Below are positions 1 through 64,000 of a stretch of 64,000 nucleotides of DNA, in pieces. Origin of the DNA: Candidatus Sabulitectum sp. (GTDB taxonomy: Bacteria > Fermentibacterota > Fermentibacteria > Fermentibacterales > JCC-6); the NCBI GenBank assembly GCA_023139045.1, contig JAGLOJ010000014.1, positions 22,264-86,263 of the forward strand. The letters run 5' to 3'. A model generated the notes under the pieces. It was not told the DNA's origin. It saw nothing but the letters and a program-made list of their open reading frames with translations, and ran no database searches. The number at the start of each line of letters is the position of its first letter. Position 1 is the stretch's first letter. A program made the position numbers and the translations under genes.

Positions 1-146
1 TCCTGATGCCCCACCAGAATAATCCTTACATCCTTCAGTATCTTTTTAGGGCTCTCCCGAAAAAACCTCACGGCCCCGTCAACTATAACGCCGGGACCGT
101 GATCTCCACCCATGGCATCAAGTGCCACAACAACTGATTTACTCAA
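1..146 (-). CDS. plsX: Phosphate acyltransferase PlsX, 5' part (runs off window start)
   Basis: Reverse-strand translation from TTG at 146 gives MSKSVVVALDAMGGDHGPGVIVDGAV, the PlsX N-terminal 'ALDAMGGD' motif. It lies directly downstream of rpmF, the canonical yceD-rpmF-plsX order. Confidence 0.9.
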   Translation of the reverse strand, partial: MSKSVVVALDAMGGDHGPGVIVDGAVRFFRESPKKILKDVRIILVGHQ

Positions 147-154
147 ATTCTGTG

Positions 155-337
155 CTAGTCTTCAACAGGCTCTGTAACCTGTCTGCCATTGTAAAAACCG
201 CAGTGCTTACAAACCCTGTGAGGTAATCTTGGTTCTCCACACTGAGTGCATGAACTGGTTGATTTTACAGCAATCTTCCAATGAGTACGACCCTTGTCGC
301 GCCTTGTGGAGGAATGCCTTCTTTTTGGAACGGGCAT
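155..337 (-). CDS. rpmF: 50S ribosomal protein L32 (zinc-ribbon form)
   Basis: MPVPKRRHSSTRRDKGRTH...CTQC...PHRVCKHCGFYNGR has the L32 signature with two CxxC motifs. Confidence 0.97.
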   Translation of the reverse strand: MPVPKRRHSSTRRDKGRTHWKIAVKSTSSCTQCGEPRLPHRVCKHCGFYNGRQVTEPVED

Positions 338-369
338 TTGGCTCTCGCTTTCATCTATACGCTCGAAGC

Positions 370-849
370 TCAGGCTTCGAAGCCGTGTTCACATTCTTCC
401 ATGTTACGATTAATTCCGCACCTGGGACACAACCCCCTGCACTTTTCAGTACAGAGCGGCATTGAAGGCAGTGAAAATATAATCGCTTCTCGAACGGGGT
501 CTAATATACAAACTGTTCCGTCATTGTGCGAGACCGGTTCAACTTCCGGATCTGAAAGCATATCAGGATTCCATGAATACATTCTCTCGATCTCGACTGT
601 CACTGGAAAAGTCACCGGAGCCAGACATCTGGCACACTGCACGGTGAAGTCTGCTTCAAGGAACCCTTTAACAATAATTTCGTACTCGGTTCTCACAATA
701 TCAAGGTCAAGAAGGCCTTCCTCCGAACTGATATCAACTCCGGGAATGTCCCAGGGAACATTCTTCATTTCAAGCGTAAATGTTTCCCGGGTGGTTCCCC
801 TTGGAATGGAATTAATGGTAATGGACAGGTTTTCCTCGAAAATTCTCAT
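370..849 (-). CDS. yceD: DUF177/YceD family protein (23S rRNA accumulation)
   Basis: Contains CARCL and PLCTEKCRGLCPRCGINRN motifs and sits upstream of rpmF. Start moved to the ATG at 849, just after the stop of the upstream gene. Confidence 0.9.
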   Translation of the reverse strand: MRIFEENLSITINSIPRGTTRETFTLEMKNVPWDIPGVDISSEEGLLDLDIVRTEYEIIVKGFLEADFTVQCARCLAPVTFPVTVEIERMYSWNPDMLSDPEVEPVSHNDGTVCILDPVREAIIFSLPSMPLCTEKCRGLCPRCGINRNMEECEHGFEA

Positions 850-850
850 A

Positions 851-2242
851 TCAGCTCTTTCCAAATTCTTCAGCAAGTCTGCTGGCAATTCTTTCATTTT
901 CTTCCGCGCTCTGTGACTGAACATATATCCTTGCAAGAGGTTCGGTACCACTGAGTCGAACAAGAACCCATGTATTTTCATCAAGAACCAGTTGAACGCC
1001 ATCAATTCGGTTAACCTGCTGCACCGGGAGCCCTGCGACCTCCTTCATGTCTGAATTGAAAAGCTTCTCCACAATGCGGCTTTTCATATCAGGATCCAGA
1101 GGAAGATCAAGTCTTGTGTTGTAGAATTTCCCATGGGTGGTCCAGAGCTTTGCAAGAAGAGAACCAAGACCCTCGCCGTAATGACAGACCATTTCAGCTG
1201 CCAGAAGACCTGCCAGAACACCATCTTTCTCAGGAATATGAGTTCCCAGAGAGAGTCCGCCGCTTTCCTCACCGGCAAGAAGAACGCCGCCTTTTAATAT
1301 CTCGGCACCCAGGTACTTGAAACCCACAGGTGTAACTTTAACTTCAAGCCCCCTCGCCTCTGCCACCCGGTCAAGAAGGCTACCGGTAGTTATCGAGCGG
1401 ATTATCCTTCCTGTATGTCCTGATTCGGCCAGATAATCCACAAGGAGGGCCATGAAGTCATGGGGTGTGATGTAGTCACCATTCTCGTCAACTATTCCGA
1501 ATCGATCAGCATCACCGTCTGTTGCCACTCCAAGAGAGGCGCCACTTCGGATGACGTTTTCAGAAAGATCTGAAAGGCATTGCTTGTTGGGTTCAGGATG
1601 CTGGCGCCCTGCAAAAAGAGGATCTCTTCTGCCATTAAGAACTCGAACAGAGCCACCAAGTTCAAGAAGTTTTCTGTCAAGAACACCGCTGCCCGCACCG
1701 CTGAAAGCATCATAAACAACCCTGAGAGAATTAGTTTCTCTGAAAGCATCAACATTTATAAATTCGTTTATATCTTTAAGATAAGGCGTTATGAAATCGG
1801 TTTTCAAGACAAAGCCACCGGTAACGCCTTCCGGAACGGAAGCTGAAACAATCAGTTCCTCAATTCGGTCAGTATCCCTGCTATCAGCCGGTCCACCATG
1901 AAAAGGGCTGAATTTGATACCGTTGTAAAGTGGAGGATTATGACTTGCAGTAAAGTTGATAACGCCGCCAAGACCCATCTTCCTGCAGGCATGCGAAAGC
2001 ACCGGTGTTGGTACACTTCTTTCGGAGACGTACGCTTTGAATCCGTATCCTGCCATTTTTTCAGCTGCAGCATCTGCCAGTTCAGGAGAAAGAAAGCGGC
2101 AGTCGCCTCCAATGGCAATGCTGGAATGTCCGGTTTCTGTTAATCTCATTGCAATAGCATCAACAACGGCCATTGCCCTGTCCCAGGTGAACTCCCTGGA
2201 AATAACGCCACGCCATCCGGATGTGCCGAATTTAATTACCAT
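851..2242 (-). CDS. Phosphoglucomutase/phosphomannomutase (alpha-D-phosphohexomutase family)
   Basis: IKFGTSGWRG, TASHNP (phosphoserine), DGDADR (metal loop), GEESGG (sugar loop) and RLSGTEP motifs. Confidence 0.93.
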   Translation of the reverse strand: MVIKFGTSGWRGVISREFTWDRAMAVVDAIAMRLTETGHSSIAIGGDCRFLSPELADAAAEKMAGYGFKAYVSERSVPTPVLSHACRKMGLGGVINFTASHNPPLYNGIKFSPFHGGPADSRDTDRIEELIVSASVPEGVTGGFVLKTDFITPYLKDINEFINVDAFRETNSLRVVYDAFSGAGSGVLDRKLLELGGSVRVLNGRRDPLFAGRQHPEPNKQCLSDLSENVIRSGASLGVATDGDADRFGIVDENGDYITPHDFMALLVDYLAESGHTGRIIRSITTGSLLDRVAEARGLEVKVTPVGFKYLGAEILKGGVLLAGEESGGLSLGTHIPEKDGVLAGLLAAEMVCHYGEGLGSLLAKLWTTHGKFYNTRLDLPLDPDMKSRIVEKLFNSDMKEVAGLPVQQVNRIDGVQLVLDENTWVLVRLSGTEPLARIYVQSQSAEENERIASRLAEEFGKS

Positions 2243-3725
2243 CAGAATCAGTCTCCGTGAGATATTCTACTGCACGAACGATAGTATCATCATGAGGTGC
2301 AGTTACCTGGTAGTAGCGACTCATAGGCCACTCGCGCAGAGCGATTTCCCTGAGAAGGGCACGCTCCATGTAAAAATAGCTTTCTGCGAATTCCTCTTCT
2401 GTGTACTCGATTTCTTCAGCATCAAGATACTCTCTGAACAACAGGAAGAGGGCTTCGTCCGGCCAGAAGTCAAGCGAAATTTCATTTTCCAATGTGTAAT
2501 CCACGGCAAAATGAAAGAAATGACCGTCTATCTCCAGTTCCGCAACAAGGGCCACACCGAATGAATCCGGTTCAACAGTAATATCCGGATTGATTCCCCA
2601 GGTTTCCTCGGCATCTGATTCCATGAAATCGTCCCGCAGGGTTCTGTCAATGCAGTTTCCGTCGGGAGTATAGTACCTGGCAGTCGTAAGTTTAACTCCA
2701 TAGTGCCCCAACCCGGGGTACTCCCCCAGATCGGAAAGAGACTGTACTGACCCTTTGCCGAAAGTTCTTGTTCCGATCAAAGTAGCAGCATTCTGGTCCT
2801 GGAGGGCACCGGCAAGAATCTCGGAAGAACTGGCACTTCCACCGTCAACCAGCAGAACAAGCTCGCCTTTGTAAAGAACACCTCTTCTGGTTCTGTAGGT
2901 GTATTCACCAACTGCCTGCCCTCGAGTAGTCACAACAACTGACCCGGCTGGAAGGAAAATATCCGCTACATCTATGGAGGGCAGCATAAGCCCTCCGGAA
3001 TTCCCGCGGAGGTCCAGAATCATTTTCTCAGCACCCAGATCACGAAGCTCATTAACCGCATTATATACCTCAGTAGCTGATTCCTCGCTGAAACGGGAAA
3101 GACGAACATATCCAATACCGGGTTCCACCATAAAACTGGCGGAGACAGACGGGAAGTCAATTACATCTCTTTCAATGGGAAAAATGATTGGATCGTCCAT
3201 TCCCGGTCTCTTAACGGTAAGATCAACCACAGTGCCACCGGGACCCCTGATGAAGGAAACGGCTTCAGTTGTTGTGATGCCTTCTGTGGACACACCATCA
3301 ATCTCAATGATCCGGTCGCCGGCCTTCATACCTGCCCTGTAGGCAGGAGTACCCTCAAGTGGGGAAATAACTGTAAGCCAGTTATCCCGCTGACCCAGGG
3401 TAATCCCCACGCCTTCGAAAGATCCCTCAAGCTGAATTTGAAGATTCTCGAGTTCCTCAGGAGTAAGAAGAACGCTGTTGGGGTCAAGAGATTGAAGCAT
3501 TCCCTGAAGTGCTTCCTCGACAAGTTCTCTGCTCTGAACCGTATCTACATAAGATGATCTGGTAATACCGTAAACATCGAAAAACAGCTCAAGAGACGAT
3601 GCTCTGGCTGCAGGTGTTTCTTCGTTCTGGGCAGCAGCAACCGGGGGAAGCCCCAGCACAAGAGCTGTTGTGAGCAGCAGCATACCTGTTGTTACAGCAA
3701 CCCATCCTGGTACAAGGTCTTTCAT
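2232..3725 (-). CDS. ctpA: S41 family C-terminal processing peptidase with PDZ domain
   Basis: Signal peptide, PDZ domain (FEGVGI...GTPAYRAGMKAGDRI), LDLRGNSGG, SASSSEI (catalytic Ser) and TFGKGSVQ (catalytic Lys). Confidence 0.92.
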   Translation of the reverse strand: MKDLVPGWVAVTTGMLLLTTALVLGLPPVAAAQNEETPAARASSLELFFDVYGITRSSYVDTVQSRELVEEALQGMLQSLDPNSVLLTPEELENLQIQLEGSFEGVGITLGQRDNWLTVISPLEGTPAYRAGMKAGDRIIEIDGVSTEGITTTEAVSFIRGPGGTVVDLTVKRPGMDDPIIFPIERDVIDFPSVSASFMVEPGIGYVRLSRFSEESATEVYNAVNELRDLGAEKMILDLRGNSGGLMLPSIDVADIFLPAGSVVVTTRGQAVGEYTYRTRRGVLYKGELVLLVDGGSASSSEILAGALQDQNAATLIGTRTFGKGSVQSLSDLGEYPGLGHYGVKLTTARYYTPDGNCIDRTLRDDFMESDAEETWGINPDITVEPDSFGVALVAELEIDGHFFHFAVDYTLENEISLDFWPDEALFLLFREYLDAEEIEYTEEEFAESYFYMERALLREIALREWPMSRYYQVTAPHDDTIVRAVEYLTETDSDGN

Positions 3726-4363
3726 ATACTACCAACCATCCTGTCTGTAATCCTGTTAAGAACCTCATTCAGTATCAGTGAATTCTGTTCTTCTTCGCTG
3801 AGTTTACCATCCACCACAAGAAATCGTTCCGGTTCCCGATGAGCGAGATCACGATAGCCGTCCCGTACCCTGCGATGAAAAGAAAGATCCTCCATTTCAA
3901 TCCTGTCAAGCTTTCTTCCCGAGATGTTCATTCTTCTGAAACCCTCTTCGGGATCCAGATCCATAAGTATTGTCAAATCCGGTTTCAGACCACTGGTGGC
4001 CAGCACATTCGCCGCTCGCATCCCATCAATGGGAAGACCCCTTCCCCATCCCTGATAGGCGAAAGTGGCATCGCTGAATCTGTCACACAATACAATGACC
4101 CCTCTTTTTAAAGCAGGCCGGATGACCCTGTCTACATTGGCAGCACGGCTTGCAAAGTAGAGCATAAGTTCGGTCAGGGGAGGAACATCAAGCTCAGGGT
4201 TCAGAAGGATGGATCGAATCCTCTCGGAAACATCAGGCCCTCCCGGTTCCCGGGTGAAAACAGTCTCACTGCCGGTATTCTGGAGGGCCTGTATCAGGCA
4301 TCTGCATCTGGATGACTTGCCCGAGCCCTCTACGCCCTCAAAGGTTACGAAAAGTCCGGGCAA
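3722..4363 (-). CDS. tmk: Thymidylate kinase
   Basis: FVTFEGVEGSGKS P-loop, TREPGG, CDRFSDATFAYQG and LDRIE motifs. Confidence 0.96.
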   Translation of the reverse strand: MPGLFVTFEGVEGSGKSSRCRCLIQALQNTGSETVFTREPGGPDVSERIRSILLNPELDVPPLTELMLYFASRAANVDRVIRPALKRGVIVLCDRFSDATFAYQGWGRGLPIDGMRAANVLATSGLKPDLTILMDLDPEEGFRRMNISGRKLDRIEMEDLSFHRRVRDGYRDLAHREPERFLVVDGKLSEEEQNSLILNEVLNRITDRMVGSI

Positions 4364-4377
4364 ATTATCTCTCTTTC

Positions 4378-5493
4378 CTACTTTTTATCAGCTTTTATCT
4401 TGCTGTCGATTTTTTTCTTGCTGTAGGTAGTAATGTACTCTTCTGTCATTCTGTGGCACTCATCATCATAGTACTGCACAGGTGGTGACTTGAAGAAGTA
4501 ACTGGATGGCGCTTCAAGAGCACCGCTGAGACCGTTGTCCAGCGCAAGCTTGGCGCAGCGAACAGCATCAATGATAACACCGGCACTGTTAGGGCTGTCC
4601 CATACTTCCAGTTTTGCTTCAATGTTCAAAGGAACATCACCAAAACTGGTTCCCTCCATGCGAATGTAACACCATTTTCTGTCTTCAAGCCACTCGATGT
4701 AATCACTGGGGCCGATGTGGACATTACGCGGCAGCATTCCACCGGGAATCTGGCTGGTAACAGCGTTGGTCTTGCTTATCTTCTTTGATTCAAGACGCTC
4801 GCGTTCAAGCATATTGAGGAAATCAGTATTTCCACCTACGTTAAGCTGGTATGTACGATCAAGCCTTACGCCACGATCCTGGAAGAGTCTGGTCATAACC
4901 CGGTGAAGGATGGTTGCACCGACCTGGCTCTTGATATCATCACCCATGCACGGAAGATTCTTATCGCGGAAACGCTTCTGCCAGTAGGGCTCGCGTGCGA
5001 TGAACACAGGGATGGCATTAACAAAGGCGCATCCCGCTTCGAGAATCTGCTCTACATACCACTTTGTTGCTTCTTCGCTGCCAACGGGCAGGTAACTGAC
5101 CACAACATCAGTCTTTGATTCTTTAAGAATACTCACGATATCTGCCGTTGGTCCGGGAGCCTTCTCGATTACCGGCTTGAGATATTTGCCGATTCCATCG
5201 TGGGTCATTCCCCGGTTTACCGGAACACCAAGATTGGGAACATCACAGAGCTTGATGGTGCAGTTGGGGTCAGCGAAGATTGCCTCGCTGAGATCTTTGC
5301 CAACTTTTGTAGTGTTGATATCAAAGGCTGCGCTGAATTCCACATCCTTCACATGATAACCACCGAGATTCACATGCATAAGGCCGGGAACCCGATCTTC
5401 CTCTTTGGAATTCCTGTAGTACTCAACACCCTGAACAAGGCTGCTTGCACAGTTGCCCACTCCGATAATGGCTACCCTTACTTTTTTTGACAT
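4378..5493 (-). CDS. ino1: Myo-inositol-1-phosphate (inositol-3-phosphate) synthase, actinobacterial/archaeal type
   Basis: [48 protein letters not shown] and VWDSPNSAG motifs. Confidence 0.95.
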
Positions 5494-5541
5494 TCAATAT
5501 CCTCCCCTGACGGGTATAATGTTTCGAGGGAAAAGATGCCC

Positions 5542-6150
5542 CTAGTCCAGGGGGATTCCATTCCCGTCCCGTGTAACTTTCAACAACCGCTGCAAGGCAG
5601 TCAGCCAGGAACCAGCCGCAATAACGGCACAGGCCCAGACAAGAACTGTCGACCCCCAGAAAGAAGAGAAAACAATACCGGCAATTACCAGCACCAGTCT
5701 CTCTGTTCTGGTGAACAGACCGACCTCACACTTGATACCAAGCCCCTCGGCACGGGCGCGAACATAGCTCACAAGAAGTGAACCGCCCATGGCCATGGGT
5801 ATAATATACAACAAGCTATCATGTTCACTTCCGGCTTTTCCTGCAAGCACCGCAGTTAATACCAGAATTTCGCCAACCCTGTCCATGACAGAATCAAGAG
5901 CAGCACCGCCCTTGGAAGAAGTGTTTGTCAGCCTGGCAATGCTTCCATCAACAGCATCAAAGAGGCTTCCAAGGATAAGAACTATACCTCCTGTAAGATA
6001 AGCTCCTTTCCATACGAACCAGCAGCCCAGAATAGTAATGAAAAGACCGGTGACGGTAGCGCCTGCAGGAGTGACACCAAGTCTCACCAGAAACGGAATA
6101 ACCGGTCGAAGCAGACCCTTGAATGCCATTCTTACTTTATGAAGACTCAA
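5542..6150 (-). CDS. CDP-alcohol phosphatidyltransferase, probable phosphatidylinositol-phosphate synthase
   Basis: CDP-OH motif DAVDGSIAR...GAALDSVMDR, plus SLLVSYVRARAEGLG and RTERL. Immediately upstream of ino1. Confidence 0.85.
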   Translation of the reverse strand: MSLHKVRMAFKGLLRPVIPFLVRLGVTPAGATVTGLFITILGCWFVWKGAYLTGGIVLILGSLFDAVDGSIARLTNTSSKGGAALDSVMDRVGEILVLTAVLAGKAGSEHDSLLYIIPMAMGGSLLVSYVRARAEGLGIKCEVGLFTRTERLVLVIAGIVFSSFWGSTVLVWACAVIAAGSWLTALQRLLKVTRDGNGIPLD

Positions 6151-6827
6151 TCTGAGGCTCCTTCCACCAGAAGGGTAATTTCACCTTTGGGGACGGAAGT
6201 TGAATATCTCTCCCCGAGGCTTGAAAGGGTACCCCGTACAATTTCCTCATGAAGCTTGGTCATCTCTCTGGCAACGCAACATCGTCTGTCACCGAACACA
6301 GAGAGCATAATTTCAATAACAGAGGAGAGATGGTGCGGCCCAACATAATAGGCTATTGTTCCCGTATAACTGACCATGTCTTCAATCCTTCGGCGTCTCT
6401 TGCCTTTCTTGAAGGGAAGAAAACCCTCAAAAGCAAATCTGTTTGTTGGAAGACCCGATACAACAAGAGCCATTATAACAGCCGAGGGACCGGGTATCAT
6501 TGTAACCTCTGCACCAAGCTCAACAGCCAGCCCTACAGCTCTGTAAGCGGGGTCCGATATCCCGGGGGTGCCTGCATCGCTGGCCATTGCCACCGTGTCC
6601 CCCTGAAGAAGGAACTGTTCAATCTGCGGAAGTCTTCCGCGGATATTGTGATCGTGACAACTGTACAGGCGCCTGCGCTCTGGAACGAATCTTCCGGTTC
6701 TCCTTGTATCCTCGGCCATGACAACATCAGCTGTACTGAGAGCCTCCAGGGCCCGTGGAGATATGTCATCCAGGTTACCGATGGGAGTGGCAACAAGAAC
6801 CAGTTTACCGGTACAGTCTCCGCTCAC
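6147..6827 (-). CDS. rsmI: 16S rRNA (cytidine1402-2'-O)-methyltransferase
   Basis: LVATPIGNLDDISPRA, AEDTR, SDAGTPGISDP, FEGFLP, REMTKLHEE and KGEI motifs. Confidence 0.95.
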   Translation of the reverse strand: MSGDCTGKLVLVATPIGNLDDISPRALEALSTADVVMAEDTRRTGRFVPERRRLYSCHDHNIRGRLPQIEQFLLQGDTVAMASDAGTPGISDPAYRAVGLAVELGAEVTMIPGPSAVIMALVVSGLPTNRFAFEGFLPFKKGKRRRRIEDMVSYTGTIAYYVGPHHLSSVIEIMLSVFGDRRCCVAREMTKLHEEIVRGTLSSLGERYSTSVPKGEITLLVEGASD

Positions 6828-7054
6828 CTGTTCTCCAGACTTGACCTGAGGTTCCTGATTCTGTCGAGCCTCGCACCGGTAGCCTCCTCGTCACCCTGAA
6901 GGGTAACATTTATTGTCATTCCCTCGGTTACACCCTCCGGCAGATGCGATTCAGGCAGATGCCACTGAAAACCTCCCGGGGCAAGAATAACTGCAATTCC
7001 CTCTTCAATTCTGTCAAGGTCAACAGAAAAATTACTCTCCCGGCTCCTGGCCAT
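6824..7054 (-). CDS. DUF3006 family small protein
   Basis: MARSRESNFSVDLDRIEEGIAVIL...LPEGVTEG...RIRNLRSSL matches the DUF3006 pattern. GAGGAGG RBS precedes the ATG at 7054. Confidence 0.7.
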   Translation of the reverse strand: MARSRESNFSVDLDRIEEGIAVILAPGGFQWHLPESHLPEGVTEGMTINVTLQGDEEATGARLDRIRNLRSSLENR

Positions 7055-9104
7055 GCCAGATACCTCCTCCAATAATAGACTGGGCAATGTTCTTGATGTG
7101 ATCACAAGCCCTTTCGCAGTAGTCAATGAAATCCAGTATTGCCAGACCTGTGAGATTGGATACACCGTAAGTTGCAAGAGATTTACCGTAGTTGTCTCTT
7201 GCTTCCTCTTCAATCTGGTTCATTCTGCCCTCAAGAATCAGAATCTTCTGGGCTGCTTTCAGATCATGAGTTTCAAGGGCGATTACCACCTGATCAGCCA
7301 TCTCCCTGAGAATCTCGAATGCCTGACCGGCTGCCGTGGTCAAAGGACCCTCTGAATCAAGAATGTTACCCTCAACCCGATTCCTGGCCTCCACCATATT
7401 TACAGCATGATCGGAAACCCTCTCTATATCGTTGATTGAATGGAGAATAACTGGCAGTCTTAGTGACTGCTCAGATGAGAGGTTCGCTTTGAAAAGTTGG
7501 GAAGCATAGATAGTCAGGTCCCTCTGCATATCGTCAACACTGTCTTCCATGGCCAGAATTCTTTTAGCCTGATGCTTTCCTGTGAGAAAATGCTCTGCGG
7601 CCCAGCAGACACCTTTTCCGGACACCCGGGCCATCTTGGTCATTTCTCTGTCCAGGCTGTCAAGAGCCAGGACAGGTGAAGTAAGCAGGTTGGAATCGAG
7701 AATAATATCATCTTCCGGAGTATCGTCATCGCCGGAAGGAATTATGACTCTGCACAGCCTGGTAAGCGCAGGAACAAACGGAATAAACAACAGAACATTC
7801 ACCACATTAAACATCGTATGGGCATTTGCCACCTGCCTCATGGCATCAGAGGATGTACGCCTGACCAGTTTCATAAAAAAGCCGTCTGGATCCAGGGCGA
7901 GCAGAGCAAAATAGATGGCTCCGATCACATTGATCAGAGTGTGGGCCATAGCCGCCTGTTTTGCTGCACGATTACTACCTATTGCAGCAAGCTGAGCCGT
8001 GATCGTTGTTCCGATGTTGTCGCCAAGAACAAGAAATATCGCTCCCTGGAGCCCGATCAAACCCGACCCGGCAAGGGTCATAGTAAGACCAACCGTGGCA
8101 CTGGAGCTCTGAACAAACACCGTGACAAGAGTTCCGGCAATTATTGCAAGAACAGGATTTGTGCTGAAAGTGGTGAAAAACTCTCTAACCGGTGCACTTC
8201 CCCGCAGTGGCTTCATCACGCCGCTCATGGTGGTCATACCCAGAAACAGAAGTCCCAGACCAAGAATAACTTTTCCCCACATCTGTCTTTTCCTGTTTTT
8301 TGAAAAAGCAGAGAGGGCAAAACCAAGAGCAATCATAGGAAAGGCATACCTGGTAATCTTGAAAGCAATAAGCTGTCCGGTAATGGTGGTTCCTATGTTT
8401 GCCCCAAGAACAACCCCTACAGCCTGTTGCAGGGTCATCAGGGCACTGTTCACAAAACCAACCGTTATAACCGTGGTGGCACTGGAACTCTGCACAAGAG
8501 CGGTTACCAGAGCACCTGCGATAATTGCCATAAATCGGTTGGCGGTAAGAGCCCTGAGGATAGATTTCATCCTGTTTCCGGCCACCTGCTGAAGATTCGT
8601 CGACATCATCTGCATGCCAAGCAGAAATACAGCAAGACCGCCAATGATCTGAAAAACGATAGCTCTGACATCCAGTGAAACAAAACCAAATGAGGCCGAT
8701 GCCGGCACACCCTGCCTGTCAGTGACAGAAGCTGTTACAGTAATTTCTCCCATTTTGCCAAGTTGAACATCAACACGGGCTATACCGTTTTCGTCCGTTT
8801 GCACAACAAGACCTTCTGCCGACTCTTCTTCGATGGTATAAAATCCCTCGGCAGGTATCAGTTCGGCATCACCACCACCAACGGAAAAGTGAACCTGATA
8901 ATCGGCAACGGGATTTCCTGAGCTGGCGGAAGTTATCTCGACAGAGAGTGGCGTTTCCAGTTCCTTCCCGGAATCTCCGTAATCTATGTACTCCAGAATT
9001 TGCACGTTCAACTCGCTCTGTGCCAAAGACATGGAAGGTATTGCAATAAGCAGAAAAAACATGAATTTCAACAGCACACTCCCCTGTTTGATACAAAAAA
9101 ACAC
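7032..9104 (-). CDS. Na+/Pi cotransporter (NptA/YjbB family) with N-terminal exported Ig-like domain and C-terminal PhoU domains
   Basis: Two QSSSAT repeats, GANIGTT/GDNIGTT and DIERVSDH/ERACDH PhoU motifs. Has an extra ~140-aa N-terminal signal peptide plus beta-rich domain. The exact start is uncertain (9104, 9075 or 9063). Confidence 0.88.
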   Translation of the reverse strand: MFFCIKQGSVLLKFMFFLLIAIPSMSLAQSELNVQILEYIDYGDSGKELETPLSVEITSASSGNPVADYQVHFSVGGGDAELIPAEGFYTIEEESAEGLVVQTDENGIARVDVQLGKMGEITVTASVTDRQGVPASASFGFVSLDVRAIVFQIIGGLAVFLLGMQMMSTNLQQVAGNRMKSILRALTANRFMAIIAGALVTALVQSSSATTVITVGFVNSALMTLQQAVGVVLGANIGTTITGQLIAFKITRYAFPMIALGFALSAFSKNRKRQMWGKVILGLGLLFLGMTTMSGVMKPLRGSAPVREFFTTFSTNPVLAIIAGTLVTVFVQSSSATVGLTMTLAGSGLIGLQGAIFLVLGDNIGTTITAQLAAIGSNRAAKQAAMAHTLINVIGAIYFALLALDPDGFFMKLVRRTSSDAMRQVANAHTMFNVVNVLLFIPFVPALTRLCRVIIPSGDDDTPEDDIILDSNLLTSPVLALDSLDREMTKMARVSGKGVCWAAEHFLTGKHQAKRILAMEDSVDDMQRDLTIYASQLFKANLSSEQSLRLPVILHSINDIERVSDHAVNMVEARNRVEGNILDSEGPLTTAAGQAFEILREMADQVVIALETHDLKAAQKILILEGRMNQIEEEARDNYGKSLATYGVSNLTGLAILDFIDYCERACDHIKNIAQSIIGGGIWHGQEPGE

Positions 9105-9174
9105 TGTGTTGCAGGTGGAAATTGAGTTGGAGGGAATATAGTAAATAACTGCACTTTTGCCGACATTGTGAAAG

Positions 9175-10098
9175 ATGGCGGAATCGTGTTATTTTACGCC
9201 AATGAGATCATTCAAAATACTTCTTGAAGCGATGCGTGTTAAAGCATGGACAAAGAATTTCTTCGTTTTCGCAGCTCTGCTTTTCGGCAGAGTGTGGTCA
9301 CTCAAGGCTCTTGAGGAAACAATTCTGGCAGCCCTGGGTTTCGGTCTGATTGCCTCGGCAATCTACCTGATAAACGATTCAGTTGACCGTGGAAAAGACA
9401 GGTTGCACCCCGAGAAGCGCAACAGACCCATAGCCTCGGGCAGGCTGTCTGTTCGCAGAGCCATCATTACAGCGGTAATCCTGGCAACGGGAACACTGGT
9501 TACTGCATGGATGCTTGCACCGTGGCTGGCTCTTATCTACTCTGTATACCTTGCCCAGCAACTGGGATACTCTTTCGGCCTCAAAAAAGTTGTAATACTT
9601 GATTGTATCCTGATTGCCATGGGCTTTGTTCTCCGGGCACTGGCAGGTGTCGCAGTTCTATACGACTCAGGTGAAATGATCACTCTTTCTCCATGGCTTG
9701 TGATATGTACTTTCTTTCTGGCTTCTCTGCTGGCATTCGCCAAAAGAAGACACGAGTTGATTTCCATGGGAGATGATGCACGGAACCACAGACAGAATCT
9801 GAAGGAATACTCGGTTTCGCTTCTGGATCAGGTAATCGGAATAAGCGCTTCTGCCAGCATTCTCGGATACTCTATCTACACAGTCAGCGACAGAACTGCG
9901 GAATTTGTTTCCCCCTACCTCTGGGTTACAATACCGTTTGTGGCATACGGTGTCTTCAGATACCTTTTCATTGTTTACAGCATGGGTCTCGGGGGAAGCC
10001 CCGACAAGATTCTGGTAAAAGATACACCTCTGAAAATCAATATTCTTCTCTGGATTGCAACTGTATCCGCAGTACTCATAACAAACCCCGCAGGATAA
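9175..10098 (+). CDS. Decaprenyl-phosphate phosphoribosyltransferase-like UbiA family protein
   Basis: MRVKAWTKNFFVF, YLINDSVDRGKDRLHPEKRNRPIASG, AKRRHE, R..LKEYS and YGVFRY motifs, typical of DPPR synthase. The start may be 9202. Confidence 0.85.
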   Translation: MAESCYFTPMRSFKILLEAMRVKAWTKNFFVFAALLFGRVWSLKALEETILAALGFGLIASAIYLINDSVDRGKDRLHPEKRNRPIASGRLSVRRAIITAVILATGTLVTAWMLAPWLALIYSVYLAQQLGYSFGLKKVVILDCILIAMGFVLRALAGVAVLYDSGEMITLSPWLVICTFFLASLLAFAKRRHELISMGDDARNHRQNLKEYSVSLLDQVIGISASASILGYSIYTVSDRTAEFVSPYLWVTIPFVAYGVFRYLFIVYSMGLGGSPDKILVKDTPLKINILLWIATVSAVLITNPAG

Positions 10099-10955
10099 TG
10101 CACAAAATTTCCATTGAAGCACCGGCCAAGATCAACCTTGGTCTCAGAATCACAGGAATGCGGGCTGACGGATTTCATTCACTTGAAAGTATTTTCTCGA
10201 CAGTAACCCTTTCTGATAAAATTGAAGTTTCCATGGACAGGAATGCAGCAGGTATCTCTCTTGAGTGTTCAGGAGTTTTCTCTCCTGCCGGGGAAGACAA
10301 CCTTGTATGGAAGACAGCAAAGGCCTTCATGGACGAAACGTCTACCACAGGTGGTGTCACTATTTCCCTCCACAAGAGTATCCCCTCTCCAGGTGGACTG
10401 GGGGGAGGAAGCAGCGATGCTGCAGCTGTTCTTCTTGCGCTGCAGAAACTGACACACTCTGAAGCAGACATGACAGCCATTGCGGAAAGGCTGGGCAGCG
10501 ATGTTCCTTTCTTTCTATTGCAGACAGGAGCGGCTCTTGTCCGGGGAAGAGGAGAAATTCTCGAACCTGTCCACCTGCCTCACTTCCACTGTGTTCTGGT
10601 TCACTCAGGGGAAAATATTCCCACACCGATGGCCTTCAAACTGTGGGATGAATACAAGGGGGACTTGACAGAGGCATGCCATATAAGCAATTATACCGCC
10701 CTGAAATTTGGAGTTTGGCATGAGGGTAAGCCTTTCCCTGTCAAACTTGACAACCACTTTCTGTCCCTTCTCCACAGCCGCTTTCCAGGTGTGACCCGGA
10801 CGGCTGAGGAATTGTCCCGGTTGACTGTTAACTGGGGGCTCAGTGGCTCAGGACCAACCTTCTACACCCTCTTCAGGTCCGAAGTCGAAGCAAGGGAAGC
10901 GGAGGATCATCTTGCCGGGAAATTCCCGTGGGTGTTCCGTTGTCAATCGAGATAG
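10098..10955 (+). CDS. ispE: 4-diphosphocytidyl-2-C-methyl-D-erythritol kinase
   Basis: APAKINLGL, KSIPSPGGLGGGSSDAAA (GHMP ATP loop), LGSDVPFF, GRGE and LSGSGPT motifs. Confidence 0.93.
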   Translation: MHKISIEAPAKINLGLRITGMRADGFHSLESIFSTVTLSDKIEVSMDRNAAGISLECSGVFSPAGEDNLVWKTAKAFMDETSTTGGVTISLHKSIPSPGGLGGGSSDAAAVLLALQKLTHSEADMTAIAERLGSDVPFFLLQTGAALVRGRGEILEPVHLPHFHCVLVHSGENIPTPMAFKLWDEYKGDLTEACHISNYTALKFGVWHEGKPFPVKLDNHFLSLLHSRFPGVTRTAEELSRLTVNWGLSGSGPTFYTLFRSEVEAREAEDHLAGKFPWVFRCQSR

Positions 10956-10964
10956 AATTGGAAT

Positions 10965-11039
10965 TGGGGCGTCGTCAAATGGCAAGACACAGGGTTTTGG
11001 TCCCTGCATTTGGAGGTTCGAATCCTCCCGCCCCAGCCA
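10965..11039 (+). tRNA. tRNA-Gln (anticodon TTG)
   Basis: Acceptor stem TGGGGCG/CGCCCCA, anticodon arm CAGGG-TT TTG GT-CCCTG, T-loop GGTTCGAATCC and encoded 3' CCA. Conserved position after ispE. Confidence 0.96.
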
Positions 11040-11069
11040 GCTTTCCCATCAGTAACGAAAGGAATAGTA

Positions 11070-11699
11070 ATGCCGATCCAGTTAACAATGGAAAAGAGAG
11101 TAAATCTCGGTTCCAGAGAGTCAAGAAGACTCCGCAGAGCAGGTAGTCTGCCGGGAGTTATCTACGGGCAGGGTTCAGACATCTCAATAAAGATTGAGCA
11201 GATTGAATTCATGTCCAAAATTGGTTATTCCAAGTCCCTGGGTATTGTCGAACTTAATGTCGAGGGTGAAATCCTTAAGAGCATTATCAAAGAAGTTCAG
11301 TGGGATACTCTCACAGACAAGCCTGTCCACCTTGATTTCCAGCAGGTTTCCGATGACCAGCTTGTTACCGTACCGATTCCCATCAAACTCGCAGGAATAC
11401 CTCTTGGCGTTTCCATTGAAGGTGGAATTCTTGATCACTCCATGCATGAACTTGAAGTCACCGTTAGAGCAGCAGATATCCCATCAGAGATTTCGTTTGA
11501 TGTTGCCGGGCTCAATCTTGGAGACAGGCTTCACCTCTCCGATGTTGACCTTCCTGAAGGCCTCACCGTTGACTTTGCATTCGATCCTGTTATTGCAGGC
11601 GTGATTGCACCCAAGGCTCTCCTGGTCAAGGAAGAGGAAGAAGAAGAAGGAACCGAAGAAGAGGCCGCCGAAGGCGGAGAAGACTCCTCCGAGGAATAG
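11070..11699 (+). CDS. rplY: 50S ribosomal protein L25 / general stress protein Ctc
   Basis: SRRLRRAGSLPGVIYG and IIKEVQWD...HLDF motifs, a TL5-type C-terminal domain and an acidic tail. AAAGGA RBS precedes the ATG at 11070. Confidence 0.95.
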   Translation: MPIQLTMEKRVNLGSRESRRLRRAGSLPGVIYGQGSDISIKIEQIEFMSKIGYSKSLGIVELNVEGEILKSIIKEVQWDTLTDKPVHLDFQQVSDDQLVTVPIPIKLAGIPLGVSIEGGILDHSMHELEVTVRAADIPSEISFDVAGLNLGDRLHLSDVDLPEGLTVDFAFDPVIAGVIAPKALLVKEEEEEEGTEEEAAEGGEDSSEE

Positions 11700-11708
11700 G
11701 AATAAAGA

Positions 11709-12287
11709 ATGTGTATTTCAGACCCGGAGATCAGCATAATCGTATGTCTTGGTAATCCAGGTCCGAAGTACGCTCTTACATGGCACAACGCCGGCTTCTG
11801 GGTAGCAGATATTCTTGCCCGTGAAGCCGGCGTTTCCTTTAAAAGAGCGGGAGCGTTTGAAATCGCTTACATGCCCGGCGGCCTTCACCTGGTTAAACCG
11901 TCAACTTACATGAACGAGAGTGGCAGATCAGTGGGAGCCATTCTCACCGCCAGACAGAAGGATCCGGAGAACATGCTTGTCATCTGTGATGATATTAACC
12001 TTTCCCTGGGAACACTCCGCCTTCGCAAAACCGGCTCAGCCGGCGGCCAGAACGGTCTCAAAGACACAATCGAGGTGCTGAAAACTCAGGATTTCCCAAG
12101 GCTGAGGATAGGAATAGGACCGAAACCCGAGAAAATGAGTCTGGCAAAATATGTCCTGAAGAAAGTGCCGAAGCAGCAGCAGGAACTTGCCTCTGTTATG
12201 GCCCACAGAGCAGCTGACTGCGCTCTTGAGGTTGTAAAAAACGGCGTGGAAGCTGCTCAGTCAATCTACAATGGAATCTACGAATAA
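11709..12287 (+). CDS. pth: Peptidyl-tRNA hydrolase
   Basis: LGNPGPKYALTWHNAGF, KPSTYMNESG, GSAGGQNG and RLRIGIG motifs. Follows rplY. Confidence 0.94.
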   Translation: MCISDPEISIIVCLGNPGPKYALTWHNAGFWVADILAREAGVSFKRAGAFEIAYMPGGLHLVKPSTYMNESGRSVGAILTARQKDPENMLVICDDINLSLGTLRLRKTGSAGGQNGLKDTIEVLKTQDFPRLRIGIGPKPEKMSLAKYVLKKVPKQQQELASVMAHRAADCALEVVKNGVEAAQSIYNGIYE

Positions 12288-12348
12288 ATCAGAAAGTGGA
12301 GGCACTGCTTTCAGCAATGCCCCCGTTCCAATTTCAATAAGCAAAAAA

Positions 12349-13947
12349 TTACTGCATGGCAGCTATCATGCCGAAAAATGCGAATCCTGTTGCTACAGCG
12401 TCGCTTCCATCCATGGACATTTCACTGACGGCTTCACCGTCGGCGAAGGTTCCATCCCAGGTTAAGACAACATCTGAACCGAGTTCAGGAATATCCATTC
12501 CGTCGGGGCTCATGGCCATAACCATGTTCAGGTAACCGGCAAGGCTCATCTCTCCGGCCATCTCACCTGTTCCCTCAAGCTCTGCAGAAATGTAATCACC
12601 GGAAACAATGTTCAACAGAACAGCAGGCTCCGGTGCTGTCTCAAGAAGAAGTGCTCCATCATGAACAGTCATCCAGTAATCGAATGTGATACTGGCTGCT
12701 GAATCAGGAAGAATTATCATTGTTAAGGAGAAGAAATCAACTCCGTCAATCTGAATTATTCCGTTGTCCTGGAAGTTGAAGGAATTTGCCATCTCTTCAT
12801 TCTGTTCAATGTAGGGCATGATAACTCCTAGATATTCGGAATACATCACCGCAATATCCTCAATCGAGATATCAGCCGTTACCTCATATGCAGCAACCAT
12901 ATGAATAAAGTCATCATCATAAATTGAGACAGCGCCATTTGAAGCCATTGAAGCCCAGAAGTGCAACATGTCTTCACTGAGCTCTGTGGTGAATACTTCC
13001 GTAAAGGCTTTCGTAATTTCAAAGGCAATCTCTTCAGGCATGCGGAAACGAACAGTGGCTAAATCACCCTGAGTCAGGTAATCAAGCATGTTGGTTCCGG
13101 ATGTGTGAACAAGAATTTCAGCGAGATCAGTACCAGGAACAAAGCTGATTTTCTTCCGCATCACAAAATCCTCAGGCCCTGTGATAAAGGTCAATTCCAA
13201 CATGTCGGCCTGCGTAAGAAACGCTTCGATACCATCCATGTAAACATCTATGATGGCTGGTACAAAAGAAGGCATGGTTGTATCAGCTGCCATTCCCTGC
13301 ATCATCATCATTCTGGCCATTGGCATCTGCGCGGCAGCCATAGGTCCGATCATGGAAAGGTTGATCTTCATTGTAAGACTGGTAGGAGCAACTTCATCAG
13401 ATACATCGGGAGCAAGACAGGAGATCAGCGTTTCAAGTTTTGCACTGGACATGGTCATAAGAGCCACTCCGCGCACGCCCGCCAGATACATTGTTCCGTT
13501 TTCTGCATCCATTGAGTAGACTGCAACGCCACCGAGTGGTTCCTCGTTTGCCAACTCAACTTCCATTTCCTCCATAAGTGAAACAAAGAGAGGAAAATCA
13601 GGTGCGGAAACAGCCATTCCCATACTCTGCGGCATGGCACTTTCCATCCAGAAGACTACCGGGCCTGACGGATCAAATCCGTACCTTGCCGGCATTGAGT
13701 CCAGAGAAGAGACATCCAGTTGTTCGCAGATGAGATTTTCAAGAAGGTTCACTCCGAGAACAGGAGCGCCCTCTTCAATATAACCGTCAATATTCCTCAC
13801 CATTCCAGCGGGGTCATTAAGAACAATCGAGATCATAGCTCTCTCTGGAAGCACAGACAGCGGACTGGCCTCTTCTGCAACACCGCCACCACCGCAGGCC
13901 GTGATAATCAGTACGGCGAGCAGTGCTGGAAGTAAAAAGCGTTTCAT
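12349..13947 (-). CDS. Hypothetical acidic, Met-rich lipoprotein
   Basis: MKRFLLPALLAVLIITAC lipobox with AAGGGAG RBS. 532-aa open frame with no recognised catalytic motif. Confidence 0.75.
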   Translation of the reverse strand: MKRFLLPALLAVLIITACGGGGVAEEASPLSVLPERAMISIVLNDPAGMVRNIDGYIEEGAPVLGVNLLENLICEQLDVSSLDSMPARYGFDPSGPVVFWMESAMPQSMGMAVSAPDFPLFVSLMEEMEVELANEEPLGGVAVYSMDAENGTMYLAGVRGVALMTMSSAKLETLISCLAPDVSDEVAPTSLTMKINLSMIGPMAAAQMPMARMMMMQGMAADTTMPSFVPAIIDVYMDGIEAFLTQADMLELTFITGPEDFVMRKKISFVPGTDLAEILVHTSGTNMLDYLTQGDLATVRFRMPEEIAFEITKAFTEVFTTELSEDMLHFWASMASNGAVSIYDDDFIHMVAAYEVTADISIEDIAVMYSEYLGVIMPYIEQNEEMANSFNFQDNGIIQIDGVDFFSLTMIILPDSAASITFDYWMTVHDGALLLETAPEPAVLLNIVSGDYISAELEGTGEMAGEMSLAGYLNMVMAMSPDGMDIPELGSDVVLTWDGTFADGEAVSEMSMDGSDAVATGFAFFGMIAAMQ

Positions 13948-14066
13948 TCCATCTCCCTTCAAGTATAGTTAAATTCCTACCTGTCATAGTTTAATCAATC
14001 CATCATGCTCTTGTCAAAAAAGAGGTACTTTGACTGCGGGGTTGTAGTTTCATTAGAATTACAGCT

Positions 14067-14861
14067 ATGAGTAACACTTTCGACCTTTTCAGCAGCATTG
14101 CCAGTAGCGATGTGCGTATATTGTTCCTTGATACCGAGACCACCGGACCGGATCCGACTACTGCTGAAGTTTGTGAAGTTGCATTCCTTCTGGCAGAATA
14201 CAAAGGATTCACCTTCACCGGTGAGAAGCAGGTCTTCGAAGCTCTTGTCAAACCATCAGTTCCGATTCCACCGGAAGCTTCTGCTGTGAACCGGATAAGT
14301 AACAGAATGGTCAGCAATTCTCCACCTGCGGAAGAATTAACTGAACAAATCAGGAAACTCACTGAGCAGGCAGATTACATATCTGCCCATAACCTTCCTT
14401 ACGACTACACTATTCTTAAAAGACAGTACCCCTCACTCTTCGGTGGCTTTAACAAAAGTACACATATAGATACTCTCAGGCTTTCAAGACAGATCTGGCA
14501 GGAAATACCATCTCATGCCCTTCAGGCTCTCAGGTATCGGTTTGAACTTGATCGGGATATCCGGGGAGAGGCTCACCGAGCACTATTTGACACCGAGCTG
14601 GTGCAGTCTCTGCTGCACTTTTCTCTCAAACAAACTGATTGTCTTGACCTGCAGAATAGCTGGAAATCACTTGTAGATTTCATAATTGCCCCGCTGGAGG
14701 TGAAAATTTTCACCTTCGGCAAGTACAGAGGCAATCTTGTGGAAGATACAGTTGCGAACGATCCCGATTACATCAGATGGCTGCTTAAGCAGAAATGGCT
14801 TTCAGAGGAACAACCTGATCTTTATCACACAATTCTCAGTAAAACAGGAGCGAAAAAATGA
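14067..14861 (+). CDS. DEDDh 3'-5' exonuclease (ExoX/DnaQ-like)
   Basis: ExoI FLDTETTG, ExoII AHNLPYD, ExoIII AHRALFD and a C-terminal FGKYRG...DPDYIRWL domain. Confidence 0.9.
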   Translation: MSNTFDLFSSIASSDVRILFLDTETTGPDPTTAEVCEVAFLLAEYKGFTFTGEKQVFEALVKPSVPIPPEASAVNRISNRMVSNSPPAEELTEQIRKLTEQADYISAHNLPYDYTILKRQYPSLFGGFNKSTHIDTLRLSRQIWQEIPSHALQALRYRFELDRDIRGEAHRALFDTELVQSLLHFSLKQTDCLDLQNSWKSLVDFIIAPLEVKIFTFGKYRGNLVEDTVANDPDYIRWLLKQKWLSEEQPDLYHTILSKTGAKK

Positions 14862-16171
14862 CATCCGGTTCCAGCTCCAGCTGGCTTGTAAAGGGCGGGA
14901 ATACGCTCAGCGGCACACTTGTACCATCGGGCAGTAAGAATGCTGCACTTCCCATTCTGGCTGCTGCACTGCTTACGGATCAGCCTGTTACACTGCACCG
15001 CTGCCCTAACATCCGTGATGTAAGAGCCATGATCGACCTTCTGCGCAATCTTGGCGCAAATATATCCAGTGGCTCTGATCCGCACACTGTCACAGTAACC
15101 GCCTCCCGGATCAACCCTGCCGATCTCAGCGAAGAACTTTCACGAAAAATCAGAGCTTCAATACTGCTTGCAGGGCCACTGGTGGCAAGAACCGGCTCTA
15201 TTGAGCTGCCCCCTCCGGGAGGAGATGTCATAGGTCGAAGACGACTTGACACTCACTTTCTCGTTCTTGAAATGCTCGGTGCTGAAGTTTCCTTCAAAGA
15301 TAGAATGATAAGAGTAGATGCGCCTGCGGGGCTCAAAGGAACAGAAATCCACCTTGATGAACCAAGTGTAACCGCAACTGAAAATGCCATTATGGCCGCT
15401 TCAGTGGCAAAAGGCACCTCTGTTATCTACAATGCCGCATGTGAGCCAAATGTACAGGACCTTGCCATTCTGCTCCGCAGTATGGGCGCAGAGATTCAGG
15501 GTGAAGGAACAAACAGAATCACCATCCACGGCAAAGGGAAGCTGCTCAATGGCACTACCCACACTGTATGCCCGGACCACATAGAGATTGGCAGTTTCAT
15601 CGGTCTTGCTGCCTGCTGCAGGGGCAGAGTGGAGATACCCGGTGTTCCTGCCGGCATTATCAGACCGACAATGATCGGTCTGGGCAGGCTGGGTGTACAG
15701 ATAATTCACGAGAATGACACACTCATAATCCCGGCTGATCAGGATCTGGTTGTCAATCCTGACAGAAGTGGTGACATTCCCACTATTTACGATTCTCCCT
15801 GGCCCGGCTTCTCACCTGACCTTACCAGTACAGCTGTTGTTGTTGCAACACAGGCAACAGGAACAAGCCTTATTTTCGAGAAAATGTTTGAATCAAGAAT
15901 GTTCTTTGTTGACAAACTGGCAGCAATGGGAGCAGCTCTTATCCTCTGTGATCCCCATCGTGTCGTAGTATCCGGTCCATCCAGACTTGTTGGAACAGAA
16001 GTTTCAAGCCCGGATATAAGGGCAGGCATGGCTCTTCTAACGGCGGCCCTCTGCGCACGGGGAGACAGTGTTATCCACAACGTGCATCAGATAGAGAGAG
16101 GCTACGAAAATATTATTGAACGTTTAAACAATCTTGGCGCCAGCATTAGACCGCTTAACAGCCTTGAATAG
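14858..16171 (+). CDS. murA: UDP-N-acetylglucosamine 1-carboxyvinyltransferase (Asp-type active site)
   Basis: SGSKNAALP, IRASILL, PGGDVIGRR, SVTATEN, FESR, DIRAG and IERGYE motifs. Confidence 0.96.
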   Translation: MTSGSSSSWLVKGGNTLSGTLVPSGSKNAALPILAAALLTDQPVTLHRCPNIRDVRAMIDLLRNLGANISSGSDPHTVTVTASRINPADLSEELSRKIRASILLAGPLVARTGSIELPPPGGDVIGRRRLDTHFLVLEMLGAEVSFKDRMIRVDAPAGLKGTEIHLDEPSVTATENAIMAASVAKGTSVIYNAACEPNVQDLAILLRSMGAEIQGEGTNRITIHGKGKLLNGTTHTVCPDHIEIGSFIGLAACCRGRVEIPGVPAGIIRPTMIGLGRLGVQIIHENDTLIIPADQDLVVNPDRSGDIPTIYDSPWPGFSPDLTSTAVVVATQATGTSLIFEKMFESRMFFVDKLAAMGAALILCDPHRVVVSGPSRLVGTEVSSPDIRAGMALLTAALCARGDSVIHNVHQIERGYENIIERLNNLGASIRPLNSLE

Positions 16172-16179
16172 GACACACC

Positions 16180-17112
16180 ATGAATAGATTTGTATTAACC
16201 GCTGTTGCTCTACTGCTGATTCTAGCCGCCTGTAGTAATTCTGAAGAAGAGGTAAGCTGGCCCGATGGCAGCACACTCTGGCTATCGGGCATTTATGCAG
16301 ACACTGCATTATCCTGGTCTCCTTACGGAGACATCCTTTTCTTCTCCACCTACACCACGGGAGCCACCAGACTCTACGGAACAGATGGCCTGACCAACCC
16401 CATAGAGCGCACTTTCACCAGCATGGATGAATTCATGGGCCCACTGGGTGCCTGGAATGCAGAGAACGGCAGAATTGTTTACACTGCTCTGAATGCAGAC
16501 AGCATGCGCAGCCAGATCAGGTCAATCGCCGGTAACGATATTTATGTAACTGTTCACATTCAAGACAGTCTTCTAAACGCCTTTCCCACTTACAACATTG
16601 ACGGTGACAGCATTCTTTATTGTGGCAAAGTTACTGGAAACTGGCGTCTTTATCAGGTTTCCCATAACCATACTCCCGATTCTCTGGATGACCCCGTTCT
16701 TCAGAATGCTTTCCCCGACGGAGACATTCTCAGGCCATCCTACAGCCCGAACACCGGCAACTGGATTCTGTTCCAGCACAGAGCCACTTCCTCCGATGAC
16801 TGGGACATTATGATCGCTCACCAGGATGGCAGCGAACAGAGAATACTGGCACAGAGCTCTGCTGACGATATTCACCCGACATGGGGTCCGAGTGATAATT
16901 GGGTCGCCTTTTCATCTGACAGAACCGGTAATTACGAGATTTACTTAACTGATGTAACCAACGATACTCTTATTCAGTTAACTGACGACCCTGCAATGGA
17001 TCAGTATCCCGCCTGGAACCCGAAGAAAAACTGGATTGCATTCAGCTCCGATCGAGCATCAGGCAGCTGGAACATGGATATATTTGCTATTGATGAACCT
17101 GAATTGCCCTGA
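16180..17112 (+). CDS. TolB-like PD40-repeat beta-propeller lipoprotein
   Basis: LILAAC lipobox and repeated PSYSP/PTWGP/PAWNP...IAFSSDR (PD40) units. Confidence 0.85.
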   Translation: MNRFVLTAVALLLILAACSNSEEEVSWPDGSTLWLSGIYADTALSWSPYGDILFFSTYTTGATRLYGTDGLTNPIERTFTSMDEFMGPLGAWNAENGRIVYTALNADSMRSQIRSIAGNDIYVTVHIQDSLLNAFPTYNIDGDSILYCGKVTGNWRLYQVSHNHTPDSLDDPVLQNAFPDGDILRPSYSPNTGNWILFQHRATSSDDWDIMIAHQDGSEQRILAQSSADDIHPTWGPSDNWVAFSSDRTGNYEIYLTDVTNDTLIQLTDDPAMDQYPAWNPKKNWIAFSSDRASGSWNMDIFAIDEPELP

Positions 17113-17573
17113 TTGATATTGTTGATCATAGATCGTGGAAGAATTGACTGGGCTTGAATAACTGTTAATCGGTAACCCTTTCAGGGAACAGCAGTCGCCC
17201 GGGATGCCCCGTGTACGGGTCGGGGCTCAGTGTAGCAGCGCGTTATATCTGCACTTGATACTTGACACTTGACAGGGTTCTGGGTTAAACTCCATTTCGT
17301 CGCGGCGAAACTAAGTACGAATTGTAAAATCTGTTGGGTATATTTTCGGTCAAGTGCTCTTTTTCACACACACCCACACCACAGCCACGACAGTTGTGCC
17401 GCGGTCAGCTGTCACTGACAATAAATATCATGTTATGTATGTGATCTGTGGAATGACATTTGCATAACGTGCTGTTCCATGCCCTGCCTGCCATACATTT
17501 ATAGAATTACCCGCAGTGAATGAAGCGCTCCGACCTGTTTCAGAAGGTGAGTGAACTGTGCAGACCTGCCGTT

Positions 17574-17609
17574 AAAAAGCAAGAGGCCGCCGGAAAACCG
17601 GCGGCCTCT
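17574..17609 (-). terminator. Rho-independent terminator of the TBDR operon
   Basis: Perfect 12-bp stem AGAGGCCGCCGG-AAAA-CCGGCGGCCTCT with an A5 tract at 17574-17578 (U-tract on the minus strand), 20 nt after the stop at 17630. Confidence 0.85.
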
Positions 17610-17629
17610 GCTTCTGAACTTCTGTATCT

Positions 17630-18721
17630 CTACAGAAGCATCGTTTCAATAGCCTGCATGAGCCTGACAGGGAAGTCGGGATCTGAAGCCTTAATATCAA
17701 GACCAAAACCTTCATCCTGACAGATACCAAGAGCAGGTCTGAAGTACTGATTTCTGTAGGCCATGGCTGCTGCCATACCCCTCAGCTTCTGATTATCGAT
17801 TCCTTCATAATGGCTGAATGAATACGCTCCCTCATCGGCAAGACCGAGAAGGGCTGCGACTCCGAGGTAGGGGTCACCATTCTCGCCTTTTGCATCCTGA
17901 AGGATACCGTAGGCCGCTACACCATCGTTGGCAAAAGCAGTATGTCCTGCTGCGCTTTCGAAAGTTGCGTAACCAAAAGACATCTCATTCTCATTCATGC
18001 ACCAGGTTCTGTAACCGTCCTTCCGTACGTAAGGAACGCTCATGTACACAGAACTGGCCGATGTTCCGTTAACAATGGAATCGACACCGCAGTTCGCGAA
18101 TGAAAGTCCATTGGCCACAGTGAACAAGGCCATCACATTGGGATGATCGATCTCGAACTTGTACTGGAACCTGATGTTGGAATACTTTCCATACAACCAG
18201 TCACCAATTTCCTCGTTATCAAGGGTTTCTTTGGGCAGGTCAGGCCCTTGTGTGCCTCCCCAGAAGAGGGTATCACCATCAACGACAAGGATGGTGTCAC
18301 CAAAGGCGTTAATAACCTGAATATCGTTGGCTGTAAGTTCAGGATAAACGCATTCGAACTTAGACCAGTCCTTATTCTGAGGAATTATCACTGCATTGAA
18401 CTCAACTGGCCATGTTCCATTGTCGAGCTGAACTGCCATGAAGTCATACTGATGCCCGATTACCCAGTAATCAGGAAGCAGTATTGAACACCATCCGGCG
18501 CCAACATAGGCATCAGAACGAGAAACATCCATATCGATAGCATTCTTGAAGTTCAACATGGCTGCCTCGTAATCGCCATCCTCAAAAGCATCCCAGCCTG
18601 CATTGACAAACCCCGTGTATCCTTCAACTTCAGGATACTCTGTAACGTTGTCATAGCATCCTGCTACAAGAATGAGGGAGGCAGCAACCACAGCTATTAT
18701 CATTGTGTTGATTTTTTTCAT
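17630..18721 (-). CDS. TPR-containing lipoprotein, function unknown
   Basis: LILVAGC lipobox and a TPR-like segment NAGWDAFEDGDYEAAMLNFKNAIDMDVSRSDAYVGAGW. Last gene of the operon. Confidence 0.75.
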   Translation of the reverse strand: MKKINTMIIAVVAASLILVAGCYDNVTEYPEVEGYTGFVNAGWDAFEDGDYEAAMLNFKNAIDMDVSRSDAYVGAGWCSILLPDYWVIGHQYDFMAVQLDNGTWPVEFNAVIIPQNKDWSKFECVYPELTANDIQVINAFGDTILVVDGDTLFWGGTQGPDLPKETLDNEEIGDWLYGKYSNIRFQYKFEIDHPNVMALFTVANGLSFANCGVDSIVNGTSASSVYMSVPYVRKDGYRTWCMNENEMSFGYATFESAAGHTAFANDGVAAYGILQDAKGENGDPYLGVAALLGLADEGAYSFSHYEGIDNQKLRGMAAAMAYRNQYFRPALGICQDEGFGLDIKASDPDFPVRLMQAIETMLL

Positions 18722-18735
18722 TATTCTTCCCCCCC

Positions 18736-21189
18736 TTACTGTACTTTAAGCATCTTCTGAGTAAGAACCTGACCGGCAGTCTCAAGTCGGCAGAAGTAAA
18801 CTCCTGCACCGACTGGAGAACCTGCTGCATCAGTTCCATCCCAGATGATAGTATGGTTTGCCGCTGCCATCTCTTCGTTGGCAATGGTTGTTACAAGGCG
18901 ACCGGTCATGTCAAAGACATTTACCCTTACATTTCCGCCGACAGGAAGGCCGAAGCTTATTGCTGTCTGTGCGGTGAACGGGTTGGGTGCGTTGCCTCCG
19001 AGCACAAGCTGCGCCGGAATCTCCGGTGAGAAAACACCGAAGCCCTCGCCAAGAGCATAAATTCCGCCCTCTTCAACAGTTGCAAATATCTTCCCATTCT
19101 GCATCCAGCTGTCAAGTTTGACCCAGCCCTCATTTGTGTAACGATACACAGATGCGGCATTGGTGCTGCTGTTAAATGAGAGAGTTCCAGTTACTGCTGG
19201 AATGGCAACGGGACCGACAATAATACCGGTCATCCGACTGCGAATATCAGCAATGGAAAGGCCGGATTCCATGGCAAGACCAAGGGTACTGGTTTCTGCC
19301 AGGGTAATCATACTCCCGCTGGGAGCTCCGCCCTTAGGTACATCGAAGAAAACATTATCGATCTCCAGGCTGACATCGGTGTCGGCAAACCCAACTGCCA
19401 CTTCGCGAATTCCCTGCACGGTATGGCCTGTGCTGTCAAATCCGCTGAAGCTGAGAGTGTAGGTTCCGCTAGCCCAGGCGGGGAATATTCCCGTGAAAAG
19501 GCCACCATAGAAGCTGCTCATCTTGATGTTCTGTGTTGAATCACCAATTTGTGCTTTAAATACGGGGCCTACCCAGTCATATCCCTCGATCTCATCGGTA
19601 TCCGCATCCACCAGAGCCGTATAAACAGTTATGTACTGAGACATAATACCATTCTGGTGAAGAGCGGTCTCTGTTTCCGGGGCAACTTCATCATTGGAGA
19701 TGTAGTACCTCATGCCCATGGCACCGCCGGGGTTGTTGTTTGTCAGAATGATGTAGGTGTTTGGATCGCTCAGCGTGAAAGAAGTGTTGTAAAACTCATC
19801 AAAAACAAATGGTTCCACAGAGATGAACTCACCAGCCGCGTCATCACACTTGATAAGAAGGCCTTCCCAGCGCGAGTTTACAGCACTGTTGGCTCCGGAA
19901 CCATCAGAGTACTGACCATTGATGAATGTTACCCAGTCTTCTGTATAAGTGTTAAAACGGCAGTACTGGCTTGCCCAGACAGGCCCCTTCAATGCACGGG
20001 TCAATGGTGCAATCCATCCTTCAATGGGAAAGGAGTTAAAGGTCTTTGTGAAAGCAGCAGGCATTAATGCATGCGACCAGTTTTCCTGAGTTGTTCCCTC
20101 AAGGAAATCATACATGTAGATGCCCCCGGCATAATCACTGCGGAAGTCATTGTGAAGGTTGCAGACCAACCAGTCGAAGTAAAGCGGAACAACATGGTCA
20201 TTCACTGCTGTTTCTTCATCAGCGGCAGGATCGATTGCAAGAGCAATCGAGAGCATTCCGACATTTTCTGTATCCATGGCAATGGTGGAGATGATGTCAT
20301 CCCCCTCACGCTGTGCAAGATACATAAACCAGAGGAACTGCTGCCCCTTGGATGCTTCATGATCGTACTTGGCATTAGCAGCCTGAGAGTTGATCAACTC
20401 GATATATGCAACATTCGCGAATCCCTTAAGAAGTCCGAAGGCGCCGTGCTCATACACAGATGTATGCGTAAAACCAAAGCATCGGTACTGCATAACCTGA
20501 GAAATTCCACGAATCAGCCAGCGTTCTTCTTCTTTCTGGCTTGAAATCATGATTAGATCTGCCAGACCATTCGCCAGGTTCCACTCTCTCATCTCTACCG
20601 CTGCAGGCATCAAAAACGGCAAGAGGGTATTCGAATGAATGTTTACATAGAACACTTCCATGGCTTCGCCTTCTATCTCGTTGTAAGACAGATCAGCGTA
20701 GTGCATAATGTTCATTGGTACCGTTGATGTTGAACTGGCGCTGTATCTGGTAGGTATCGCAGCGAGAATAACAACGACTTTGCCGTCGCTGTTCAAATCC
20801 TCGGGTACTCCACAGTCTGCAGTTACTGTACCCCATACATTATCTTCGAATGAGGCAGTAAGCGCTGCGAAATCTGCGGGATCCACAAGATTAAGGGTAT
20901 CATTTGATCCCCATACAATCTTGGGTACGAATGTTGTATCCCCATTGCCGCCACTGTTGTCAATACGACTGGTGTCCTGAACCAGCCATACTGCGTGATC
21001 GGTTATGGCGCGACAGGTAAATATGTGTTCTTCCGGCGTTTGAGCGAACTCCTGCAGGTCAGGAACAAGCACGGTTACCTGATCATTTACCTCAATTGCT
21101 GAGGCATTGCCAACACCGAGGAGCGGCATCAGGAGAACAGCGAAGACGGCAAGAAGACCAATCCTCCCTTTTCTCGGCAATCTGTTCAT
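18736..21189 (-). CDS. Secreted protein with degenerate M30-like (gluzincin) domain and C-terminal FlgD-Ig/T9SS type-A-like sorting domain
   Basis: Signal peptide from MNRLPRK (GAGGAGG RBS). The N-terminal region resembles the M30 architecture (CRAITDHAVWLV...DLNSDGKVVVIL). C-terminal NAPNPF...VFDMTGRLV...WDGTD...GAGVYFCRL...QKMLKVQ. Confidence 0.75.
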   Translation of the reverse strand: MNRLPRKGRIGLLAVFAVLLMPLLGVGNASAIEVNDQVTVLVPDLQEFAQTPEEHIFTCRAITDHAVWLVQDTSRIDNSGGNGDTTFVPKIVWGSNDTLNLVDPADFAALTASFEDNVWGTVTADCGVPEDLNSDGKVVVILAAIPTRYSASSTSTVPMNIMHYADLSYNEIEGEAMEVFYVNIHSNTLLPFLMPAAVEMREWNLANGLADLIMISSQKEEERWLIRGISQVMQYRCFGFTHTSVYEHGAFGLLKGFANVAYIELINSQAANAKYDHEASKGQQFLWFMYLAQREGDDIISTIAMDTENVGMLSIALAIDPAADEETAVNDHVVPLYFDWLVCNLHNDFRSDYAGGIYMYDFLEGTTQENWSHALMPAAFTKTFNSFPIEGWIAPLTRALKGPVWASQYCRFNTYTEDWVTFINGQYSDGSGANSAVNSRWEGLLIKCDDAAGEFISVEPFVFDEFYNTSFTLSDPNTYIILTNNNPGGAMGMRYYISNDEVAPETETALHQNGIMSQYITVYTALVDADTDEIEGYDWVGPVFKAQIGDSTQNIKMSSFYGGLFTGIFPAWASGTYTLSFSGFDSTGHTVQGIREVAVGFADTDVSLEIDNVFFDVPKGGAPSGSMITLAETSTLGLAMESGLSIADIRSRMTGIIVGPVAIPAVTGTLSFNSSTNAASVYRYTNEGWVKLDSWMQNGKIFATVEEGGIYALGEGFGVFSPEIPAQLVLGGNAPNPFTAQTAISFGLPVGGNVRVNVFDMTGRLVTTIANEEMAAANHTIIWDGTDAAGSPVGAGVYFCRLETAGQVLTQKMLKVQ

Positions 21190-21289
21190 TTGAACCTCCT
21201 CGTAACTAGGTTTCTTTGTTACTTCGTATCTATTTTCTGCACCTGATTCTATGAATCGGTGCGCTTTATACATTTTTCGGCAGTACACA

Positions 21290-22615
21290 CTAAAACTCAT
21301 CATCGCCTCCGGAACTTCCGCCGCTGCGATTGACATTTTGTAACATGCTCTGCCAGTTTGAATAGCTGACTTCACCCTCTACTGTGGAATATATCTGGAG
21401 ATAATCTCCATTACCCATCAGATCAGCAAAAACAAAGCCCTCCTGCTCGGAACTGTAGTAGGTCCAGAGCTCGTAAGGTGCCTGAGTTGTACTGAAAGGA
21501 TCTGATTCCACCTCGTCGGGTTCACCGAAAATCAGGTACACCCTTCCCCTGTCAGTTTCCCATCCCTCTTTTCCCAGGGCTGAGAATCTTGCGGCCACGA
21601 CTCTGCTTCTTTCCAGATATCCGTTGTGCTCCCCTGGATTGGCATTCCAGTAGTTGTTGTAGTAAAGTGCCTTTCCGTCCTCGTCTAACCTGTTGAACAG
21701 TTCTGCTTCCTCCCGGTTCAGAAGAAGGGGGAATTCGATCAAACATCCGGTAGAGAAAATCTCCGGGGTTTGAACGGATTCAACAACTGGAAGAAAAACT
21801 TCCACAACCAGAGGTTTAAATACTGAACCTAAGGTATCCCCATTCTGAGTGTAGGTGACAGAAAGGGTGTAAAGCCCCGGTTCTCTCACCACGGAAAGAT
21901 CGATACTGTCAATCAAAGCAATCGTTTCCATTCCATCCGGAATGGAAATAACGTCTGCAGGTCTGGCGAAGATTGGCAGCCCTTCAGGATTCAGCAGTTT
22001 GCTGTACCTTAGAATATCAGTTCCCCCGAGGGAGTAGATCTCCTGGTAGGTATACAGCATGCTTTCACCCGGTACGGCAAACCTGGTTGATGCAGCTGGA
22101 AACACAATAATGCTTCCCTTCAAAAGCGAGTTAACCGAACCCTCAACTGCCGGCATGATAGTTCTGGCAATCTCAACATCACTTAGATGTTCAGGATGCT
22201 CAACAGAAAGTTCCCTGACAGCAACCCCCTGACGGCCATTGCCTGCATCTGTCATGCTTACAGTTAGTATCCAGTCACCCTCAAGTACAGGCAGCAGTGT
22301 GCAGTTTACCGCACGGCCACTTTCACTCCACGCAAGTGGAGTATTCCAAATGTCAGCCGCTACAGTATCACCCGGTACAGAGCAGAGAGATATCTCTGTA
22401 GTGAAGAGACACATTCCATCTGAACCCCGGGAAAACTGTGCGATATCCACTTCCTGATACACTTCAAGAAGAAGAGTATCTCCAGCCCCGGCTCTGATGC
22501 TGAAAACGGCTGTGTCAATGGCAAAATCAATATTGCCACGACTCACTGTTGCCAGCCCGAGGGCCGCCGCTGTAAATGCCAGTACCAGAAGAAGAGCAGT
22601 GGTGCTTCTAGTCAT
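21290..22615 (-). CDS. GWxTD domain-containing exported protein
   Basis: Signal peptide; C-terminal GWETDRGRVYLIFGEPDE...YELWTY...FVFAD. Confidence 0.88.
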   Translation of the reverse strand: MTRSTTALLLVLAFTAAALGLATVSRGNIDFAIDTAVFSIRAGAGDTLLLEVYQEVDIAQFSRGSDGMCLFTTEISLCSVPGDTVAADIWNTPLAWSESGRAVNCTLLPVLEGDWILTVSMTDAGNGRQGVAVRELSVEHPEHLSDVEIARTIMPAVEGSVNSLLKGSIIVFPAASTRFAVPGESMLYTYQEIYSLGGTDILRYSKLLNPEGLPIFARPADVISIPDGMETIALIDSIDLSVVREPGLYTLSVTYTQNGDTLGSVFKPLVVEVFLPVVESVQTPEIFSTGCLIEFPLLLNREEAELFNRLDEDGKALYYNNYWNANPGEHNGYLERSRVVAARFSALGKEGWETDRGRVYLIFGEPDEVESDPFSTTQAPYELWTYYSSEQEGFVFADLMGNGDYLQIYSTVEGEVSYSNWQSMLQNVNRSGGSSGGDDEF

Positions 22616-23777
22616 GTGACCATCCCTCTCTTGCGTTGAATGCTCTATCCACAATATTCCAGCCCTCGACCATTTCGTAATATCCGTATCCGTCCTGATC
22701 TACGAAAGTGACCGCAAGGGAAGGAGTAAAATACTGCCAGGTAATGTAGGGGTAGTAACCAATCTCAAACGGGAAATTCTCTACAATGTCCGGTTCTCCC
22801 ATTTTTGCATAAACTACGCCCCTGTCGGTGTTTATTCCACGTATTCCAGTGGTACTGAAATCTCTTGAGATCCTGTCAAGTCTGAGCAGGTATGCATCAA
22901 GGTATTCATTCTCTCTGGTTGCCGGGTTGGGATCCCGCCGGGCCCAGAAATCTGACATTACAGAATTTCTGTCTCCAAGACCTCCGGCTCGTTCAAGCTC
23001 TCTCATTTCATGGGTTGAAGCAATTGGTCTGATAAGAGTTTTCGTCTCATCAACATCATCACCCCACATATCCCAGGATTCGAGAACCAGAATTGAACTG
23101 GACGAGGAGGCAACAACACTGTCGCCTTGAAGAGCAGCCACAGTAAACCTGTATCTGCCTTTTTCAAGGCCATTGAGAGAAACATCTGCAGAGTAGGAAA
23201 TTACTCTATCTTCCCTGGCCTCACTTGTCAGCCAACCCTCCCGAACAACATCCGTTGATCTGTCAAGAAGGGCATAGGCTACGGGTGGTACATATTCTTC
23301 TTCCTCATTTTCCGGTATGTAAACATTCCAGAAGAGGCTGACACAACCGGAAGCCCTCACACAGCCGTCGGGAGAAATCCTGACGCCTCCGCTTGACCAG
23401 AGAGTACCATTTGCAGCATCGATAAATATCTCGACTTCACTGCTGAGGATTGCTCCCGATTCAAGGTCTGTGAGGGTAACGGATACAATATGTCCACCTG
23501 TTTCAAGTAAGTCGTAAGCAAGTACTTCACTAATCGGGAAAGAAGCATCTGTGATCCTGCTGCCTTTGCGAAGAAAACCTTCGCCGTCGATAGTGGCTGT
23601 TATCTCATAAGAGACAAGTGAACCACCGGCAACTGTGCTTACTGCGATAAGATCCTCCTCGTTTATCAGAACCGTTACCTCTGCTGATCCGGTATCTGTG
23701 GACCTGGAGGGGTAAGAACTCCAACTGAGACTGAAACTTGTCAACGCAAGCATTGTAAGGGCTGCAGCAAGTGTCAT
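22608..23777 (-). CDS. GWxTD domain-containing exported protein (GINTD variant)
   Basis: FWARRDPNPATRENEY...GINTDRGVVYAKMGEPD...WQY...FVD. Overlaps the next gene by 8 nt. Confidence 0.85.
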   Translation of the reverse strand: MTLAAALTMLALTSFSLSWSSYPSRSTDTGSAEVTVLINEEDLIAVSTVAGGSLVSYEITATIDGEGFLRKGSRITDASFPISEVLAYDLLETGGHIVSVTLTDLESGAILSSEVEIFIDAANGTLWSSGGVRISPDGCVRASGCVSLFWNVYIPENEEEEYVPPVAYALLDRSTDVVREGWLTSEAREDRVISYSADVSLNGLEKGRYRFTVAALQGDSVVASSSSSILVLESWDMWGDDVDETKTLIRPIASTHEMRELERAGGLGDRNSVMSDFWARRDPNPATRENEYLDAYLLRLDRISRDFSTTGIRGINTDRGVVYAKMGEPDIVENFPFEIGYYPYITWQYFTPSLAVTFVDQDGYGYYEMVEGWNIVDRAFNAREGWSHD

Positions 23778-23797
23778 TCAAGCCTTTCCGAGAGTCG

Positions 23798-23815
23798 GGA
23801 AGGGAAAACCCTTCC
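23798..23815. other. Intra-operon hairpin between the PorV-like gene and the GWxTD genes
   Basis: GGAAGGG-AAAA-CCCTTCC perfect 7-bp stem in the 57-nt spacer, with no strong U-tract. Confidence 0.5.
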
Positions 23816-23834
23816 GGTTTATCCAGCTATCCTG

Positions 23835-24812
23835 CTAGAATGAAAATCCAAGACTGGCACGGTGAACCATTTCCAGTCTGTTGAAATCCTGATACGCGTA
23901 ATCAAGAGTCAGAGCCTTGTCTCCCATAGGTACACGGAAACCGGCACCTGCGCTGAGACCCTCTTCATCTGTGTTCACACGATAGCCGCCCCTGAGGGCG
24001 ATCATGTTGTTGTACCAGTACTCCGCACCAATGTTAACCTGCTCAACATTGTCGGCAGGATGTACACCATCCACCTCCACGATGACCTGATGAGGACCCT
24101 GATCAACCACATCCATGGCAAGACCGATTCTGAAGTTCATGGGCATGGCATAAGGATCGTAGGTGTCAGTGGAATCTGATCCACTGTACCAGTTCTGACC
24201 CTCGCCGCCGGGGGTAAGCTCCGGTCCGAAGTTCTGAATTGACATTCCGATACGAAGTGTCTTGAAACCTGTGTCATAAAGTGTACCAATATCGACGGCA
24301 ATGCCACCTGCTGATACATCATCCCAGGCCTCACGGACATACTTTGCAGTCAGCCCCGCACTGAATCTGTCGGTAAGCATCCTTGCAAAAGAAAGACCAA
24401 CAACCATGTCTGAGCATGTGAAGGTTTCTGTTCCATTGGGATCCTCAACCGTGGTCCGGTATATGTCGCCGCTTGAAAGCAGACCGAACTGCAGGGCGAT
24501 AGTACCGATACCAGTCAATTCGTGCGTAACAATGCCACTGCCGTAAAGCATGTCGGCGTAGAGCTGTGTACCCGAGAACTGGAACTGTGTTCCGGGAACC
24601 CTTACGAGAGCACCTGGATTCCAGTAAGCAGCACTGGGATCATCAGCTGTAGCGACAAAGGCACCGCCCATAGCCACTCCACGGCATCCAACGCCGATTT
24701 TAAGGAACTGGGCACCTGACGTTCCTGTTTTTGCAAAGGAAGCCTCCGCAAGAGCAGGGAACAGCAGGAAGGCAACCAGTGCGGTTGCAAGTATCATGCT
24801 TGTTCGCTTCAT
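23835..24812 (-). CDS. PorV/PorQ (UPF0164)-like outer-membrane beta-barrel
   Basis: GTSGAQFLKIGVGCRGVAMGGAFVATADDPSAAYWNPG N-terminal motif, alternating beta strands and a C-terminal LGFSF. GGAGG RBS precedes the ATG at 24812. Confidence 0.88.
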   Translation of the reverse strand: MKRTSMILATALVAFLLFPALAEASFAKTGTSGAQFLKIGVGCRGVAMGGAFVATADDPSAAYWNPGALVRVPGTQFQFSGTQLYADMLYGSGIVTHELTGIGTIALQFGLLSSGDIYRTTVEDPNGTETFTCSDMVVGLSFARMLTDRFSAGLTAKYVREAWDDVSAGGIAVDIGTLYDTGFKTLRIGMSIQNFGPELTPGGEGQNWYSGSDSTDTYDPYAMPMNFRIGLAMDVVDQGPHQVIVEVDGVHPADNVEQVNIGAEYWYNNMIALRGGYRVNTDEEGLSAGAGFRVPMGDKALTLDYAYQDFNRLEMVHRASLGFSF

Positions 24813-24825
24813 GGTTTCCTCCCTT

Positions 24826-27093
24826 CTACTTGATGATTGCGAACTTATCAATCACAAAGTCGTCTGCGGTCTCTACTCTGTAAACGTAGAGGCCAGTTAC
24901 TATATCCTGATCATTTCTGGAGACAAGATCCCAGTATTCTGTACCAACCTCACCAGTATAATCACGATGCTCAAGAGATATTACATGATCTCCCGCAAGT
25001 GTAAATATGTGAATATCACACATGGATGGAAGATTAACGAATGCAATTTTGTTAAAGTAGGTTGTTTCCCAGGCTGCACTCATCTTGTAGGGATTGGGAA
25101 CTACTCTCACATTCTCGGTCCAGTTGGCATCAGTACCCCAGTTCGGAGTAACAGCAACGGGAACTCCCTCTAAAGACTGCTTGTAATTGCTTTTGGTGCT
25201 TTCAACAAGAGTTTCGGCATCATAGGCAGTAACAACATAGTAGTAAGGGAAACCGTTACGGGCTGTGTTATCCGTGTACTCGTGAACACCGGCCTCAGTT
25301 ATCGTAGCGATGACTTCGAAGTTGCCGGGCTCAAAGGTAGAACGATATACCTTGTATCCACCGAACGGGGAATATGCTTCTGCATTGGCGCCCCACTCAA
25401 GATGAACAGCGTTGTTCTGACCTTCGTAGAAAAGAACTGGCGTAGGAGGAAGATCGGGCACTCCCCAGTCGCCATCAAGGTAGTAGGCACTGAGAAGCTC
25501 ATCTGCCGCCTCTCTTGCACCTTCAAGGCCGAGACCAATAAGCCAGCCACCTATAACGAACAGGCTGTCGCCGTCGTCAAGGGTCACCGGGCCCATGTTG
25601 GGAAGGAACCTGTAATCGAATACAGGATACGTGAGGGCAAAAGGGTTGTCGTAAACAAACGGCCACGGACCGGGATTTGGTGCGACTCTCGCTTCCGGTG
25701 TATTGGGGTTTCCAACCCAGTTTTCCATGTAGGCCGGTCCACTGTGCTGACCACTCTGGTCAGGGAAAACACCCCACATGTAGTCATAAACCTGAAGATC
25801 ACTTCCAGGATCACTTTCCCAGTTCCACCAGGCATGACTTAGTGGAATAGCAACGTCATAAACATCACAAGGACGCTCAACATCACCGTTGGCTTTCACT
25901 ACCCAGAGGTCAAGCAAACGCCAGCCGATAAAACCGTTACAGGGTACATCAATGTGCTGATCACCGCTGTCATCACTTGTGCTTCCTGTTGCATCACTGT
26001 CCCACATGTAGCTCATGTTTCGAGGAACAACGGCGTAGGTTGTGTCTCCTACTACATGCTGCCAGAAATTCTCCGGGCGGTTACCCTCTGTAAACATATC
26101 CATACCGGTTCCGCTGTTGACAGGATAGATATAGGTTGAAGGGTCATTAAAATTAGTTGTCTTGAAAAGTATGGTGTAATGGTCGGAAACACCGTCACCA
26201 TTGACATCATTATCCATGAAACTGTCAGATCCGATGTAGTTGTAGTAGTACCAGATGTTGTCGGGATCGTCTTTTTCCAGCGGGCTGTCAGGATTCTGCT
26301 GGTAAACATAGATGTTCTGCTCACTGGCAATAGTTTCATCGTCGAAAACATACTCGAAGTCTGGTGCTGTTGTAACATCACCGCTGTTAAGCCAGATGGC
26401 ATGTCCATCATAGTAGACCATATCATCCAGGTGCGTTTCTACAGGGTTTGCGGTGGCAATATCACAGTCACCGCGAATGCCCAGAACCAGGCCGTCAAGA
26501 GGCTTACCGCTGCCATACTGGCTGTGGTGTGTTACAGCAAACTTGTTTGCGATAAAGTTGTTGTAACCGGGTGTTCCCCAACTGTAGTTTTCCTCCCAGA
26601 CCTGCATTCCGTACGGATTCTCGTTTCTGGAGGCATACCAGTCATCATAACCGTACTGAGTCTGCTCAAGAGCAGTGGGGCCCGGAACAAGTTTTTCCAT
26701 GGGGAAACCCTCGCTCGTCCAGAGCTCGTAGCCAGAGCTGGCGTTTGCGTTGGCGCAGCTTGCCCATTTACCGAGACTGTCTTGGAATGAGCTGGTAATT
26801 TTACCGGCGCACGAGCTGAAAAGAGTACCCTGCCAGAGGTAGTAACTTCCCGACCCGGCGGGCCACTCCATTGAAGGGTATTCTGCTTTGCTGTCACCGA
26901 ACACGCCGATGTTCAGAAATGTACACCAGACATTACTCAGGTTGTGCAGTCCCATGACCACGGCAGGCCTGTCATCTGTGCCTTCCGGCAATGGAACTTG
27001 TCTAAGATTTCTTGCGAGGCCGGTACCTGCAAACACAAAGAGTGCAAGCACGACGAGTGCAAGGAGTCCGCGACTTCGCCTCGTATTCCTCAT
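24826..27093 (-). CDS. Secreted FN3-domain protein with T9SS-CTD-like C-terminus
   Basis: Signal peptide from MRNTRR (GGAGG RBS). SMEWPAGSGSYYLWQG motif, FN3 (LEWG...GYKVYRS...YYYVVTAYD) and C-terminal VRVVPNPY...IFTLAGD...WDL...GLYVYRV...KFAIIK. Confidence 0.8.
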   Translation of the reverse strand: MRNTRRSRGLLALVVLALFVFAGTGLARNLRQVPLPEGTDDRPAVVMGLHNLSNVWCTFLNIGVFGDSKAEYPSMEWPAGSGSYYLWQGTLFSSCAGKITSSFQDSLGKWASCANANASSGYELWTSEGFPMEKLVPGPTALEQTQYGYDDWYASRNENPYGMQVWEENYSWGTPGYNNFIANKFAVTHHSQYGSGKPLDGLVLGIRGDCDIATANPVETHLDDMVYYDGHAIWLNSGDVTTAPDFEYVFDDETIASEQNIYVYQQNPDSPLEKDDPDNIWYYYNYIGSDSFMDNDVNGDGVSDHYTILFKTTNFNDPSTYIYPVNSGTGMDMFTEGNRPENFWQHVVGDTTYAVVPRNMSYMWDSDATGSTSDDSGDQHIDVPCNGFIGWRLLDLWVVKANGDVERPCDVYDVAIPLSHAWWNWESDPGSDLQVYDYMWGVFPDQSGQHSGPAYMENWVGNPNTPEARVAPNPGPWPFVYDNPFALTYPVFDYRFLPNMGPVTLDDGDSLFVIGGWLIGLGLEGAREAADELLSAYYLDGDWGVPDLPPTPVLFYEGQNNAVHLEWGANAEAYSPFGGYKVYRSTFEPGNFEVIATITEAGVHEYTDNTARNGFPYYYVVTAYDAETLVESTKSNYKQSLEGVPVAVTPNWGTDANWTENVRVVPNPYKMSAAWETTYFNKIAFVNLPSMCDIHIFTLAGDHVISLEHRDYTGEVGTEYWDLVSRNDQDIVTGLYVYRVETADDFVIDKFAIIK

Positions 27094-27184
27094 ACTCACT
27101 ATCACCTCCTGTCTTTCTCCAAACGTGCCTTTCATTGCAGTTCGGATCCTACTTGTGTTGTGTGTCATACCCATATGCCACACC

Positions 27185-27853
27185 CTAATTAGATAACTCA
27201 AAGTTGTAACCCAGTGAGGTCCATACGGCAACAGGTACATTGTTGTTGCGTGCAGGCGACCAGCGCGTATTCCACGCGGCCGACATGGCAGCCTGATCGA
27301 GACTGCTGACTCCACTTGAGTTGTAAAGCTGAACATCAGCCACAGTGCCGTCAGCTTTAACAAAGATCCAGAGTGTAACCAAACCCTCTACGCCGGCCTG
27401 GCTGGCAAGATCAGGGTAGTTTGCGGCTGGCCTGTAGGTGCAAACCGGGAAAACTTCTGCGGCCATAAACCGCGGTGGCCCCATTTCCCCGGACTGCCCC
27501 ATATCGCCAAGCTCATCACTCTGGTCAATGGTTAAAGCTTCTTCAAGCCCTTCTGTGTCGTCGCTGAGCGACAGCGTAATGTCAAGCTCTTCAATTATTT
27601 CTTCCGTTTCATCCTGCAATTCTTCCTGCTCTTCTTCAACTTCTTCTTCCTGTTCTTCAACATCGTCGTCGAAGGCAATGTCAGCCTCAACGGCTTCCAT
27701 CTGCGAATCTGAAGTTCGAGTAGACAGCCTGCCCAGTTCACTGGCAGGAATAAACTCGAAGAAGATGATCAGAAACGCAAGAGCCACAACAATTCCCCAC
27801 TCAAAGCCAAGTGCGGACTGTTTTCTGCTCTCTATATCAGCGCTTGTAGACAT
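27185..27853 (-). CDS. tonB: Energy transducer TonB
   Basis: N-terminal TM, Glu-rich (rather than Pro-rich) linker and TonB-C domain YPDLASQAGVEGLV...LDQAAM...WSPA. Confidence 0.88.
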   Translation of the reverse strand: MSTSADIESRKQSALGFEWGIVVALAFLIIFFEFIPASELGRLSTRTSDSQMEAVEADIAFDDDVEEQEEEVEEEQEELQDETEEIIEELDITLSLSDDTEGLEEALTIDQSDELGDMGQSGEMGPPRFMAAEVFPVCTYRPAANYPDLASQAGVEGLVTLWIFVKADGTVADVQLYNSSGVSSLDQAAMSAAWNTRWSPARNNNVPVAVWTSLGYNFELSN

Positions 27854-27864
27854 CTCACCTCCCC

Positions 27865-28329
27865 CTATATTCCTGTGCTCAATTCCTGAGCGTTAAACTG
27901 AATGCTGTACAACTCCTCGTAACGAAGATCCGCAAAAAGACCGACCATAGCACTCATAGGGACACGAGTGTCTGCATTGAGTACTATGACATCAAGGTGC
28001 TTGTTCTGCTCACGCCAGAATTTGTCAGCAAGACCTTTCAGTTGAACTGCAACCTGATCTACAGGCAGGTCGTAGTCGCCGATTCTTGCTATAACTTCAC
28101 TCTGGCTGTCACCGGGGTTCATCTGTTTGATCCAGACGGCCACGATGAGATTCTCCTTCCCGAGCTCGCTCATTACCTGAGGGTGAGCCTGGGGAAAGCG
28201 AATTCTGAGACCGGTGTCATCCTTGAAAATGGTTGTAGCCATGAAGAAGACAAGAAGCAGGAAAACGATATCCGACATTGTGCTGGATCCTATCGCACTG
28301 CCCACCTTCATTCGTCTTTTAAATTTCAT
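27865..28329 (-). CDS. exbD: Biopolymer transporter ExbD
   Basis: SSTMSDIVFLLLVFFMATT transmembrane segment with the conserved Asp, and LNAD..VP. Confidence 0.88.
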   Translation of the reverse strand: MKFKRRMKVGSAIGSSTMSDIVFLLLVFFMATTIFKDDTGLRIRFPQAHPQVMSELGKENLIVAVWIKQMNPGDSQSEVIARIGDYDLPVDQVAVQLKGLADKFWREQNKHLDVIVLNADTRVPMSAMVGLFADLRYEELYSIQFNAQELSTGI

Positions 28330-29072
28330 TGCACACCACCTAGTCTTTCCTGTATTGTGATACCGGTACGGCTGACACCGTTGCGCCTGAGAACATCAAG
28401 TGCACTGATCATGCCGTCATAATCACAATCGGGGAAAAACTTGAGAATAACAACAAGCTCACTCTCTCTTACGGCTGAAGCAATATCACCCTGTCTGGCG
28501 TCAGCAAGCACCAGAGTATCGCCAAAAGCCACTTCTCCGAAGTTTGGATCGATGACAGTGGGAGCATCTCCGCCCATGACTTCCCGGATCAGTCCGGAAC
28601 GCACTATGGCTGTAAGATTCTCTGCCTGAATCGCCGAACTCAAATTGGAATAAGTACCGGATCGTACACCCTTGGCAACTTCCAGATTGTTCAACAGTCT
28701 GGAAGATGTCGCTTCCACTGTTTCTGCTCTCTGAGATGCAAGAGTCATTATTCCAGCCTGAAGAATCGGGTCATCAAGGGCTACATCTTCACCGGCTCTG
28801 GCCCTCTGCAGCGGCCCGTCGGGGGGCGCCTGGTCTATAAGAGCTACATAGCTTCCCAGACCCCACTGCTTGATGGTCATAACAAGCCGGTTTGTTTCAT
28901 CGATCACTACCTCTTCAGTCTGTTCATCGGGTTTTTTAGGCAGCTGATAGCTGATACCCTTCTGAACATCAAAAGTGGTTGTCACCAGGAAGAAGATCAG
29001 CAGCAGGAATGCAATATCGGACATTGACGAATCGGAAAACTCGCCGGTGGCCCGTGGTCTTTCATTGCGCAT
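28326..29072 (-). CDS. exbD: ExbD/TolR family protein with large periplasmic insertion
   Basis: SSMSDIAFLLLIFFLVTT and C-terminal VILK..PDCDYDGMISALDVL. At 248 aa it is about 95 aa longer than the adjacent paralog. Confidence 0.8.
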   Translation of the reverse strand: MRNERPRATGEFSDSSMSDIAFLLLIFFLVTTTFDVQKGISYQLPKKPDEQTEEVVIDETNRLVMTIKQWGLGSYVALIDQAPPDGPLQRARAGEDVALDDPILQAGIMTLASQRAETVEATSSRLLNNLEVAKGVRSGTYSNLSSAIQAENLTAIVRSGLIREVMGGDAPTVIDPNFGEVAFGDTLVLADARQGDIASAVRESELVVILKFFPDCDYDGMISALDVLRRNGVSRTGITIQERLGGVQ

Positions 29073-29084
29073 TCTTGCTCCTTA

Positions 29085-29921
29085 TCACAACTGCTTGAGA
29101 TGTTCCATGTCGGCAAGCTGATCGACGAGGAACATGCTTGCCTCTTCCATGTCGGTAATAAAACGGCCCACTTTCGCGATGAAATAGTTATTGGCCATCT
29201 GAATGGGAATAGCAACACAAAGACCGGAGGCCGTTGTGATAAGCGCTTCCTGAATACCACCTGCGACAAGGCTGGCATCAACATTCTTGGCTGCGGCAAT
29301 CTCACCGAAGGCACGAATCATACCTGAAACTGTACCAAGGAAACCAATCATAGGGGCAACACTTGAAACGGTGGCAAGAACAACAAGCCCCTTCTCAAGA
29401 TGAGCCATCTCTATGGATCCGGCACCCTCGATCGCTTTTTCTACGTCAACAAGCCCCTTGTCTCTTCTCGTGAGCCCGGATCTGAGAATTGCAGACACAG
29501 GACCGCATGTACGATCACAGAGGTTCTCAGCACCACTGAGGTCGCCCTTGCGAATGTATCCGCCAAGTTGCTCGAGAAACTTGTTTACATCGAGTTTGGC
29601 CTTACTGAAGACGATAAATCTCTCTACAGTTACGGCAACACCGATGATAAGAGCAAGAAGCAGCGGCCACATGAAGTTTCCACCGGCGATGAAAAGATCC
29701 TTCAGATCCATACTCGCACTCTGTGAACGCTCAACTTCTTCCGCGACAGGTGTTTCAGCAACATCTGCCTCATCTGTATCCACAACAGGTTCCTCTACAG
29801 AAGCAACATCTTCAACTGTTTCGGTCACCTCTTCTGTGGTTTCTATTACTTCCGGCTCTTCATTCTGAGCCATGGCGAAAGGTGCCATGACCAGTAGAAG
29901 CACCAGCAGGATTTTATACAT
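29085..29921 (-). CDS. exbB: MotA/TolQ/ExbB proton channel protein
   Basis: GGNFMWPL, APMIGFLGTVSGMIRAF and VAGGIQEALITTASGL motifs, with an N-terminal signal peptide and acidic extension. Confidence 0.92.
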   Translation of the reverse strand: MYKILLVLLLVMAPFAMAQNEEPEVIETTEEVTETVEDVASVEEPVVDTDEADVAETPVAEEVERSQSASMDLKDLFIAGGNFMWPLLLALIIGVAVTVERFIVFSKAKLDVNKFLEQLGGYIRKGDLSGAENLCDRTCGPVSAILRSGLTRRDKGLVDVEKAIEGAGSIEMAHLEKGLVVLATVSSVAPMIGFLGTVSGMIRAFGEIAAAKNVDASLVAGGIQEALITTASGLCVAIPIQMANNYFIAKVGRFITDMEEASMFLVDQLADMEHLKQL

Positions 29922-29965
29922 CTGGTAACTCTCCTTGTTCTTGCGGGAAAACCCGCCTGAATTTC

Positions 29966-32731
29966 CTACCATTCGAAATCTAAACCGAAACGTATCTGTC
30001 TTCTACGGGAATAAGCATTCGGGTTGCCCATTTTACCTGTGGGGTCATGATCAGGTTCGCCGTCTCCATCCATGTCGGCATCGTACCATGATTCGTCCAT
30101 GAGGTGACTGATGTTTACACGGTTGAACAGATTAATCACCCAGACATAAGCATTCACGGATGTATCACCCATCCAGAACGTCTTGTTCAGCTTGGCTGTG
30201 GTGTTCATTGTGAAAGGCAACCGCTCGCTGTTGATCTGAGGATCAGCCGTGCCCTGGCTGCTGGCATTGTAGGGGAAACCACTTCCGTAGTTCCACTGCA
30301 GTGCAAGCCCTAAACCCTGAAGGTAACGAGTACCGCCCCATGCAGGGCCTTCGTTACGGGGGATGATGAAATTAAAGTTGACGTTAACCATGTGTCTCTG
30401 ATCCCATTCAAGGAAACTTTCGCGCTTGGGAATAATCCAGTTGGCCCAGGCATAATCGTAATTCTGCCTTTCGCTGGAACTCTTACCCTTGGCAATAGCG
30501 TAGGTGTAGTTTGTGGTGAAGCTTATGAAGTTTGAGGGACGTCTCATAAGGGTAAACTCTGCACCTCGAACATTACCGTAATCACCATTGACATACAGAT
30601 CATATGCGTCTACAGGGGTGTAGTTGTTCTTCTGCATGTCAATAAGACCTGTGATGTCTTTGTAATAACCGGTGACATCAAGCATGGTCAAATCGTCAAA
30701 CATGTGCTTCACGCCAACTTCGTAGGCGATGGTCTCTTCAGGCTCGAGATCGGGGTTTCCCACCATGGGGAAGGCACCTGAAAGATCAAAGTTCGCACCA
30801 TCGAACATGTTTGCGAAGTCTGGCACCTGGAAATAGTGACCGTATGTGAAGTGAAGAACATCACGCTCGGTAATGGGATGGCTGAAGCCGAGTCGGGGAC
30901 TGAGGTGATACTTGGCACTGACACTTACAGGGTTCTTGATGTAACCCGGGTCACTTACTGATGATCCCTGATTAATCGGATCTGTAAGGTCGGCGGGATA
31001 GTTATCGAAATTCGGGTCAAAGTAGTCGAAGCGAAGACCCGCATTAACGATCATTCCTCTGTACTCCATCTTATCCTGCAGATAAGCCGATACAGCATGA
31101 GGATAAGAGTGCCATTCACCCATGTAGATGTTACCGCCGGAGGCGGTGTCTACACTGTACTCGTAAATGTCGTAGTACTTGCCCTCAACACCGAATTTGA
31201 GCTGGTGCTGCTGGTTCACCTGACTTGTAACATCAAGTCTGGCTGTGGAAGTTGCGCTTCTGGTGTCAAGCCAGGCAGCCCTGTCAAGTCCGGAGCGGTA
31301 GAATCCGTCACCGTCCTGGACGCGCTCAGGCGTGTAGGTGAGCCAGTCATCTCTGGTAAAGTTTTCACCAAGATAACTTCCATCTTCCTGGTTGATTCTG
31401 CGCTCGTAATCAGCTACATACTGATTGATCTTGAATTCCAGGAAGCTTGCATCACTGAGAGTCTGAGTGAGGCTGAAGCCCATGGAATAGTTATTCCTTG
31501 TGCCTGTTGGAAGGCCGTATTCGAAATTGGATCCGGGTATTGTATCACCCGTAAGCGGGTTAACAAATGGATCCTCATATCTCGCGTAAACCCAGCCGCG
31601 GTAAATTCGCGCTACCCGATTCCTGTAAAATCCGCTGAAGTTCAGCTTGGTTCTCGGGTTAGGCTTGATTGTGAGTTTCAAGTTACCGTTCCACTGCTCG
31701 CTGCCAGTGTTCAGAAGGTAAGCGTAGTTACCGTCTGGGCCGCCACCGTTCTGCAGCCATTTGACTGAACCGAAAAAACGCACATCGGCGTTCACATCAA
31801 GACCCATTGCAGGAAGAAGGTACTGGGTAATGGGTTCGGGGCCGCCAAGGGCGGCTTCGGCTGTGAGTCTGGCTTCTGCAAAAGGAGCAGGCTTGTTCAG
31901 CCCGAATTCCTGAAGGATCTGCCCTTCTTCACCGTCGAACTTGGAACCGGCCCACCATGAGCCGGGGTAGCCCCAGGTCCAGTCCTTGGAAAGACCAAGG
32001 GCATCAAAGTCATTACCGTTCATGCCGATGGAACCGGTGTAACGGTTTCCACCTTCACGGGTAACAACGTTGATGATTCCAGACTGGGCATTTCCGTATT
32101 CAGCACCGAAACCACCGGAGATAATCGATGTTTCAGTAACTGCTGAAAGGGGAATTGTCCGATCAGCCACATTGCCGATGGGGTTGGTCTGGCTGATGCC
32201 GTCAACAAGATAGGCAACCTCGCCACCGCGGCCACCGCGCATGTGAAGACCATCCTTATCGACAGCACCTGCCTGCTGGTTCACCACATCGGTGATACCG
32301 GCTACCGGCATGGTTCTGATCTCGTCACGGGTTACAACAGAAACACTCGAGGTGACTCCGCGAAGAATCATACCCCTCTGGTCGGTAACGGTGATAACCG
32401 TACTTCCGACTGCTTCCGGATTAAGAATAAAGTCCATACGGGTGGTCATGTCAACTATGACACTGGCACCCTCTTTGGTCTGCTCTCCCATTCCAACCAT
32501 GCTTGACCGGAGGTTATAAGTTCCCGGTTGCAGGTTGATAATGAAGTACTCACCGTTTGGATCGGTCATTGCACCGAAGGTAGTACCAACGATCATTACA
32601 GTCGCACCGATTAACGGATTTCCGTCTGAATCGGTAACGCGACCGGCGATCTTGCCGGTAGTTCCTGCAGTTGCACTAAGGGACACAAACAGCAGTAGAG
32701 CAAGCGAAATTACTGTCGCTCTCCTAAACAC
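29966..32731 (-). CDS. TonB-dependent receptor with N-terminal carboxypeptidase-regulatory-like domain
   Basis: GTTGKIAGRVTD..G.PLIGATV, plug HMRGGRGGEVAYLVDG...GGFGAEYGNAQSGIINVVT, barrel SPRLGFSHPI and GNPDLEPE..IAYEVG, C-terminal RQIRFGLDFEW. Confidence 0.93.
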   Translation of the reverse strand: MFRRATVISLALLLFVSLSATAGTTGKIAGRVTDSDGNPLIGATVMIVGTTFGAMTDPNGEYFIINLQPGTYNLRSSMVGMGEQTKEGASVIVDMTTRMDFILNPEAVGSTVITVTDQRGMILRGVTSSVSVVTRDEIRTMPVAGITDVVNQQAGAVDKDGLHMRGGRGGEVAYLVDGISQTNPIGNVADRTIPLSAVTETSIISGGFGAEYGNAQSGIINVVTREGGNRYTGSIGMNGNDFDALGLSKDWTWGYPGSWWAGSKFDGEEGQILQEFGLNKPAPFAEARLTAEAALGGPEPITQYLLPAMGLDVNADVRFFGSVKWLQNGGGPDGNYAYLLNTGSEQWNGNLKLTIKPNPRTKLNFSGFYRNRVARIYRGWVYARYEDPFVNPLTGDTIPGSNFEYGLPTGTRNNYSMGFSLTQTLSDASFLEFKINQYVADYERRINQEDGSYLGENFTRDDWLTYTPERVQDGDGFYRSGLDRAAWLDTRSATSTARLDVTSQVNQQHQLKFGVEGKYYDIYEYSVDTASGGNIYMGEWHSYPHAVSAYLQDKMEYRGMIVNAGLRFDYFDPNFDNYPADLTDPINQGSSVSDPGYIKNPVSVSAKYHLSPRLGFSHPITERDVLHFTYGHYFQVPDFANMFDGANFDLSGAFPMVGNPDLEPEETIAYEVGVKHMFDDLTMLDVTGYYKDITGLIDMQKNNYTPVDAYDLYVNGDYGNVRGAEFTLMRRPSNFISFTTNYTYAIAKGKSSSERQNYDYAWANWIIPKRESFLEWDQRHMVNVNFNFIIPRNEGPAWGGTRYLQGLGLALQWNYGSGFPYNASSQGTADPQINSERLPFTMNTTAKLNKTFWMGDTSVNAYVWVINLFNRVNISHLMDESWYDADMDGDGEPDHDPTGKMGNPNAYSRRRQIRFGLDFEW

Positions 32732-32915
32732 TTTGCAGCTCCTTTCTTCTTGCTACAAACTGTGCACAAACCCGAAGCCCCGACGTACACCCCGGAAGGC
32801 ACCGGATCCGCACAAACAAACAAACATCACCACGGCCAGCCGTGGCCACCTAACACTCTGCAGCACACCGATTTACAGCGTACTAACCTATTGTCACACA
32901 ACTCTTTCCTGCTCT

Positions 32916-32944
32916 AGGATACATAAGCCTCAGAACCGTGTCAA
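32916..32944 (-). promoter_or_regulatory. Sigma70-type promoter of the TBDR operon
   Basis: Minus strand reads TTGACA-17 nt-TATCCT, implying a 5' leader of about 180 nt before the GTG at 32731. Confidence 0.65.
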
Positions 32945-33176
32945 GAAGAGGCTGTACACCTCGCTGGAACAACAGCACAAGAATCGGGTATAAGTGGTTC
33001 TGCACAGCATAAGTACCTGCAAATCTTCTGACTGGCAGAGAATGCCGGTAATCCTATTTTTTAGAAGTCACCGTTTCTGACTGCAGGGCTGAGTTTCCCC
33101 GCCTTTGTTCCACAGGGTCGTATAAAATTTCATGAATGATTGATTGAACTGCATGTGCATACGAACCGCTGCTGCC

Positions 33177-34244
33177 TTAAAAAACAGTCTCTATTCCAAG
33201 CACCACAACGTCTCCGGCATCATAGACATGGTTTACGTATGGTATCGGCACGGCAACGCCGTTCCTGTACCGGCTGTGGAACAAGTATGCTGCGGATATA
33301 CGGTTGTTTCCGAAACTGAAGTCCCCACCAATACTGAGACCAATTCCAGTTTTGAGCGCATGATCGGGCCTGTATCCGTTCAATCCCAGGTACATATTGG
33401 AGCCCTCAATTACACCGGGAAGACGGGTGAACGCTGTAACATTGAGATTGTTACCATCTACAACACCAAGTTCAGCACCGAAATAGCCACCTTTCATGAA
33501 AGGAAAAGATGCCGATGCACCAATATTTGTGAATGAGAAGAATCTACTGTCTCCGCTGGTGTGTGTGGAATAGAGAACGGTATAGCCCAGGTTCATGCTT
33601 GCTCCTGCTCTTAAAGCAAAGGCCGAGTGTTCCCAGGTTTCGATAAAAGTTGAATCGCGACCGTTGACCCTGTTGGAATATGTTGTTGAACCACCGCTGC
33701 CATACCTGATCCCGGGTGAAATGCCGATGTCAACGGGGCCAATCGTTCCAGCAAAAGAGACAAGGGCTTCGTTCAGATTGCCAGTTGCATCAGAGATCAG
33801 GGTCTTCCAGAGTTCCCCGTGAAGATAACCTGCTTCGTGGTATACCTGAGCAGTAGCTTTCATCTGGTACTGTGAAACCGTGGCTATTCCAGCTCCGGCA
33901 GTGAACCCGCCCCCCACAGGCATTGTGATGGCAAAAGCTCCCCGGGGAGACATGGCTCCGAGGTTAAAACGGTAAGGCTCTGTACAGGTGTAGTGGTAGG
34001 TAATCTCTTCCCTCCAGCCGATGTGCCAGCCGGAGAGAGAAAAAGTAAGCTTTTCTGAACCCGCCAGAGCTGAAGGATTTGTGAACAGAGAAAATGCCGA
34101 TGAACTTTCAGGTACAGTAGCCCCGCACATTGCTGCACTGACAGGGCTCAGGCTCGGAACTCTGCCGCCAACTCCGAAAGTATCCCAGTATCCATATCCA
34201 AAAGCTGTTATCGCCGATACAAACAGTATAATCAGGGCTTTCAC
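33177..34244 (-). CDS. Putative FadL/PorV-like outer-membrane beta-barrel
   Basis: Signal peptide, SAFSLFTNPSAL (NP motif), amphipathic beta strands and a C-terminal Phe (GIETVF). Confidence 0.65.
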   Translation of the reverse strand: MKALIILFVSAITAFGYGYWDTFGVGGRVPSLSPVSAAMCGATVPESSSAFSLFTNPSALAGSEKLTFSLSGWHIGWREEITYHYTCTEPYRFNLGAMSPRGAFAITMPVGGGFTAGAGIATVSQYQMKATAQVYHEAGYLHGELWKTLISDATGNLNEALVSFAGTIGPVDIGISPGIRYGSGGSTTYSNRVNGRDSTFIETWEHSAFALRAGASMNLGYTVLYSTHTSGDSRFFSFTNIGASASFPFMKGGYFGAELGVVDGNNLNVTAFTRLPGVIEGSNMYLGLNGYRPDHALKTGIGLSIGGDFSFGNNRISAAYLFHSRYRNGVAVPIPYVNHVYDAGDVVVLGIETVF

Positions 34245-34271
34245 ATCATACCTCCATGTAAATAGTTCAAA

Positions 34272-34436
34272 TCAGGTATACAATACACAGAGACAGGCAG
34301 GTACACAAGGAGAAGAATGTGATATGCCGCTGACAGCACTGAGACTGGTTATTCTTGCTTCAATATCAAATGAATCCCAATACCAGTATCCGAATGCCAT
34401 TACCGCAGAAGCAAGCATGGCTGCCAATGCTTTCAT
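34272..34436 (-). pseudogene. Truncated duplicate of the 5' end of the adjacent barrel gene
   Basis: MKALAAMLASAVMAFGYWYWDSFDIEARITSLSAVS aligns with MKALIILFVSAITAFGYGYWDTFGVGGRVPSLSPVS (34244), then stops after 54 codons. Confidence 0.7.
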
Positions 34437-34602
34437 AGTGCCTTCATGAAAAGCTGTTTGCTTTTCAGTTATAACTGCAAACAAGTCTACTACACAGTCA
34501 GATTGCTGGAATAAGTACCTTTTCAGCCGCTTTGTCGCAGCCTTCGAAAACTGATTGAATCAAGTGATGGCTGACAGTATTCTCACTGCGCGACAAGAAC
34601 AC

Positions 34603-34643
34603 TACCATGAATATTCTACTTGGCATGTATGATTTTCATGGTA
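34603..34643. promoter_or_regulatory. Inverted repeat (candidate operator) upstream of the AAA-DUF4143 gene
   Basis: TACCATGAATAT ... ATTTTCATGGTA, 11/12 inverted match, ending 10 nt before the ATG. Confidence 0.45.
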
Positions 34644-34653
34644 TTTTCCTGTT

Positions 34654-35801
34654 ATGATAAAGCGAAAAAGAATAGAGAGGAAACTTGAAACTGCTCTGGA
34701 AAGAAGCAGGGTCGTTCTTCTGTCCGGCCCTCGTCAGAGTGGTAAAACAACTCTTGCCAGGGGCTTTTTGAACTCTGAATCAGTAAACTACTTTGACATG
34801 GAGAATCTCCTTGACCTTGAAAGACTCTCCGAACCTTTCACTGCCCTTGCCCCATTGAAGGGGCTGGTGGTTATAGATGAGGTTCAACGGAGACCTGATC
34901 TTTTTAACATTCTGAGAGTGTTAGTTGATCGCGAGGAGACACCTGCTCAATTCCTTATTCTTGGAAGTGCATCCGGCAACCTGCTGCGTCAAACCTCGGA
35001 AAGCCTTGCAGGAAGAATCGAAATAGTGCAGATCGATGGATTCACTCTTGAAGAAATTGCAGAAGCTAACTCAGATACCCTGTGATTCCGGGGAGGCTTT
35101 CCGCCTTCATTCTTATCATCCAATGATGAAAACAGTTTTGCATGGAGGAAGTATTTCATTCAGATTCTACTTGAAAGAGACTTCCCGCAATGAGGTGTAA
35201 GTATTCCAGCTTCGGCATTGGGTAGATTCTGGAGAATGCTGGCTCACTACCATGGCCAGACCTGGAACGCAGCTGCACCCGCAAGAGCTCTAGCGTGAAT
35301 CAGAACACAACAAGACGACATCTTGATCTCCTGACTGATGCATATATGGTCAGGCAACTTCAACCGTACTTTGCTAATCTGCGCAAAAGGCAGGTTAAAT
35401 CTCCCAAAATTTACATTCGAGACACAGGGTTGCTTCATCAGTTGCTTGGCATATCAACATTTAAACAACTTCTAACGCATCCAAAGATCGGTGCTTCCTG
35501 GGAAGGGTTTGTGATTGAGCAGATACTTGCAGCAACTTCCCATGAATCCGCTTTCTTCTGGGCAACCCACCAGGGGGCAGAGATTGATCTAATCCTTGAG
35601 AGGGGTGATGAACTGCTGGGAATCGAATGTAAAAGAGCTGATTCTCCAAAGATCACTCCATCTATCAGGATAGCATTGGATGATCTGAAACTTGATAGAA
35701 TCGCCATCCTGTACCCCGGAAACAAACGCTACCGTCTTGCAAATCGGGTTGAAGCAGTTCCTCTTTATTCTCTGGCAACGGGTGAACCTCTTTTTCTATA
35801 A
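34654..35801 (+). pseudogene. AAA ATPase + DUF4143 (PD-(D/E)xK-like C-terminus) gene, disrupted
   Basis: GPRQSGKTT, IDEVQ, SESLAGR, RGGFP, KSPKIYIRDTGL and GAEIDL..IECK motifs. In-frame TGA at 35083 and 35191 and a -1 frameshift near 35293. Confidence 0.9.
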
Positions 35802-35825
35802 GGAGGAAATGCTGAAAATTACAAC

Positions 35826-35847
35826 GGGCGGAGCCGAAGCCCCGCCC
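35826..35847. terminator. GC-rich hairpin between convergent genes
   Basis: GGGCGGAGC-CGAA-GCCCCGCCC between the stops at 35801 (+) and 35871 (-). Confidence 0.5.
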
Positions 35848-35870
35848 TGCTGATTCAGATTTACCTGAAA

Positions 35871-36209
35871 CTAATCAATATCGGAAAGAGTCACAGTAAA
35901 CACATTGTCGTCATCACCTGTGCCGTAGTCTTCCCCGTCAACGGCGAGGAATGTATATATGTCGCCGTCTTCGTCTTCAAGCTGGATGTCAAAGAGCTCG
36001 GTTTCCCAGTCAAGGTCGCTTATATCAAACTCATAAACATCTCCATCAAACATGACATCTTCACCCAGCCAGTCTCCGCCCCAGTCATCCTCGGAAGTGT
36101 AGCTGATGTAAACGAAATAGATGTCATAACCGGTATCGTTTGTGATTTCGAAGTACTGTCCGAAGGATACAAAGGCAAGAGCCGTCAGTACAAGCAGTGC
36201 GAATTTCAT
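35871..36209 (-). CDS. Small secreted acidic hypothetical protein
   Basis: MKFALLVLTALAFVSFG signal peptide with AAGGAG RBS. ITNDTGYDIYFVYIS...DDWGGDWLG...FDIQLEDEDGD beta-sandwich-like pattern. Confidence 0.75.
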   Translation of the reverse strand: MKFALLVLTALAFVSFGQYFEITNDTGYDIYFVYISYTSEDDWGGDWLGEDVMFDGDVYEFDISDLDWETELFDIQLEDEDGDIYTFLAVDGEDYGTGDDDNVFTVTLSDID

Positions 36210-36229
36210 TTTTTCTCCTTTTCCACTTG

Positions 36230-36258
36230 TCCGGGGTCTCCCATTTGAAGACCCCGGA
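36230..36258. other. Stem-loop directly after the DUF6754 cluster
   Basis: Perfect 10-bp stem TCCGGGGTCT/AGACCCCGGA with a 9-nt loop, 10 nt after the stop at 36269. Confidence 0.6.
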
Positions 36259-36268
36259 TAAGCAATCG

Positions 36269-36913
36269 TTACAAGTGTATTCCCATCGTCGGCAACCATT
36301 CAAAGAGCAGGAACTGTGTCTGCCCGATAAGAAGACTGATACGAGCCATTACAGTGTAGCCGAAGCTGGCACCGAAGGCCACCATAAGAAGCGTAATACC
36401 CACATTGGCAGCCCCTCCAAATACGCCGGTATGTGACTTTGAGAAGAAGAAGTAAACAAGACCGCACACAACACCTGTTACCATTATGATATTGCTTACC
36501 CAGTCGAACCAACCACCACCCTGTCCAAGGGCAATAATAGTTCCATTAACCTGAGCAAGTGCTCTGGTTTGGAGCATTGCAGTAATGCTTATACCGGCGC
36601 CTGTTCCCACGATAAGAGCAAGAGAAAGCCTGCTTAGTCCTGCAAGTTTTGGTATAAGTCTGAACAGCATGAATAAACTCAGTACACCAGGTACCAGCCA
36701 GATGGGCTGGAAACCACCCTCCAGCGGTACAAGCTTCTGCCACCAGTTGGGTACCAGTACATTCATGATTGCGTAAATAACCCAGTAACCGGCGCTCATA
36801 CCCACAAAGAGGTGCTCGGCAAACTTGTAGAACGGATTATCTTTGTAGAGAAAACTATATAAACAAAGGGACAGAAGAGCTCCCAGCCATATTCCTATCA
36901 CTTCCCAGCTCAT
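36269..36913 (-). CDS. Conserved multi-pass membrane protein (DUF6754 cluster)
   Basis: About 6-7 hydrophobic segments; LYSFLYKDNPFYKFAEHLFVG and MVAFGASFGYTVMARISLLIG motifs. ATGA overlap with the upstream gene. Confidence 0.85.
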   Translation of the reverse strand: MSWEVIGIWLGALLSLCLYSFLYKDNPFYKFAEHLFVGMSAGYWVIYAIMNVLVPNWWQKLVPLEGGFQPIWLVPGVLSLFMLFRLIPKLAGLSRLSLALIVGTGAGISITAMLQTRALAQVNGTIIALGQGGGWFDWVSNIIMVTGVVCGLVYFFFSKSHTGVFGGAANVGITLLMVAFGASFGYTVMARISLLIGQTQFLLFEWLPTMGIHL

Positions 36914-37767
36914 TTTGCTCCTCCCTTCCTCTTTTTTTCTGACAGATATGCGATGTTTCCAATAATGATGAAAAGCATTATCACAAGGTGGGCCACTGAC
37001 TGGGCTGCCATTCCTGCAATCGCGATACCCGGAGGAGGGTTTTCAACACCGATTCTTACCATTGTTTCATAATCACCGGCACCCTTGAGACCACCCAGAA
37101 GACCGATAAGCTGTCCAGTGGAAAGATATGGATAAAGCTGAGGAGCACTGACTGCAGTGCAACCGCCCCCAACGGCAATATTGTATCTGTCTCCAGCCAT
37201 CATTATCCAGGTTTCAATACCTGGATCTCCGGCAGATAATGAAATTATCATGTCGAGATCACCAAGTTTATTCACTCCCTGCATCACAGGCATCTCATCA
37301 ACCGGGTTACCGCCATAATCGGTGGGGAATACAGACTGAATGTCGCTTCCCATTCTCACTATGAGAACACCACCTCCTATTTTGTAACCAAGGTTCACCC
37401 AATCGACATACTCCTCCTTGCCGAGACTGTCTCCGACGGCTGAGAGGGCTTCATTCCCAAGGCTAACCCCCATTGGCCACAAAGCCAGTGAGACTATCCT
37501 GATGTCGCGGGTCATCAGATGCTGGGAAAGTGCAACAGCCATTGGCTGAAGCTCAGGCATTGTTGAAGGATCATAGTCAAAACTAATGAGAACTCTGGAG
37601 CCCTCCGGAAGAGCATCAATTGCATCAAAAAGGTTCTTGCTGGGTCCCTTGTCAATTGGAATGGGCAGATTCATTCTAAGTGCGAGCGGTATAATAACCG
37701 CAAGAGCCATCAGAACAAAAATCACTCTTCTATCGAGGTTGCCAAGTTTTTCAATGAATGTCGCCAT
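36910..37767 (-). CDS. Conserved membrane-anchored alpha/beta protein (DUF6754 cluster)
   Basis: N- and C-terminal TM helices flank FDYDPSTMPELQPM...VNLGY..GG...LYPYLSTGQLIGLLGGLKGAGDYE. TGATG coupling with the upstream gene. Confidence 0.85.
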   Translation of the reverse strand: MATFIEKLGNLDRRVIFVLMALAVIIPLALRMNLPIPIDKGPSKNLFDAIDALPEGSRVLISFDYDPSTMPELQPMAVALSQHLMTRDIRIVSLALWPMGVSLGNEALSAVGDSLGKEEYVDWVNLGYKIGGGVLIVRMGSDIQSVFPTDYGGNPVDEMPVMQGVNKLGDLDMIISLSAGDPGIETWIMMAGDRYNIAVGGGCTAVSAPQLYPYLSTGQLIGLLGGLKGAGDYETMVRIGVENPPPGIAIAGMAAQSVAHLVIMLFIIIGNIAYLSEKKRKGGAK

Positions 37768-38384
37768 CAGTCTGCACCTCCGAGGTAACTGCGTTCAATC
37801 CCGAAGATCATTCTCAGAGAGGTAGCAATCATACCCATGGCAGCACCTATCATTACTGCTCTCTGGCCGGCCATGTTTGGATATTGCATTATCCATTCAC
37901 TTATTATCGGGATTTTATTCCAGATCATTGAACCGATTGGAACACGGCCAAGCATGACCACAAACGCACTAACCAGAAGAAGAGATGCCCGCCAGTTGCT
38001 GGCACGGAAAGCACGGAACGCCGCACTCGCCACAAAGAAAGCAAGCAGACTGAACATTGTTGCAGCCATTGGTGCCACCATCTGCTGAAACAAGTAATCG
38101 AAGGGAAGATCCGCTTCAATTCCAAACACAAGCCCTGTAATTATCATTACTGCAAATCCGATCAAAGTAATAGGACTGTACTTCCAGTTCCTGGCCTTGA
38201 ATCGAATTTTGTGAACATGGACCGTAATCAGGTTAGCTGCACCAAGGAAAATAGCAGCACTGGACACAATCATATACCATTCCTGCAGATTGTCTCCCAT
38301 AGGTTGTGTAGCCGGCACAAAAAACTGAAGGATCATTATCATTCCGGCTACGAATGTGATCATCAAAGGTATTACAAGTCTCAC
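37767..38384 (-). CDS. Conserved multi-pass membrane protein (DUF6754 cluster)
   Basis: GTG start with AGGAGG RBS. ATMFSLLAFFVASAAFRAFRA and P.MAGQRAVMIG...SLRMIFGIE motifs, about 6 TMs. Confidence 0.85.
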   Translation of the reverse strand: MRLVIPLMITFVAGMIMILQFFVPATQPMGDNLQEWYMIVSSAAIFLGAANLITVHVHKIRFKARNWKYSPITLIGFAVMIITGLVFGIEADLPFDYLFQQMVAPMAATMFSLLAFFVASAAFRAFRASNWRASLLLVSAFVVMLGRVPIGSMIWNKIPIISEWIMQYPNMAGQRAVMIGAAMGMIATSLRMIFGIERSYLGGAD

Positions 38385-38395
38385 TTCACAGCCTC

Positions 38396-39574
38396 CTATT
38401 CCACCGAGGTTATTGTTTTGAGAAATACAGCCACTTTCGAAGCCGGTTCCCATGCCTCACCGAGAGTGGCAGTAAGAACACCAAGAACTATTACAATCAT
38501 GAAGAAAAGCTTCGCAATGTCCTGACCGCGTAGACTGCCCAGCAGTTTTGGCTCCCTGGAAAGGTAAGCGCTTGCGGCAAAGAGTTCCTCACCGATCAGC
38601 GTGTAATCGCAGGCAGCAATGAAAAATGGGATCTGGCTGGGCATGGCAGTTCCTGCGATCTGAATAGCACCAACGCTTCTTCCTGTCTCTGCAAGAATCA
38701 GACTCTCGGCATAAAATGTACCCAGCATGAAAATTGCAGCAGGCTTCTCTCTTACCATAATACCATCTACACCTGCAGCATATCCGAACTGATCATCTGT
38801 GATGTAGTTAATGCTTTCCCTTTTGTATGCATCAGGTCTTCCCACCTGCAGGTATGACTCTTTCACGATCTCCTGTGCAACACTCATAACCACCGAACGG
38901 CATGTTGGAACAAGAAGTGATGAACCGTACTCGGCGGTTTTAATCGCAACACGGCCGAGAATAACCATACTGGCTATTGTCTGGATGTTATCCATGTCCA
39001 TAATTCCCGGTATGTAAAGAACAGGACGCCCCATCTCGGTTGCCCTTCCAACAGCGTCTTCAACCGCTGTCAGACCGGCAATTCTACGAATGTAAAGCTC
39101 TTTGCCCCGTTTCCCCTGATCGATGTAGTAGAAGATTACAAGACTGATTACAACAAGAGTAATCAGCATTCCAATTCTTCCGGAATGAATCCACTGAGTT
39201 GAAGAACTTGCGGATACCTCGATACTGGGATCTTGAGCTGTACCGGCGTAGAAAGGGACAATACGGTAGGAGTATTCCATACCATTTTCAAGCTCGTTGT
39301 CGGTCTTGCGACCGTTAATTGGATTCAGGGTTGAAATTGCCGCCCAAATACCTGAATCATCTTTCCTTTCAAGAACCATTGAATCCGGCAAAGCAGTATC
39401 CAATGCCACCGTCCAGGTAATATCCACCCCCCCTCCGGCATCATTGGGAGCATCCTCTGCTGTAAGCGACTCTATAAAACAGTCGCCGCCATCCATAGAG
39501 GTAATACCACCACTCTGTGCGAACAGTACCCCTGTCAAAGCCAGAAGAGGAAGTACGAACAGCGCTCTTTTCAT
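38396..39574 (-). CDS. DUF6754-like protein with exported N-terminal FN3-like domain
   Basis: Signal peptide, DAPNDAGGGVDITW...YSYRI (FN3-like), a TM, then IRRIAGLTAVEDAVGRATEMGRP...AESLILAETG...Q.PFFIAACDYTLIGEELFAASAYLS, and a C-terminal TM. Confidence 0.8.
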   Translation of the reverse strand: MKRALFVLPLLALTGVLFAQSGGITSMDGGDCFIESLTAEDAPNDAGGGVDITWTVALDTALPDSMVLERKDDSGIWAAISTLNPINGRKTDNELENGMEYSYRIVPFYAGTAQDPSIEVSASSSTQWIHSGRIGMLITLVVISLVIFYYIDQGKRGKELYIRRIAGLTAVEDAVGRATEMGRPVLYIPGIMDMDNIQTIASMVILGRVAIKTAEYGSSLLVPTCRSVVMSVAQEIVKESYLQVGRPDAYKRESINYITDDQFGYAAGVDGIMVREKPAAIFMLGTFYAESLILAETGRSVGAIQIAGTAMPSQIPFFIAACDYTLIGEELFAASAYLSREPKLLGSLRGQDIAKLFFMIVIVLGVLTATLGEAWEPASKVAVFLKTITSVE

Positions 39575-39680
39575 ACTGTTGAACCCCTTTCGTTAGAATG
39601 TAATCGTACAAAACACAGTCTGACGATAATAACCCCACACGACCATCTCTGCAACAATGCAAGATAGTCGGAGTCATTCT

Positions 39681-40427
39681 CTACAAAAGATCACGCAGTT
39701 CACTCACTGTTGCCACAGGCAGAGCACAGGTACCATTTCTACACACCCGGGCTGAAACAGCTGAAGCAACCGATCCGCTGAAAGCAGATTCTATTCCCGA
39801 AGCCTGTTCCAGGTACGAAGAATCCCCTGTAAGCTTCCATAGACTGATCAGATTTGTCAGCTCCAGTGAATTCCCTGAAGGCACTGCGCCGTCGTAAGAT
39901 TCTTTCAGTCTTGCAATCTGCAGATCTGCATAATCAGCTGTAAAGAAATATCCTCCGTCAGACTGGTCTGCGAAATGCATATCCAGCTCTCTCTGAAGAT
40001 CAATGGCAAACTGAAGATACTCCCGGTTCAGCGTGGCATTGTACATCCCAAGACTGCCCCGGATGAGGAAGGCGCAGTCATCAAGAAATGCGTCAAAACA
40101 TCTTCTGCCTCCTGCAAAACTGTGGGTAAGCCTCTGATTATCTGCAACCATGTTTTCAGTGATAAATTCAAAAGCTCTTTCAGCAGAATGAAGGTATTGA
40201 GGGTCATCAAGAAGCAGTGATGCTTTTCCCAGAGCTGCAATCATCAATCCGTTCCAGTCTGTAAGAATCTTCTCGTCTCCGGCTGGTCGGCCCCTTGTCT
40301 CCCCGACTGCGGGAAAGTAACTCTCTGATCTCTTCCAGCTCACTCCGGTCAGAATCTGAAATCGCTCTGCTGCCCGATTGATGAAGGATATGGCTCGGAT
40401 CTGCTGCATTCCAGTGTGCCTCTGCAA
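39681..40427 (-). pseudogene. YyaL/SSP411 (thioredoxin-DUF255 + alpha/alpha barrel) remnant, C-terminal part only
   Basis: DEKILTDWNGLMIAAL, AFLDDCAFLI, GGYF, YDGAVPSGNS and VCRNGTCALPV motifs. Lacks the N-terminal thioredoxin half and appears internally shortened before the final CxxxxC. The 5' boundary is uncertain. Confidence 0.7.
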
Positions 40428-40733
40428 GGTTCAGCTCCTCTATTGAAAGAACCGCAGACATCTCGCCAATTGTTCATGTATAAAACGCCCCCTCGCCCCC
40501 CTGACTGTCAGCATCTTCCGAAGAATAGAATCCTCCGCGAGGTGAGGTTCATGTCACGAAGAACATATTCCAGAATCTCTGACGCAGTACCGGCAAAAAA
40601 CTGTCACCTGTGGCCTGTTTCAGAAGAGAGTTTCCCGGGAAATGCATAAGCAGGTGGACAAGGCATCTGGAATATCTGTATGTTGAAGCAGGGTCAGGCT
40701 ACTTTTTATTTTTACCAACACAGGTGGTGAAAC

Positions 40734-40751
40734 ATGAACATTCTTTCTTGA
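40734..40751 (+). promoter_or_regulatory. Candidate leader peptide uORF (MNILS*) upstream of the ABC-F gene
   Basis: AGGTGGTG SD-like sequence, then ATG AAC ATT CTT TCT TGA, ending 38 nt before the ABC-F ATG. Confidence 0.4.
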
Positions 40752-40789
40752 AACAACGGCATCAAAGCAGTTTTTCAGAAAGGATTCTC

Positions 40790-42283
40790 ATGCACCAAAC
40801 ATTTTTACGCTTCAGTAATGTCTCATACACATACCCCGGCTCTACAAATCATGCGGTTACTGCCGTCTCTCTGAATCTTGATTCAGGCTGGACAGCCTTT
40901 GCAGGCGCAAATGGCTGCGGCAAAACTACAGTTCTCAAACTGGGCACGGGGCTTCTTTCTCCGGATACCGGTTCAATCATTTCCTCGGGAATCTCTGTGT
41001 ACTGTGCTCAGAGAACTGATCACCCGCCGGGCAACCTGAATGAATTTCTCTTTGACTGGTCGAAGGATTCCATCAAACTCAGAGATATTCTTCAGATTGA
41101 GGATGACTGGGCAGTCAGATGGAACACTCTTTCTCATGGAGAGCGAAAACGCCTTCAAATCGCAGTTGCAATATGGACTCGTCCGTCTGTACTGGCCCTG
41201 GATGAGCCTTTCAACCATCTTGATGTTCATGGAAGAACTCTTCTGATAAAGTCCATGAAAGAATACAGAGGGTGCGGTCTTCTTGTAAGTCACGACAGAC
41301 GCGCCATGGATGAACTCTGTTCCTCCTGTGTCCTCTTCTTCCCTGAAGAAGTGCAGATATACAGAACAGGTTACACCTCAGCTGTAAAAGCAGACAATCA
41401 GAAGCGGGAACTTCTTGTGAAGCACCGAAGGGAAGCGGAAGAGAAATACATTCGTCTCAAGCATGATGCAAGAAAGAAAATGATCAATGCCAGAACAATT
41501 CAGGCTCGCATAGCAGGCCACAATTTCACTTTCAAAGATATATGCAAGTACAACTACGATGGAGAATCACAATATCACAGCATTGTGCAGAAGGCAGGTC
41601 AGATAAGCCGCACTGCTACCGCACGGGCAGCCCGGGCCAGAGATCACATGGAATCCATTACTTACAGAAAAGTTCACAACTCCGGAATTGTACTGGCAGG
41701 AGAAGGATCAACCAGAAACTACCTTCTGGATATCCAACCCGGGGAAATTAAAATGGGAAGTAGAGCAATCAGGTATCCTGGCCTTCTGATCCGGTCGGAA
41801 AGCAGAATAGCACTTGCAGGCAGAAACGGATCGGGAAAAACCACACTGCTGAATCATATCAGAGCAGAGCTGAACTGCCCGGAAGACAAACTGATCTGGA
41901 TTCCCCAGGAGATCACCGCAGAGGAGTCCACTCTGTGCCTCTCTGACGCAAAAAAACTCTCCAGTGAAGAGCTTGGGCAGGTCATGATCATAGTAAGAAG
42001 GCTGGGAAGCGATCCTGAAAGGGTTCTCAATTCCGCCGTTCCAAGTCCAGGCGAATCCAGAAAACTGCTGCTGGCACTTGGTCTCGCCAAAGCGCCCTGG
42101 CTTGTTGTTATGGACGAACCCACGAACCACATGGATCTACCCTCGGTAGAGTGTCTGGAAAAGGCTCTTAACGACTACACCGGTGCTCTCCTGCTGATCA
42201 GCCACGATAGAGAATTCCTTAGCAGCACAACCTCGAGTCAGTGGGAGATCAGAGATGGAGAGTTATTCGTTACCTGCTGCTGA
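40790..42283 (+). CDS. ABC-F family ATPase (two NBDs, no TM domain), possible ribosome-protection type
   Basis: GANGCGKTT/LSHGE/LDEPFNHLD/SHDR and GRNGSGKTT/PSPGE/MDEPTNHMD/SHDR, with a basic helical linker. AAAGGA RBS precedes the ATG at 40790. Confidence 0.88.
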   Translation: MHQTFLRFSNVSYTYPGSTNHAVTAVSLNLDSGWTAFAGANGCGKTTVLKLGTGLLSPDTGSIISSGISVYCAQRTDHPPGNLNEFLFDWSKDSIKLRDILQIEDDWAVRWNTLSHGERKRLQIAVAIWTRPSVLALDEPFNHLDVHGRTLLIKSMKEYRGCGLLVSHDRRAMDELCSSCVLFFPEEVQIYRTGYTSAVKADNQKRELLVKHRREAEEKYIRLKHDARKKMINARTIQARIAGHNFTFKDICKYNYDGESQYHSIVQKAGQISRTATARAARARDHMESITYRKVHNSGIVLAGEGSTRNYLLDIQPGEIKMGSRAIRYPGLLIRSESRIALAGRNGSGKTTLLNHIRAELNCPEDKLIWIPQEITAEESTLCLSDAKKLSSEELGQVMIIVRRLGSDPERVLNSAVPSPGESRKLLLALGLAKAPWLVVMDEPTNHMDLPSVECLEKALNDYTGALLLISHDREFLSSTTSSQWEIRDGELFVTCC

Positions 42284-42285
42284 TT

Positions 42286-43356
42286 TCACAGCATACAGGA
42301 AATGCCCAGGTTTATTATTGTGTATGAGTCGTCTACATGGTCAGACTGCTCATCGGGAAAAGCTGTGTCTTCTCTGGATCTGAACCTGTTCAAAACTCCT
42401 CCACCTGCGGTGAAACGGCCCACTCGTCCGGAGAAACCCATGCCAAAGCCAAAACCAGCTCTGTTTGCAACCCGGTTGTCGTCAAAGCTTACTGAGACAA
42501 GAGCTTCCAGGCTTTTTGTAAGAGGCATACTTAAAAAAAGTTTTCCCAGAAAAAGATTTTTGTCAAATGGAGAGGTGATTTCTGCTTCAAACCCCAGGGT
42601 TGTCTTTTTGAGATGTTCAGCATAGGCGCTTCCACCAAAAGCCAGAATGTCTTCCATGTACTCGGTTTCCGAAGAGTAGGAAACACCTGATTTAAAAAGG
42701 TCTCCGGTTAATGCCAATCCAGTATGCCACGCGAATTCGCTGCTGTTTTTAGACCAGGTGTATAACGAATCAGGGATAAGGAAATGAAAACTGTTGAAAT
42801 TGTACTGGTATTCTGCCGCAGCCCGGCGAACACCACCCGAAAAACCTGCGGACAGAGGACCGGCAATTACCATGGACACACTGCCCATAGCCTCTATCTG
42901 GGAACCACTGGATTCGAGAAGTGCAATACCAATTTCCGGATCATCAGGATCATCGTAGATAAGAGTCATCCCGTCATAACCGAATTCTGCTACTTTGACT
43001 ATTCCTGCACCTAATGTAATGCCTCCCGCGGGATAAACCACAGCAGCCAGCCCGTTGCTGTTCGTCATCAGCGTTCTTAAAGTTTTATCTAAATCTGATT
43101 CAATCACTCGCTCTGCCCATGATATGGATGAACCTGAAAGCTGAATGGAAAAGGGGTGTACTGCGACCTGAGCAGGATTTGTGAATATGCTTGCCGGTTC
43201 TGATACTCCGACAGCACGCACAGTTCCCAATGCCACTGTATAGGGGGAGAATCCACCGAGAACGGTTCCATTTGTTATCGCGTCATAGTACCCGAATCCG
43301 AAGGCATGAGTACTCAAAATGGACAGAATTACGACGAAACGAGTGAAGACTCTCAT
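42286..43356 (-). CDS. Putative FadL/PorV-like outer-membrane beta-barrel, paralog of 33177-34244
   Basis: AFGFGYYD after the signal peptide, ASIFTNPAQ, GAGI..VAEF and similar length (356 vs 355 aa). Confidence 0.65.
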   Translation of the reverse strand: MRVFTRFVVILSILSTHAFGFGYYDAITNGTVLGGFSPYTVALGTVRAVGVSEPASIFTNPAQVAVHPFSIQLSGSSISWAERVIESDLDKTLRTLMTNSNGLAAVVYPAGGITLGAGIVKVAEFGYDGMTLIYDDPDDPEIGIALLESSGSQIEAMGSVSMVIAGPLSAGFSGGVRRAAAEYQYNFNSFHFLIPDSLYTWSKNSSEFAWHTGLALTGDLFKSGVSYSSETEYMEDILAFGGSAYAEHLKKTTLGFEAEITSPFDKNLFLGKLFLSMPLTKSLEALVSVSFDDNRVANRAGFGFGMGFSGRVGRFTAGGGVLNRFRSREDTAFPDEQSDHVDDSYTIINLGISCML

Positions 43357-43807
43357 TCTTCCTCCAGATGTGTGATTTTTTTGATAACCAGACCCAATAT
43401 TATCATTGAACTATCACAATTTAGCTGTACTCAGTCAATAGCGTCCCAGCCCGCTCCGCAGCCCCACATCTAAAAGTAACTTAAGTTACTTGGAAGACCT
43501 TATCGAGTGAACAGAGCCTGCGGTACACCCGGAATATCATCCTGAACAGCCCTGAATATTGTACCCGGTCGTTTGACAAATCTTGTTCACCGTTCGAATC
43601 TGATCGCAGGCTACCTGCCCCTGCTTTCCCTGAAAGTCGCGAGATATGCGATGCGACCTGGGTACAATCTACGATACACGAGTGCGCCCCGGGGGTCAGC
43701 ATGGCAGGCAATAAGTGTTGTATTTTTGAGATAGGAAATGACAAGAAAGACACAGAGTGTCCGCAGTGCATATATTTCTTTCAGACAATTCCACAGACGG
43801 GACCGGT

Positions 43808-44638
43808 ATGAAGAAGGAAATGAAAATCAGGGAAGCTGCTGCCGATGATCTTGGCGACCTTGCAGAAATATCAAGAACCACCTGGGAAGGCCATGATTAC
43901 CTGGAGCAGGTGTCTGAAGGATGGCTCGAACAACAGGGATTTTTTATTGGAGAAATCGCCGGCAGAGTTATTGCCTGTGGAAAAATATCAGCAATGCCCG
44001 GTAATGTGGCATGGCTGGAGGGTCTCAGGGTACACAATGACTTCAAGGGAAAAGGGTATGGAAGAATCCTCGCGGATGAGATCCTCCAGATTGCCCGGAA
44101 AAAGGTGGAGGCTGGTCATTTTAACTCCATTGAATTCTCCACATACGTCAAAAATGCTGAGAGTATCTGCATGGCAGAGAAACAGGGGTTCAGGGCTGTA
44201 GAGCTTTTTCATGTGATAAGCATGGAAAACCCGCCAGTTCAGAATACTCTTCCCCTTAAAAAGTTTTCTCCTTCAACCGAAGATTTCTCGGTCTATCCGG
44301 AACACGCCCCCTGCGGATGGAAGTACATAAACTATCGCAGCAGTGACTCCATGAAGTGGATGAATAATAACGCCAATTTCTGGCAGGTGGAAACAGGGGC
44401 GAGATTTCTCTCTGCAAATCGGGGTTCTGAAATTTCACCACTTGCCGCCGCAATTGATGATCCGCAAGGATTCATTCAAGGCGTCTTTGCATTTGCAGAA
44501 AAGAAAAGACTGGATTATCTGGAGATAATGATACACGGTACTCACAAAGAGATTCTTACCGCTGCTGTAAATAATGGCTTTTCCTACTGGGAAGAGCAGG
44601 GAGTGGCAAACCTGCCTGTTTACAGACTCTTCGAATAA
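43808..44638 (+). CDS. GNAT family N-acetyltransferase
   Basis: IREA..DD..., TWEGHDYL, AWLEGLRVHNDFKGKGYG (acetyl-CoA motif A) and N..S...AEKQGF. Confidence 0.85.
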   Translation: MKKEMKIREAAADDLGDLAEISRTTWEGHDYLEQVSEGWLEQQGFFIGEIAGRVIACGKISAMPGNVAWLEGLRVHNDFKGKGYGRILADEILQIARKKVEAGHFNSIEFSTYVKNAESICMAEKQGFRAVELFHVISMENPPVQNTLPLKKFSPSTEDFSVYPEHAPCGWKYINYRSSDSMKWMNNNANFWQVETGARFLSANRGSEISPLAAAIDDPQGFIQGVFAFAEKKRLDYLEIMIHGTHKEILTAAVNNGFSYWEEQGVANLPVYRLFE

Positions 44639-44651
44639 CTCTGAGCCACAG

Positions 44652-44691
44652 GAACGAAGGGGGCGTTGCAACGGCGACACCCCCTTCGTTC
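44652..44691. terminator. Bidirectional hairpin between the GNAT gene and the gcv-glmL operon end
   Basis: GAACGAAGGGGG...CCCCCTTCGTTC 12-bp stem, extendable, between the convergent stops at 44638 and 44712. Confidence 0.7.
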
Positions 44692-44711
44692 TTATACGGG
44701 CTTTGGTTCGG

Positions 44712-45839
44712 CTAGCCTTCAATCAGTTCGACATTGGCCCTGGGTACCGTGCACCTCTTGCCGTCATCGAATTCAACCTCGAGAACTCTCACCTTTGCTT
44801 CAGAATCAACCACCTGAAGCTCCGGTGGAAGAGCTGCCACTTTACCGATCATCCCGAAGTAGGGAGAACGGATACAGCGGATAGAGCTTCCGATGTCCAT
44901 TGCACCGGCCTGTTTTGTGCTGGTCTTCTCGCTCATAACATCTGCAGGCAGGGGAACCACGATCTCCGGGCGCATTACGCCGGCACGAATCTGAGTGGCT
45001 CCGTTTACGCTGGCCATCATGCCCTCACGCCTGGCAAGAAGCTCGAATGTACCCTCAGCCATGGCCATTTTTCCGAATCCCTCGGTAAGAATCAGTGTAA
45101 GACCAAACTTCTCGTGACCGGTAATGGCAACACCAAGGTCGAATCCAAGAAGATCCTTAAGATCCTTGTCATCAAAACCGCCAACAACAACAGCATTCAC
45201 TCCAGCGGCAATGGCCTTCTGGAGAACGCCGTAGCTTATGTAGTTTCCCCCGATGATGATCTTGCCTTTGCAGTCGGGTGTGATCCTGTCAGCGGTGATT
45301 TCTTCGTCATGTGTTGAACAGACCATCTTCAGTTCACCGCGAACCTCACCGCCGATTCCAAAAATTCCCTGAACAAAGGTGCAGTGAGTCTGAACAACAA
45401 CACCTTCACCTGGAAGAACCTCGATGACCTTGCCATCAACATATCCGTCAATCTCTACGGGAATAGGGGGCTCTCGAAGAACAGCCTGACCGGTAATCTC
45501 ATTGAAATTTTCAAAAACACCTGCAATGGGGCTTTTTACTGTACTCTTGAAGTACTTGCCAAAAAGCCCTTTGCTCTGAGCCAGGGGCTCGTCGACATTA
45601 ATGGGATCTCCTTCTTTCTTGAGAAGAAGCTCAGGTATATCGGAGGGGGGCACACCAAGCATGTTGGCGATGTTAAACATCTTGATATTTCCAGGAAGCT
45701 CTGTTCTGGCAACAACTGTATCCGACTTGATTATGTCACCCTGTGCAACGAGCACTTCACCCTTCAGGGGAAGTCTGCGTGTTTTTGCGATGTCAGCGAC
45801 ATCGGCAACTCTTAAACCTGGTGTGTATGCAAATGCCAT
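44712..45839 (-). CDS. Conserved hypothetical protein with barrel-sandwich hybrid repeats and C-terminal KOW-like motif (GlmL partner)
   Basis: GEVLVAQGD..K.DTVVA and LLKKEGD.I..DEPLA...KSPIAG hybrid-motif repeats, central GVNAVVVGG/LTEGFG, C-terminal IGSSIRCIRSPYFGMIGKV...VPRANVE. TAATG coupling to the glmL-like gene. Confidence 0.8.
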   Translation of the reverse strand: MAFAYTPGLRVADVADIAKTRRLPLKGEVLVAQGDIIKSDTVVARTELPGNIKMFNIANMLGVPPSDIPELLLKKEGDPINVDEPLAQSKGLFGKYFKSTVKSPIAGVFENFNEITGQAVLREPPIPVEIDGYVDGKVIEVLPGEGVVVQTHCTFVQGIFGIGGEVRGELKMVCSTHDEEITADRITPDCKGKIIIGGNYISYGVLQKAIAAGVNAVVVGGFDDKDLKDLLGFDLGVAITGHEKFGLTLILTEGFGKMAMAEGTFELLARREGMMASVNGATQIRAGVMRPEIVVPLPADVMSEKTSTKQAGAMDIGSSIRCIRSPYFGMIGKVAALPPELQVVDSEAKVRVLEVEFDDGKRCTVPRANVELIEG

Positions 45840-47731
45840 TATTCACCACCTCCCATGGTAAGGAAGCGTTCAGGATAGGAATCCAGCGTCTGTGACCAGG
45901 TCTGAAGCATTCTTACCCGTTCCGCATCTTCCTCGGGAAGATTGAAGGGATGTCGCCCTCGTCCATCCAGAACGATACCGACTACGCCGCCTTCAAGTTC
46001 GCCTTCCCATATCTCGCCTGGACCATTACCAACATCCAGACCCTTGATTGGAGTGATAACCGCTTTGGCCTTTTCGTTAACTCCAAGAGGTATGTGTTTC
46101 ATTTCACCGGGAATTATTTTTTCTTCCACTGTTTTTCCGTCAGGCATTACCATTGTGATCACAGCGAGGTGAGCTGCCTTCTTGAAGGCACCGGAAGGTG
46201 CTACACAGTGCCCGAGTTTAATCAAACAGTCATTGTTGAACACATCAACTGCTGCTTGTGGATGAACCTCACTGAGTACACCAAGATGGGGCATCATGAA
46301 GATGGAATCCACTGCAAGCATAGTGATACCCTCTGGAAGGAAACTGTCTATAAGCATAAGAGCAGTCTGGCTTCTTCTCGGAGCATGGCTGAGCACTCCT
46401 CCGGAACCGATGAGAAGATCAAGATCCATCATGTTAACCAGCGTGGCACCGGTCTGAGTCTGCTCAAAAGCATCGCCGATGGTTCTCTCCTGGGCAACAC
46501 CCTTCAGGCCTGTTGCAAGATCCTTGTGCTGAACAAGTGCCAGACGAAGGGCTTCACGGGCGATAGCCTGCTCGATAATCAGCTCTTCCAGTTCCTGTGG
46601 AATTGTGGTGGGGCGGATCATCTTGTTCCTGATCCTGTTGCGCAGGTCAGCTTCATCAACATGGAATGGAACCCAGCGCATAACATTATCCATACCTGCA
46701 CTGGCAAGTACATTGCTGATCGAGTAGCTCAATCCCAGGTTGGCACTTACCGTACGGTTGAAAACCGGTTCCCCGTTGCTGTCAAACACGCTGAATACAT
46801 CCGTTGTTGCGCCGCCTATATCAACACCCATAACATGGATGTTTTCCATCTTCGCAACCCTTTCAATCAGCTTGCCAACGGCGCCTGGTGTAGGCATAAT
46901 GGGAACATTCTCCCATTTGCCGTTCACAAAACGACCGGTCCACTCCATAAGGTGGGCATAACCCGGAGCCTGAGCCATCACATGCTCCATGAAGAGTTCA
47001 TGGATAAGATCTCTGGCAGGTGTAAGGTTTTCCCGCTCGAGTACCGGGCGGAGGTTGTCAACAATCTTCAGCTCAACAGTATCTCCAAGCTCTTCTTTTA
47101 CGTCGCCTGCAGCATCCTTGTTTCCCGCATAAATAACAGGAAGCTTGAACCCGACACCAAACCTTGGCTTGGGATCTGCCGCTCTGATAATTTCTGCCAG
47201 CTCTACAACATGGTCAATAGTTCCACCGTCGATACCGCCGGAAAGCAGAATCATATCGGGACGAAGCCTCCTGATATCCTCAACTTTTTCGTGGGGAAGT
47301 CTTCTGTCGTTTGAGGCGACAATATCCATCACGATGGCACCGGCACCAAGAGCCGCTCTCTGGGCGCTTTCACCGGTCATGGACTTCACGACACCGGCAA
47401 CCGTCATCTGAAGACCACCACCTGCTGATGAGGTTGAAACGTAAAGATCTACTCCGTCGCCGGAACCTTCCCTTACGTGTACACCACTTCCATCTTCTTT
47501 AAGAAAGCGGCGACCTTCAAGGTCTTCAATCTCTCCAACTGCGTTAAGAACGCCCTTGGTAACATCCTCCGCGGGTGCTTCAACAGTTGTTGGAGCTTCC
47601 CCTCGGCGGGCGAGACGATAGCGACCAGCCTCTTCACTGTACTCTATGAGTATTGATTTTGTGGTAGTACTACCGCAGTCGGTGGCTAAAATAGTCTGTA
47701 TTCTTTCAGCGGCCACTGCTTCTCCCTTCAC
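45839..47731 (-). CDS. GlmL/MutL (glutamate mutase accessory)-like ASKHA-fold ATPase
   Basis: LATDCGSTTTK (phosphate 1), STSSAGGGL, LLSGGIDGG, PTPGAV, VDIGGATTDVFS (phosphate 2) and IGSGGVLSHAP, with an extended C-terminal domain. No glmS/glmE nearby. Confidence 0.85.
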   Translation of the reverse strand: MKGEAVAAERIQTILATDCGSTTTKSILIEYSEEAGRYRLARRGEAPTTVEAPAEDVTKGVLNAVGEIEDLEGRRFLKEDGSGVHVREGSGDGVDLYVSTSSAGGGLQMTVAGVVKSMTGESAQRAALGAGAIVMDIVASNDRRLPHEKVEDIRRLRPDMILLSGGIDGGTIDHVVELAEIIRAADPKPRFGVGFKLPVIYAGNKDAAGDVKEELGDTVELKIVDNLRPVLERENLTPARDLIHELFMEHVMAQAPGYAHLMEWTGRFVNGKWENVPIMPTPGAVGKLIERVAKMENIHVMGVDIGGATTDVFSVFDSNGEPVFNRTVSANLGLSYSISNVLASAGMDNVMRWVPFHVDEADLRNRIRNKMIRPTTIPQELEELIIEQAIAREALRLALVQHKDLATGLKGVAQERTIGDAFEQTQTGATLVNMMDLDLLIGSGGVLSHAPRRSQTALMLIDSFLPEGITMLAVDSIFMMPHLGVLSEVHPQAAVDVFNNDCLIKLGHCVAPSGAFKKAAHLAVITMVMPDGKTVEEKIIPGEMKHIPLGVNEKAKAVITPIKGLDVGNGPGEIWEGELEGGVVGIVLDGRGRHPFNLPEEDAERVRMLQTWSQTLDSYPERFLTMGGGE

Positions 47732-48138
47732 TTGTTTGTATCCGGTTGATCCTTGCTTCTGCGGAATAACCTCTTGAAAAAGCTTTTGCGGTTCTTTCGC
47801 CCGTTCTGCTTTTCCTTCCGCCTGAGTTCGGAAACCAGTGCATTTTCTTCCTCTATTGCTACTGTAAGTTTCTCTACATTTTCCCGATCTTCTATCATTC
47901 GAACAAACCTGTAATAATCACCTGATTGAACAAGAAGAGAAACTACAGGATTTGCAAACACGAGCATCTGACTGCCCAGGAAAGAGACCGGTTTAATGGA
48001 CTCAAGAAAAATAATTGCAGGTACGGTCAGATCCCTCTCGACAATCTTGCGGGCTATTTTCTTCACAAGGTCATCAATTTCTTCAGGGGTGTCCGAATTG
48101 TAATCCTCAGGGTTCAATCCTGGCCCGAATAAACTCAA
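47728..48138 (-). CDS. Conserved hypothetical protein
   Basis: KIARKIVERDLTVPAIIFLESIKPVSFLGSQ...P...EDRENVEKL. Overlaps both neighbours within the gcv operon. Confidence 0.75.
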   Translation of the reverse strand: MSLFGPGLNPEDYNSDTPEEIDDLVKKIARKIVERDLTVPAIIFLESIKPVSFLGSQMLVFANPVVSLLVQSGDYYRFVRMIEDRENVEKLTVAIEEENALVSELRRKEKQNGRKNRKSFFKRLFRRSKDQPDTNK

Positions 48139-48544
48139 GCACTTCCTCCCTGTTACCGGAGAACTGTACGCTCAGTCCTCTGAATTTTGCCAGCCTTGTC
48201 GGCTCTTTAAAGGGGCTCAGCAGAACTCCGTTTGCATCCGGAACAATGCTTCTAACCTCTTTCCATTTTCTAACTTCTGTCCCGAAGGGAGACTTCTTTC
48301 TCACTCCTGTGGAATCCATTATGAACTCAACAGGAAGAAAGTAACTCCACATGGAAAGGAACAGAAGAGCAAGCCCGATTATTCCCCACCAGACATTTCC
48401 CATCATCACCGAAGCAGCGAAAGAAGATGTAAGCATTATGACAACCAGGGCCACTGTAGCCCTGGGACGCTCTTTCATGGGGAAGGAAATCCACTCAAGG
48501 GTTTCTGTTCCCGCTGTATCGGTCATTTCACTCCTCGTGTTCAA
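48107..48544 (-). CDS. Hypothetical two-TM membrane protein with PH-like soluble domain
   Basis: LEW..FP.KERP, two TMs, YFLP.EF, RKW.E and GVLLSPF..P.RL..FRG. Overlaps the gcvPB stop. Confidence 0.75.
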   Translation of the reverse strand: MNTRSEMTDTAGTETLEWISFPMKERPRATVALVVIMLTSSFAASVMMGNVWWGIIGLALLFLSMWSYFLPVEFIMDSTGVRKKSPFGTEVRKWKEVRSIVPDANGVLLSPFKEPTRLAKFRGLSVQFSGNREEVLEFIRARIEP

Positions 48545-49976
48545 CTGGCTCCACCAGACACAGATCCTTTACTGCTTTAACTTCGTCCAGCCTCAGAACC
48601 GGAGTGTTAACCGGCGCATCAGTAACAAGATGAGGCTTCTCGTCTACCTCTTCAGCGATAGCGATCATTGCATCAATAAACGCATCGATACTCTCAAGGC
48701 TTTCAGTTTCTGTTGGCTCTATCATAAGAGCTTCTTTAACAATCTGCGGGAAGTAGATTGTCGGTGCATGAAAACCGTAATCAAGGAGACGCTTGGCAAT
48801 GTCCAGTGTTTTCACTCCCTTTTTGGCCATTTCCGCCCCACTGGCAACAAACTCGTGCATGCAGGGGCCATCATCGTTAGGCACTTCATAGTAAGGCTTG
48901 AGCCTTGCCTTCATGTAGTTTGCATTGATGAGAGCCACTTCGGACACTTCCCTGAGCCCCTTTGGACCCAGTGTTCTTATGTATGCATAGGCCCTGTACA
49001 ACACTCCCACATTTCCGTGGAATGCCAGTAATCTTCCAATTGATTTACCCATGCGATCTCTAAGTTTGTATCCTTCTTCGGTCTTCTCTACTGTTGACGC
49101 TGGAAGAAACTGCCTGAGCAGCTCTGTACAGCATACTGCACCGGAGCCCGGGCCACCGCCGCCGTGGGGGGTGCTGAATGTCTTGTGCAGATTCAGGTGA
49201 CACACATCGAAGCCCATGTCACCAGGTCGGACGATACCCAGCAAAGCATTCATGTTGGCACCATCCATGTAGTTCAAACCGCCGGCGTCATGAATGATTT
49301 TCGTTATCTCCTCTATGCTGCTCTCAAAGATACCAAGGGTATTCGGATTGGTAAGCATGAAGGCACAGGTGTTCTCACCGGCCTTGCTGCGCAGATCCTC
49401 AACATCAACTCTGCCATGCTTGTCAGACTTCACGCTGATGACCTTGAGCCCTGCAAGAGTGCTGGTTGCCGGATTGGTTCCGTGGGCCGAGTCCGGCATC
49501 AGAACCTCATTGCGGTGCCCCTGACCTCTTTCATCCTGCCATTTTTTGATAAGCATAAGTCCGGCGAATTCGCCTTGAGCTCCTGCTGCAGGCTGAAGTG
49601 TGGTCGCCTTAAAACCGGTTATCTCACAGAGCAATTCACCAAGTTTGTACATGATCTCAAGAGTTCCCTGAACTGTTGAATCATCCGAAAGGGGGTGCAC
49701 CGCTGCAAGACCATCAATCCTGGCCAGAAATTCGTGTAATCTGGGATTGTATTTCATGGTGCATGAGCCAAGAGGATAAAATCCCTGCTCAATACTGAAG
49801 TTCATGGTTGAAAGCCGTACGAAGTGACGCATTGCCTGCCCCTCGGTCACTTCGGGAAGTCCTATGAACTCTTTTCTTCTAAACTGTTCCGGGATAGCTG
49901 TTTCCGGCACATCGAGTACAGGAAGCGCAACTCCGATTCGACCGGGACTGCTGTACTGAAATATTGTCTTTTCCAT
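48528..49976 (-). CDS. gcvPB: Glycine dehydrogenase (decarboxylating) subunit 2
   Basis: YPLGSCTMKYNP, QPAAGAQGE, SAHGTNPA, HLNLHKTFSTPHGGGGPG (PLP lysine) and MIEPTETE motifs. Confidence 0.97.
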   Translation of the reverse strand: MEKTIFQYSSPGRIGVALPVLDVPETAIPEQFRRKEFIGLPEVTEGQAMRHFVRLSTMNFSIEQGFYPLGSCTMKYNPRLHEFLARIDGLAAVHPLSDDSTVQGTLEIMYKLGELLCEITGFKATTLQPAAGAQGEFAGLMLIKKWQDERGQGHRNEVLMPDSAHGTNPATSTLAGLKVISVKSDKHGRVDVEDLRSKAGENTCAFMLTNPNTLGIFESSIEEITKIIHDAGGLNYMDGANMNALLGIVRPGDMGFDVCHLNLHKTFSTPHGGGGPGSGAVCCTELLRQFLPASTVEKTEEGYKLRDRMGKSIGRLLAFHGNVGVLYRAYAYIRTLGPKGLREVSEVALINANYMKARLKPYYEVPNDDGPCMHEFVASGAEMAKKGVKTLDIAKRLLDYGFHAPTIYFPQIVKEALMIEPTETESLESIDAFIDAMIAIAEEVDEKPHLVTDAPVNTPVLRLDEVKAVKDLCLVEPVEHEE

Positions 49977-51322
49977 TACACTGCCCCCCTGATGTACTGA
50001 TCCAGAGCCTCTACAAAGCCATCAATTTCTTCCCTGGTTCGTTTCTCGGTTGCTGTAAGCATCATTGCCCCATCTCCGAGGCATGGCATTGGAAGTCCTG
50101 CAAGATATCCCTTTTCCTTCATGGCGGAAGCGGTATCTTCCGCTGAAACTGGAAGATTCACTACAAACTCTCTGCAGAAAGGCACATCAAACACATCGGT
50201 TACGCCATTGGTTTCAAGCAGTCTGTCATGAAGATAGTGAGACTTGTGCCAGCACTGCTTTGCCACCTCTGTAAATCCAGTTTCGCCGGTAAGAGTTAGA
50301 TAAATTACATTGGCAAGTGCCATAAGAGCCTGATTGGAACAGATGTTACTGGTTGCTTTGGCTCTTTTTATGTGCTGCTCACGGGTTTGGAGGGTAAGAA
50401 CATATCCTGTGTTACCTGCGCGGTCCTCGGTTCTTCCCACAATTCTTCCCGGCATTTTCCTGAGGAGTCTGGCATTTGTGGCCATGAAACCCACATACGG
50501 GCCTCCATAACTCATTGCAACGCCCATAGGCTGACCTTCTCCCACAACCACATCAGCTCCCAGTCTGCCCGGGGCTTCAATAACGCCAAGGGCAACAGGG
50601 TCCGCAGCAACAACAAGAAGACCCTTGTGTCTGTGAATAAGATCTGCCGCAGCTTGAACGTTCTCAATAGAGCCGAAGTAATTGGGGTACTGCAGCACCA
50701 GAGCGGCAACGCCGCCTTCTGCCAGTTGGTCGGCGGCTTCAAGGTCAATCAAACCATCTGTGCCGAAGGGTACCTCGTTGATCTCAAAATCGCCGTTACC
50801 CATATAGGTGTGTATCACATCAATTGTTCTGGGATTCAGGGCACCCGAAACCAGAATTCTCTTCTTTCTCGTAGCCCTGATTGCCATAAGAGCAGCTTCG
50901 GCAACAGCTGATGAGCCATCATACATACAGGCATTGGCAGCATCGCATCCTGTGAGTCGTGCAATCATGGTCTGGTATTCGAAAATTGACTGCAGAGTAC
51001 CCTGACTCACTTCCGCCTGATATGGCGTGTAGGCAGTTAAGAATTCACTTCTTGTGAGAATGTTATCTATTGCAGAGGGAATGTAGTGATCATAGGCACC
51101 TGCACCACGGAAGCATACAAGATTGGAAGAACTGTTCTGCGCGGCAAACCCCTTGAATTCTTTCAGAAGTTCCAGCTCGCTGGCAGGTGAAGGCAGATCA
51201 AGCTCGCCCTTGAGATGAACACTCTCCGGAATGGGAGTAAGGAGATCCTCAAATTTCCCCACTCCGATAACATCAAGCATCTGCTCTTGTTGAGCCTTTC
51301 CGTTGGGAACGAATATGCTCAT
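49976..51322 (-). CDS. gcvPA: Glycine dehydrogenase (decarboxylating) subunit 1
   Basis: GAGAYDHYIP, EFLTAYTPYQAEVSQGTLQ, SYGGP and LQTREQHIKRAKATSNICSNQ motifs. Confidence 0.97.
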   Translation of the reverse strand: MSIFVPNGKAQQEQMLDVIGVGKFEDLLTPIPESVHLKGELDLPSPASELELLKEFKGFAAQNSSSNLVCFRGAGAYDHYIPSAIDNILTRSEFLTAYTPYQAEVSQGTLQSIFEYQTMIARLTGCDAANACMYDGSSAVAEAALMAIRATRKKRILVSGALNPRTIDVIHTYMGNGDFEINEVPFGTDGLIDLEAADQLAEGGVAALVLQYPNYFGSIENVQAAADLIHRHKGLLVVAADPVALGVIEAPGRLGADVVVGEGQPMGVAMSYGGPYVGFMATNARLLRKMPGRIVGRTEDRAGNTGYVLTLQTREQHIKRAKATSNICSNQALMALANVIYLTLTGETGFTEVAKQCWHKSHYLHDRLLETNGVTDVFDVPFCREFVVNLPVSAEDTASAMKEKGYLAGLPMPCLGDGAMMLTATEKRTREEIDGFVEALDQYIRGAV

Positions 51323-51326
51323 TGGT

Positions 51327-51710
51327 TCACTCTCCTATGTGAGTCTTGTACTCTTCCGCTGTGAGAAGGCCGTCAAACTGTGAATCATCAGAGGCTTTAA
51401 TGGCATACAGCCAGCCACCGGCGAAAGGGTCTTCGTTGATAAGTGCAGGGTTGGATTCAAGTTCTTCGTTGACAGCAGCAACCTCTCCATCGAGAGGGGC
51501 ATAAAAATCTTCAGCAGTCTTCACAGCTTCAAGCCCGCCCATGGAATCGCCCTTAGTGGCTTCAGTACCAACTTCAGGCAATTCAGCCATAACGATCTCA
51601 CCCATCTCATGCTGAGCGTAGTCAGTGAGCCCGATTGTATACTTACCTTCATCTTTGCGCACCCATTCGTGAGTCTCTGTGTAGCGTACATTCTCTGGAA
51701 TATTGCTCAT
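51327..51710 (-). CDS. gcvH: Glycine cleavage system H protein
   Basis: YTETHEW, GLTDYAQ, EAVKTAEDFYAP (lipoyl Lys) and INEDPF..GW motifs. Confidence 0.96.
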   Translation of the reverse strand: MSNIPENVRYTETHEWVRKDEGKYTIGLTDYAQHEMGEIVMAELPEVGTEATKGDSMGGLEAVKTAEDFYAPLDGEVAAVNEELESNPALINEDPFAGGWLYAIKASDDSQFDGLLTAEEYKTHIGE

Positions 51711-51741
51711 TCTATTTCTCCTTTATGAATATGATTCTGAA

Positions 51742-52839
51742 TTACTTTCGGCTGCCTTCCGTGTAGAAGGGTATCTTCACTATTTTCAGAGGAATCCGTT
51801 TCCCTCTGACTTCCGCCTCCAGCTCGTTACCCCTTTTCTGAAAACCTCGTTCAACATACCCCAGACATACTGCCTGTCCCAGCGCGGGAGCGATGGAACC
51901 GCTTGTAATAATGCCCACTTTTCTGTCACCGCTGAACAGAGGACTACCGTGCCTTGGAAATCCTTTTCCAATCACCTTCATGCCAACCAGATATCTTCCA
52001 GGTTTCTCAGCTTTCTGCTGCTCAAGAACTTCTCTGGCAATGAACGGCTTGTCAGTCTTCAGCTTAACAACCCAGCCAAGCTTTGCCTCGATTGGAGTGG
52101 TACTGTGATCAATATCGTTGCCGTAAAGAGGATATCCAACTTCAAGGCGAAGTGTATCCCTGGCACCAAGCCCCACAGCAACAATACCGAACTCTTCCCC
52201 TGCTTCCATCACTGAGTTCCAGACTGCTTCGGCGTCGGGGTATTTCATGTAGATTTCAAATCCGTCTTCACCGGTGTAACCGGTTCTTGCAATCAAGGCA
52301 TCTACACCTGCAAATGTACCTGTTGTGTGCTCGTAATAACCGATACCGTTCAGATCAACATCGGTAAGTTTTGAGCACACTTCCTGGGCTCTGGGGCCCT
52401 GAACAGCAACAAGAGCGGTCTCGTCACTTTCATTGGAAACCTTAAGATCAAAACCCTGGAGATGACTCTGTACCCAGGCCCAGTCCTTGTCCAGATTGGC
52501 TGCATTCACAACCATCAGATATTCCTGGTCAGCAATCCTGTAAACGATAAGATCATCAACAATTCCACCATCAGGGTAGCACATTGTGGAATAGTAAGCC
52601 TTTCCATTATCAATACTGGCATCATTGGTAAGAAGTTTGTCAAGAAATGCAGCAGAATCTGGTCCAGTTACTCTGAATTCACCCATGTGGGTCAGATCAA
52701 AAACACCAACGTTCTCTCTTACGGCCATATGTTCTTTCTGAATCGCACCGTATTTGATGGGCATAAGGTATCCGGCAAAGGATTGCATAGTAGCTCCAAG
52801 CGCAACATGCTTCTCGTAAAGCGGGGTTCTCTTATCCAT
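51742..52839 (-). CDS. gcvT: Glycine cleavage system aminomethyltransferase T
   Basis: KRTPLY, FDLTHMG, GGIVDD, VNAAN, RTGYTGEDGFE and GLGARDTLRLE motifs. Confidence 0.97.
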   Translation of the reverse strand: MDKRTPLYEKHVALGATMQSFAGYLMPIKYGAIQKEHMAVRENVGVFDLTHMGEFRVTGPDSAAFLDKLLTNDASIDNGKAYYSTMCYPDGGIVDDLIVYRIADQEYLMVVNAANLDKDWAWVQSHLQGFDLKVSNESDETALVAVQGPRAQEVCSKLTDVDLNGIGYYEHTTGTFAGVDALIARTGYTGEDGFEIYMKYPDAEAVWNSVMEAGEEFGIVAVGLGARDTLRLEVGYPLYGNDIDHSTTPIEAKLGWVVKLKTDKPFIAREVLEQQKAEKPGRYLVGMKVIGKGFPRHGSPLFSGDRKVGIITSGSIAPALGQAVCLGYVERGFQKRGNELEAEVRGKRIPLKIVKIPFYTEGSRK

Positions 52840-53581
52840 TACTGCCCCTTTTCGGGAATAACTGTAAAATTATGAAAATATCAATTTCGGCTTATAAGTG
52901 AATGCTAATTTAGCCAACTATCCAGGGAAATGCAAATCTCATTGACCGAGTGCCGCTGCAGGTCTGATATTCATGCATGGGATCAATGGAAGGAAGCCAG
53001 GTGGCACAAATTACACTTGCAGAATCAACGGTTGATAAACTTCAAAAAGAGTCCGGTGGCAACCAGGTTGTATTTCACGATCTCTGCCGTGAATCAATGG
53101 CTCGGAAGTGGCTGAAATCCAGCGGAATTCCATCATGGAGAAACCCGGCAACTCCGTTGGAAAATACCGGTAACAATGCGACCGGTAACTCAAGGTACAG
53201 TATCATGCTGGCAGACGGGTCCAGGTTTTTTGTCTGCTCATATCCATCACCGATTCTCTACCTGGACATGCTGGCGGCTGCAAAGTGTTTTGCCGCACTG
53301 GCTGTAAACCTTGGAAGCAATTGTACTTGCGGTTCAATAATGGGGTGTATTTTTCTGCGGAATATTTCACAAACAAAAAAACATTATTGCTTTAATCAAG
53401 GGGGGCTTGAGTCCAACTCAAAATTGTTGCATTATCTGGGCAGACATCGCGGGTATAAGTCAATGTTTATCCGTTTCAGCGCCAGACTGCTTCTGTTTGG
53501 TGAACCGGATGCACCAGAGCGCGGTACAGAGGGAGTAAAAAGTTTTTACCCTGTTGCCAGGGGTTAGCGGGAGGTTCTCTT

Positions 53582-55729
53582 GTGGATGCTAAAGCCGATG
53601 AACTGGTAGACTTTTTTGGGTCCCCCTACCTGGAACAGCTATGGAAGGCTTCAACCGGTGCTCTGGTTGTATGCGATGCCAACAGGCAGATTCTTCAGGT
53701 CTGTCCGGGCTTCACCGATTTGTTCCTGATTCCAGCCGCAGACTGCATCGGACATGACCTTGATGAGCTGATCACACCTGCCCAGTTTCTGCCTGAATCC
53801 GAGTGTATTTTTGATAGCGCCATTACCGGAACACCAGTATCTCTCACTACAACGAAGGTGAAAAGCAACGGTGAACTTGCCAGAGTGTTTCAGGTAACAG
53901 TGCGGATTATTGCCGATACAGGCGATAAACTTGCCTGTTTTGTTTTTAAACAGATTCCGGAAAATTCAAGACAGAGAGCAACAGATAAATGCGATGACAG
54001 GGAACTTCTGAACAACGCCTTTGAGAACTCGTTTGAACCATCTCTTTATTCTGATACTGACGGTAATGCTGTTCGTGCCAATACTGCATTTCACTCTGAA
54101 TTTGGCTGGACGCACGAAGATATAGCAGAGCAGAGCATTGCAGAAATGTTTATACCACTGTCAATCAGGCCCGAAGCAGAGTACATAAATTCAATGCAGA
54201 GGGCTGGCAGAGTTCTCCGCCTGAGAACGTTAAGGAAAAAGAAGAATAACAGCACCCTGCAGGTTTCACTGATTTGCGCTCCTCTGAATTCACAGACTTC
54301 GCAAACTGAAACAGGGTACAGAATCTACAGAACTCCAGATTCCAGGAGCCGGACCACAGCAGACGTTATCGCCAGGAATGATTTCAGGGAGTGTCCTTAT
54401 CCGGGGCTGCACACCGGAATGTTTTTCCACGCACGAGTCGATGAAATGAGAACGATGGAATTCATCGCTCCCGGCTCAGCATCATATGCCGGATACTCTG
54501 AAATTGAATTGCTGTCAAAAGCAAGGCCTTATGCCACCATTATTCTGAACGAAGACCGTAGTATGGTCTTGAAGGCAATAGAGGAGTCTCTGGAAAAGCG
54601 AAAAGATTACAGTATCACCTACAGAATAAAAAACAGCTCAGGAGACACTCTCTGGGTAATGGAACATGGCAGGGCATATTTCATGACAGGGGATGAACCG
54701 AATTTCTGTGTTGGATGCATCATAGATATTTCTGAAACAAAGAAAGATCGAGATAATTTATCTATGGCCAGAGATCGGATCGAGAAGCTCCACAGTGTTG
54801 CGGCAGAACTCCAGCAATCCCGTTCCGAGGGAGAAATTTACCGGATTTGCGCCGAGGCAGGGCAATCCATTCTGAACGGTGCATGCAGCTCTGTATTCAT
54901 CCGGTACGAGCAGGAGATGAAACAGGTGGCCTCCTCCGGCAGGGAACACTACAACTGCAGCAGGGAATGCAGTCCGGGTATGGTGGAATTGACTCTGAGT
55001 ACAGTGAGTCCCTGCTATTTCAGTTCCAGGGATCTCGTGGAGGATTTATGCCCGGCAGGAAGCTCCGGAGCCTGCTTTCGATTGAGTGACAAGGCAGTCT
55101 TTCAGATAATCTCCAAGGGCAACAACGTCTTTGGAAGCATCGATACAAGAATCACGGAACTACTGCTGGGGTATACTCAACAGGGACTCAAGCGCCTGGC
55201 GCTTCAGCACCAGTTGATCAATCAGGCACTCCACGACCCTCTCACCGGTATACACAACAGAAATTACTTCAATCGGATTATCGAATTGGAAGAACTCAAA
55301 GCCCGAAGACTTGGTTCATCCATCGGCTTCATAATGGTGGATGTGGACAAATTCAAAACAGTAAATGACAAATACGGCCACCAGACTGGAGATCATGTTC
55401 TTCAGGAAGTAGCAAAGATTCTCGGCAATGCTCTCAGAAAAACGGATACAGTGCTGAGATACGGCGGGGATGAGTTCCTGATAATTCTCACCAGAATGGC
55501 AACGGATCACTGCCACAAAGTCGAAGCCCGAATCAATAATGCCATAGCAAAGTCCAGGGTGTTGCATATGCCTGACGGAGAGAAGATCACCGTTTCAATG
55601 GGACACGCCTTCTGGACACCTCAAGCGAAAGAATCCATAGACGATATACTGGGTATGGCTGACAGCATAATGTACGAAAACAAAAGAAAAAAATTCAGGA
55701 GCGTGTCTGACAGTAATTGCTCTGAATAA
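53582..55729 (+). CDS. Diguanylate cyclase with three PAS domains and a GAF-like domain
   Basis: HDPLTGIHNR, DVDKFK.VNDKYGH..GD and RKTD (I-site) five residues before RYGGDEF. PAS/PAC motifs. GGGAGG RBS precedes the GTG. Confidence 0.92.
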   Translation: MDAKADELVDFFGSPYLEQLWKASTGALVVCDANRQILQVCPGFTDLFLIPAADCIGHDLDELITPAQFLPESECIFDSAITGTPVSLTTTKVKSNGELARVFQVTVRIIADTGDKLACFVFKQIPENSRQRATDKCDDRELLNNAFENSFEPSLYSDTDGNAVRANTAFHSEFGWTHEDIAEQSIAEMFIPLSIRPEAEYINSMQRAGRVLRLRTLRKKKNNSTLQVSLICAPLNSQTSQTETGYRIYRTPDSRSRTTADVIARNDFRECPYPGLHTGMFFHARVDEMRTMEFIAPGSASYAGYSEIELLSKARPYATIILNEDRSMVLKAIEESLEKRKDYSITYRIKNSSGDTLWVMEHGRAYFMTGDEPNFCVGCIIDISETKKDRDNLSMARDRIEKLHSVAAELQQSRSEGEIYRICAEAGQSILNGACSSVFIRYEQEMKQVASSGREHYNCSRECSPGMVELTLSTVSPCYFSSRDLVEDLCPAGSSGACFRLSDKAVFQIISKGNNVFGSIDTRITELLLGYTQQGLKRLALQHQLINQALHDPLTGIHNRNYFNRIIELEELKARRLGSSIGFIMVDVDKFKTVNDKYGHQTGDHVLQEVAKILGNALRKTDTVLRYGGDEFLIILTRMATDHCHKVEARINNAIAKSRVLHMPDGEKITVSMGHAFWTPQAKESIDDILGMADSIMYENKRKKFRSVSDSNCSE

Positions 55730-55948
55730 CCTGCACAAGTGTCGACCAAGCCCATTTTAAAGCGTTTGTGGCAGGTTCATTCGGTTTTTCGAAAAACTAT
55801 ATTGTCTTGAATACTATCCATGCAATTCATATACTACTCCTCCGCTACTCTGCTGACCGGATCTTCTTAACATGTTTGCCTTATTGGCTTGATACGTTTT
55901 ATCATACTTTTCGAGACAACCTGTAATTCACGACATGACAGATCTTGC

Positions 55949-55983
55949 TTGACGCAACATTACAATGTAACTACATTACAATC
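55949..55983 (+). promoter_or_regulatory. brnTA promoter with overlapping repeat operator
   Basis: TTGACG-17 nt-TACATT, a direct repeat ACATTACAAT x2, and an inverted repeat AATGTA-AC-TACATT overlapping the -10 box. Confidence 0.65.
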
Positions 55984-56271
55984 ATGAAAACGCTGCATTT
56001 TGAATGGGATCCTGAAAAAGCCAGGATCAATGCTGAAAATCATGAGGGAGTTTCCTTCAAGGAAGCGGAAAGTGTTTTTTATGATGAACGGGCAATTGAG
56101 TTTTATGACGAACAGCATTCGGAATCAGAGAAAAGGTTTCTAATGCTGGGATTGAGTGCAAGACTTCGCTTGCTTCTTGTATGTCACTGCGTAAGAGAAA
56201 ATAATTCTGTCATTCGAATAATCTCAGCCCGAAAAGCGACAAAGAGAGAATCCAAGCACTATTGGAGGTGA
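55984..56271 (+). CDS. brnT: BrnT family toxin (RelE-like ribonuclease, DUF497)
   Basis: FEWDPEKA..N...H.GVSF.EA..VF.D, HS.SE.RF..LG and IRIISARKATKRE motifs. Confidence 0.92.
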   Translation: MKTLHFEWDPEKARINAENHEGVSFKEAESVFYDERAIEFYDEQHSESEKRFLMLGLSARLRLLLVCHCVRENNSVIRIISARKATKRESKHYWR

Positions 56272-56276
56272 TGAAA

Positions 56277-56498
56277 ATGAAGGACGAGTATGACCTTTCC
56301 CAAATGAAGTCAAGAAGTAACCCATACGCTAAACGTTTAAAAAAACAGATTACTCTTCGGTTACAACCTGAGATAATTGAGTACTTCAAATCGTTATCCG
56401 AAGAATCAGATATTCCGTATCAGAGCCTGATTAACCTGTATCTCCTTGATTGTGTGAATAGCCATCGCAAATTGAAGATGGATTGGGCGACAGGTTAA
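56277..56498 (+). CDS. brnA: BrnA/CopG-like antitoxin
   Basis: MKDEYDLS....NPYAK.LKKQITLRL...IEYFK......IPYQSLINLYL. GGAGG RBS overlaps the toxin stop. Confidence 0.88.
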   Translation: MKDEYDLSQMKSRSNPYAKRLKKQITLRLQPEIIEYFKSLSEESDIPYQSLINLYLLDCVNSHRKLKMDWATG

Positions 56499-56890
56499 GG
56501 TTTTAGAGAGAAAATGCCCTCTCTGTAAACGGTAAATGATTCCGGGCCAATGATAGTCACCAGAATTCTTTTCTCGATTTGTCCTCAGAATTGGATGAGC
56601 TTGCTGTAGTGCTCTGTACGCCTTAATATTTCGGTATAGTGCGTTGCTATCCTGAGTTCCAGCAAGGCACTGGTTTATGCGCATAGCACCGCTATGTTAT
56701 TGAACCAGTAACGCCGCTGGGGCTCTGGAGAGCAAGCAGGATACGAAAGTTTAGGGTATACAGAGTACTGGTAACATTGGGCTCAGCATTATTGATTCAA
56801 CTCTGCGGGCTGCCCCGGATTCACTTTCGAACAAAGGTATTAGCAACCACACGAACAACGATAGTCCATGCTGTCGCTGGGACGCATTCC

Positions 56891-58081
56891 TTAGAAAACA
56901 GTGATATCAGTGCCGTCTGTTGTGATGATGAAGGTTCCGTCCTGGTCTGTTCGGAAAACCGGAATACCCCGACTGTCCAGTCTGTTCAGGAGTTCGCTGT
57001 GCGGATGTCCGTAAGGATTTCCTGATCCGACCTCAATTGCCGCGTAAGACGGTTGAACTGCGTCAAGCCACAAGTTGCCTGTGGCATCACCGGAGCCGTG
57101 GTGTCCAACTTTGAGAACGTCGGCTCGCAGATCTTCCGGAGAATAATGGGCAAGAACATCATCTTCTCCATCATCCGTTTCCAGATCACCGGTAAACAGA
57201 AATGAAACTTCCTCAAAGGTTATGTGAATCAGTATTGAAGCATTGTTCATATCGCCGGAGCCGGGGTGAGCTTCCGGATGAAGTATCTCCACCTGCAGGT
57301 TCGGGTCCCAGTCGAGAGTCATACCCCTGGTGCCTTCAATGTATTCTGCACCTGAATTCTGAACTTCCTGAAGAAATTCCTCATAAGTGTTGGAAGCATC
57401 CCCTGTCCAGCCGCAATCCCAGACCTTGTCCACGGGCATTTCCTCAAGTATGGCGATAAGCCCGCCGATATGATCCGAGTGTGGATGAGTTCCCACTATT
57501 CCATCCAGACGGGTAATACCCAGGCTGTCCAGCATGGGAAGTATCCGGTCTCTGCCACAGCTCCAGTCACTTCTTCTGTCTCCTCCGTCGATAAGATAGT
57601 TGAACCCCCCCGGTGTTCGAATAAGCATAGCGTCACCGGACAAAGATCCATGGGACGGATCTATAAAGAAAACTGTAAGATTGTCTGGTTCGTTCAAGGG
57701 AATTGTGAGACTGAGTTCGTTGCTCCATGCAGAAAGCAGAGATGTGTTTCTGGTTTCCAGAGCATACCAGTAGGTATCACCCGGTGTCACATCGGCATCA
57801 AACCAGGTGTTCTGAAGCGGATCACCGGAAAATATTTTCAACGCCTGAGCCTGAGAAGGATCAGCCTGGATACCGGCAGATTGACTTCTCCACAAGATGT
57901 AGGCATTGAAATCTTCATCGGAGCATTGCGTCCAGCTTGTGTACACTACGGAATCGGACTGAAGCTGAATTGCAAGAACACTTGGCGTGGGGTTACCTGC
58001 GGAATCAACCGGTGACTCTCCGCACGACAGAACAATAAGAAGACCGGCAGCAAGCACAGATACTGGAAATTTAATGCGCAT
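56891..58081 (-). CDS. Lipoprotein with FN3-like domain and ComEC/Rec2-type metallo-beta-lactamase domain
   Basis: IVLSC lipobox; GDA.LI...LIDGG, THPHSDHIGG, NNAS, LFTGD, LKVGHHGS, N.YGHP and RTDQDG motifs. Confidence 0.88.
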   Translation of the reverse strand: MRIKFPVSVLAAGLLIVLSCGESPVDSAGNPTPSVLAIQLQSDSVVYTSWTQCSDEDFNAYILWRSQSAGIQADPSQAQALKIFSGDPLQNTWFDADVTPGDTYWYALETRNTSLLSAWSNELSLTIPLNEPDNLTVFFIDPSHGSLSGDAMLIRTPGGFNYLIDGGDRRSDWSCGRDRILPMLDSLGITRLDGIVGTHPHSDHIGGLIAILEEMPVDKVWDCGWTGDASNTYEEFLQEVQNSGAEYIEGTRGMTLDWDPNLQVEILHPEAHPGSGDMNNASILIHITFEEVSFLFTGDLETDDGEDDVLAHYSPEDLRADVLKVGHHGSGDATGNLWLDAVQPSYAAIEVGSGNPYGHPHSELLNRLDSRGIPVFRTDQDGTFIITTDGTDITVF

Positions 58082-58105
58082 TCAGTTCCTGCTCCTTTTC
58101 ACTGC

Positions 58106-58891
58106 TCAGTTCCCGATTACACCACTGTCTGCCCCTACCGGGAGTACAGGAGCCTCCCCGCCATGGATTACGAATATATCAAAGAACTGCTGAAGGAGCC
58201 TTCTCTCCGTGTCTCCGAAAAGCATTCGGAAATCAGGTGATTCCGATGAAACAACCAGTTGCTCTGCTGTACAGATTTCCCTGAGCATCCACTGTGGAAG
58301 GCTGAATGCAGCTTCATACAAAAGAGTTCCATCGGGAAGCCAATTCCCTTCATAGCTTTCAGCCTGCTCAGCAAGGAATGGAAAGGAAGTTCTGTTGGCA
58401 ACGATAGTAACAACCTCAGTACCAGTTACCACCGGAAGAAGAGTTCCGCCGTCGGTGGAGGATGACACTCCGCTGTGCATGACCAGGCTTTCAACATCTG
58501 AATCAATCATATAAGACTGCATTCTGCAAGTAAATTCAAGTTGAAATTCTTTTGCTGCAGATCTGCGTGAAGAGCCAACAGAGATAATTACGGGTCTTAC
58601 CTCGAAGGCAACACCGTCGGTTTCAGTTTTGCATCCCACAAGAGTAGACCGTGACCAGTTTCCGCACCGCTCAATTTCTACATGCCCTCCTCCGAGCAGA
58701 AGATACCTGGAATAAACGGTATCTTGAAATGCCGATGGTGGAACGGGAAACGCCGGGGAAGAACTCTCAACATACACAGTGTCCGGTGGTTGTACTCCAC
58801 CTCCGCCGGAGTGTGTGGAATAGTCATACATATTTATCGTGCAGGCGCTAAAAATCAGCAGCCCGGCTAAAACAGCAATTTTTGTCATCAT
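58106..58891 (-). CDS. Hypothetical lipoprotein
   Basis: MMTKIAVLAGLLIFSAC lipobox with AAAGGAG RBS. Confidence 0.7.
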   Translation of the reverse strand: MMTKIAVLAGLLIFSACTINMYDYSTHSGGGGVQPPDTVYVESSSPAFPVPPSAFQDTVYSRYLLLGGGHVEIERCGNWSRSTLVGCKTETDGVAFEVRPVIISVGSSRRSAAKEFQLEFTCRMQSYMIDSDVESLVMHSGVSSSTDGGTLLPVVTGTEVVTIVANRTSFPFLAEQAESYEGNWLPDGTLLYEAAFSLPQWMLREICTAEQLVVSSESPDFRMLFGDTERRLLQQFFDIFVIHGGEAPVLPVGADSGVIGN

Positions 58892-59096
58892 TTCTCCTTT
58901 CATTCCCTATCATACATCTCCAACCAGGAAGGTGTTCCATTGAGAGTCGCCTGGGCCGTTAACGCAAGACATTCTTATATGATTGCTGCATTTGCCTTTA
59001 TGGGGATTCCAGCTACTGTAGCAATTCACCTGCTTTCTGAGCAGCCAATACTCTATCAAACGACAGTTATATTCGCTCTACCCGAAGGAGGGTTAA

Positions 59097-59780
59097 ATGA
59101 TCACAACTGCTGCAATTGCAATGACACTGATTCTGGTTTCAACTGTTCTATTTCAAGATGATTTCAATGACGGAACCGCTGACGAATGGTTTACCGTAGG
59201 GCCATCAAGCTATGAGGTTCAGGACCAGAGATACCATTTCAGTGGAGGCGGTGCCGTGAATCACGCAACATCTTACAGGGGAGATGCCGGGGAGGTAATG
59301 AGTACCCCTGATTACTCCATGTGTACAGATGTTGAAATAGATGTAGGCATCTTTGGCGGAATGATGACGAGGTATTCAGAGAACGGCCTTTACAACATGA
59401 TGCTTGTTTTAAGCATACCCCACCAGGCCCTGAGACTCTACCGGTGGCACTGGTCATCAATCGAACTGATAGAATCTTATCCTTTTCCTGTTCAGACCGG
59501 TATCACATACACTGTAAAAATGCAGTGCAGTGGAAATACTTTGGCCGGTAGAGCCTGGCTCCCGGGGGAAAACGAACCGGAGGAATGGTTTGTTTCTGTA
59601 ACAGACACCCTGTCCAGACCGGGGGCAGCGGCACTTTTTGCCGTAGGAACATCCAAGGAATTCACAGATGTGTATATGAGCTGTTTCTTCGACAATGTGG
59701 TGGTTGAAACCCCTGAACCATGGGCACTTGCACAAAATACATGGGCAAGCATAAAAAGGCTGAACAGTCTGCCGCATTGA
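59097..59780 (+). CDS. Secreted lectin-like (LamG/DUF1080-like) protein with C-terminal TWxSIK motif
   Basis: Signal peptide, LFQDDFNDG...FDNVVV jelly-roll termini, and a tail ALAQNTWASIKRL. GGAGG RBS. Confidence 0.7.
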   Translation: MITTAAIAMTLILVSTVLFQDDFNDGTADEWFTVGPSSYEVQDQRYHFSGGGAVNHATSYRGDAGEVMSTPDYSMCTDVEIDVGIFGGMMTRYSENGLYNMMLVLSIPHQALRLYRWHWSSIELIESYPFPVQTGITYTVKMQCSGNTLAGRAWLPGENEPEEWFVSVTDTLSRPGAAALFAVGTSKEFTDVYMSCFFDNVVVETPEPWALAQNTWASIKRLNSLPH

Positions 59781-59786
59781 GTACAG

Positions 59787-61562
59787 CTACAGTGCCCGTA
59801 TCAGAACAACTCTCCGGATAAATACAGGTTCTGTGTGATCTGTACTAAGTTCTACCATCAGAGAATCTCCGGCAGGCTGAAGCAGAATGGAGAAGTGCTG
59901 AGAATGCTCCGCTGGAATCCACTCACCGGCATCCGGTAAATCAGCAAGAACAATTCCTGCCGGAACCTCGGCTGTAATTGTAATTCCAGGTATTTCATTC
60001 TGATTATGCGTCACTGTGTGCTTGTACATGTTGAAGAAATAGGCGGGTATTGCAATGGAATCGGCAGTTTTCTCTATTCCCAGCACGGCGCTTTCCCTGT
60101 TGAACCACAATACCCCATGGCAGGTATATGGCCAGGTCCCGCGAACAGTCACACGACTGTAAAGTCTCTGAAACTCCCCGGAAGATGACAGACTTTCCGC
60201 AACGGCTAAACCTGAGGGCTCACCAGCAACATTGAAGCTGATGATATCAGGCTGCCGTTCGAGTATGTAATCGGGATTGCAGACATTGTGTCCTGGAAGA
60301 CCTTTCTCTGCACTACCGCCCTGATTCATGGCCAGATACCTGTCATTCAGACCCAGCATGTCAAAAGAAGGCAGCTCAGACCAGTAAGGCAGGGCTCCCG
60401 CAGCGGTAACGGCAAGAAGAGGTTCCCGTTCTCCGAAAGCTTCTTTCAACACAAGAGCTGTTACCTGACCGTCCCATTCCCACAGTTCTTTCCGGGCCTC
60501 ACGGTTCCGTGAATCAGTATACTGCAACACAACGAAGAGAAGCAGTGTTACCGCAAACAGGAACACAGTTCCGGTGGTTCTTCTAATTTTTGGAAACTCT
60601 TCAATACATATCCAGGTAAAAAGAACAACAAGAGGAACGAAATGTCTGTATGCCGGGAAGATATCTCCCCCGATAAGTATCAGATAGAGCATCCATACCA
60701 GTGCCATTGCCGCCGGCAGCAGAGTTCTTGTATGCCTCTTGCGGACGGCTTTAACGGTTGCAGCAACAGAAAACAGGCTAAGTGGAAAAAGAACAAATGC
60801 ACCTCGAATCAGATACTTGATACCCTCGATAGAGTAGTGCACAGATGGACGCATCTTAATCCTCGCGGTGTTCGGCACATAATCTCCGTAGTAACCAAGT
60901 CGAAAACCAAGTTGACCGAGAACAAACAATGCAGGAAGAACTGCCAGAAGAAAAGATCGTTTCCCGTACCCGGAAAAAAGCAGAACCAGTACCGCGATAA
61001 AGGTGAAGATGGCTCCGTCGGGCCTGGTTATACACAGCAATGCCAGTGGAATGGAAGAAGAAAAATAAACCTGCACTCCTGCATCCCGGTTATCAATAAT
61101 TCTCCAGACCAGAGGAATGGAAAGCGCCAGAAGGGCAGCGACAAGAGGCTGTTCCAGGCCTCCAATTGCCCAGACCCCCAGAGGTGCGGACAGTACAGCA
61201 AAGAGCAGAACAATCATGTGCTCTCTTGTAATATTTTTTCTGTAAGCGAAGAGAACACAGAACACAAAGCAGATCATGGAAATAATCCCCAGCAGTCGAA
61301 CTGTGGCAACTCCGGAAATTCCAGCGAAGACACCGGCAGCAGTTAGAAGAACCCAGAGAAGATTGGAGTACCCTTCCACTGCTGGGCCATCAGTCCAGGT
61401 GAGTCCATCACCATCGGCAAGTCTGGCGGAATAGCGCATGGAAATCAGGGCATCATCAGATAGAAAAGGCAGATAGAACAGAGCATTGAGTATAAGTACA
61501 GCGCTGAAAGCAAGAAAAGCAGGTAGATATGGATATGATCCCTGGCGTGTTCTATTGCCCAA
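59787..61562 (-). CDS. GT-C superfamily membrane glycosyltransferase (AftB-like)
   Basis: SDDALISMRYS..LA.GDGLTW..G..VEGYSNLLWV, GLEQPL, TRPDG, YYGD.VPNT, GGD...YRHFVP and DMLGL.D motifs, with multiple TMs. Confidence 0.8.
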   Translation of the reverse strand: MGNRTRQGSYPYLPAFLAFSAVLILNALFYLPFLSDDALISMRYSARLADGDGLTWTDGPAVEGYSNLLWVLLTAAGVFAGISGVATVRLLGIISMICFVFCVLFAYRKNITREHMIVLLFAVLSAPLGVWAIGGLEQPLVAALLALSIPLVWRIIDNRDAGVQVYFSSSIPLALLCITRPDGAIFTFIAVLVLLFSGYGKRSFLLAVLPALFVLGQLGFRLGYYGDYVPNTARIKMRPSVHYSIEGIKYLIRGAFVLFPLSLFSVAATVKAVRKRHTRTLLPAAMALVWMLYLILIGGDIFPAYRHFVPLVVLFTWICIEEFPKIRRTTGTVFLFAVTLLLFVVLQYTDSRNREARKELWEWDGQVTALVLKEAFGEREPLLAVTAAGALPYWSELPSFDMLGLNDRYLAMNQGGSAEKGLPGHNVCNPDYILERQPDIISFNVAGEPSGLAVAESLSSSGEFQRLYSRVTVRGTWPYTCHGVLWFNRESAVLGIEKTADSIAIPAYFFNMYKHTVTHNQNEIPGITITAEVPAGIVLADLPDAGEWIPAEHSQHFSILLQPAGDSLMVELSTDHTEPVFIRRVVLIRAL

Positions 61563-63654
61563 CAGAGTTACCGTTACCCCACTGAAGCAGGTAAAGATTG
61601 TAATAGATACCGCGTCTGGACAGAAGTTCCTGGTGGGTACCTCTTTCCATGATTAGTCCTGCATCAATAACCATGATCTCATCGCACTTCTGAATGGTTG
61701 ACAACCTGTGTGCCACAATGATGCTTGTTCTTCCCTTCATAAGAGTATCTATGGCTCTCTGGATAAGCTGTTCAGTGGCGGGGTCTACATTGCTTGTGGC
61801 TTCATCCAGAACCAGAATACGGGGATCGTGGGCAAGAGCCCGGGCAAAACAGATCAACTGTTTCTGACCTGTGGAGAGAGTGGCACCACGCTCCGCCATG
61901 ACTGTATCAAAACCCTTTGGAAGTCGATCAATGAACTCGGTTGCCTGAACCATGTCGGCAGCCCTGCGGACTTCTTCACTGGTGAGGTTACTGCTGAGTC
62001 TTATGTTGTCCGCCACTGATCTGCTGAAGATAAAGGCATCCTGAAGAACAATTGCTGTGTTCTTTCTGAGGGTTTCCACAGAGTGATCTCTTATGTCTGC
62101 CCCGTCAAGCAGAATTCTTCCCGTATCCACATCCCAGAACCTTGTGAGAAGGCTGATGATGGAAGTCTTACCAGCTCCGGTTGGCCCCACAAGAGCAACA
62201 CTCTTTCCAGGCTTAATACCGAAGTTGATATCTTTCAGTACGGGAGTATCCGCCGAATACCCGAAATTGACATCTTCAAATGTCACTTCTCCCCTGAGTT
62301 TCATCGGGGGAAGAGCATCCTCTGCCTCTTCAACCTCAGGCAGGGTATCCAGAATCATAAATATTCTTTCACTTGAAGCCATTGCACTCTGCATGATGTT
62401 GTACTTTTCACTCATGTCGGAGATGGGTCTGAACATCTGACGGACATAGCTGATGAATGCAACCAGGGCTCCGATAGTCAAGGCGCCTGATATAGCGCTG
62501 AGGCCGCCGTAGATAAGAACAATTGCAGTTCCAACCTGTGCAATAACTTCGATAAGCGGGCGGAACACGCCAAATACATAAAGCTGTTTCATGCTGATCT
62601 TGTAGTAGTTATCGTTGATCTCAAGATACTTGTCTCTTCTGGTTTTCTCCTGCCTGAATATCTGAATCACTTTCACCCCGGAGATATCCTCGGCTATGCT
62701 GGAATTGAGCTCTGCCAGGTGTTTTCTTACCTTACGGTAGATGACTCTGGTCTTCCTTCTGAAAAGAAGCGATGCTATTGTGAAGATGGGCAGAACGGTA
62801 AGGGAAATCAGAGCAAGTTTCCAATCCATGAAAAGAAGAATGGTAATTGTTCCAATGATGAGCAGGAAATCCTTCACAAGGTTCACAAGAACCGCACTGA
62901 ACATTTCATTCAATGCTTCAACATCGTTTGAAACCCTGGTTACAAGCCTGCCAACAGGGTTCCTGCTGAAAAAGTTGAGACTGAGTGTCTGTATGTGATT
63001 GAACAACTCAGTTCGTACATCGTACATTGAACGCTGTCCTGCTATCACAAGAGACATAACATGACCGTATCCTGCAAACATGCTTATCACAAGAAGTCCC
63101 ATGAAAATCAAAGCCAGTCTGGTAATCCCGGCAACATCCTTCTCCCTGATACTCATAAGCTTCTCTGGAGGGATTTTTCCCAGATCCCTCTCGGGAACAA
63201 GCCAGTAATCATTCTGCAAACGGCCTGTTTCCCCTTCATACTTGTCTGCCGGGAACAGGTAGAATGTTTCCGGCATCAGGTGTCCACCTGCTACAAGAAC
63301 ATGAGTTGTTGCCGGGTCCATACCATCCATAGAGGCTTTTCTTATCAGAAGAGTGTCAGACGCAAGGAAGATAAAATCTCCCTCTGCCGGCGCAAGATCC
63401 ATCAGGCTGTCACAGGCGGAAGGGGTATCTGTATAGACCTGATACAACCGTGCAAGATATTTATCGATTCCCTGCTTGGTTACATAGGGCAGAAGCAGCT
63501 CAACGCTGGAAGAAATAAGCATGAAAAACATTGCGAGAAAGATCAACTTGCGGTGTGGCCCAGCATAGTGAAGCAACCGCTTGATCAGCTTTGAATCGTA
63601 ACCTTTCCCTTCCACAGAATCGTCAGCAAATGAACTGTTTCCATGGGGTGGCAT
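61552..63654 (-). CDS. ABC exporter half-transporter (TMD+NBD) of a heterodimeric multidrug/peptide type
   Basis: GPTGAGKTS, LSTGQKQ, LVLDEATS, AHRLSTI and six TMs, with an extra ~110-aa loop after TM1. Start set at ATG 63654 (TGATG overlap). Confidence 0.92.
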   Translation of the reverse strand: MPPHGNSSFADDSVEGKGYDSKLIKRLLHYAGPHRKLIFLAMFFMLISSSVELLLPYVTKQGIDKYLARLYQVYTDTPSACDSLMDLAPAEGDFIFLASDTLLIRKASMDGMDPATTHVLVAGGHLMPETFYLFPADKYEGETGRLQNDYWLVPERDLGKIPPEKLMSIREKDVAGITRLALIFMGLLVISMFAGYGHVMSLVIAGQRSMYDVRTELFNHIQTLSLNFFSRNPVGRLVTRVSNDVEALNEMFSAVLVNLVKDFLLIIGTITILLFMDWKLALISLTVLPIFTIASLLFRRKTRVIYRKVRKHLAELNSSIAEDISGVKVIQIFRQEKTRRDKYLEINDNYYKISMKQLYVFGVFRPLIEVIAQVGTAIVLIYGGLSAISGALTIGALVAFISYVRQMFRPISDMSEKYNIMQSAMASSERIFMILDTLPEVEEAEDALPPMKLRGEVTFEDVNFGYSADTPVLKDINFGIKPGKSVALVGPTGAGKTSIISLLTRFWDVDTGRILLDGADIRDHSVETLRKNTAIVLQDAFIFSRSVADNIRLSSNLTSEEVRRAADMVQATEFIDRLPKGFDTVMAERGATLSTGQKQLICFARALAHDPRILVLDEATSNVDPATEQLIQRAIDTLMKGRTSIIVAHRLSTIQKCDEIMVIDAGLIMERGTHQELLSRRGIYYNLYLLQWGNGNSVGQ

Positions 63655-64000
63655 CAGCAATCGCCCCCTTCATACCTTTTCTCAACCTCTTCTTCAAGCT
63701 GCTGCATTCTGTAAAGCTCAGCGTAGTAACCATTCTTTTCAAGCAGATCCTGGTGGGTTCCCTTTTCCACAAGTTTTCCGTCATCAAGAACAAGGATGAG
63801 ATCGGCATGTTGAACGGTGCTTATTCTGTGGGCAATAAGAATATTGGTAAGCCCTGAAATTTCTTCCTTGAGTTTCGCAAGAATTGCCGATTCCGTTTCA
63901 GTATCGATGGCACTGAGTGAGTCATCCAGCACAAGAATGGAAGGCGAAACAGCCAGTGCTCGCGCTATGGCAATCCTCTGCTTCTGTCCACCGGAAAGAG
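63654..64000 (-). CDS. Partner ABC half-transporter, C-terminal NBD only (runs off window end)
   Basis: LSGGQKQRIAIARALAVSPSILVLDDSLSAIDTETE...IAHRISTV. The degenerate Walker B (DD) is typical of a heterodimer partner. Confidence 0.9.
   Translation of the reverse strand, partial: LSGGQKQRIAIARALAVSPSILVLDDSLSAIDTETESAILAKLKEEISGLTNILIAHRISTVQHADLILVLDDGKLVEKGTHQDLLEKNGYYAELYRMQQLEEEVEKRYEGGDC

Follow-up and report, generated by a model that had tools for sequence, protein, structure and literature searches.

A conserved TonB-dependent transporter, CTD-like protein and PorQ-like barrel cassette as a candidate SusD-independent uptake complex in Fermentibacterales and other FCB-group bacteria

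We asked what a gene cluster that brings together a TonB-dependent transporter (TBDT), a TonB motor, T9SS-type proteins and GWxTD proteins could do for Candidatus Sabulitectum sp. of the Fermentibacterales. The cluster lies in a stretch of 64,000 nucleotides, referred to here as the window. The original prediction had described an 11-gene module, and both the open reading frames and, for the most part, their domain matches agreed with it: 11 genes are present at the predicted positions, all co-directional on the minus strand (as are all features given below), and homologues bear Fermentibacteria names. From the first gene to the last, the gaps are -7, 12, -4, 11, 91, 13, 57, -8, 100 and 14 nt, with 91 nt ahead of CTD1 and 100 nt ahead of CTD2, the two proteins that had been assigned CTD tails. 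The likely true starts of CTD1 (27093), the PorV-like barrel (24812) and CTD2 (21189) are downstream of those of the longest open reading frames. Two signals had been proposed to delimit the unit. An intrinsic terminator at 17582..17609 (12-pair stem with 10 G-C pairs, 4-nt loop, T-rich tail) is, judged by its sequence, real and strong; its stem begins 21 nt past the last stop codon and it ranks first among the terminator-like sites in 16500-34500, a region in which no such site was found in the gaps between the 11 genes. The other signal, a sigma-70-like match at 32916..32944 (TTGACA, 17 nt, TATCCT; 10/12 positions) located 185 nt upstream of the first gene, is a weak, putative promoter, and promoter-like sites in the scanned region showed no excess over chance (17 found, 20.2 ± 5.6 expected). 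Because the gaps range from -8 to 100 nt, are free of terminator-like sites and contrast with the strong terminator at the end of the cluster, we read the 11 genes, with moderate confidence, as a single operon that encodes a machine for TonB-energised uptake across the outer membrane.

The first gene encodes the TBDT (921 aa, 29966..32731), which has a signal peptide, a TonB-box-like motif (STVITVTDQ) after the N-terminal extension and a C-terminal aromatic residue, and which matches CarboxypepD_reg (PF13620, 7.9e-18), Plug (3.4e-9) and the TonB_dep_Rec barrel (7.2e-27). Its gene overlaps by 7 nt with that of an ExbB proton channel (295 aa, 29085..29972; MotA_ExbB 2.2e-31). Next come a long ExbD paralogue (248 aa, 28326..29072), an ExbD matched over its full length (154 aa, 27865..28329; 1.1e-13) and a TonB (222 aa, 27185..27853; TonB_C 4.6e-16; TIGR01352 50.4 bits, cut-off 27.1), whose one close paralogue lies on contig C90. 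The Pfam ExbD model covers only residues 11-56 of the long paralogue; by eye its C-terminal end is ExbD-like and a long middle stretch has no Pfam match, and the protein is kept in all complete loci of relatives.

In CTD1 (~755 aa, 24826..27093), a signal peptide precedes a beta-supersandwich and an FN3 domain, and the protein ends in a sandwich that is divergent but PorZ/PorU-like. Its designation as a CTD protein holds in part. No Pfam or NCBIfam model matched the protein, tail included (neither TIGR04183 nor PF18962 picked up the tail), and it escaped the CTD2-family profile, the tail part of which retrieved the other 50 CTD proteins of the genome; the tail is visible only by profile comparison (PorU 6za2, E 3.7e-4) and by fold comparison of an AF2 model (PorZ 5m11, Z 11.8, rmsd 2.6, 87 aa) that is poor for CTD1 (pLDDT 63). 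The supersandwich resembles mutarotase and the N-domains of enzymes from families GH15, GH65, GH94 and GH116 (Z 17.3 to 12, 195-266 residues aligned), with matches to 9ju0 (Z 17.3, rmsd 3.4, 246 aa), 7w2t (Z 16.2) and 1ulv (Z 15.8). This suggests a sugar-enzyme-type scaffold, a fold that is by itself no proof of sugar binding. The CTD1 family is large (4184 clusters at E ≤ 1e-30).

Could the neighbouring barrel hold CTD1? The next gene encodes a 14-strand-type barrel of the PorV/PorQ family (325 aa, 23835..24812; longest open reading frame 23835-24851; NF033709 224 bits, cut-off 90). Its best equivalog match is PorQ (98 bits), yet it stays below the cut-offs for PorQ (220), PorV (86 bits, cut-off 250) and PorV2 (64 bits, cut-off 325); the likely true PorV of the genome adjoins a PorU-like gene on contig C3. 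Barrels of the PorV/PorQ family probably bind a surface protein through its C-terminal sandwich, and complex modelling predicts this mode of binding here. The CTD1 tail on the barrel scored 0.93, versus 0.00 for the best of three controls, and the mark for this score is reached by 58/80 solved complexes and 2/110 mismatched pairs, counts that hold only roughly for the custom alignments used as input. The runs shared at least 90% of contacts, with a partner pLDDT of at least 84. This outcome, which speaks for the predicted pairing of a PorV-like barrel with a CTD protein, may stem from similarity to PorV-family:CTD structures that are already solved. We propose that the barrel is a dedicated anchor for CTD1.

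Several known systems share parts of this arrangement. In the T9SS attachment complex, PorV/PorQ-family barrels are described as holding a surface protein, in the pairs PorQ-PorZ and PorV-PorU (PMC7463736). The CTD1 tail is most like those of PorZ and PorU; however, CTD1 is neither a sortase nor PorZ, the barrel falls short of every equivalog cut-off, and the pair is coupled to a TBDT and present in multiple copies. With the type B CTD cargo SprB, too, the cargo gene precedes that of a dedicated outer-membrane partner, an SprF/PorP-like protein, whereas in the window the barrel belongs to the PorV/PorQ family, the tail type differs and a TBDT gene lies upstream. In the Bacteroidota BAM complex, BamG, a FadL-like 14-strand barrel, is described as anchoring the extracellular BamH via its loops (PMC12578637); BamG is a BAM complex member and not part of a TBDT cassette, and its likeness to the window's barrel is one of architecture.

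Next, we asked how far the arrangement is conserved. The full 11-gene order was present in 14/16 Fermentibacterales loci, selected by the length of their contigs from 33 relatives with a GWxTD match (33/34 order-level relatives), and the other two were colinear and cut by contig ends; the order is fixed across both sampled families of the order. An independent sample, seeded on CTD1, was drawn from a neighbouring phylum and comprised the 30 top-ranking CTD1-family genes, spread over 30 genomes. A TBDT gene was directly upstream in 30/30 and a PorV-like barrel gene directly downstream in 27/30, the three misses being contig ends. Among the matches listed, a genome carries 1 to 4 full-length CTD1-family copies. 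The same three genes recur in loci that were seeded on GWxTD and bear the names Ignavibacteria, Eisenbacteria, 'Bacteroidetes' and 'bacterium' (L065, L092, L106, L107, L111, L114, L116, L154 and L159); L092 has the families on a single strand in another order (GWxTD-ExbB-ExbD-ExbD-TonB ... GWxTD ... TBDT-CTD1-PorV). Two-component regulators were near the cassette in 5/7 neighbourhoods, two of them with Reg_prop/Y_Y_Y sensors. Among 46 neighbour proteins of 7 other cassettes no CAZyme or active peptidase was found, which differs from typical PULs; in the window, too, a Pfam search of the 11 proteins found no CAZyme domain, as predicted, and no active peptidase. In genomes other than those of Fermentibacterales, the cassette is usually found without ExbBD-TonB, CTD2 or lipoprotein genes next to it. 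The operon core is an apparently undescribed three-gene cassette (TBDT, CTD1, PorV/PorQ-family barrel), widespread in FCB-group bacteria, which Fermentibacterales would have extended by a motor of its own (ExbB-ExbD-ExbD-TonB), the GWxTD pair, CTD2 and a lipoprotein. A quick tree is compatible with the window's barrel being orthologous to the 30 cassette barrels or not. The survey, which the original prediction had called for, was positive, and the core is more widespread than was first seen.

A close parallel is to the SusC/SusD (RagA/RagB) pairs of Bacteroidia. There, too, a TBDT with a CarboxypepD_reg-type extension directly adjoins the gene of a large surface partner, paralogous copies are found in a genome, and sensor regulators, including Reg_prop/Y_Y_Y types, are nearby. 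In contrast, the window's TBDT fails the SusC model TIGR04056 (44 bits, cut-off 368), no SusC was found in the genome, and a genome-wide search gave no SusD, in agreement with the absence of SusD from the module as first described, while the Bacteroides thetaiotaomicron positive control matched. In addition, CTD1 is not a lipoprotein: it has a signal peptide and a CTD-like tail, and the gene of its own barrel comes next. No CAZymes were seen near the cassette. Since the triad is invariant, multicopy and near regulators, CTD1 carries the supersandwich and its tail is modelled on the barrel, the evidence fits best, and partly supports, the predicted SusD-independent uptake complex, with a surface captor held by a dedicated PorQ-like anchor; we give this reading about an even chance. 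CTD1 would reach the cell surface, presumably via the SprA translocon, a route that is assumed because its tail was matched by none of TIGR04183, PF18962 and the CTD2-family profile. It would keep its tail, bound to the neighbouring barrel like PorZ on PorQ, and sit beside or over the TBDT as substrate captor or lid, a contact suggested by gene adjacency; in this position it would do the work that in Bacteroidia falls to SusD and to lipoproteins that bind glycans at the surface. The private motor would then pull the plug and let the substrate enter, probably an oligosaccharide, possibly a peptide. Fermentibacteria are described as fermenting sugars and amino acids.

The remaining genes add less certain parts. 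CTD2 (817 aa, 18736..21189; longest open reading frame 18736-21375) ends in a T9SS type A tail (TIGR04183 39.2 bits, cut-off 23). It had been called a pseudo-peptidase, for which the support is remote: the family profile matches the M30 protease lugdulysin (7bb8/7bb9, E 5e-7) over profile positions 83-324 and has other residues at the HExxH positions, and Pfam M30 matched 0/31 family members. CTD2 may be an inactivated M30-like protease and is likely a second binder. The lipoprotein (363 aa, 17630..18721; lipobox LVAGC) has one TPR-like repeat: TPR_1 was found in 10/14 orthologues, and the family profile matches consensus TPR proteins at positions 30-72. The window's own copy gave no TPR match, so that this label did not hold for it, while most of the other gene labels did; the ~290 aa outside the repeat gave no matches. 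The searches run brought up homologues of CTD2 and of the lipoprotein in Fermentibacteria-like sequences only. The two GWxTD proteins, secreted and likely periplasmic or outer-membrane accessories, both match TIGR04514 (cut-off 28); the original prediction saw in them possible assembly factors. Protein 1 (389 aa, 22608..23777; 72.7 bits) has the motif GINTD. Protein 2 (441 aa, 21290..22615; longest open reading frame 21290-22654; 58.4 bits) was modelled by AF2 at pLDDT 90.5 as a signal helix, Ig-like sandwiches at 27-139 and 142-274, and a GWxTD domain of helix plus sheet at 295-425. Elsewhere, one homologue (P0043) carries a fused BlaR1/M56 sensor domain, a GWxTD gene in genome G036 is two genes away from a PorU-like C25 peptidase, and GWxTD genes are common in Acidobacteriota loci.

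As GWxTD genes also occur away from the cassette, we asked whether they, and not the TBDT, could mark the function of the module. In other phyla they adjoin Tat, MacB-type ABC and LPS genes; recurrent neighbours in 78 loci are TatC (16), TatA (12), ABC ATPase (17), HlyD (10), MacB/FtsX (7), TolC-like OEP (7), lipid A acyltransferase (9) and GT9 heptosyltransferase (7). This company points to envelope biogenesis over nutrient uptake, and the module could serve envelope maintenance (LPS, lipoprotein or glycan handling), with GWxTD as the functional centre and the TBDT as a recycling or sensing channel. The BlaR1/M56 fusion would fit, as would the likeness of the second sandwich of GWxTD protein 2 to the Wzt O-antigen-binding domain (Z 11.0), which is tied with generic Ig-like sandwich matches. 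However, the neighbour families vary by phylum and are common housekeeping genes, with raw counts that may include chance adjacency, and the invariant triad and its multiple copies would be left unexplained; we regard an envelope-maintenance role as highly unlikely. The same spread of GWxTD contexts would suit TonB/TBDT import that merely shares its operon or neighbourhood with unrelated T9SS surface and GWxTD envelope proteins, forming no joint complex. The 91 and 100 nt gaps ahead of CTD1 and CTD2 leave room for such a division, as does the usual absence of ExbBD-TonB, CTD2 and lipoprotein genes beside the cassette outside Fermentibacterales. It seems improbable, given that no terminator-like site lies within those gaps, that the TBDT (30/30) and barrel (27/30) are adjacent to and co-directional with CTD1 across diverse genomes, that the 11-gene order is fixed in two families and that L092 has re-clustered the same families in a different order.

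The genome's T9SS genes bear on a third explanation, that the TBDT and TonB motor move or mount CTD1, or CTD cargo generally, outward. GldLM energises the T9SS in Bacteroidia, and in a variant of this explanation the module supplies that energy. The T9SS check that the original prediction had asked for showed that the genome encodes SprA (418.8 bits), PorU-like genes and ~50 CTD proteins; GldM and GldL gave no match, and the best GldK match reached 75.7 bits (cut-off 350). In 13 further genomes with the cassette or a GWxTD locus, SprA was found in 13/13 and GldM in 0/13. The GldM model works, as it matched 30/121 genomes of a control phylum, in which GWxTD occurred in 66/66 SprA-positive GldM-negative genomes, 0/25 SprA-negative genomes and 9/30 GldM-positive genomes. 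This pattern tracks class-level lineages, though, and could be produced by kinship alone; divergent GldLM could escape the models, and the commonness of GWxTD in Acidobacteriota loci may count against this explanation. The C25 peptidase near GWxTD in G036 counts for it. A precedent is Oar of Myxococcus xanthus, where a secreted protein is likewise linked with a large TBDT. The N-terminal extension of Oar is also of the CarboxypepD_reg type, and Oar is not known to have a PorV-family barrel. The Oar-like barrel PF25183, weakly matched by the TBDTs of L092 and L111, was not matched by the window's TBDT at E ≤ 0.01. Oar is reported to be needed for PopC secretion, so that a TBDT can serve export (PMC6434023). 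Nevertheless, the Plug domain of the window's TBDT is ordinary and a TonB-box-like motif is present, and a multicopy cassette beside substrate-type two-component sensors has the pattern of a nutrient locus rather than that of a core secretion motor. The data neither favour nor refute TonB-driven export or assembly, and its two versions, taken jointly, seem to us unlikely.

The SusD-independent uptake complex remains the best reading of the locus. The cassette may serve many uncultured bacteria as SusC/SusD pairs serve gut Bacteroides.

Eleven minus-strand ORFs were found between 17630 and 32731, as the original prediction of a co-directional 11-gene module had proposed. They include the genes for a TonB-dependent transporter (TBDT, 29966..32731), the protein CTD1 (24826..27093), a PorV/PorQ-family barrel (23835..24812), two GWxTD proteins (GW1, 22608..23777; GW2, 21290..22615), the protein CTD2 (18736..21189) and a lipoprotein (17630..18721); we refer to TBDT-CTD1-barrel as the cassette. 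The intergenic gaps, in gene order, are -7, 12, -4, 11, 91, 13, 57, -8, 100 and 14 nt. The predicted strong terminator was recovered as a 12-pair hairpin (10 G-C) with a T-rich tail, 21 nt past the last stop codon; among the terminator-like sites of 16500-34500 it ranks first, and no such site fell inside any intergenic gap of the operon. The predicted promoter is present as a site at 32944-32916 with 10 of 12 positions matching, but such sites are not commoner than in shuffles (17 observed versus 20.2 +/- 5.6 expected) and it therefore carries little weight. Elsewhere in the window, separate plus-strand ORFs for an AAA_14 ATPase (34654-35085) and a DUF4143 protein (35295-35801) both match one 382-aa ORF in a relative (L071:18650-19798), and the gene at 34654-35801 is, judged from sequence, probably split or frameshifted in this assembly.

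Of 34 order-level relatives, 33 have a GWxTD match, in most cases two genes in tandem, and homologues close to the GWxTD and CTD2 proteins bear the names Candidatus Sabulitectum, Fermentibacteraceae and Fermentibacteria. We compared 20-kb stretches from 16 of those 33 relatives, picked because their contigs are long, and from two distant genomes; the 16 loci span the window's genus (six genomes), four further genera in the same family and a second family (six genomes). In 14 of these 16 Fermentibacterales loci the order of all 11 genes is identical; in the remaining two (L073 and L075) the operon is colinear and cut at contig ends. Downstream of the operon, a PD40 protein and an EPSP-synthase-family gene, both convergent, recur in both families sampled, and the upstream neighbour was confined, among these loci, to the window's own genus. 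In one relative of that genus (L072, G002:C15, 1693-5195) the CTD2 and lipoprotein genes are each split in two ORFs, possibly through frameshifts or assembly errors.

According to Pfam, the TBDT consists of CarboxypepD_reg, Plug (37.6 bits, cut-off 23.9) and barrel (PF00593, 95.7 bits, cut-off 27) domains, and its N-terminal extension is followed by STVITVTDQ, which is TonB-box-like as judged by eye without a model. Against the SusC/RagA model TIGR04056 it scored 44.4 bits, below the cut-off of 368.25 and over its N-terminal part only, and no SusC above that cut-off was found in the whole genome. SusD (PF07980) was not found anywhere in the genome either (93.5% complete, 205 contigs), with a positive control in Bacteroides thetaiotaomicron, in agreement with the predicted lack of SusD. 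The Oar-like barrel PF25183 (OMP_b-brl_4) weakly matched the cassette TBDTs of two loci from beyond the order (L092 and L111) and did not match the window's TBDT at E ≤ 0.01. The genes of the predicted TonB motor, ExbB, two ExbD and TonB, are contiguous and exceed the cut-offs of MotA_ExbB, ExbD and TonB_C (108.7, 47.9, 51.8 and 59.5 bits); one ExbD is a 248-aa form whose Pfam match is limited to the N-terminal part. As the genome has ExbD genes at four places, the operon's motor is one of several and not the sole one; Plug-domain transporters number six. After the closest paralogue of the TBDT (G000:C36:3799-10664, 872 aa, 643 bits) come four ORFs of ~340-350 aa, three of them with near-identical C-terminal ends. 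This locus has neither CTD1 nor a PorV-like gene, and its ORFs may represent another type of partner for the transporter.

CTD1, like the lipoprotein encoded by the last gene, had no Pfam or NCBIfam match even at E ≤ 10. In its weak AF2 model (pLDDT 63), residues 42-550 align with the beta-supersandwich fold across many entries, namely the N-domains of GH15, GH65, GH94 and GH116, galactose mutarotase and YidC P1 (9ju0, Z 17.3, rmsd 3.4, 246 residues; 7w2t, Z 16.2; 1ulv, Z 15.8). An FN3 domain follows the supersandwich; Foldseek matches were limited to the FN3 domain and the tail, and an Atlas search returned unnamed 'fibronectin type-III' clusters. The predicted CTD tail was recovered by likeness and not by the standard models: residues 657-756 resemble the PorZ tail in fold (5m11, Z 11.8, rmsd 2.6, 87 residues, 20% identity) and the family profile matches the PorU tail (6za2, E 3.7e-4), but TIGR04183 and PF18962 do not match. 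The tail was also missed by the CTD2-family profile, whose own tail picked up the genome's other 50 CTD proteins. In the wider CTD1 family (n=30), 10 members match FlgD_ig and three match Por_Secre_tail, and no Pfam core domain was found in the 30 relatives scanned. We searched the CTD1 alignment profile against 1.84 billion cluster representatives and obtained 43407 matches at E ≤ 1e-3 and 4184 50%-identity clusters at E ≤ 1e-30. By reading, ~140 of the best 150 matches are relatives that are full-length in one stretch, most of them 1000-1300 aa long.

The barrel encoded next to CTD1 belongs to the PorV family, as predicted (NF033709, 224 bits, cut-off 90), and lies under every equivalog cut-off, the best equivalog being PorQ (NF033711, 98.3 bits, cut-off 220; PorV, NF033710, 86.4 bits, cut-off 250). 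The genome holds five PorV-family paralogues above cut-off, among which the one beside a PorU-like gene on contig C3 scores best as PorV (170 bits), one on C58 as PorQ (155) and one on C72 as PorV2 (147). In a quick tree with long branches, 30 cassette barrels formed one clade (support 99) and the Fermentibacterales barrels, together with that of L092, another (94). Canonical PorV stands apart, and the tree leaves both barrel clades unplaced relative to the PorQ-like and PorV2-like paralogues. Another contig of this genome (G000:C79:9971-15357) encodes a 657-aa PorV-family match, with an OmpA-like motif at its end by eye (no model), directly after a 1142-aa protein whose end is CTD-like, apparently a further pairing of cargo and barrel.

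We modelled the barrel (residues 24-325) and the CTD1 tail (655-756) as a complex, supplying an alignment for each. The complex score was 0.93, compared to 0.00 for the best of three controls, the runs agreed in at least 90% of contacts and the partner pLDDT was at least 84, which favours the proposed PorV:CTD pairing for the CTD1 tail. Among solved complexes, 58 of 80 attain the mark for this score, as do 2 of 110 mismatched pairs; these counts hold only roughly here because our own alignments were used. Complexes of PorV-family barrels with CTDs have already been solved, and for this reason the model's pass may show likeness rather than binding. PorZ and PorU are held at the surface by PorQ and PorV (PMC7463736), and in the Bacteroidota BAM complex, too, surface proteins are held by FadL-like barrels (PMC12578637).

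Both GWxTD proteins matched TIGR04514 (72.7 and 58.4 bits, cut-off 28), as had been predicted, and are the only two in the genome. GW2 has a confident fold (pLDDT 90.5), in which a signal helix and two Ig-like sandwiches precede a GWxTD domain made of helices plus a sheet (295-425). Foldseek and VIA-align gave only generic Ig-like sandwich matches for residues 27-274, and a profile search of PDB sequences brought no match for the GWxTD domain. The predicted T9SS tail of CTD2 is matched by TIGR04183 (39.2 bits, cut-off 23), and PF18962 is matched by 31 of 31 CTD2 family members at E ≤ 1. The claim that CTD2 is a pseudo-peptidase has remote support. The family profile A6 matches the M30 peptidase lugdulysin (7bb8/7bb9) at E 5e-7 and 31 bits over positions 83-324, and HExxH is replaced: lugdulysin LAHEYQH is aligned, in a low-confidence stretch, with L-A-D-L-I-M-I in CTD2, the HExxH positions reading D, L, I, and further along the Glu position has been replaced too. 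No Pfam peptidase matched the N-terminal domain in any of the 31 members (E ≤ 1). Atlas scores for this domain were at most 0.80, and CTD2 homologues were found only among Fermentibacteria-like sequences. A PorU-like sortase role for CTD2 was rejected, as NF033707 matches the tail only. The lipoprotein has a lipobox, and 10 of 14 orthologues have one TPR-like repeat.

A degenerate-pattern scan for GWxTD, based on the alignment, detected relatives encoded in 591 stretches; 78 loci were returned, which we annotated by Fermentibacterales-orthologue profiles, clustering and Pfam on cluster representatives. Their record names include Acidobacteriota, Ignavibacteria, Zixibacteria, Eisenbacteria, Kryptonia, Gemmatimonadales, KSB1, WOR-3, Calditrichia and others. 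In L106, L116, L154 and L159 we found the full succession TBDT, CTD1-like protein (1000-1190 aa), PorV-like barrel, GWxTD; in L114 and L107 the contig start truncates it, and in L111, L092 and L065 its spacing is looser. In L092, one strand carries GWxTD-ExbB-ExbD-ExbD-TonB-Yip1-TolC-HlyD-MacB-MacB followed by GWxTD-NlpC/P60-DUF1611-epimerase-TBDT-CTD1-PorV-like, and thus the same families are clustered in a different order from the Fermentibacterales operon. A TBDT lies near GWxTD in 25 of 74 loci (17 of 74 within three genes), a count that we rejected as evidence on its own because it lacks a baseline. GWxTD also has other neighbours. It lies directly downstream of TatA and TatC in Acidobacteriota-named loci (L123, L132, L134, L136, L137, L145 and others; the adjoining clusters comprise TatA in 12 loci and TatC in 16), follows TolC-HlyD-ABC-MacB-MacB in Zixibacteria-named and other loci, and in Ignavibacteria-named loci comes before genes for a lipid A acyltransferase and a GT9 heptosyltransferase. 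A locus from a distant genome (L064, G036:C5, 11539-18341) encodes GWxTD, a 120-aa ORF, a TPR protein and a PorU-like C25 peptidase with a propeptide and a T9SS tail, another GWxTD link to T9SS parts.

With a profile of CTD1 relatives we searched 121 genomes of the phylum of G042, of which 68 had a match at E ≤ 1e-20 and 40 at E ≤ 1e-100; among the listed matches, full-length copies number 1 to 4 per genome. Of the best 30 CTD1 loci, one per genome, all 30 have a TBDT immediately upstream and co-directional and 27 have a PorV-like barrel immediately downstream, the three misses (L171, L186 and L188) being contig ends. GWxTD starts past the barrel in six of the 30, within a flank of only 1.5 kb. 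Reg_prop/Y_Y_Y sensor kinases are of the type found in regulators of Bacteroides polysaccharide utilization loci (PULs). Among seven 20-kb cassette neighbourhoods, two-component systems stand beside five cassettes, with such kinases in two, and none of the 46 neighbouring proteins scanned had a CAZyme Pfam domain. In one genome (L200; matches at G145:C1:660984-676096), a tandem of three further CTD1-family genes comes after TBDT-CTD1-PorV-GWxTD, and in two unrelated genomes a ~785-aa PIG-L deacetylase-domain protein comes after the cassette barrel (L206:12294-14663 and L065:9048-11402).

Of the two roles originally proposed, we favour a SusD-independent uptake complex with CTD1 tethered to its own barrel next to the transporter, to which we give an even chance. 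CTD1 would be held by its own PorQ-like barrel beside the TBDT, and in Fermentibacterales the private ExbB-ExbD-ExbD-TonB motor would power uptake; we infer the direction of transport, the substrate, the surface location and the contact with the transporter. This reading is favoured because the triad is multicopy and flanked by regulators, like a nutrient locus, and because the CTD1 scaffold is of a carbohydrate-enzyme type with a tail like those of PorZ and PorU. It is also favoured because two papers describe Fermentibacteria as sugar and amino-acid fermenters and an 'active' tonB/exbBD system in a Sabulitectum species (PMC5763382, PMC5030696); the supplement of PMC5763382 contains no TonB or ExbB terms.

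The alternative is that the TonB motor drives export or assembly rather than uptake, and it draws on the T9SS parts present. Every Fermentibacterales genome searched has, according to the models, SprA, PorU/PorV and CTD cargo without GldLM. Of the sprA/porKLMN/porU set named in the original prediction, the window's own genome has SprA (C187:42881-48505, one 1879-aa frame, 418.8 bits, cut-off 200), PorU-like genes on C129, C139 and C3 (on C3 directly before the PorV-like gene) and ~50 proteins with a standard CTD, but no match to TIGR03517 or TIGR03513, the models of the GldL/PorL and GldM/PorM motor, which divergent forms could escape. The best GldK match is weak (75.7 bits versus a cut-off of 350). 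Further genomes with the cassette or a GWxTD locus repeat the pattern (SprA in 13 of 13, GldM in 0 of 13). In the above 121-genome sample from the phylum of G042, a neighbouring phylum, not selected for GWxTD, SprA was found in 96 genomes, GldM in 30 (the control for the GldM model; the GldL model had no positive control) and GWxTD in 75. All 66 SprA-positive genomes without GldM had GWxTD, compared to 0 of 25 without SprA and 9 of 30 with GldM, and strong CTD1-family matches came from 37 genomes without GldM and three with it. Export that depends on a TBDT also has a precedent in Oar/PopC (PMC6434023). In the many FCB-group lineages that have SprA, PorU/PorV and CTD cargo without GldLM, the module might supply CTD proteins with the power and the means of mounting that they otherwise lack, the motor, TBDT, PorV-family barrel and GWxTD proteins then making up a TonB-driven variety of type IX secretion or surface assembly; we consider this improbable. 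The SprA, GldM and GWxTD counts follow deep lineages and are therefore not independent, and GWxTD is common beside TatA/TatC in Acidobacteriota as well.

In Bacteroidia, polymers are captured and imported by SusC/SusD pairs; among the many uncultured FCB relatives of these bacteria are lineages named Ignavibacteria, Eisenbacteria and Fermentibacteria. The parts described here are of known kinds, and their fixed combination as a widespread cassette and the 11-gene Fermentibacterales operon appear to be undescribed. The literature searched, which did not extend to subscription journals, gave no account of GWxTD or of type IX secretion in Fermentibacteria, and none joining Ignavibacteria, SusD, T9SS and TonB-dependent transport; on PorV-like proteins and TonB-dependent transport it gave a description of BamG (PMC12578637). 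The cassette is recurrent and multicopy, and joins a transporter to a supersandwich/FN3/CTD protein and to a PorV-family barrel of its own. If the uptake reading is true, it would be a second, T9SS-dependent way of making a transporter lid and a marker for nutrient loci in SusD-less genomes, and it would provide the first context for CTD1 and GWxTD, two families of unknown function.
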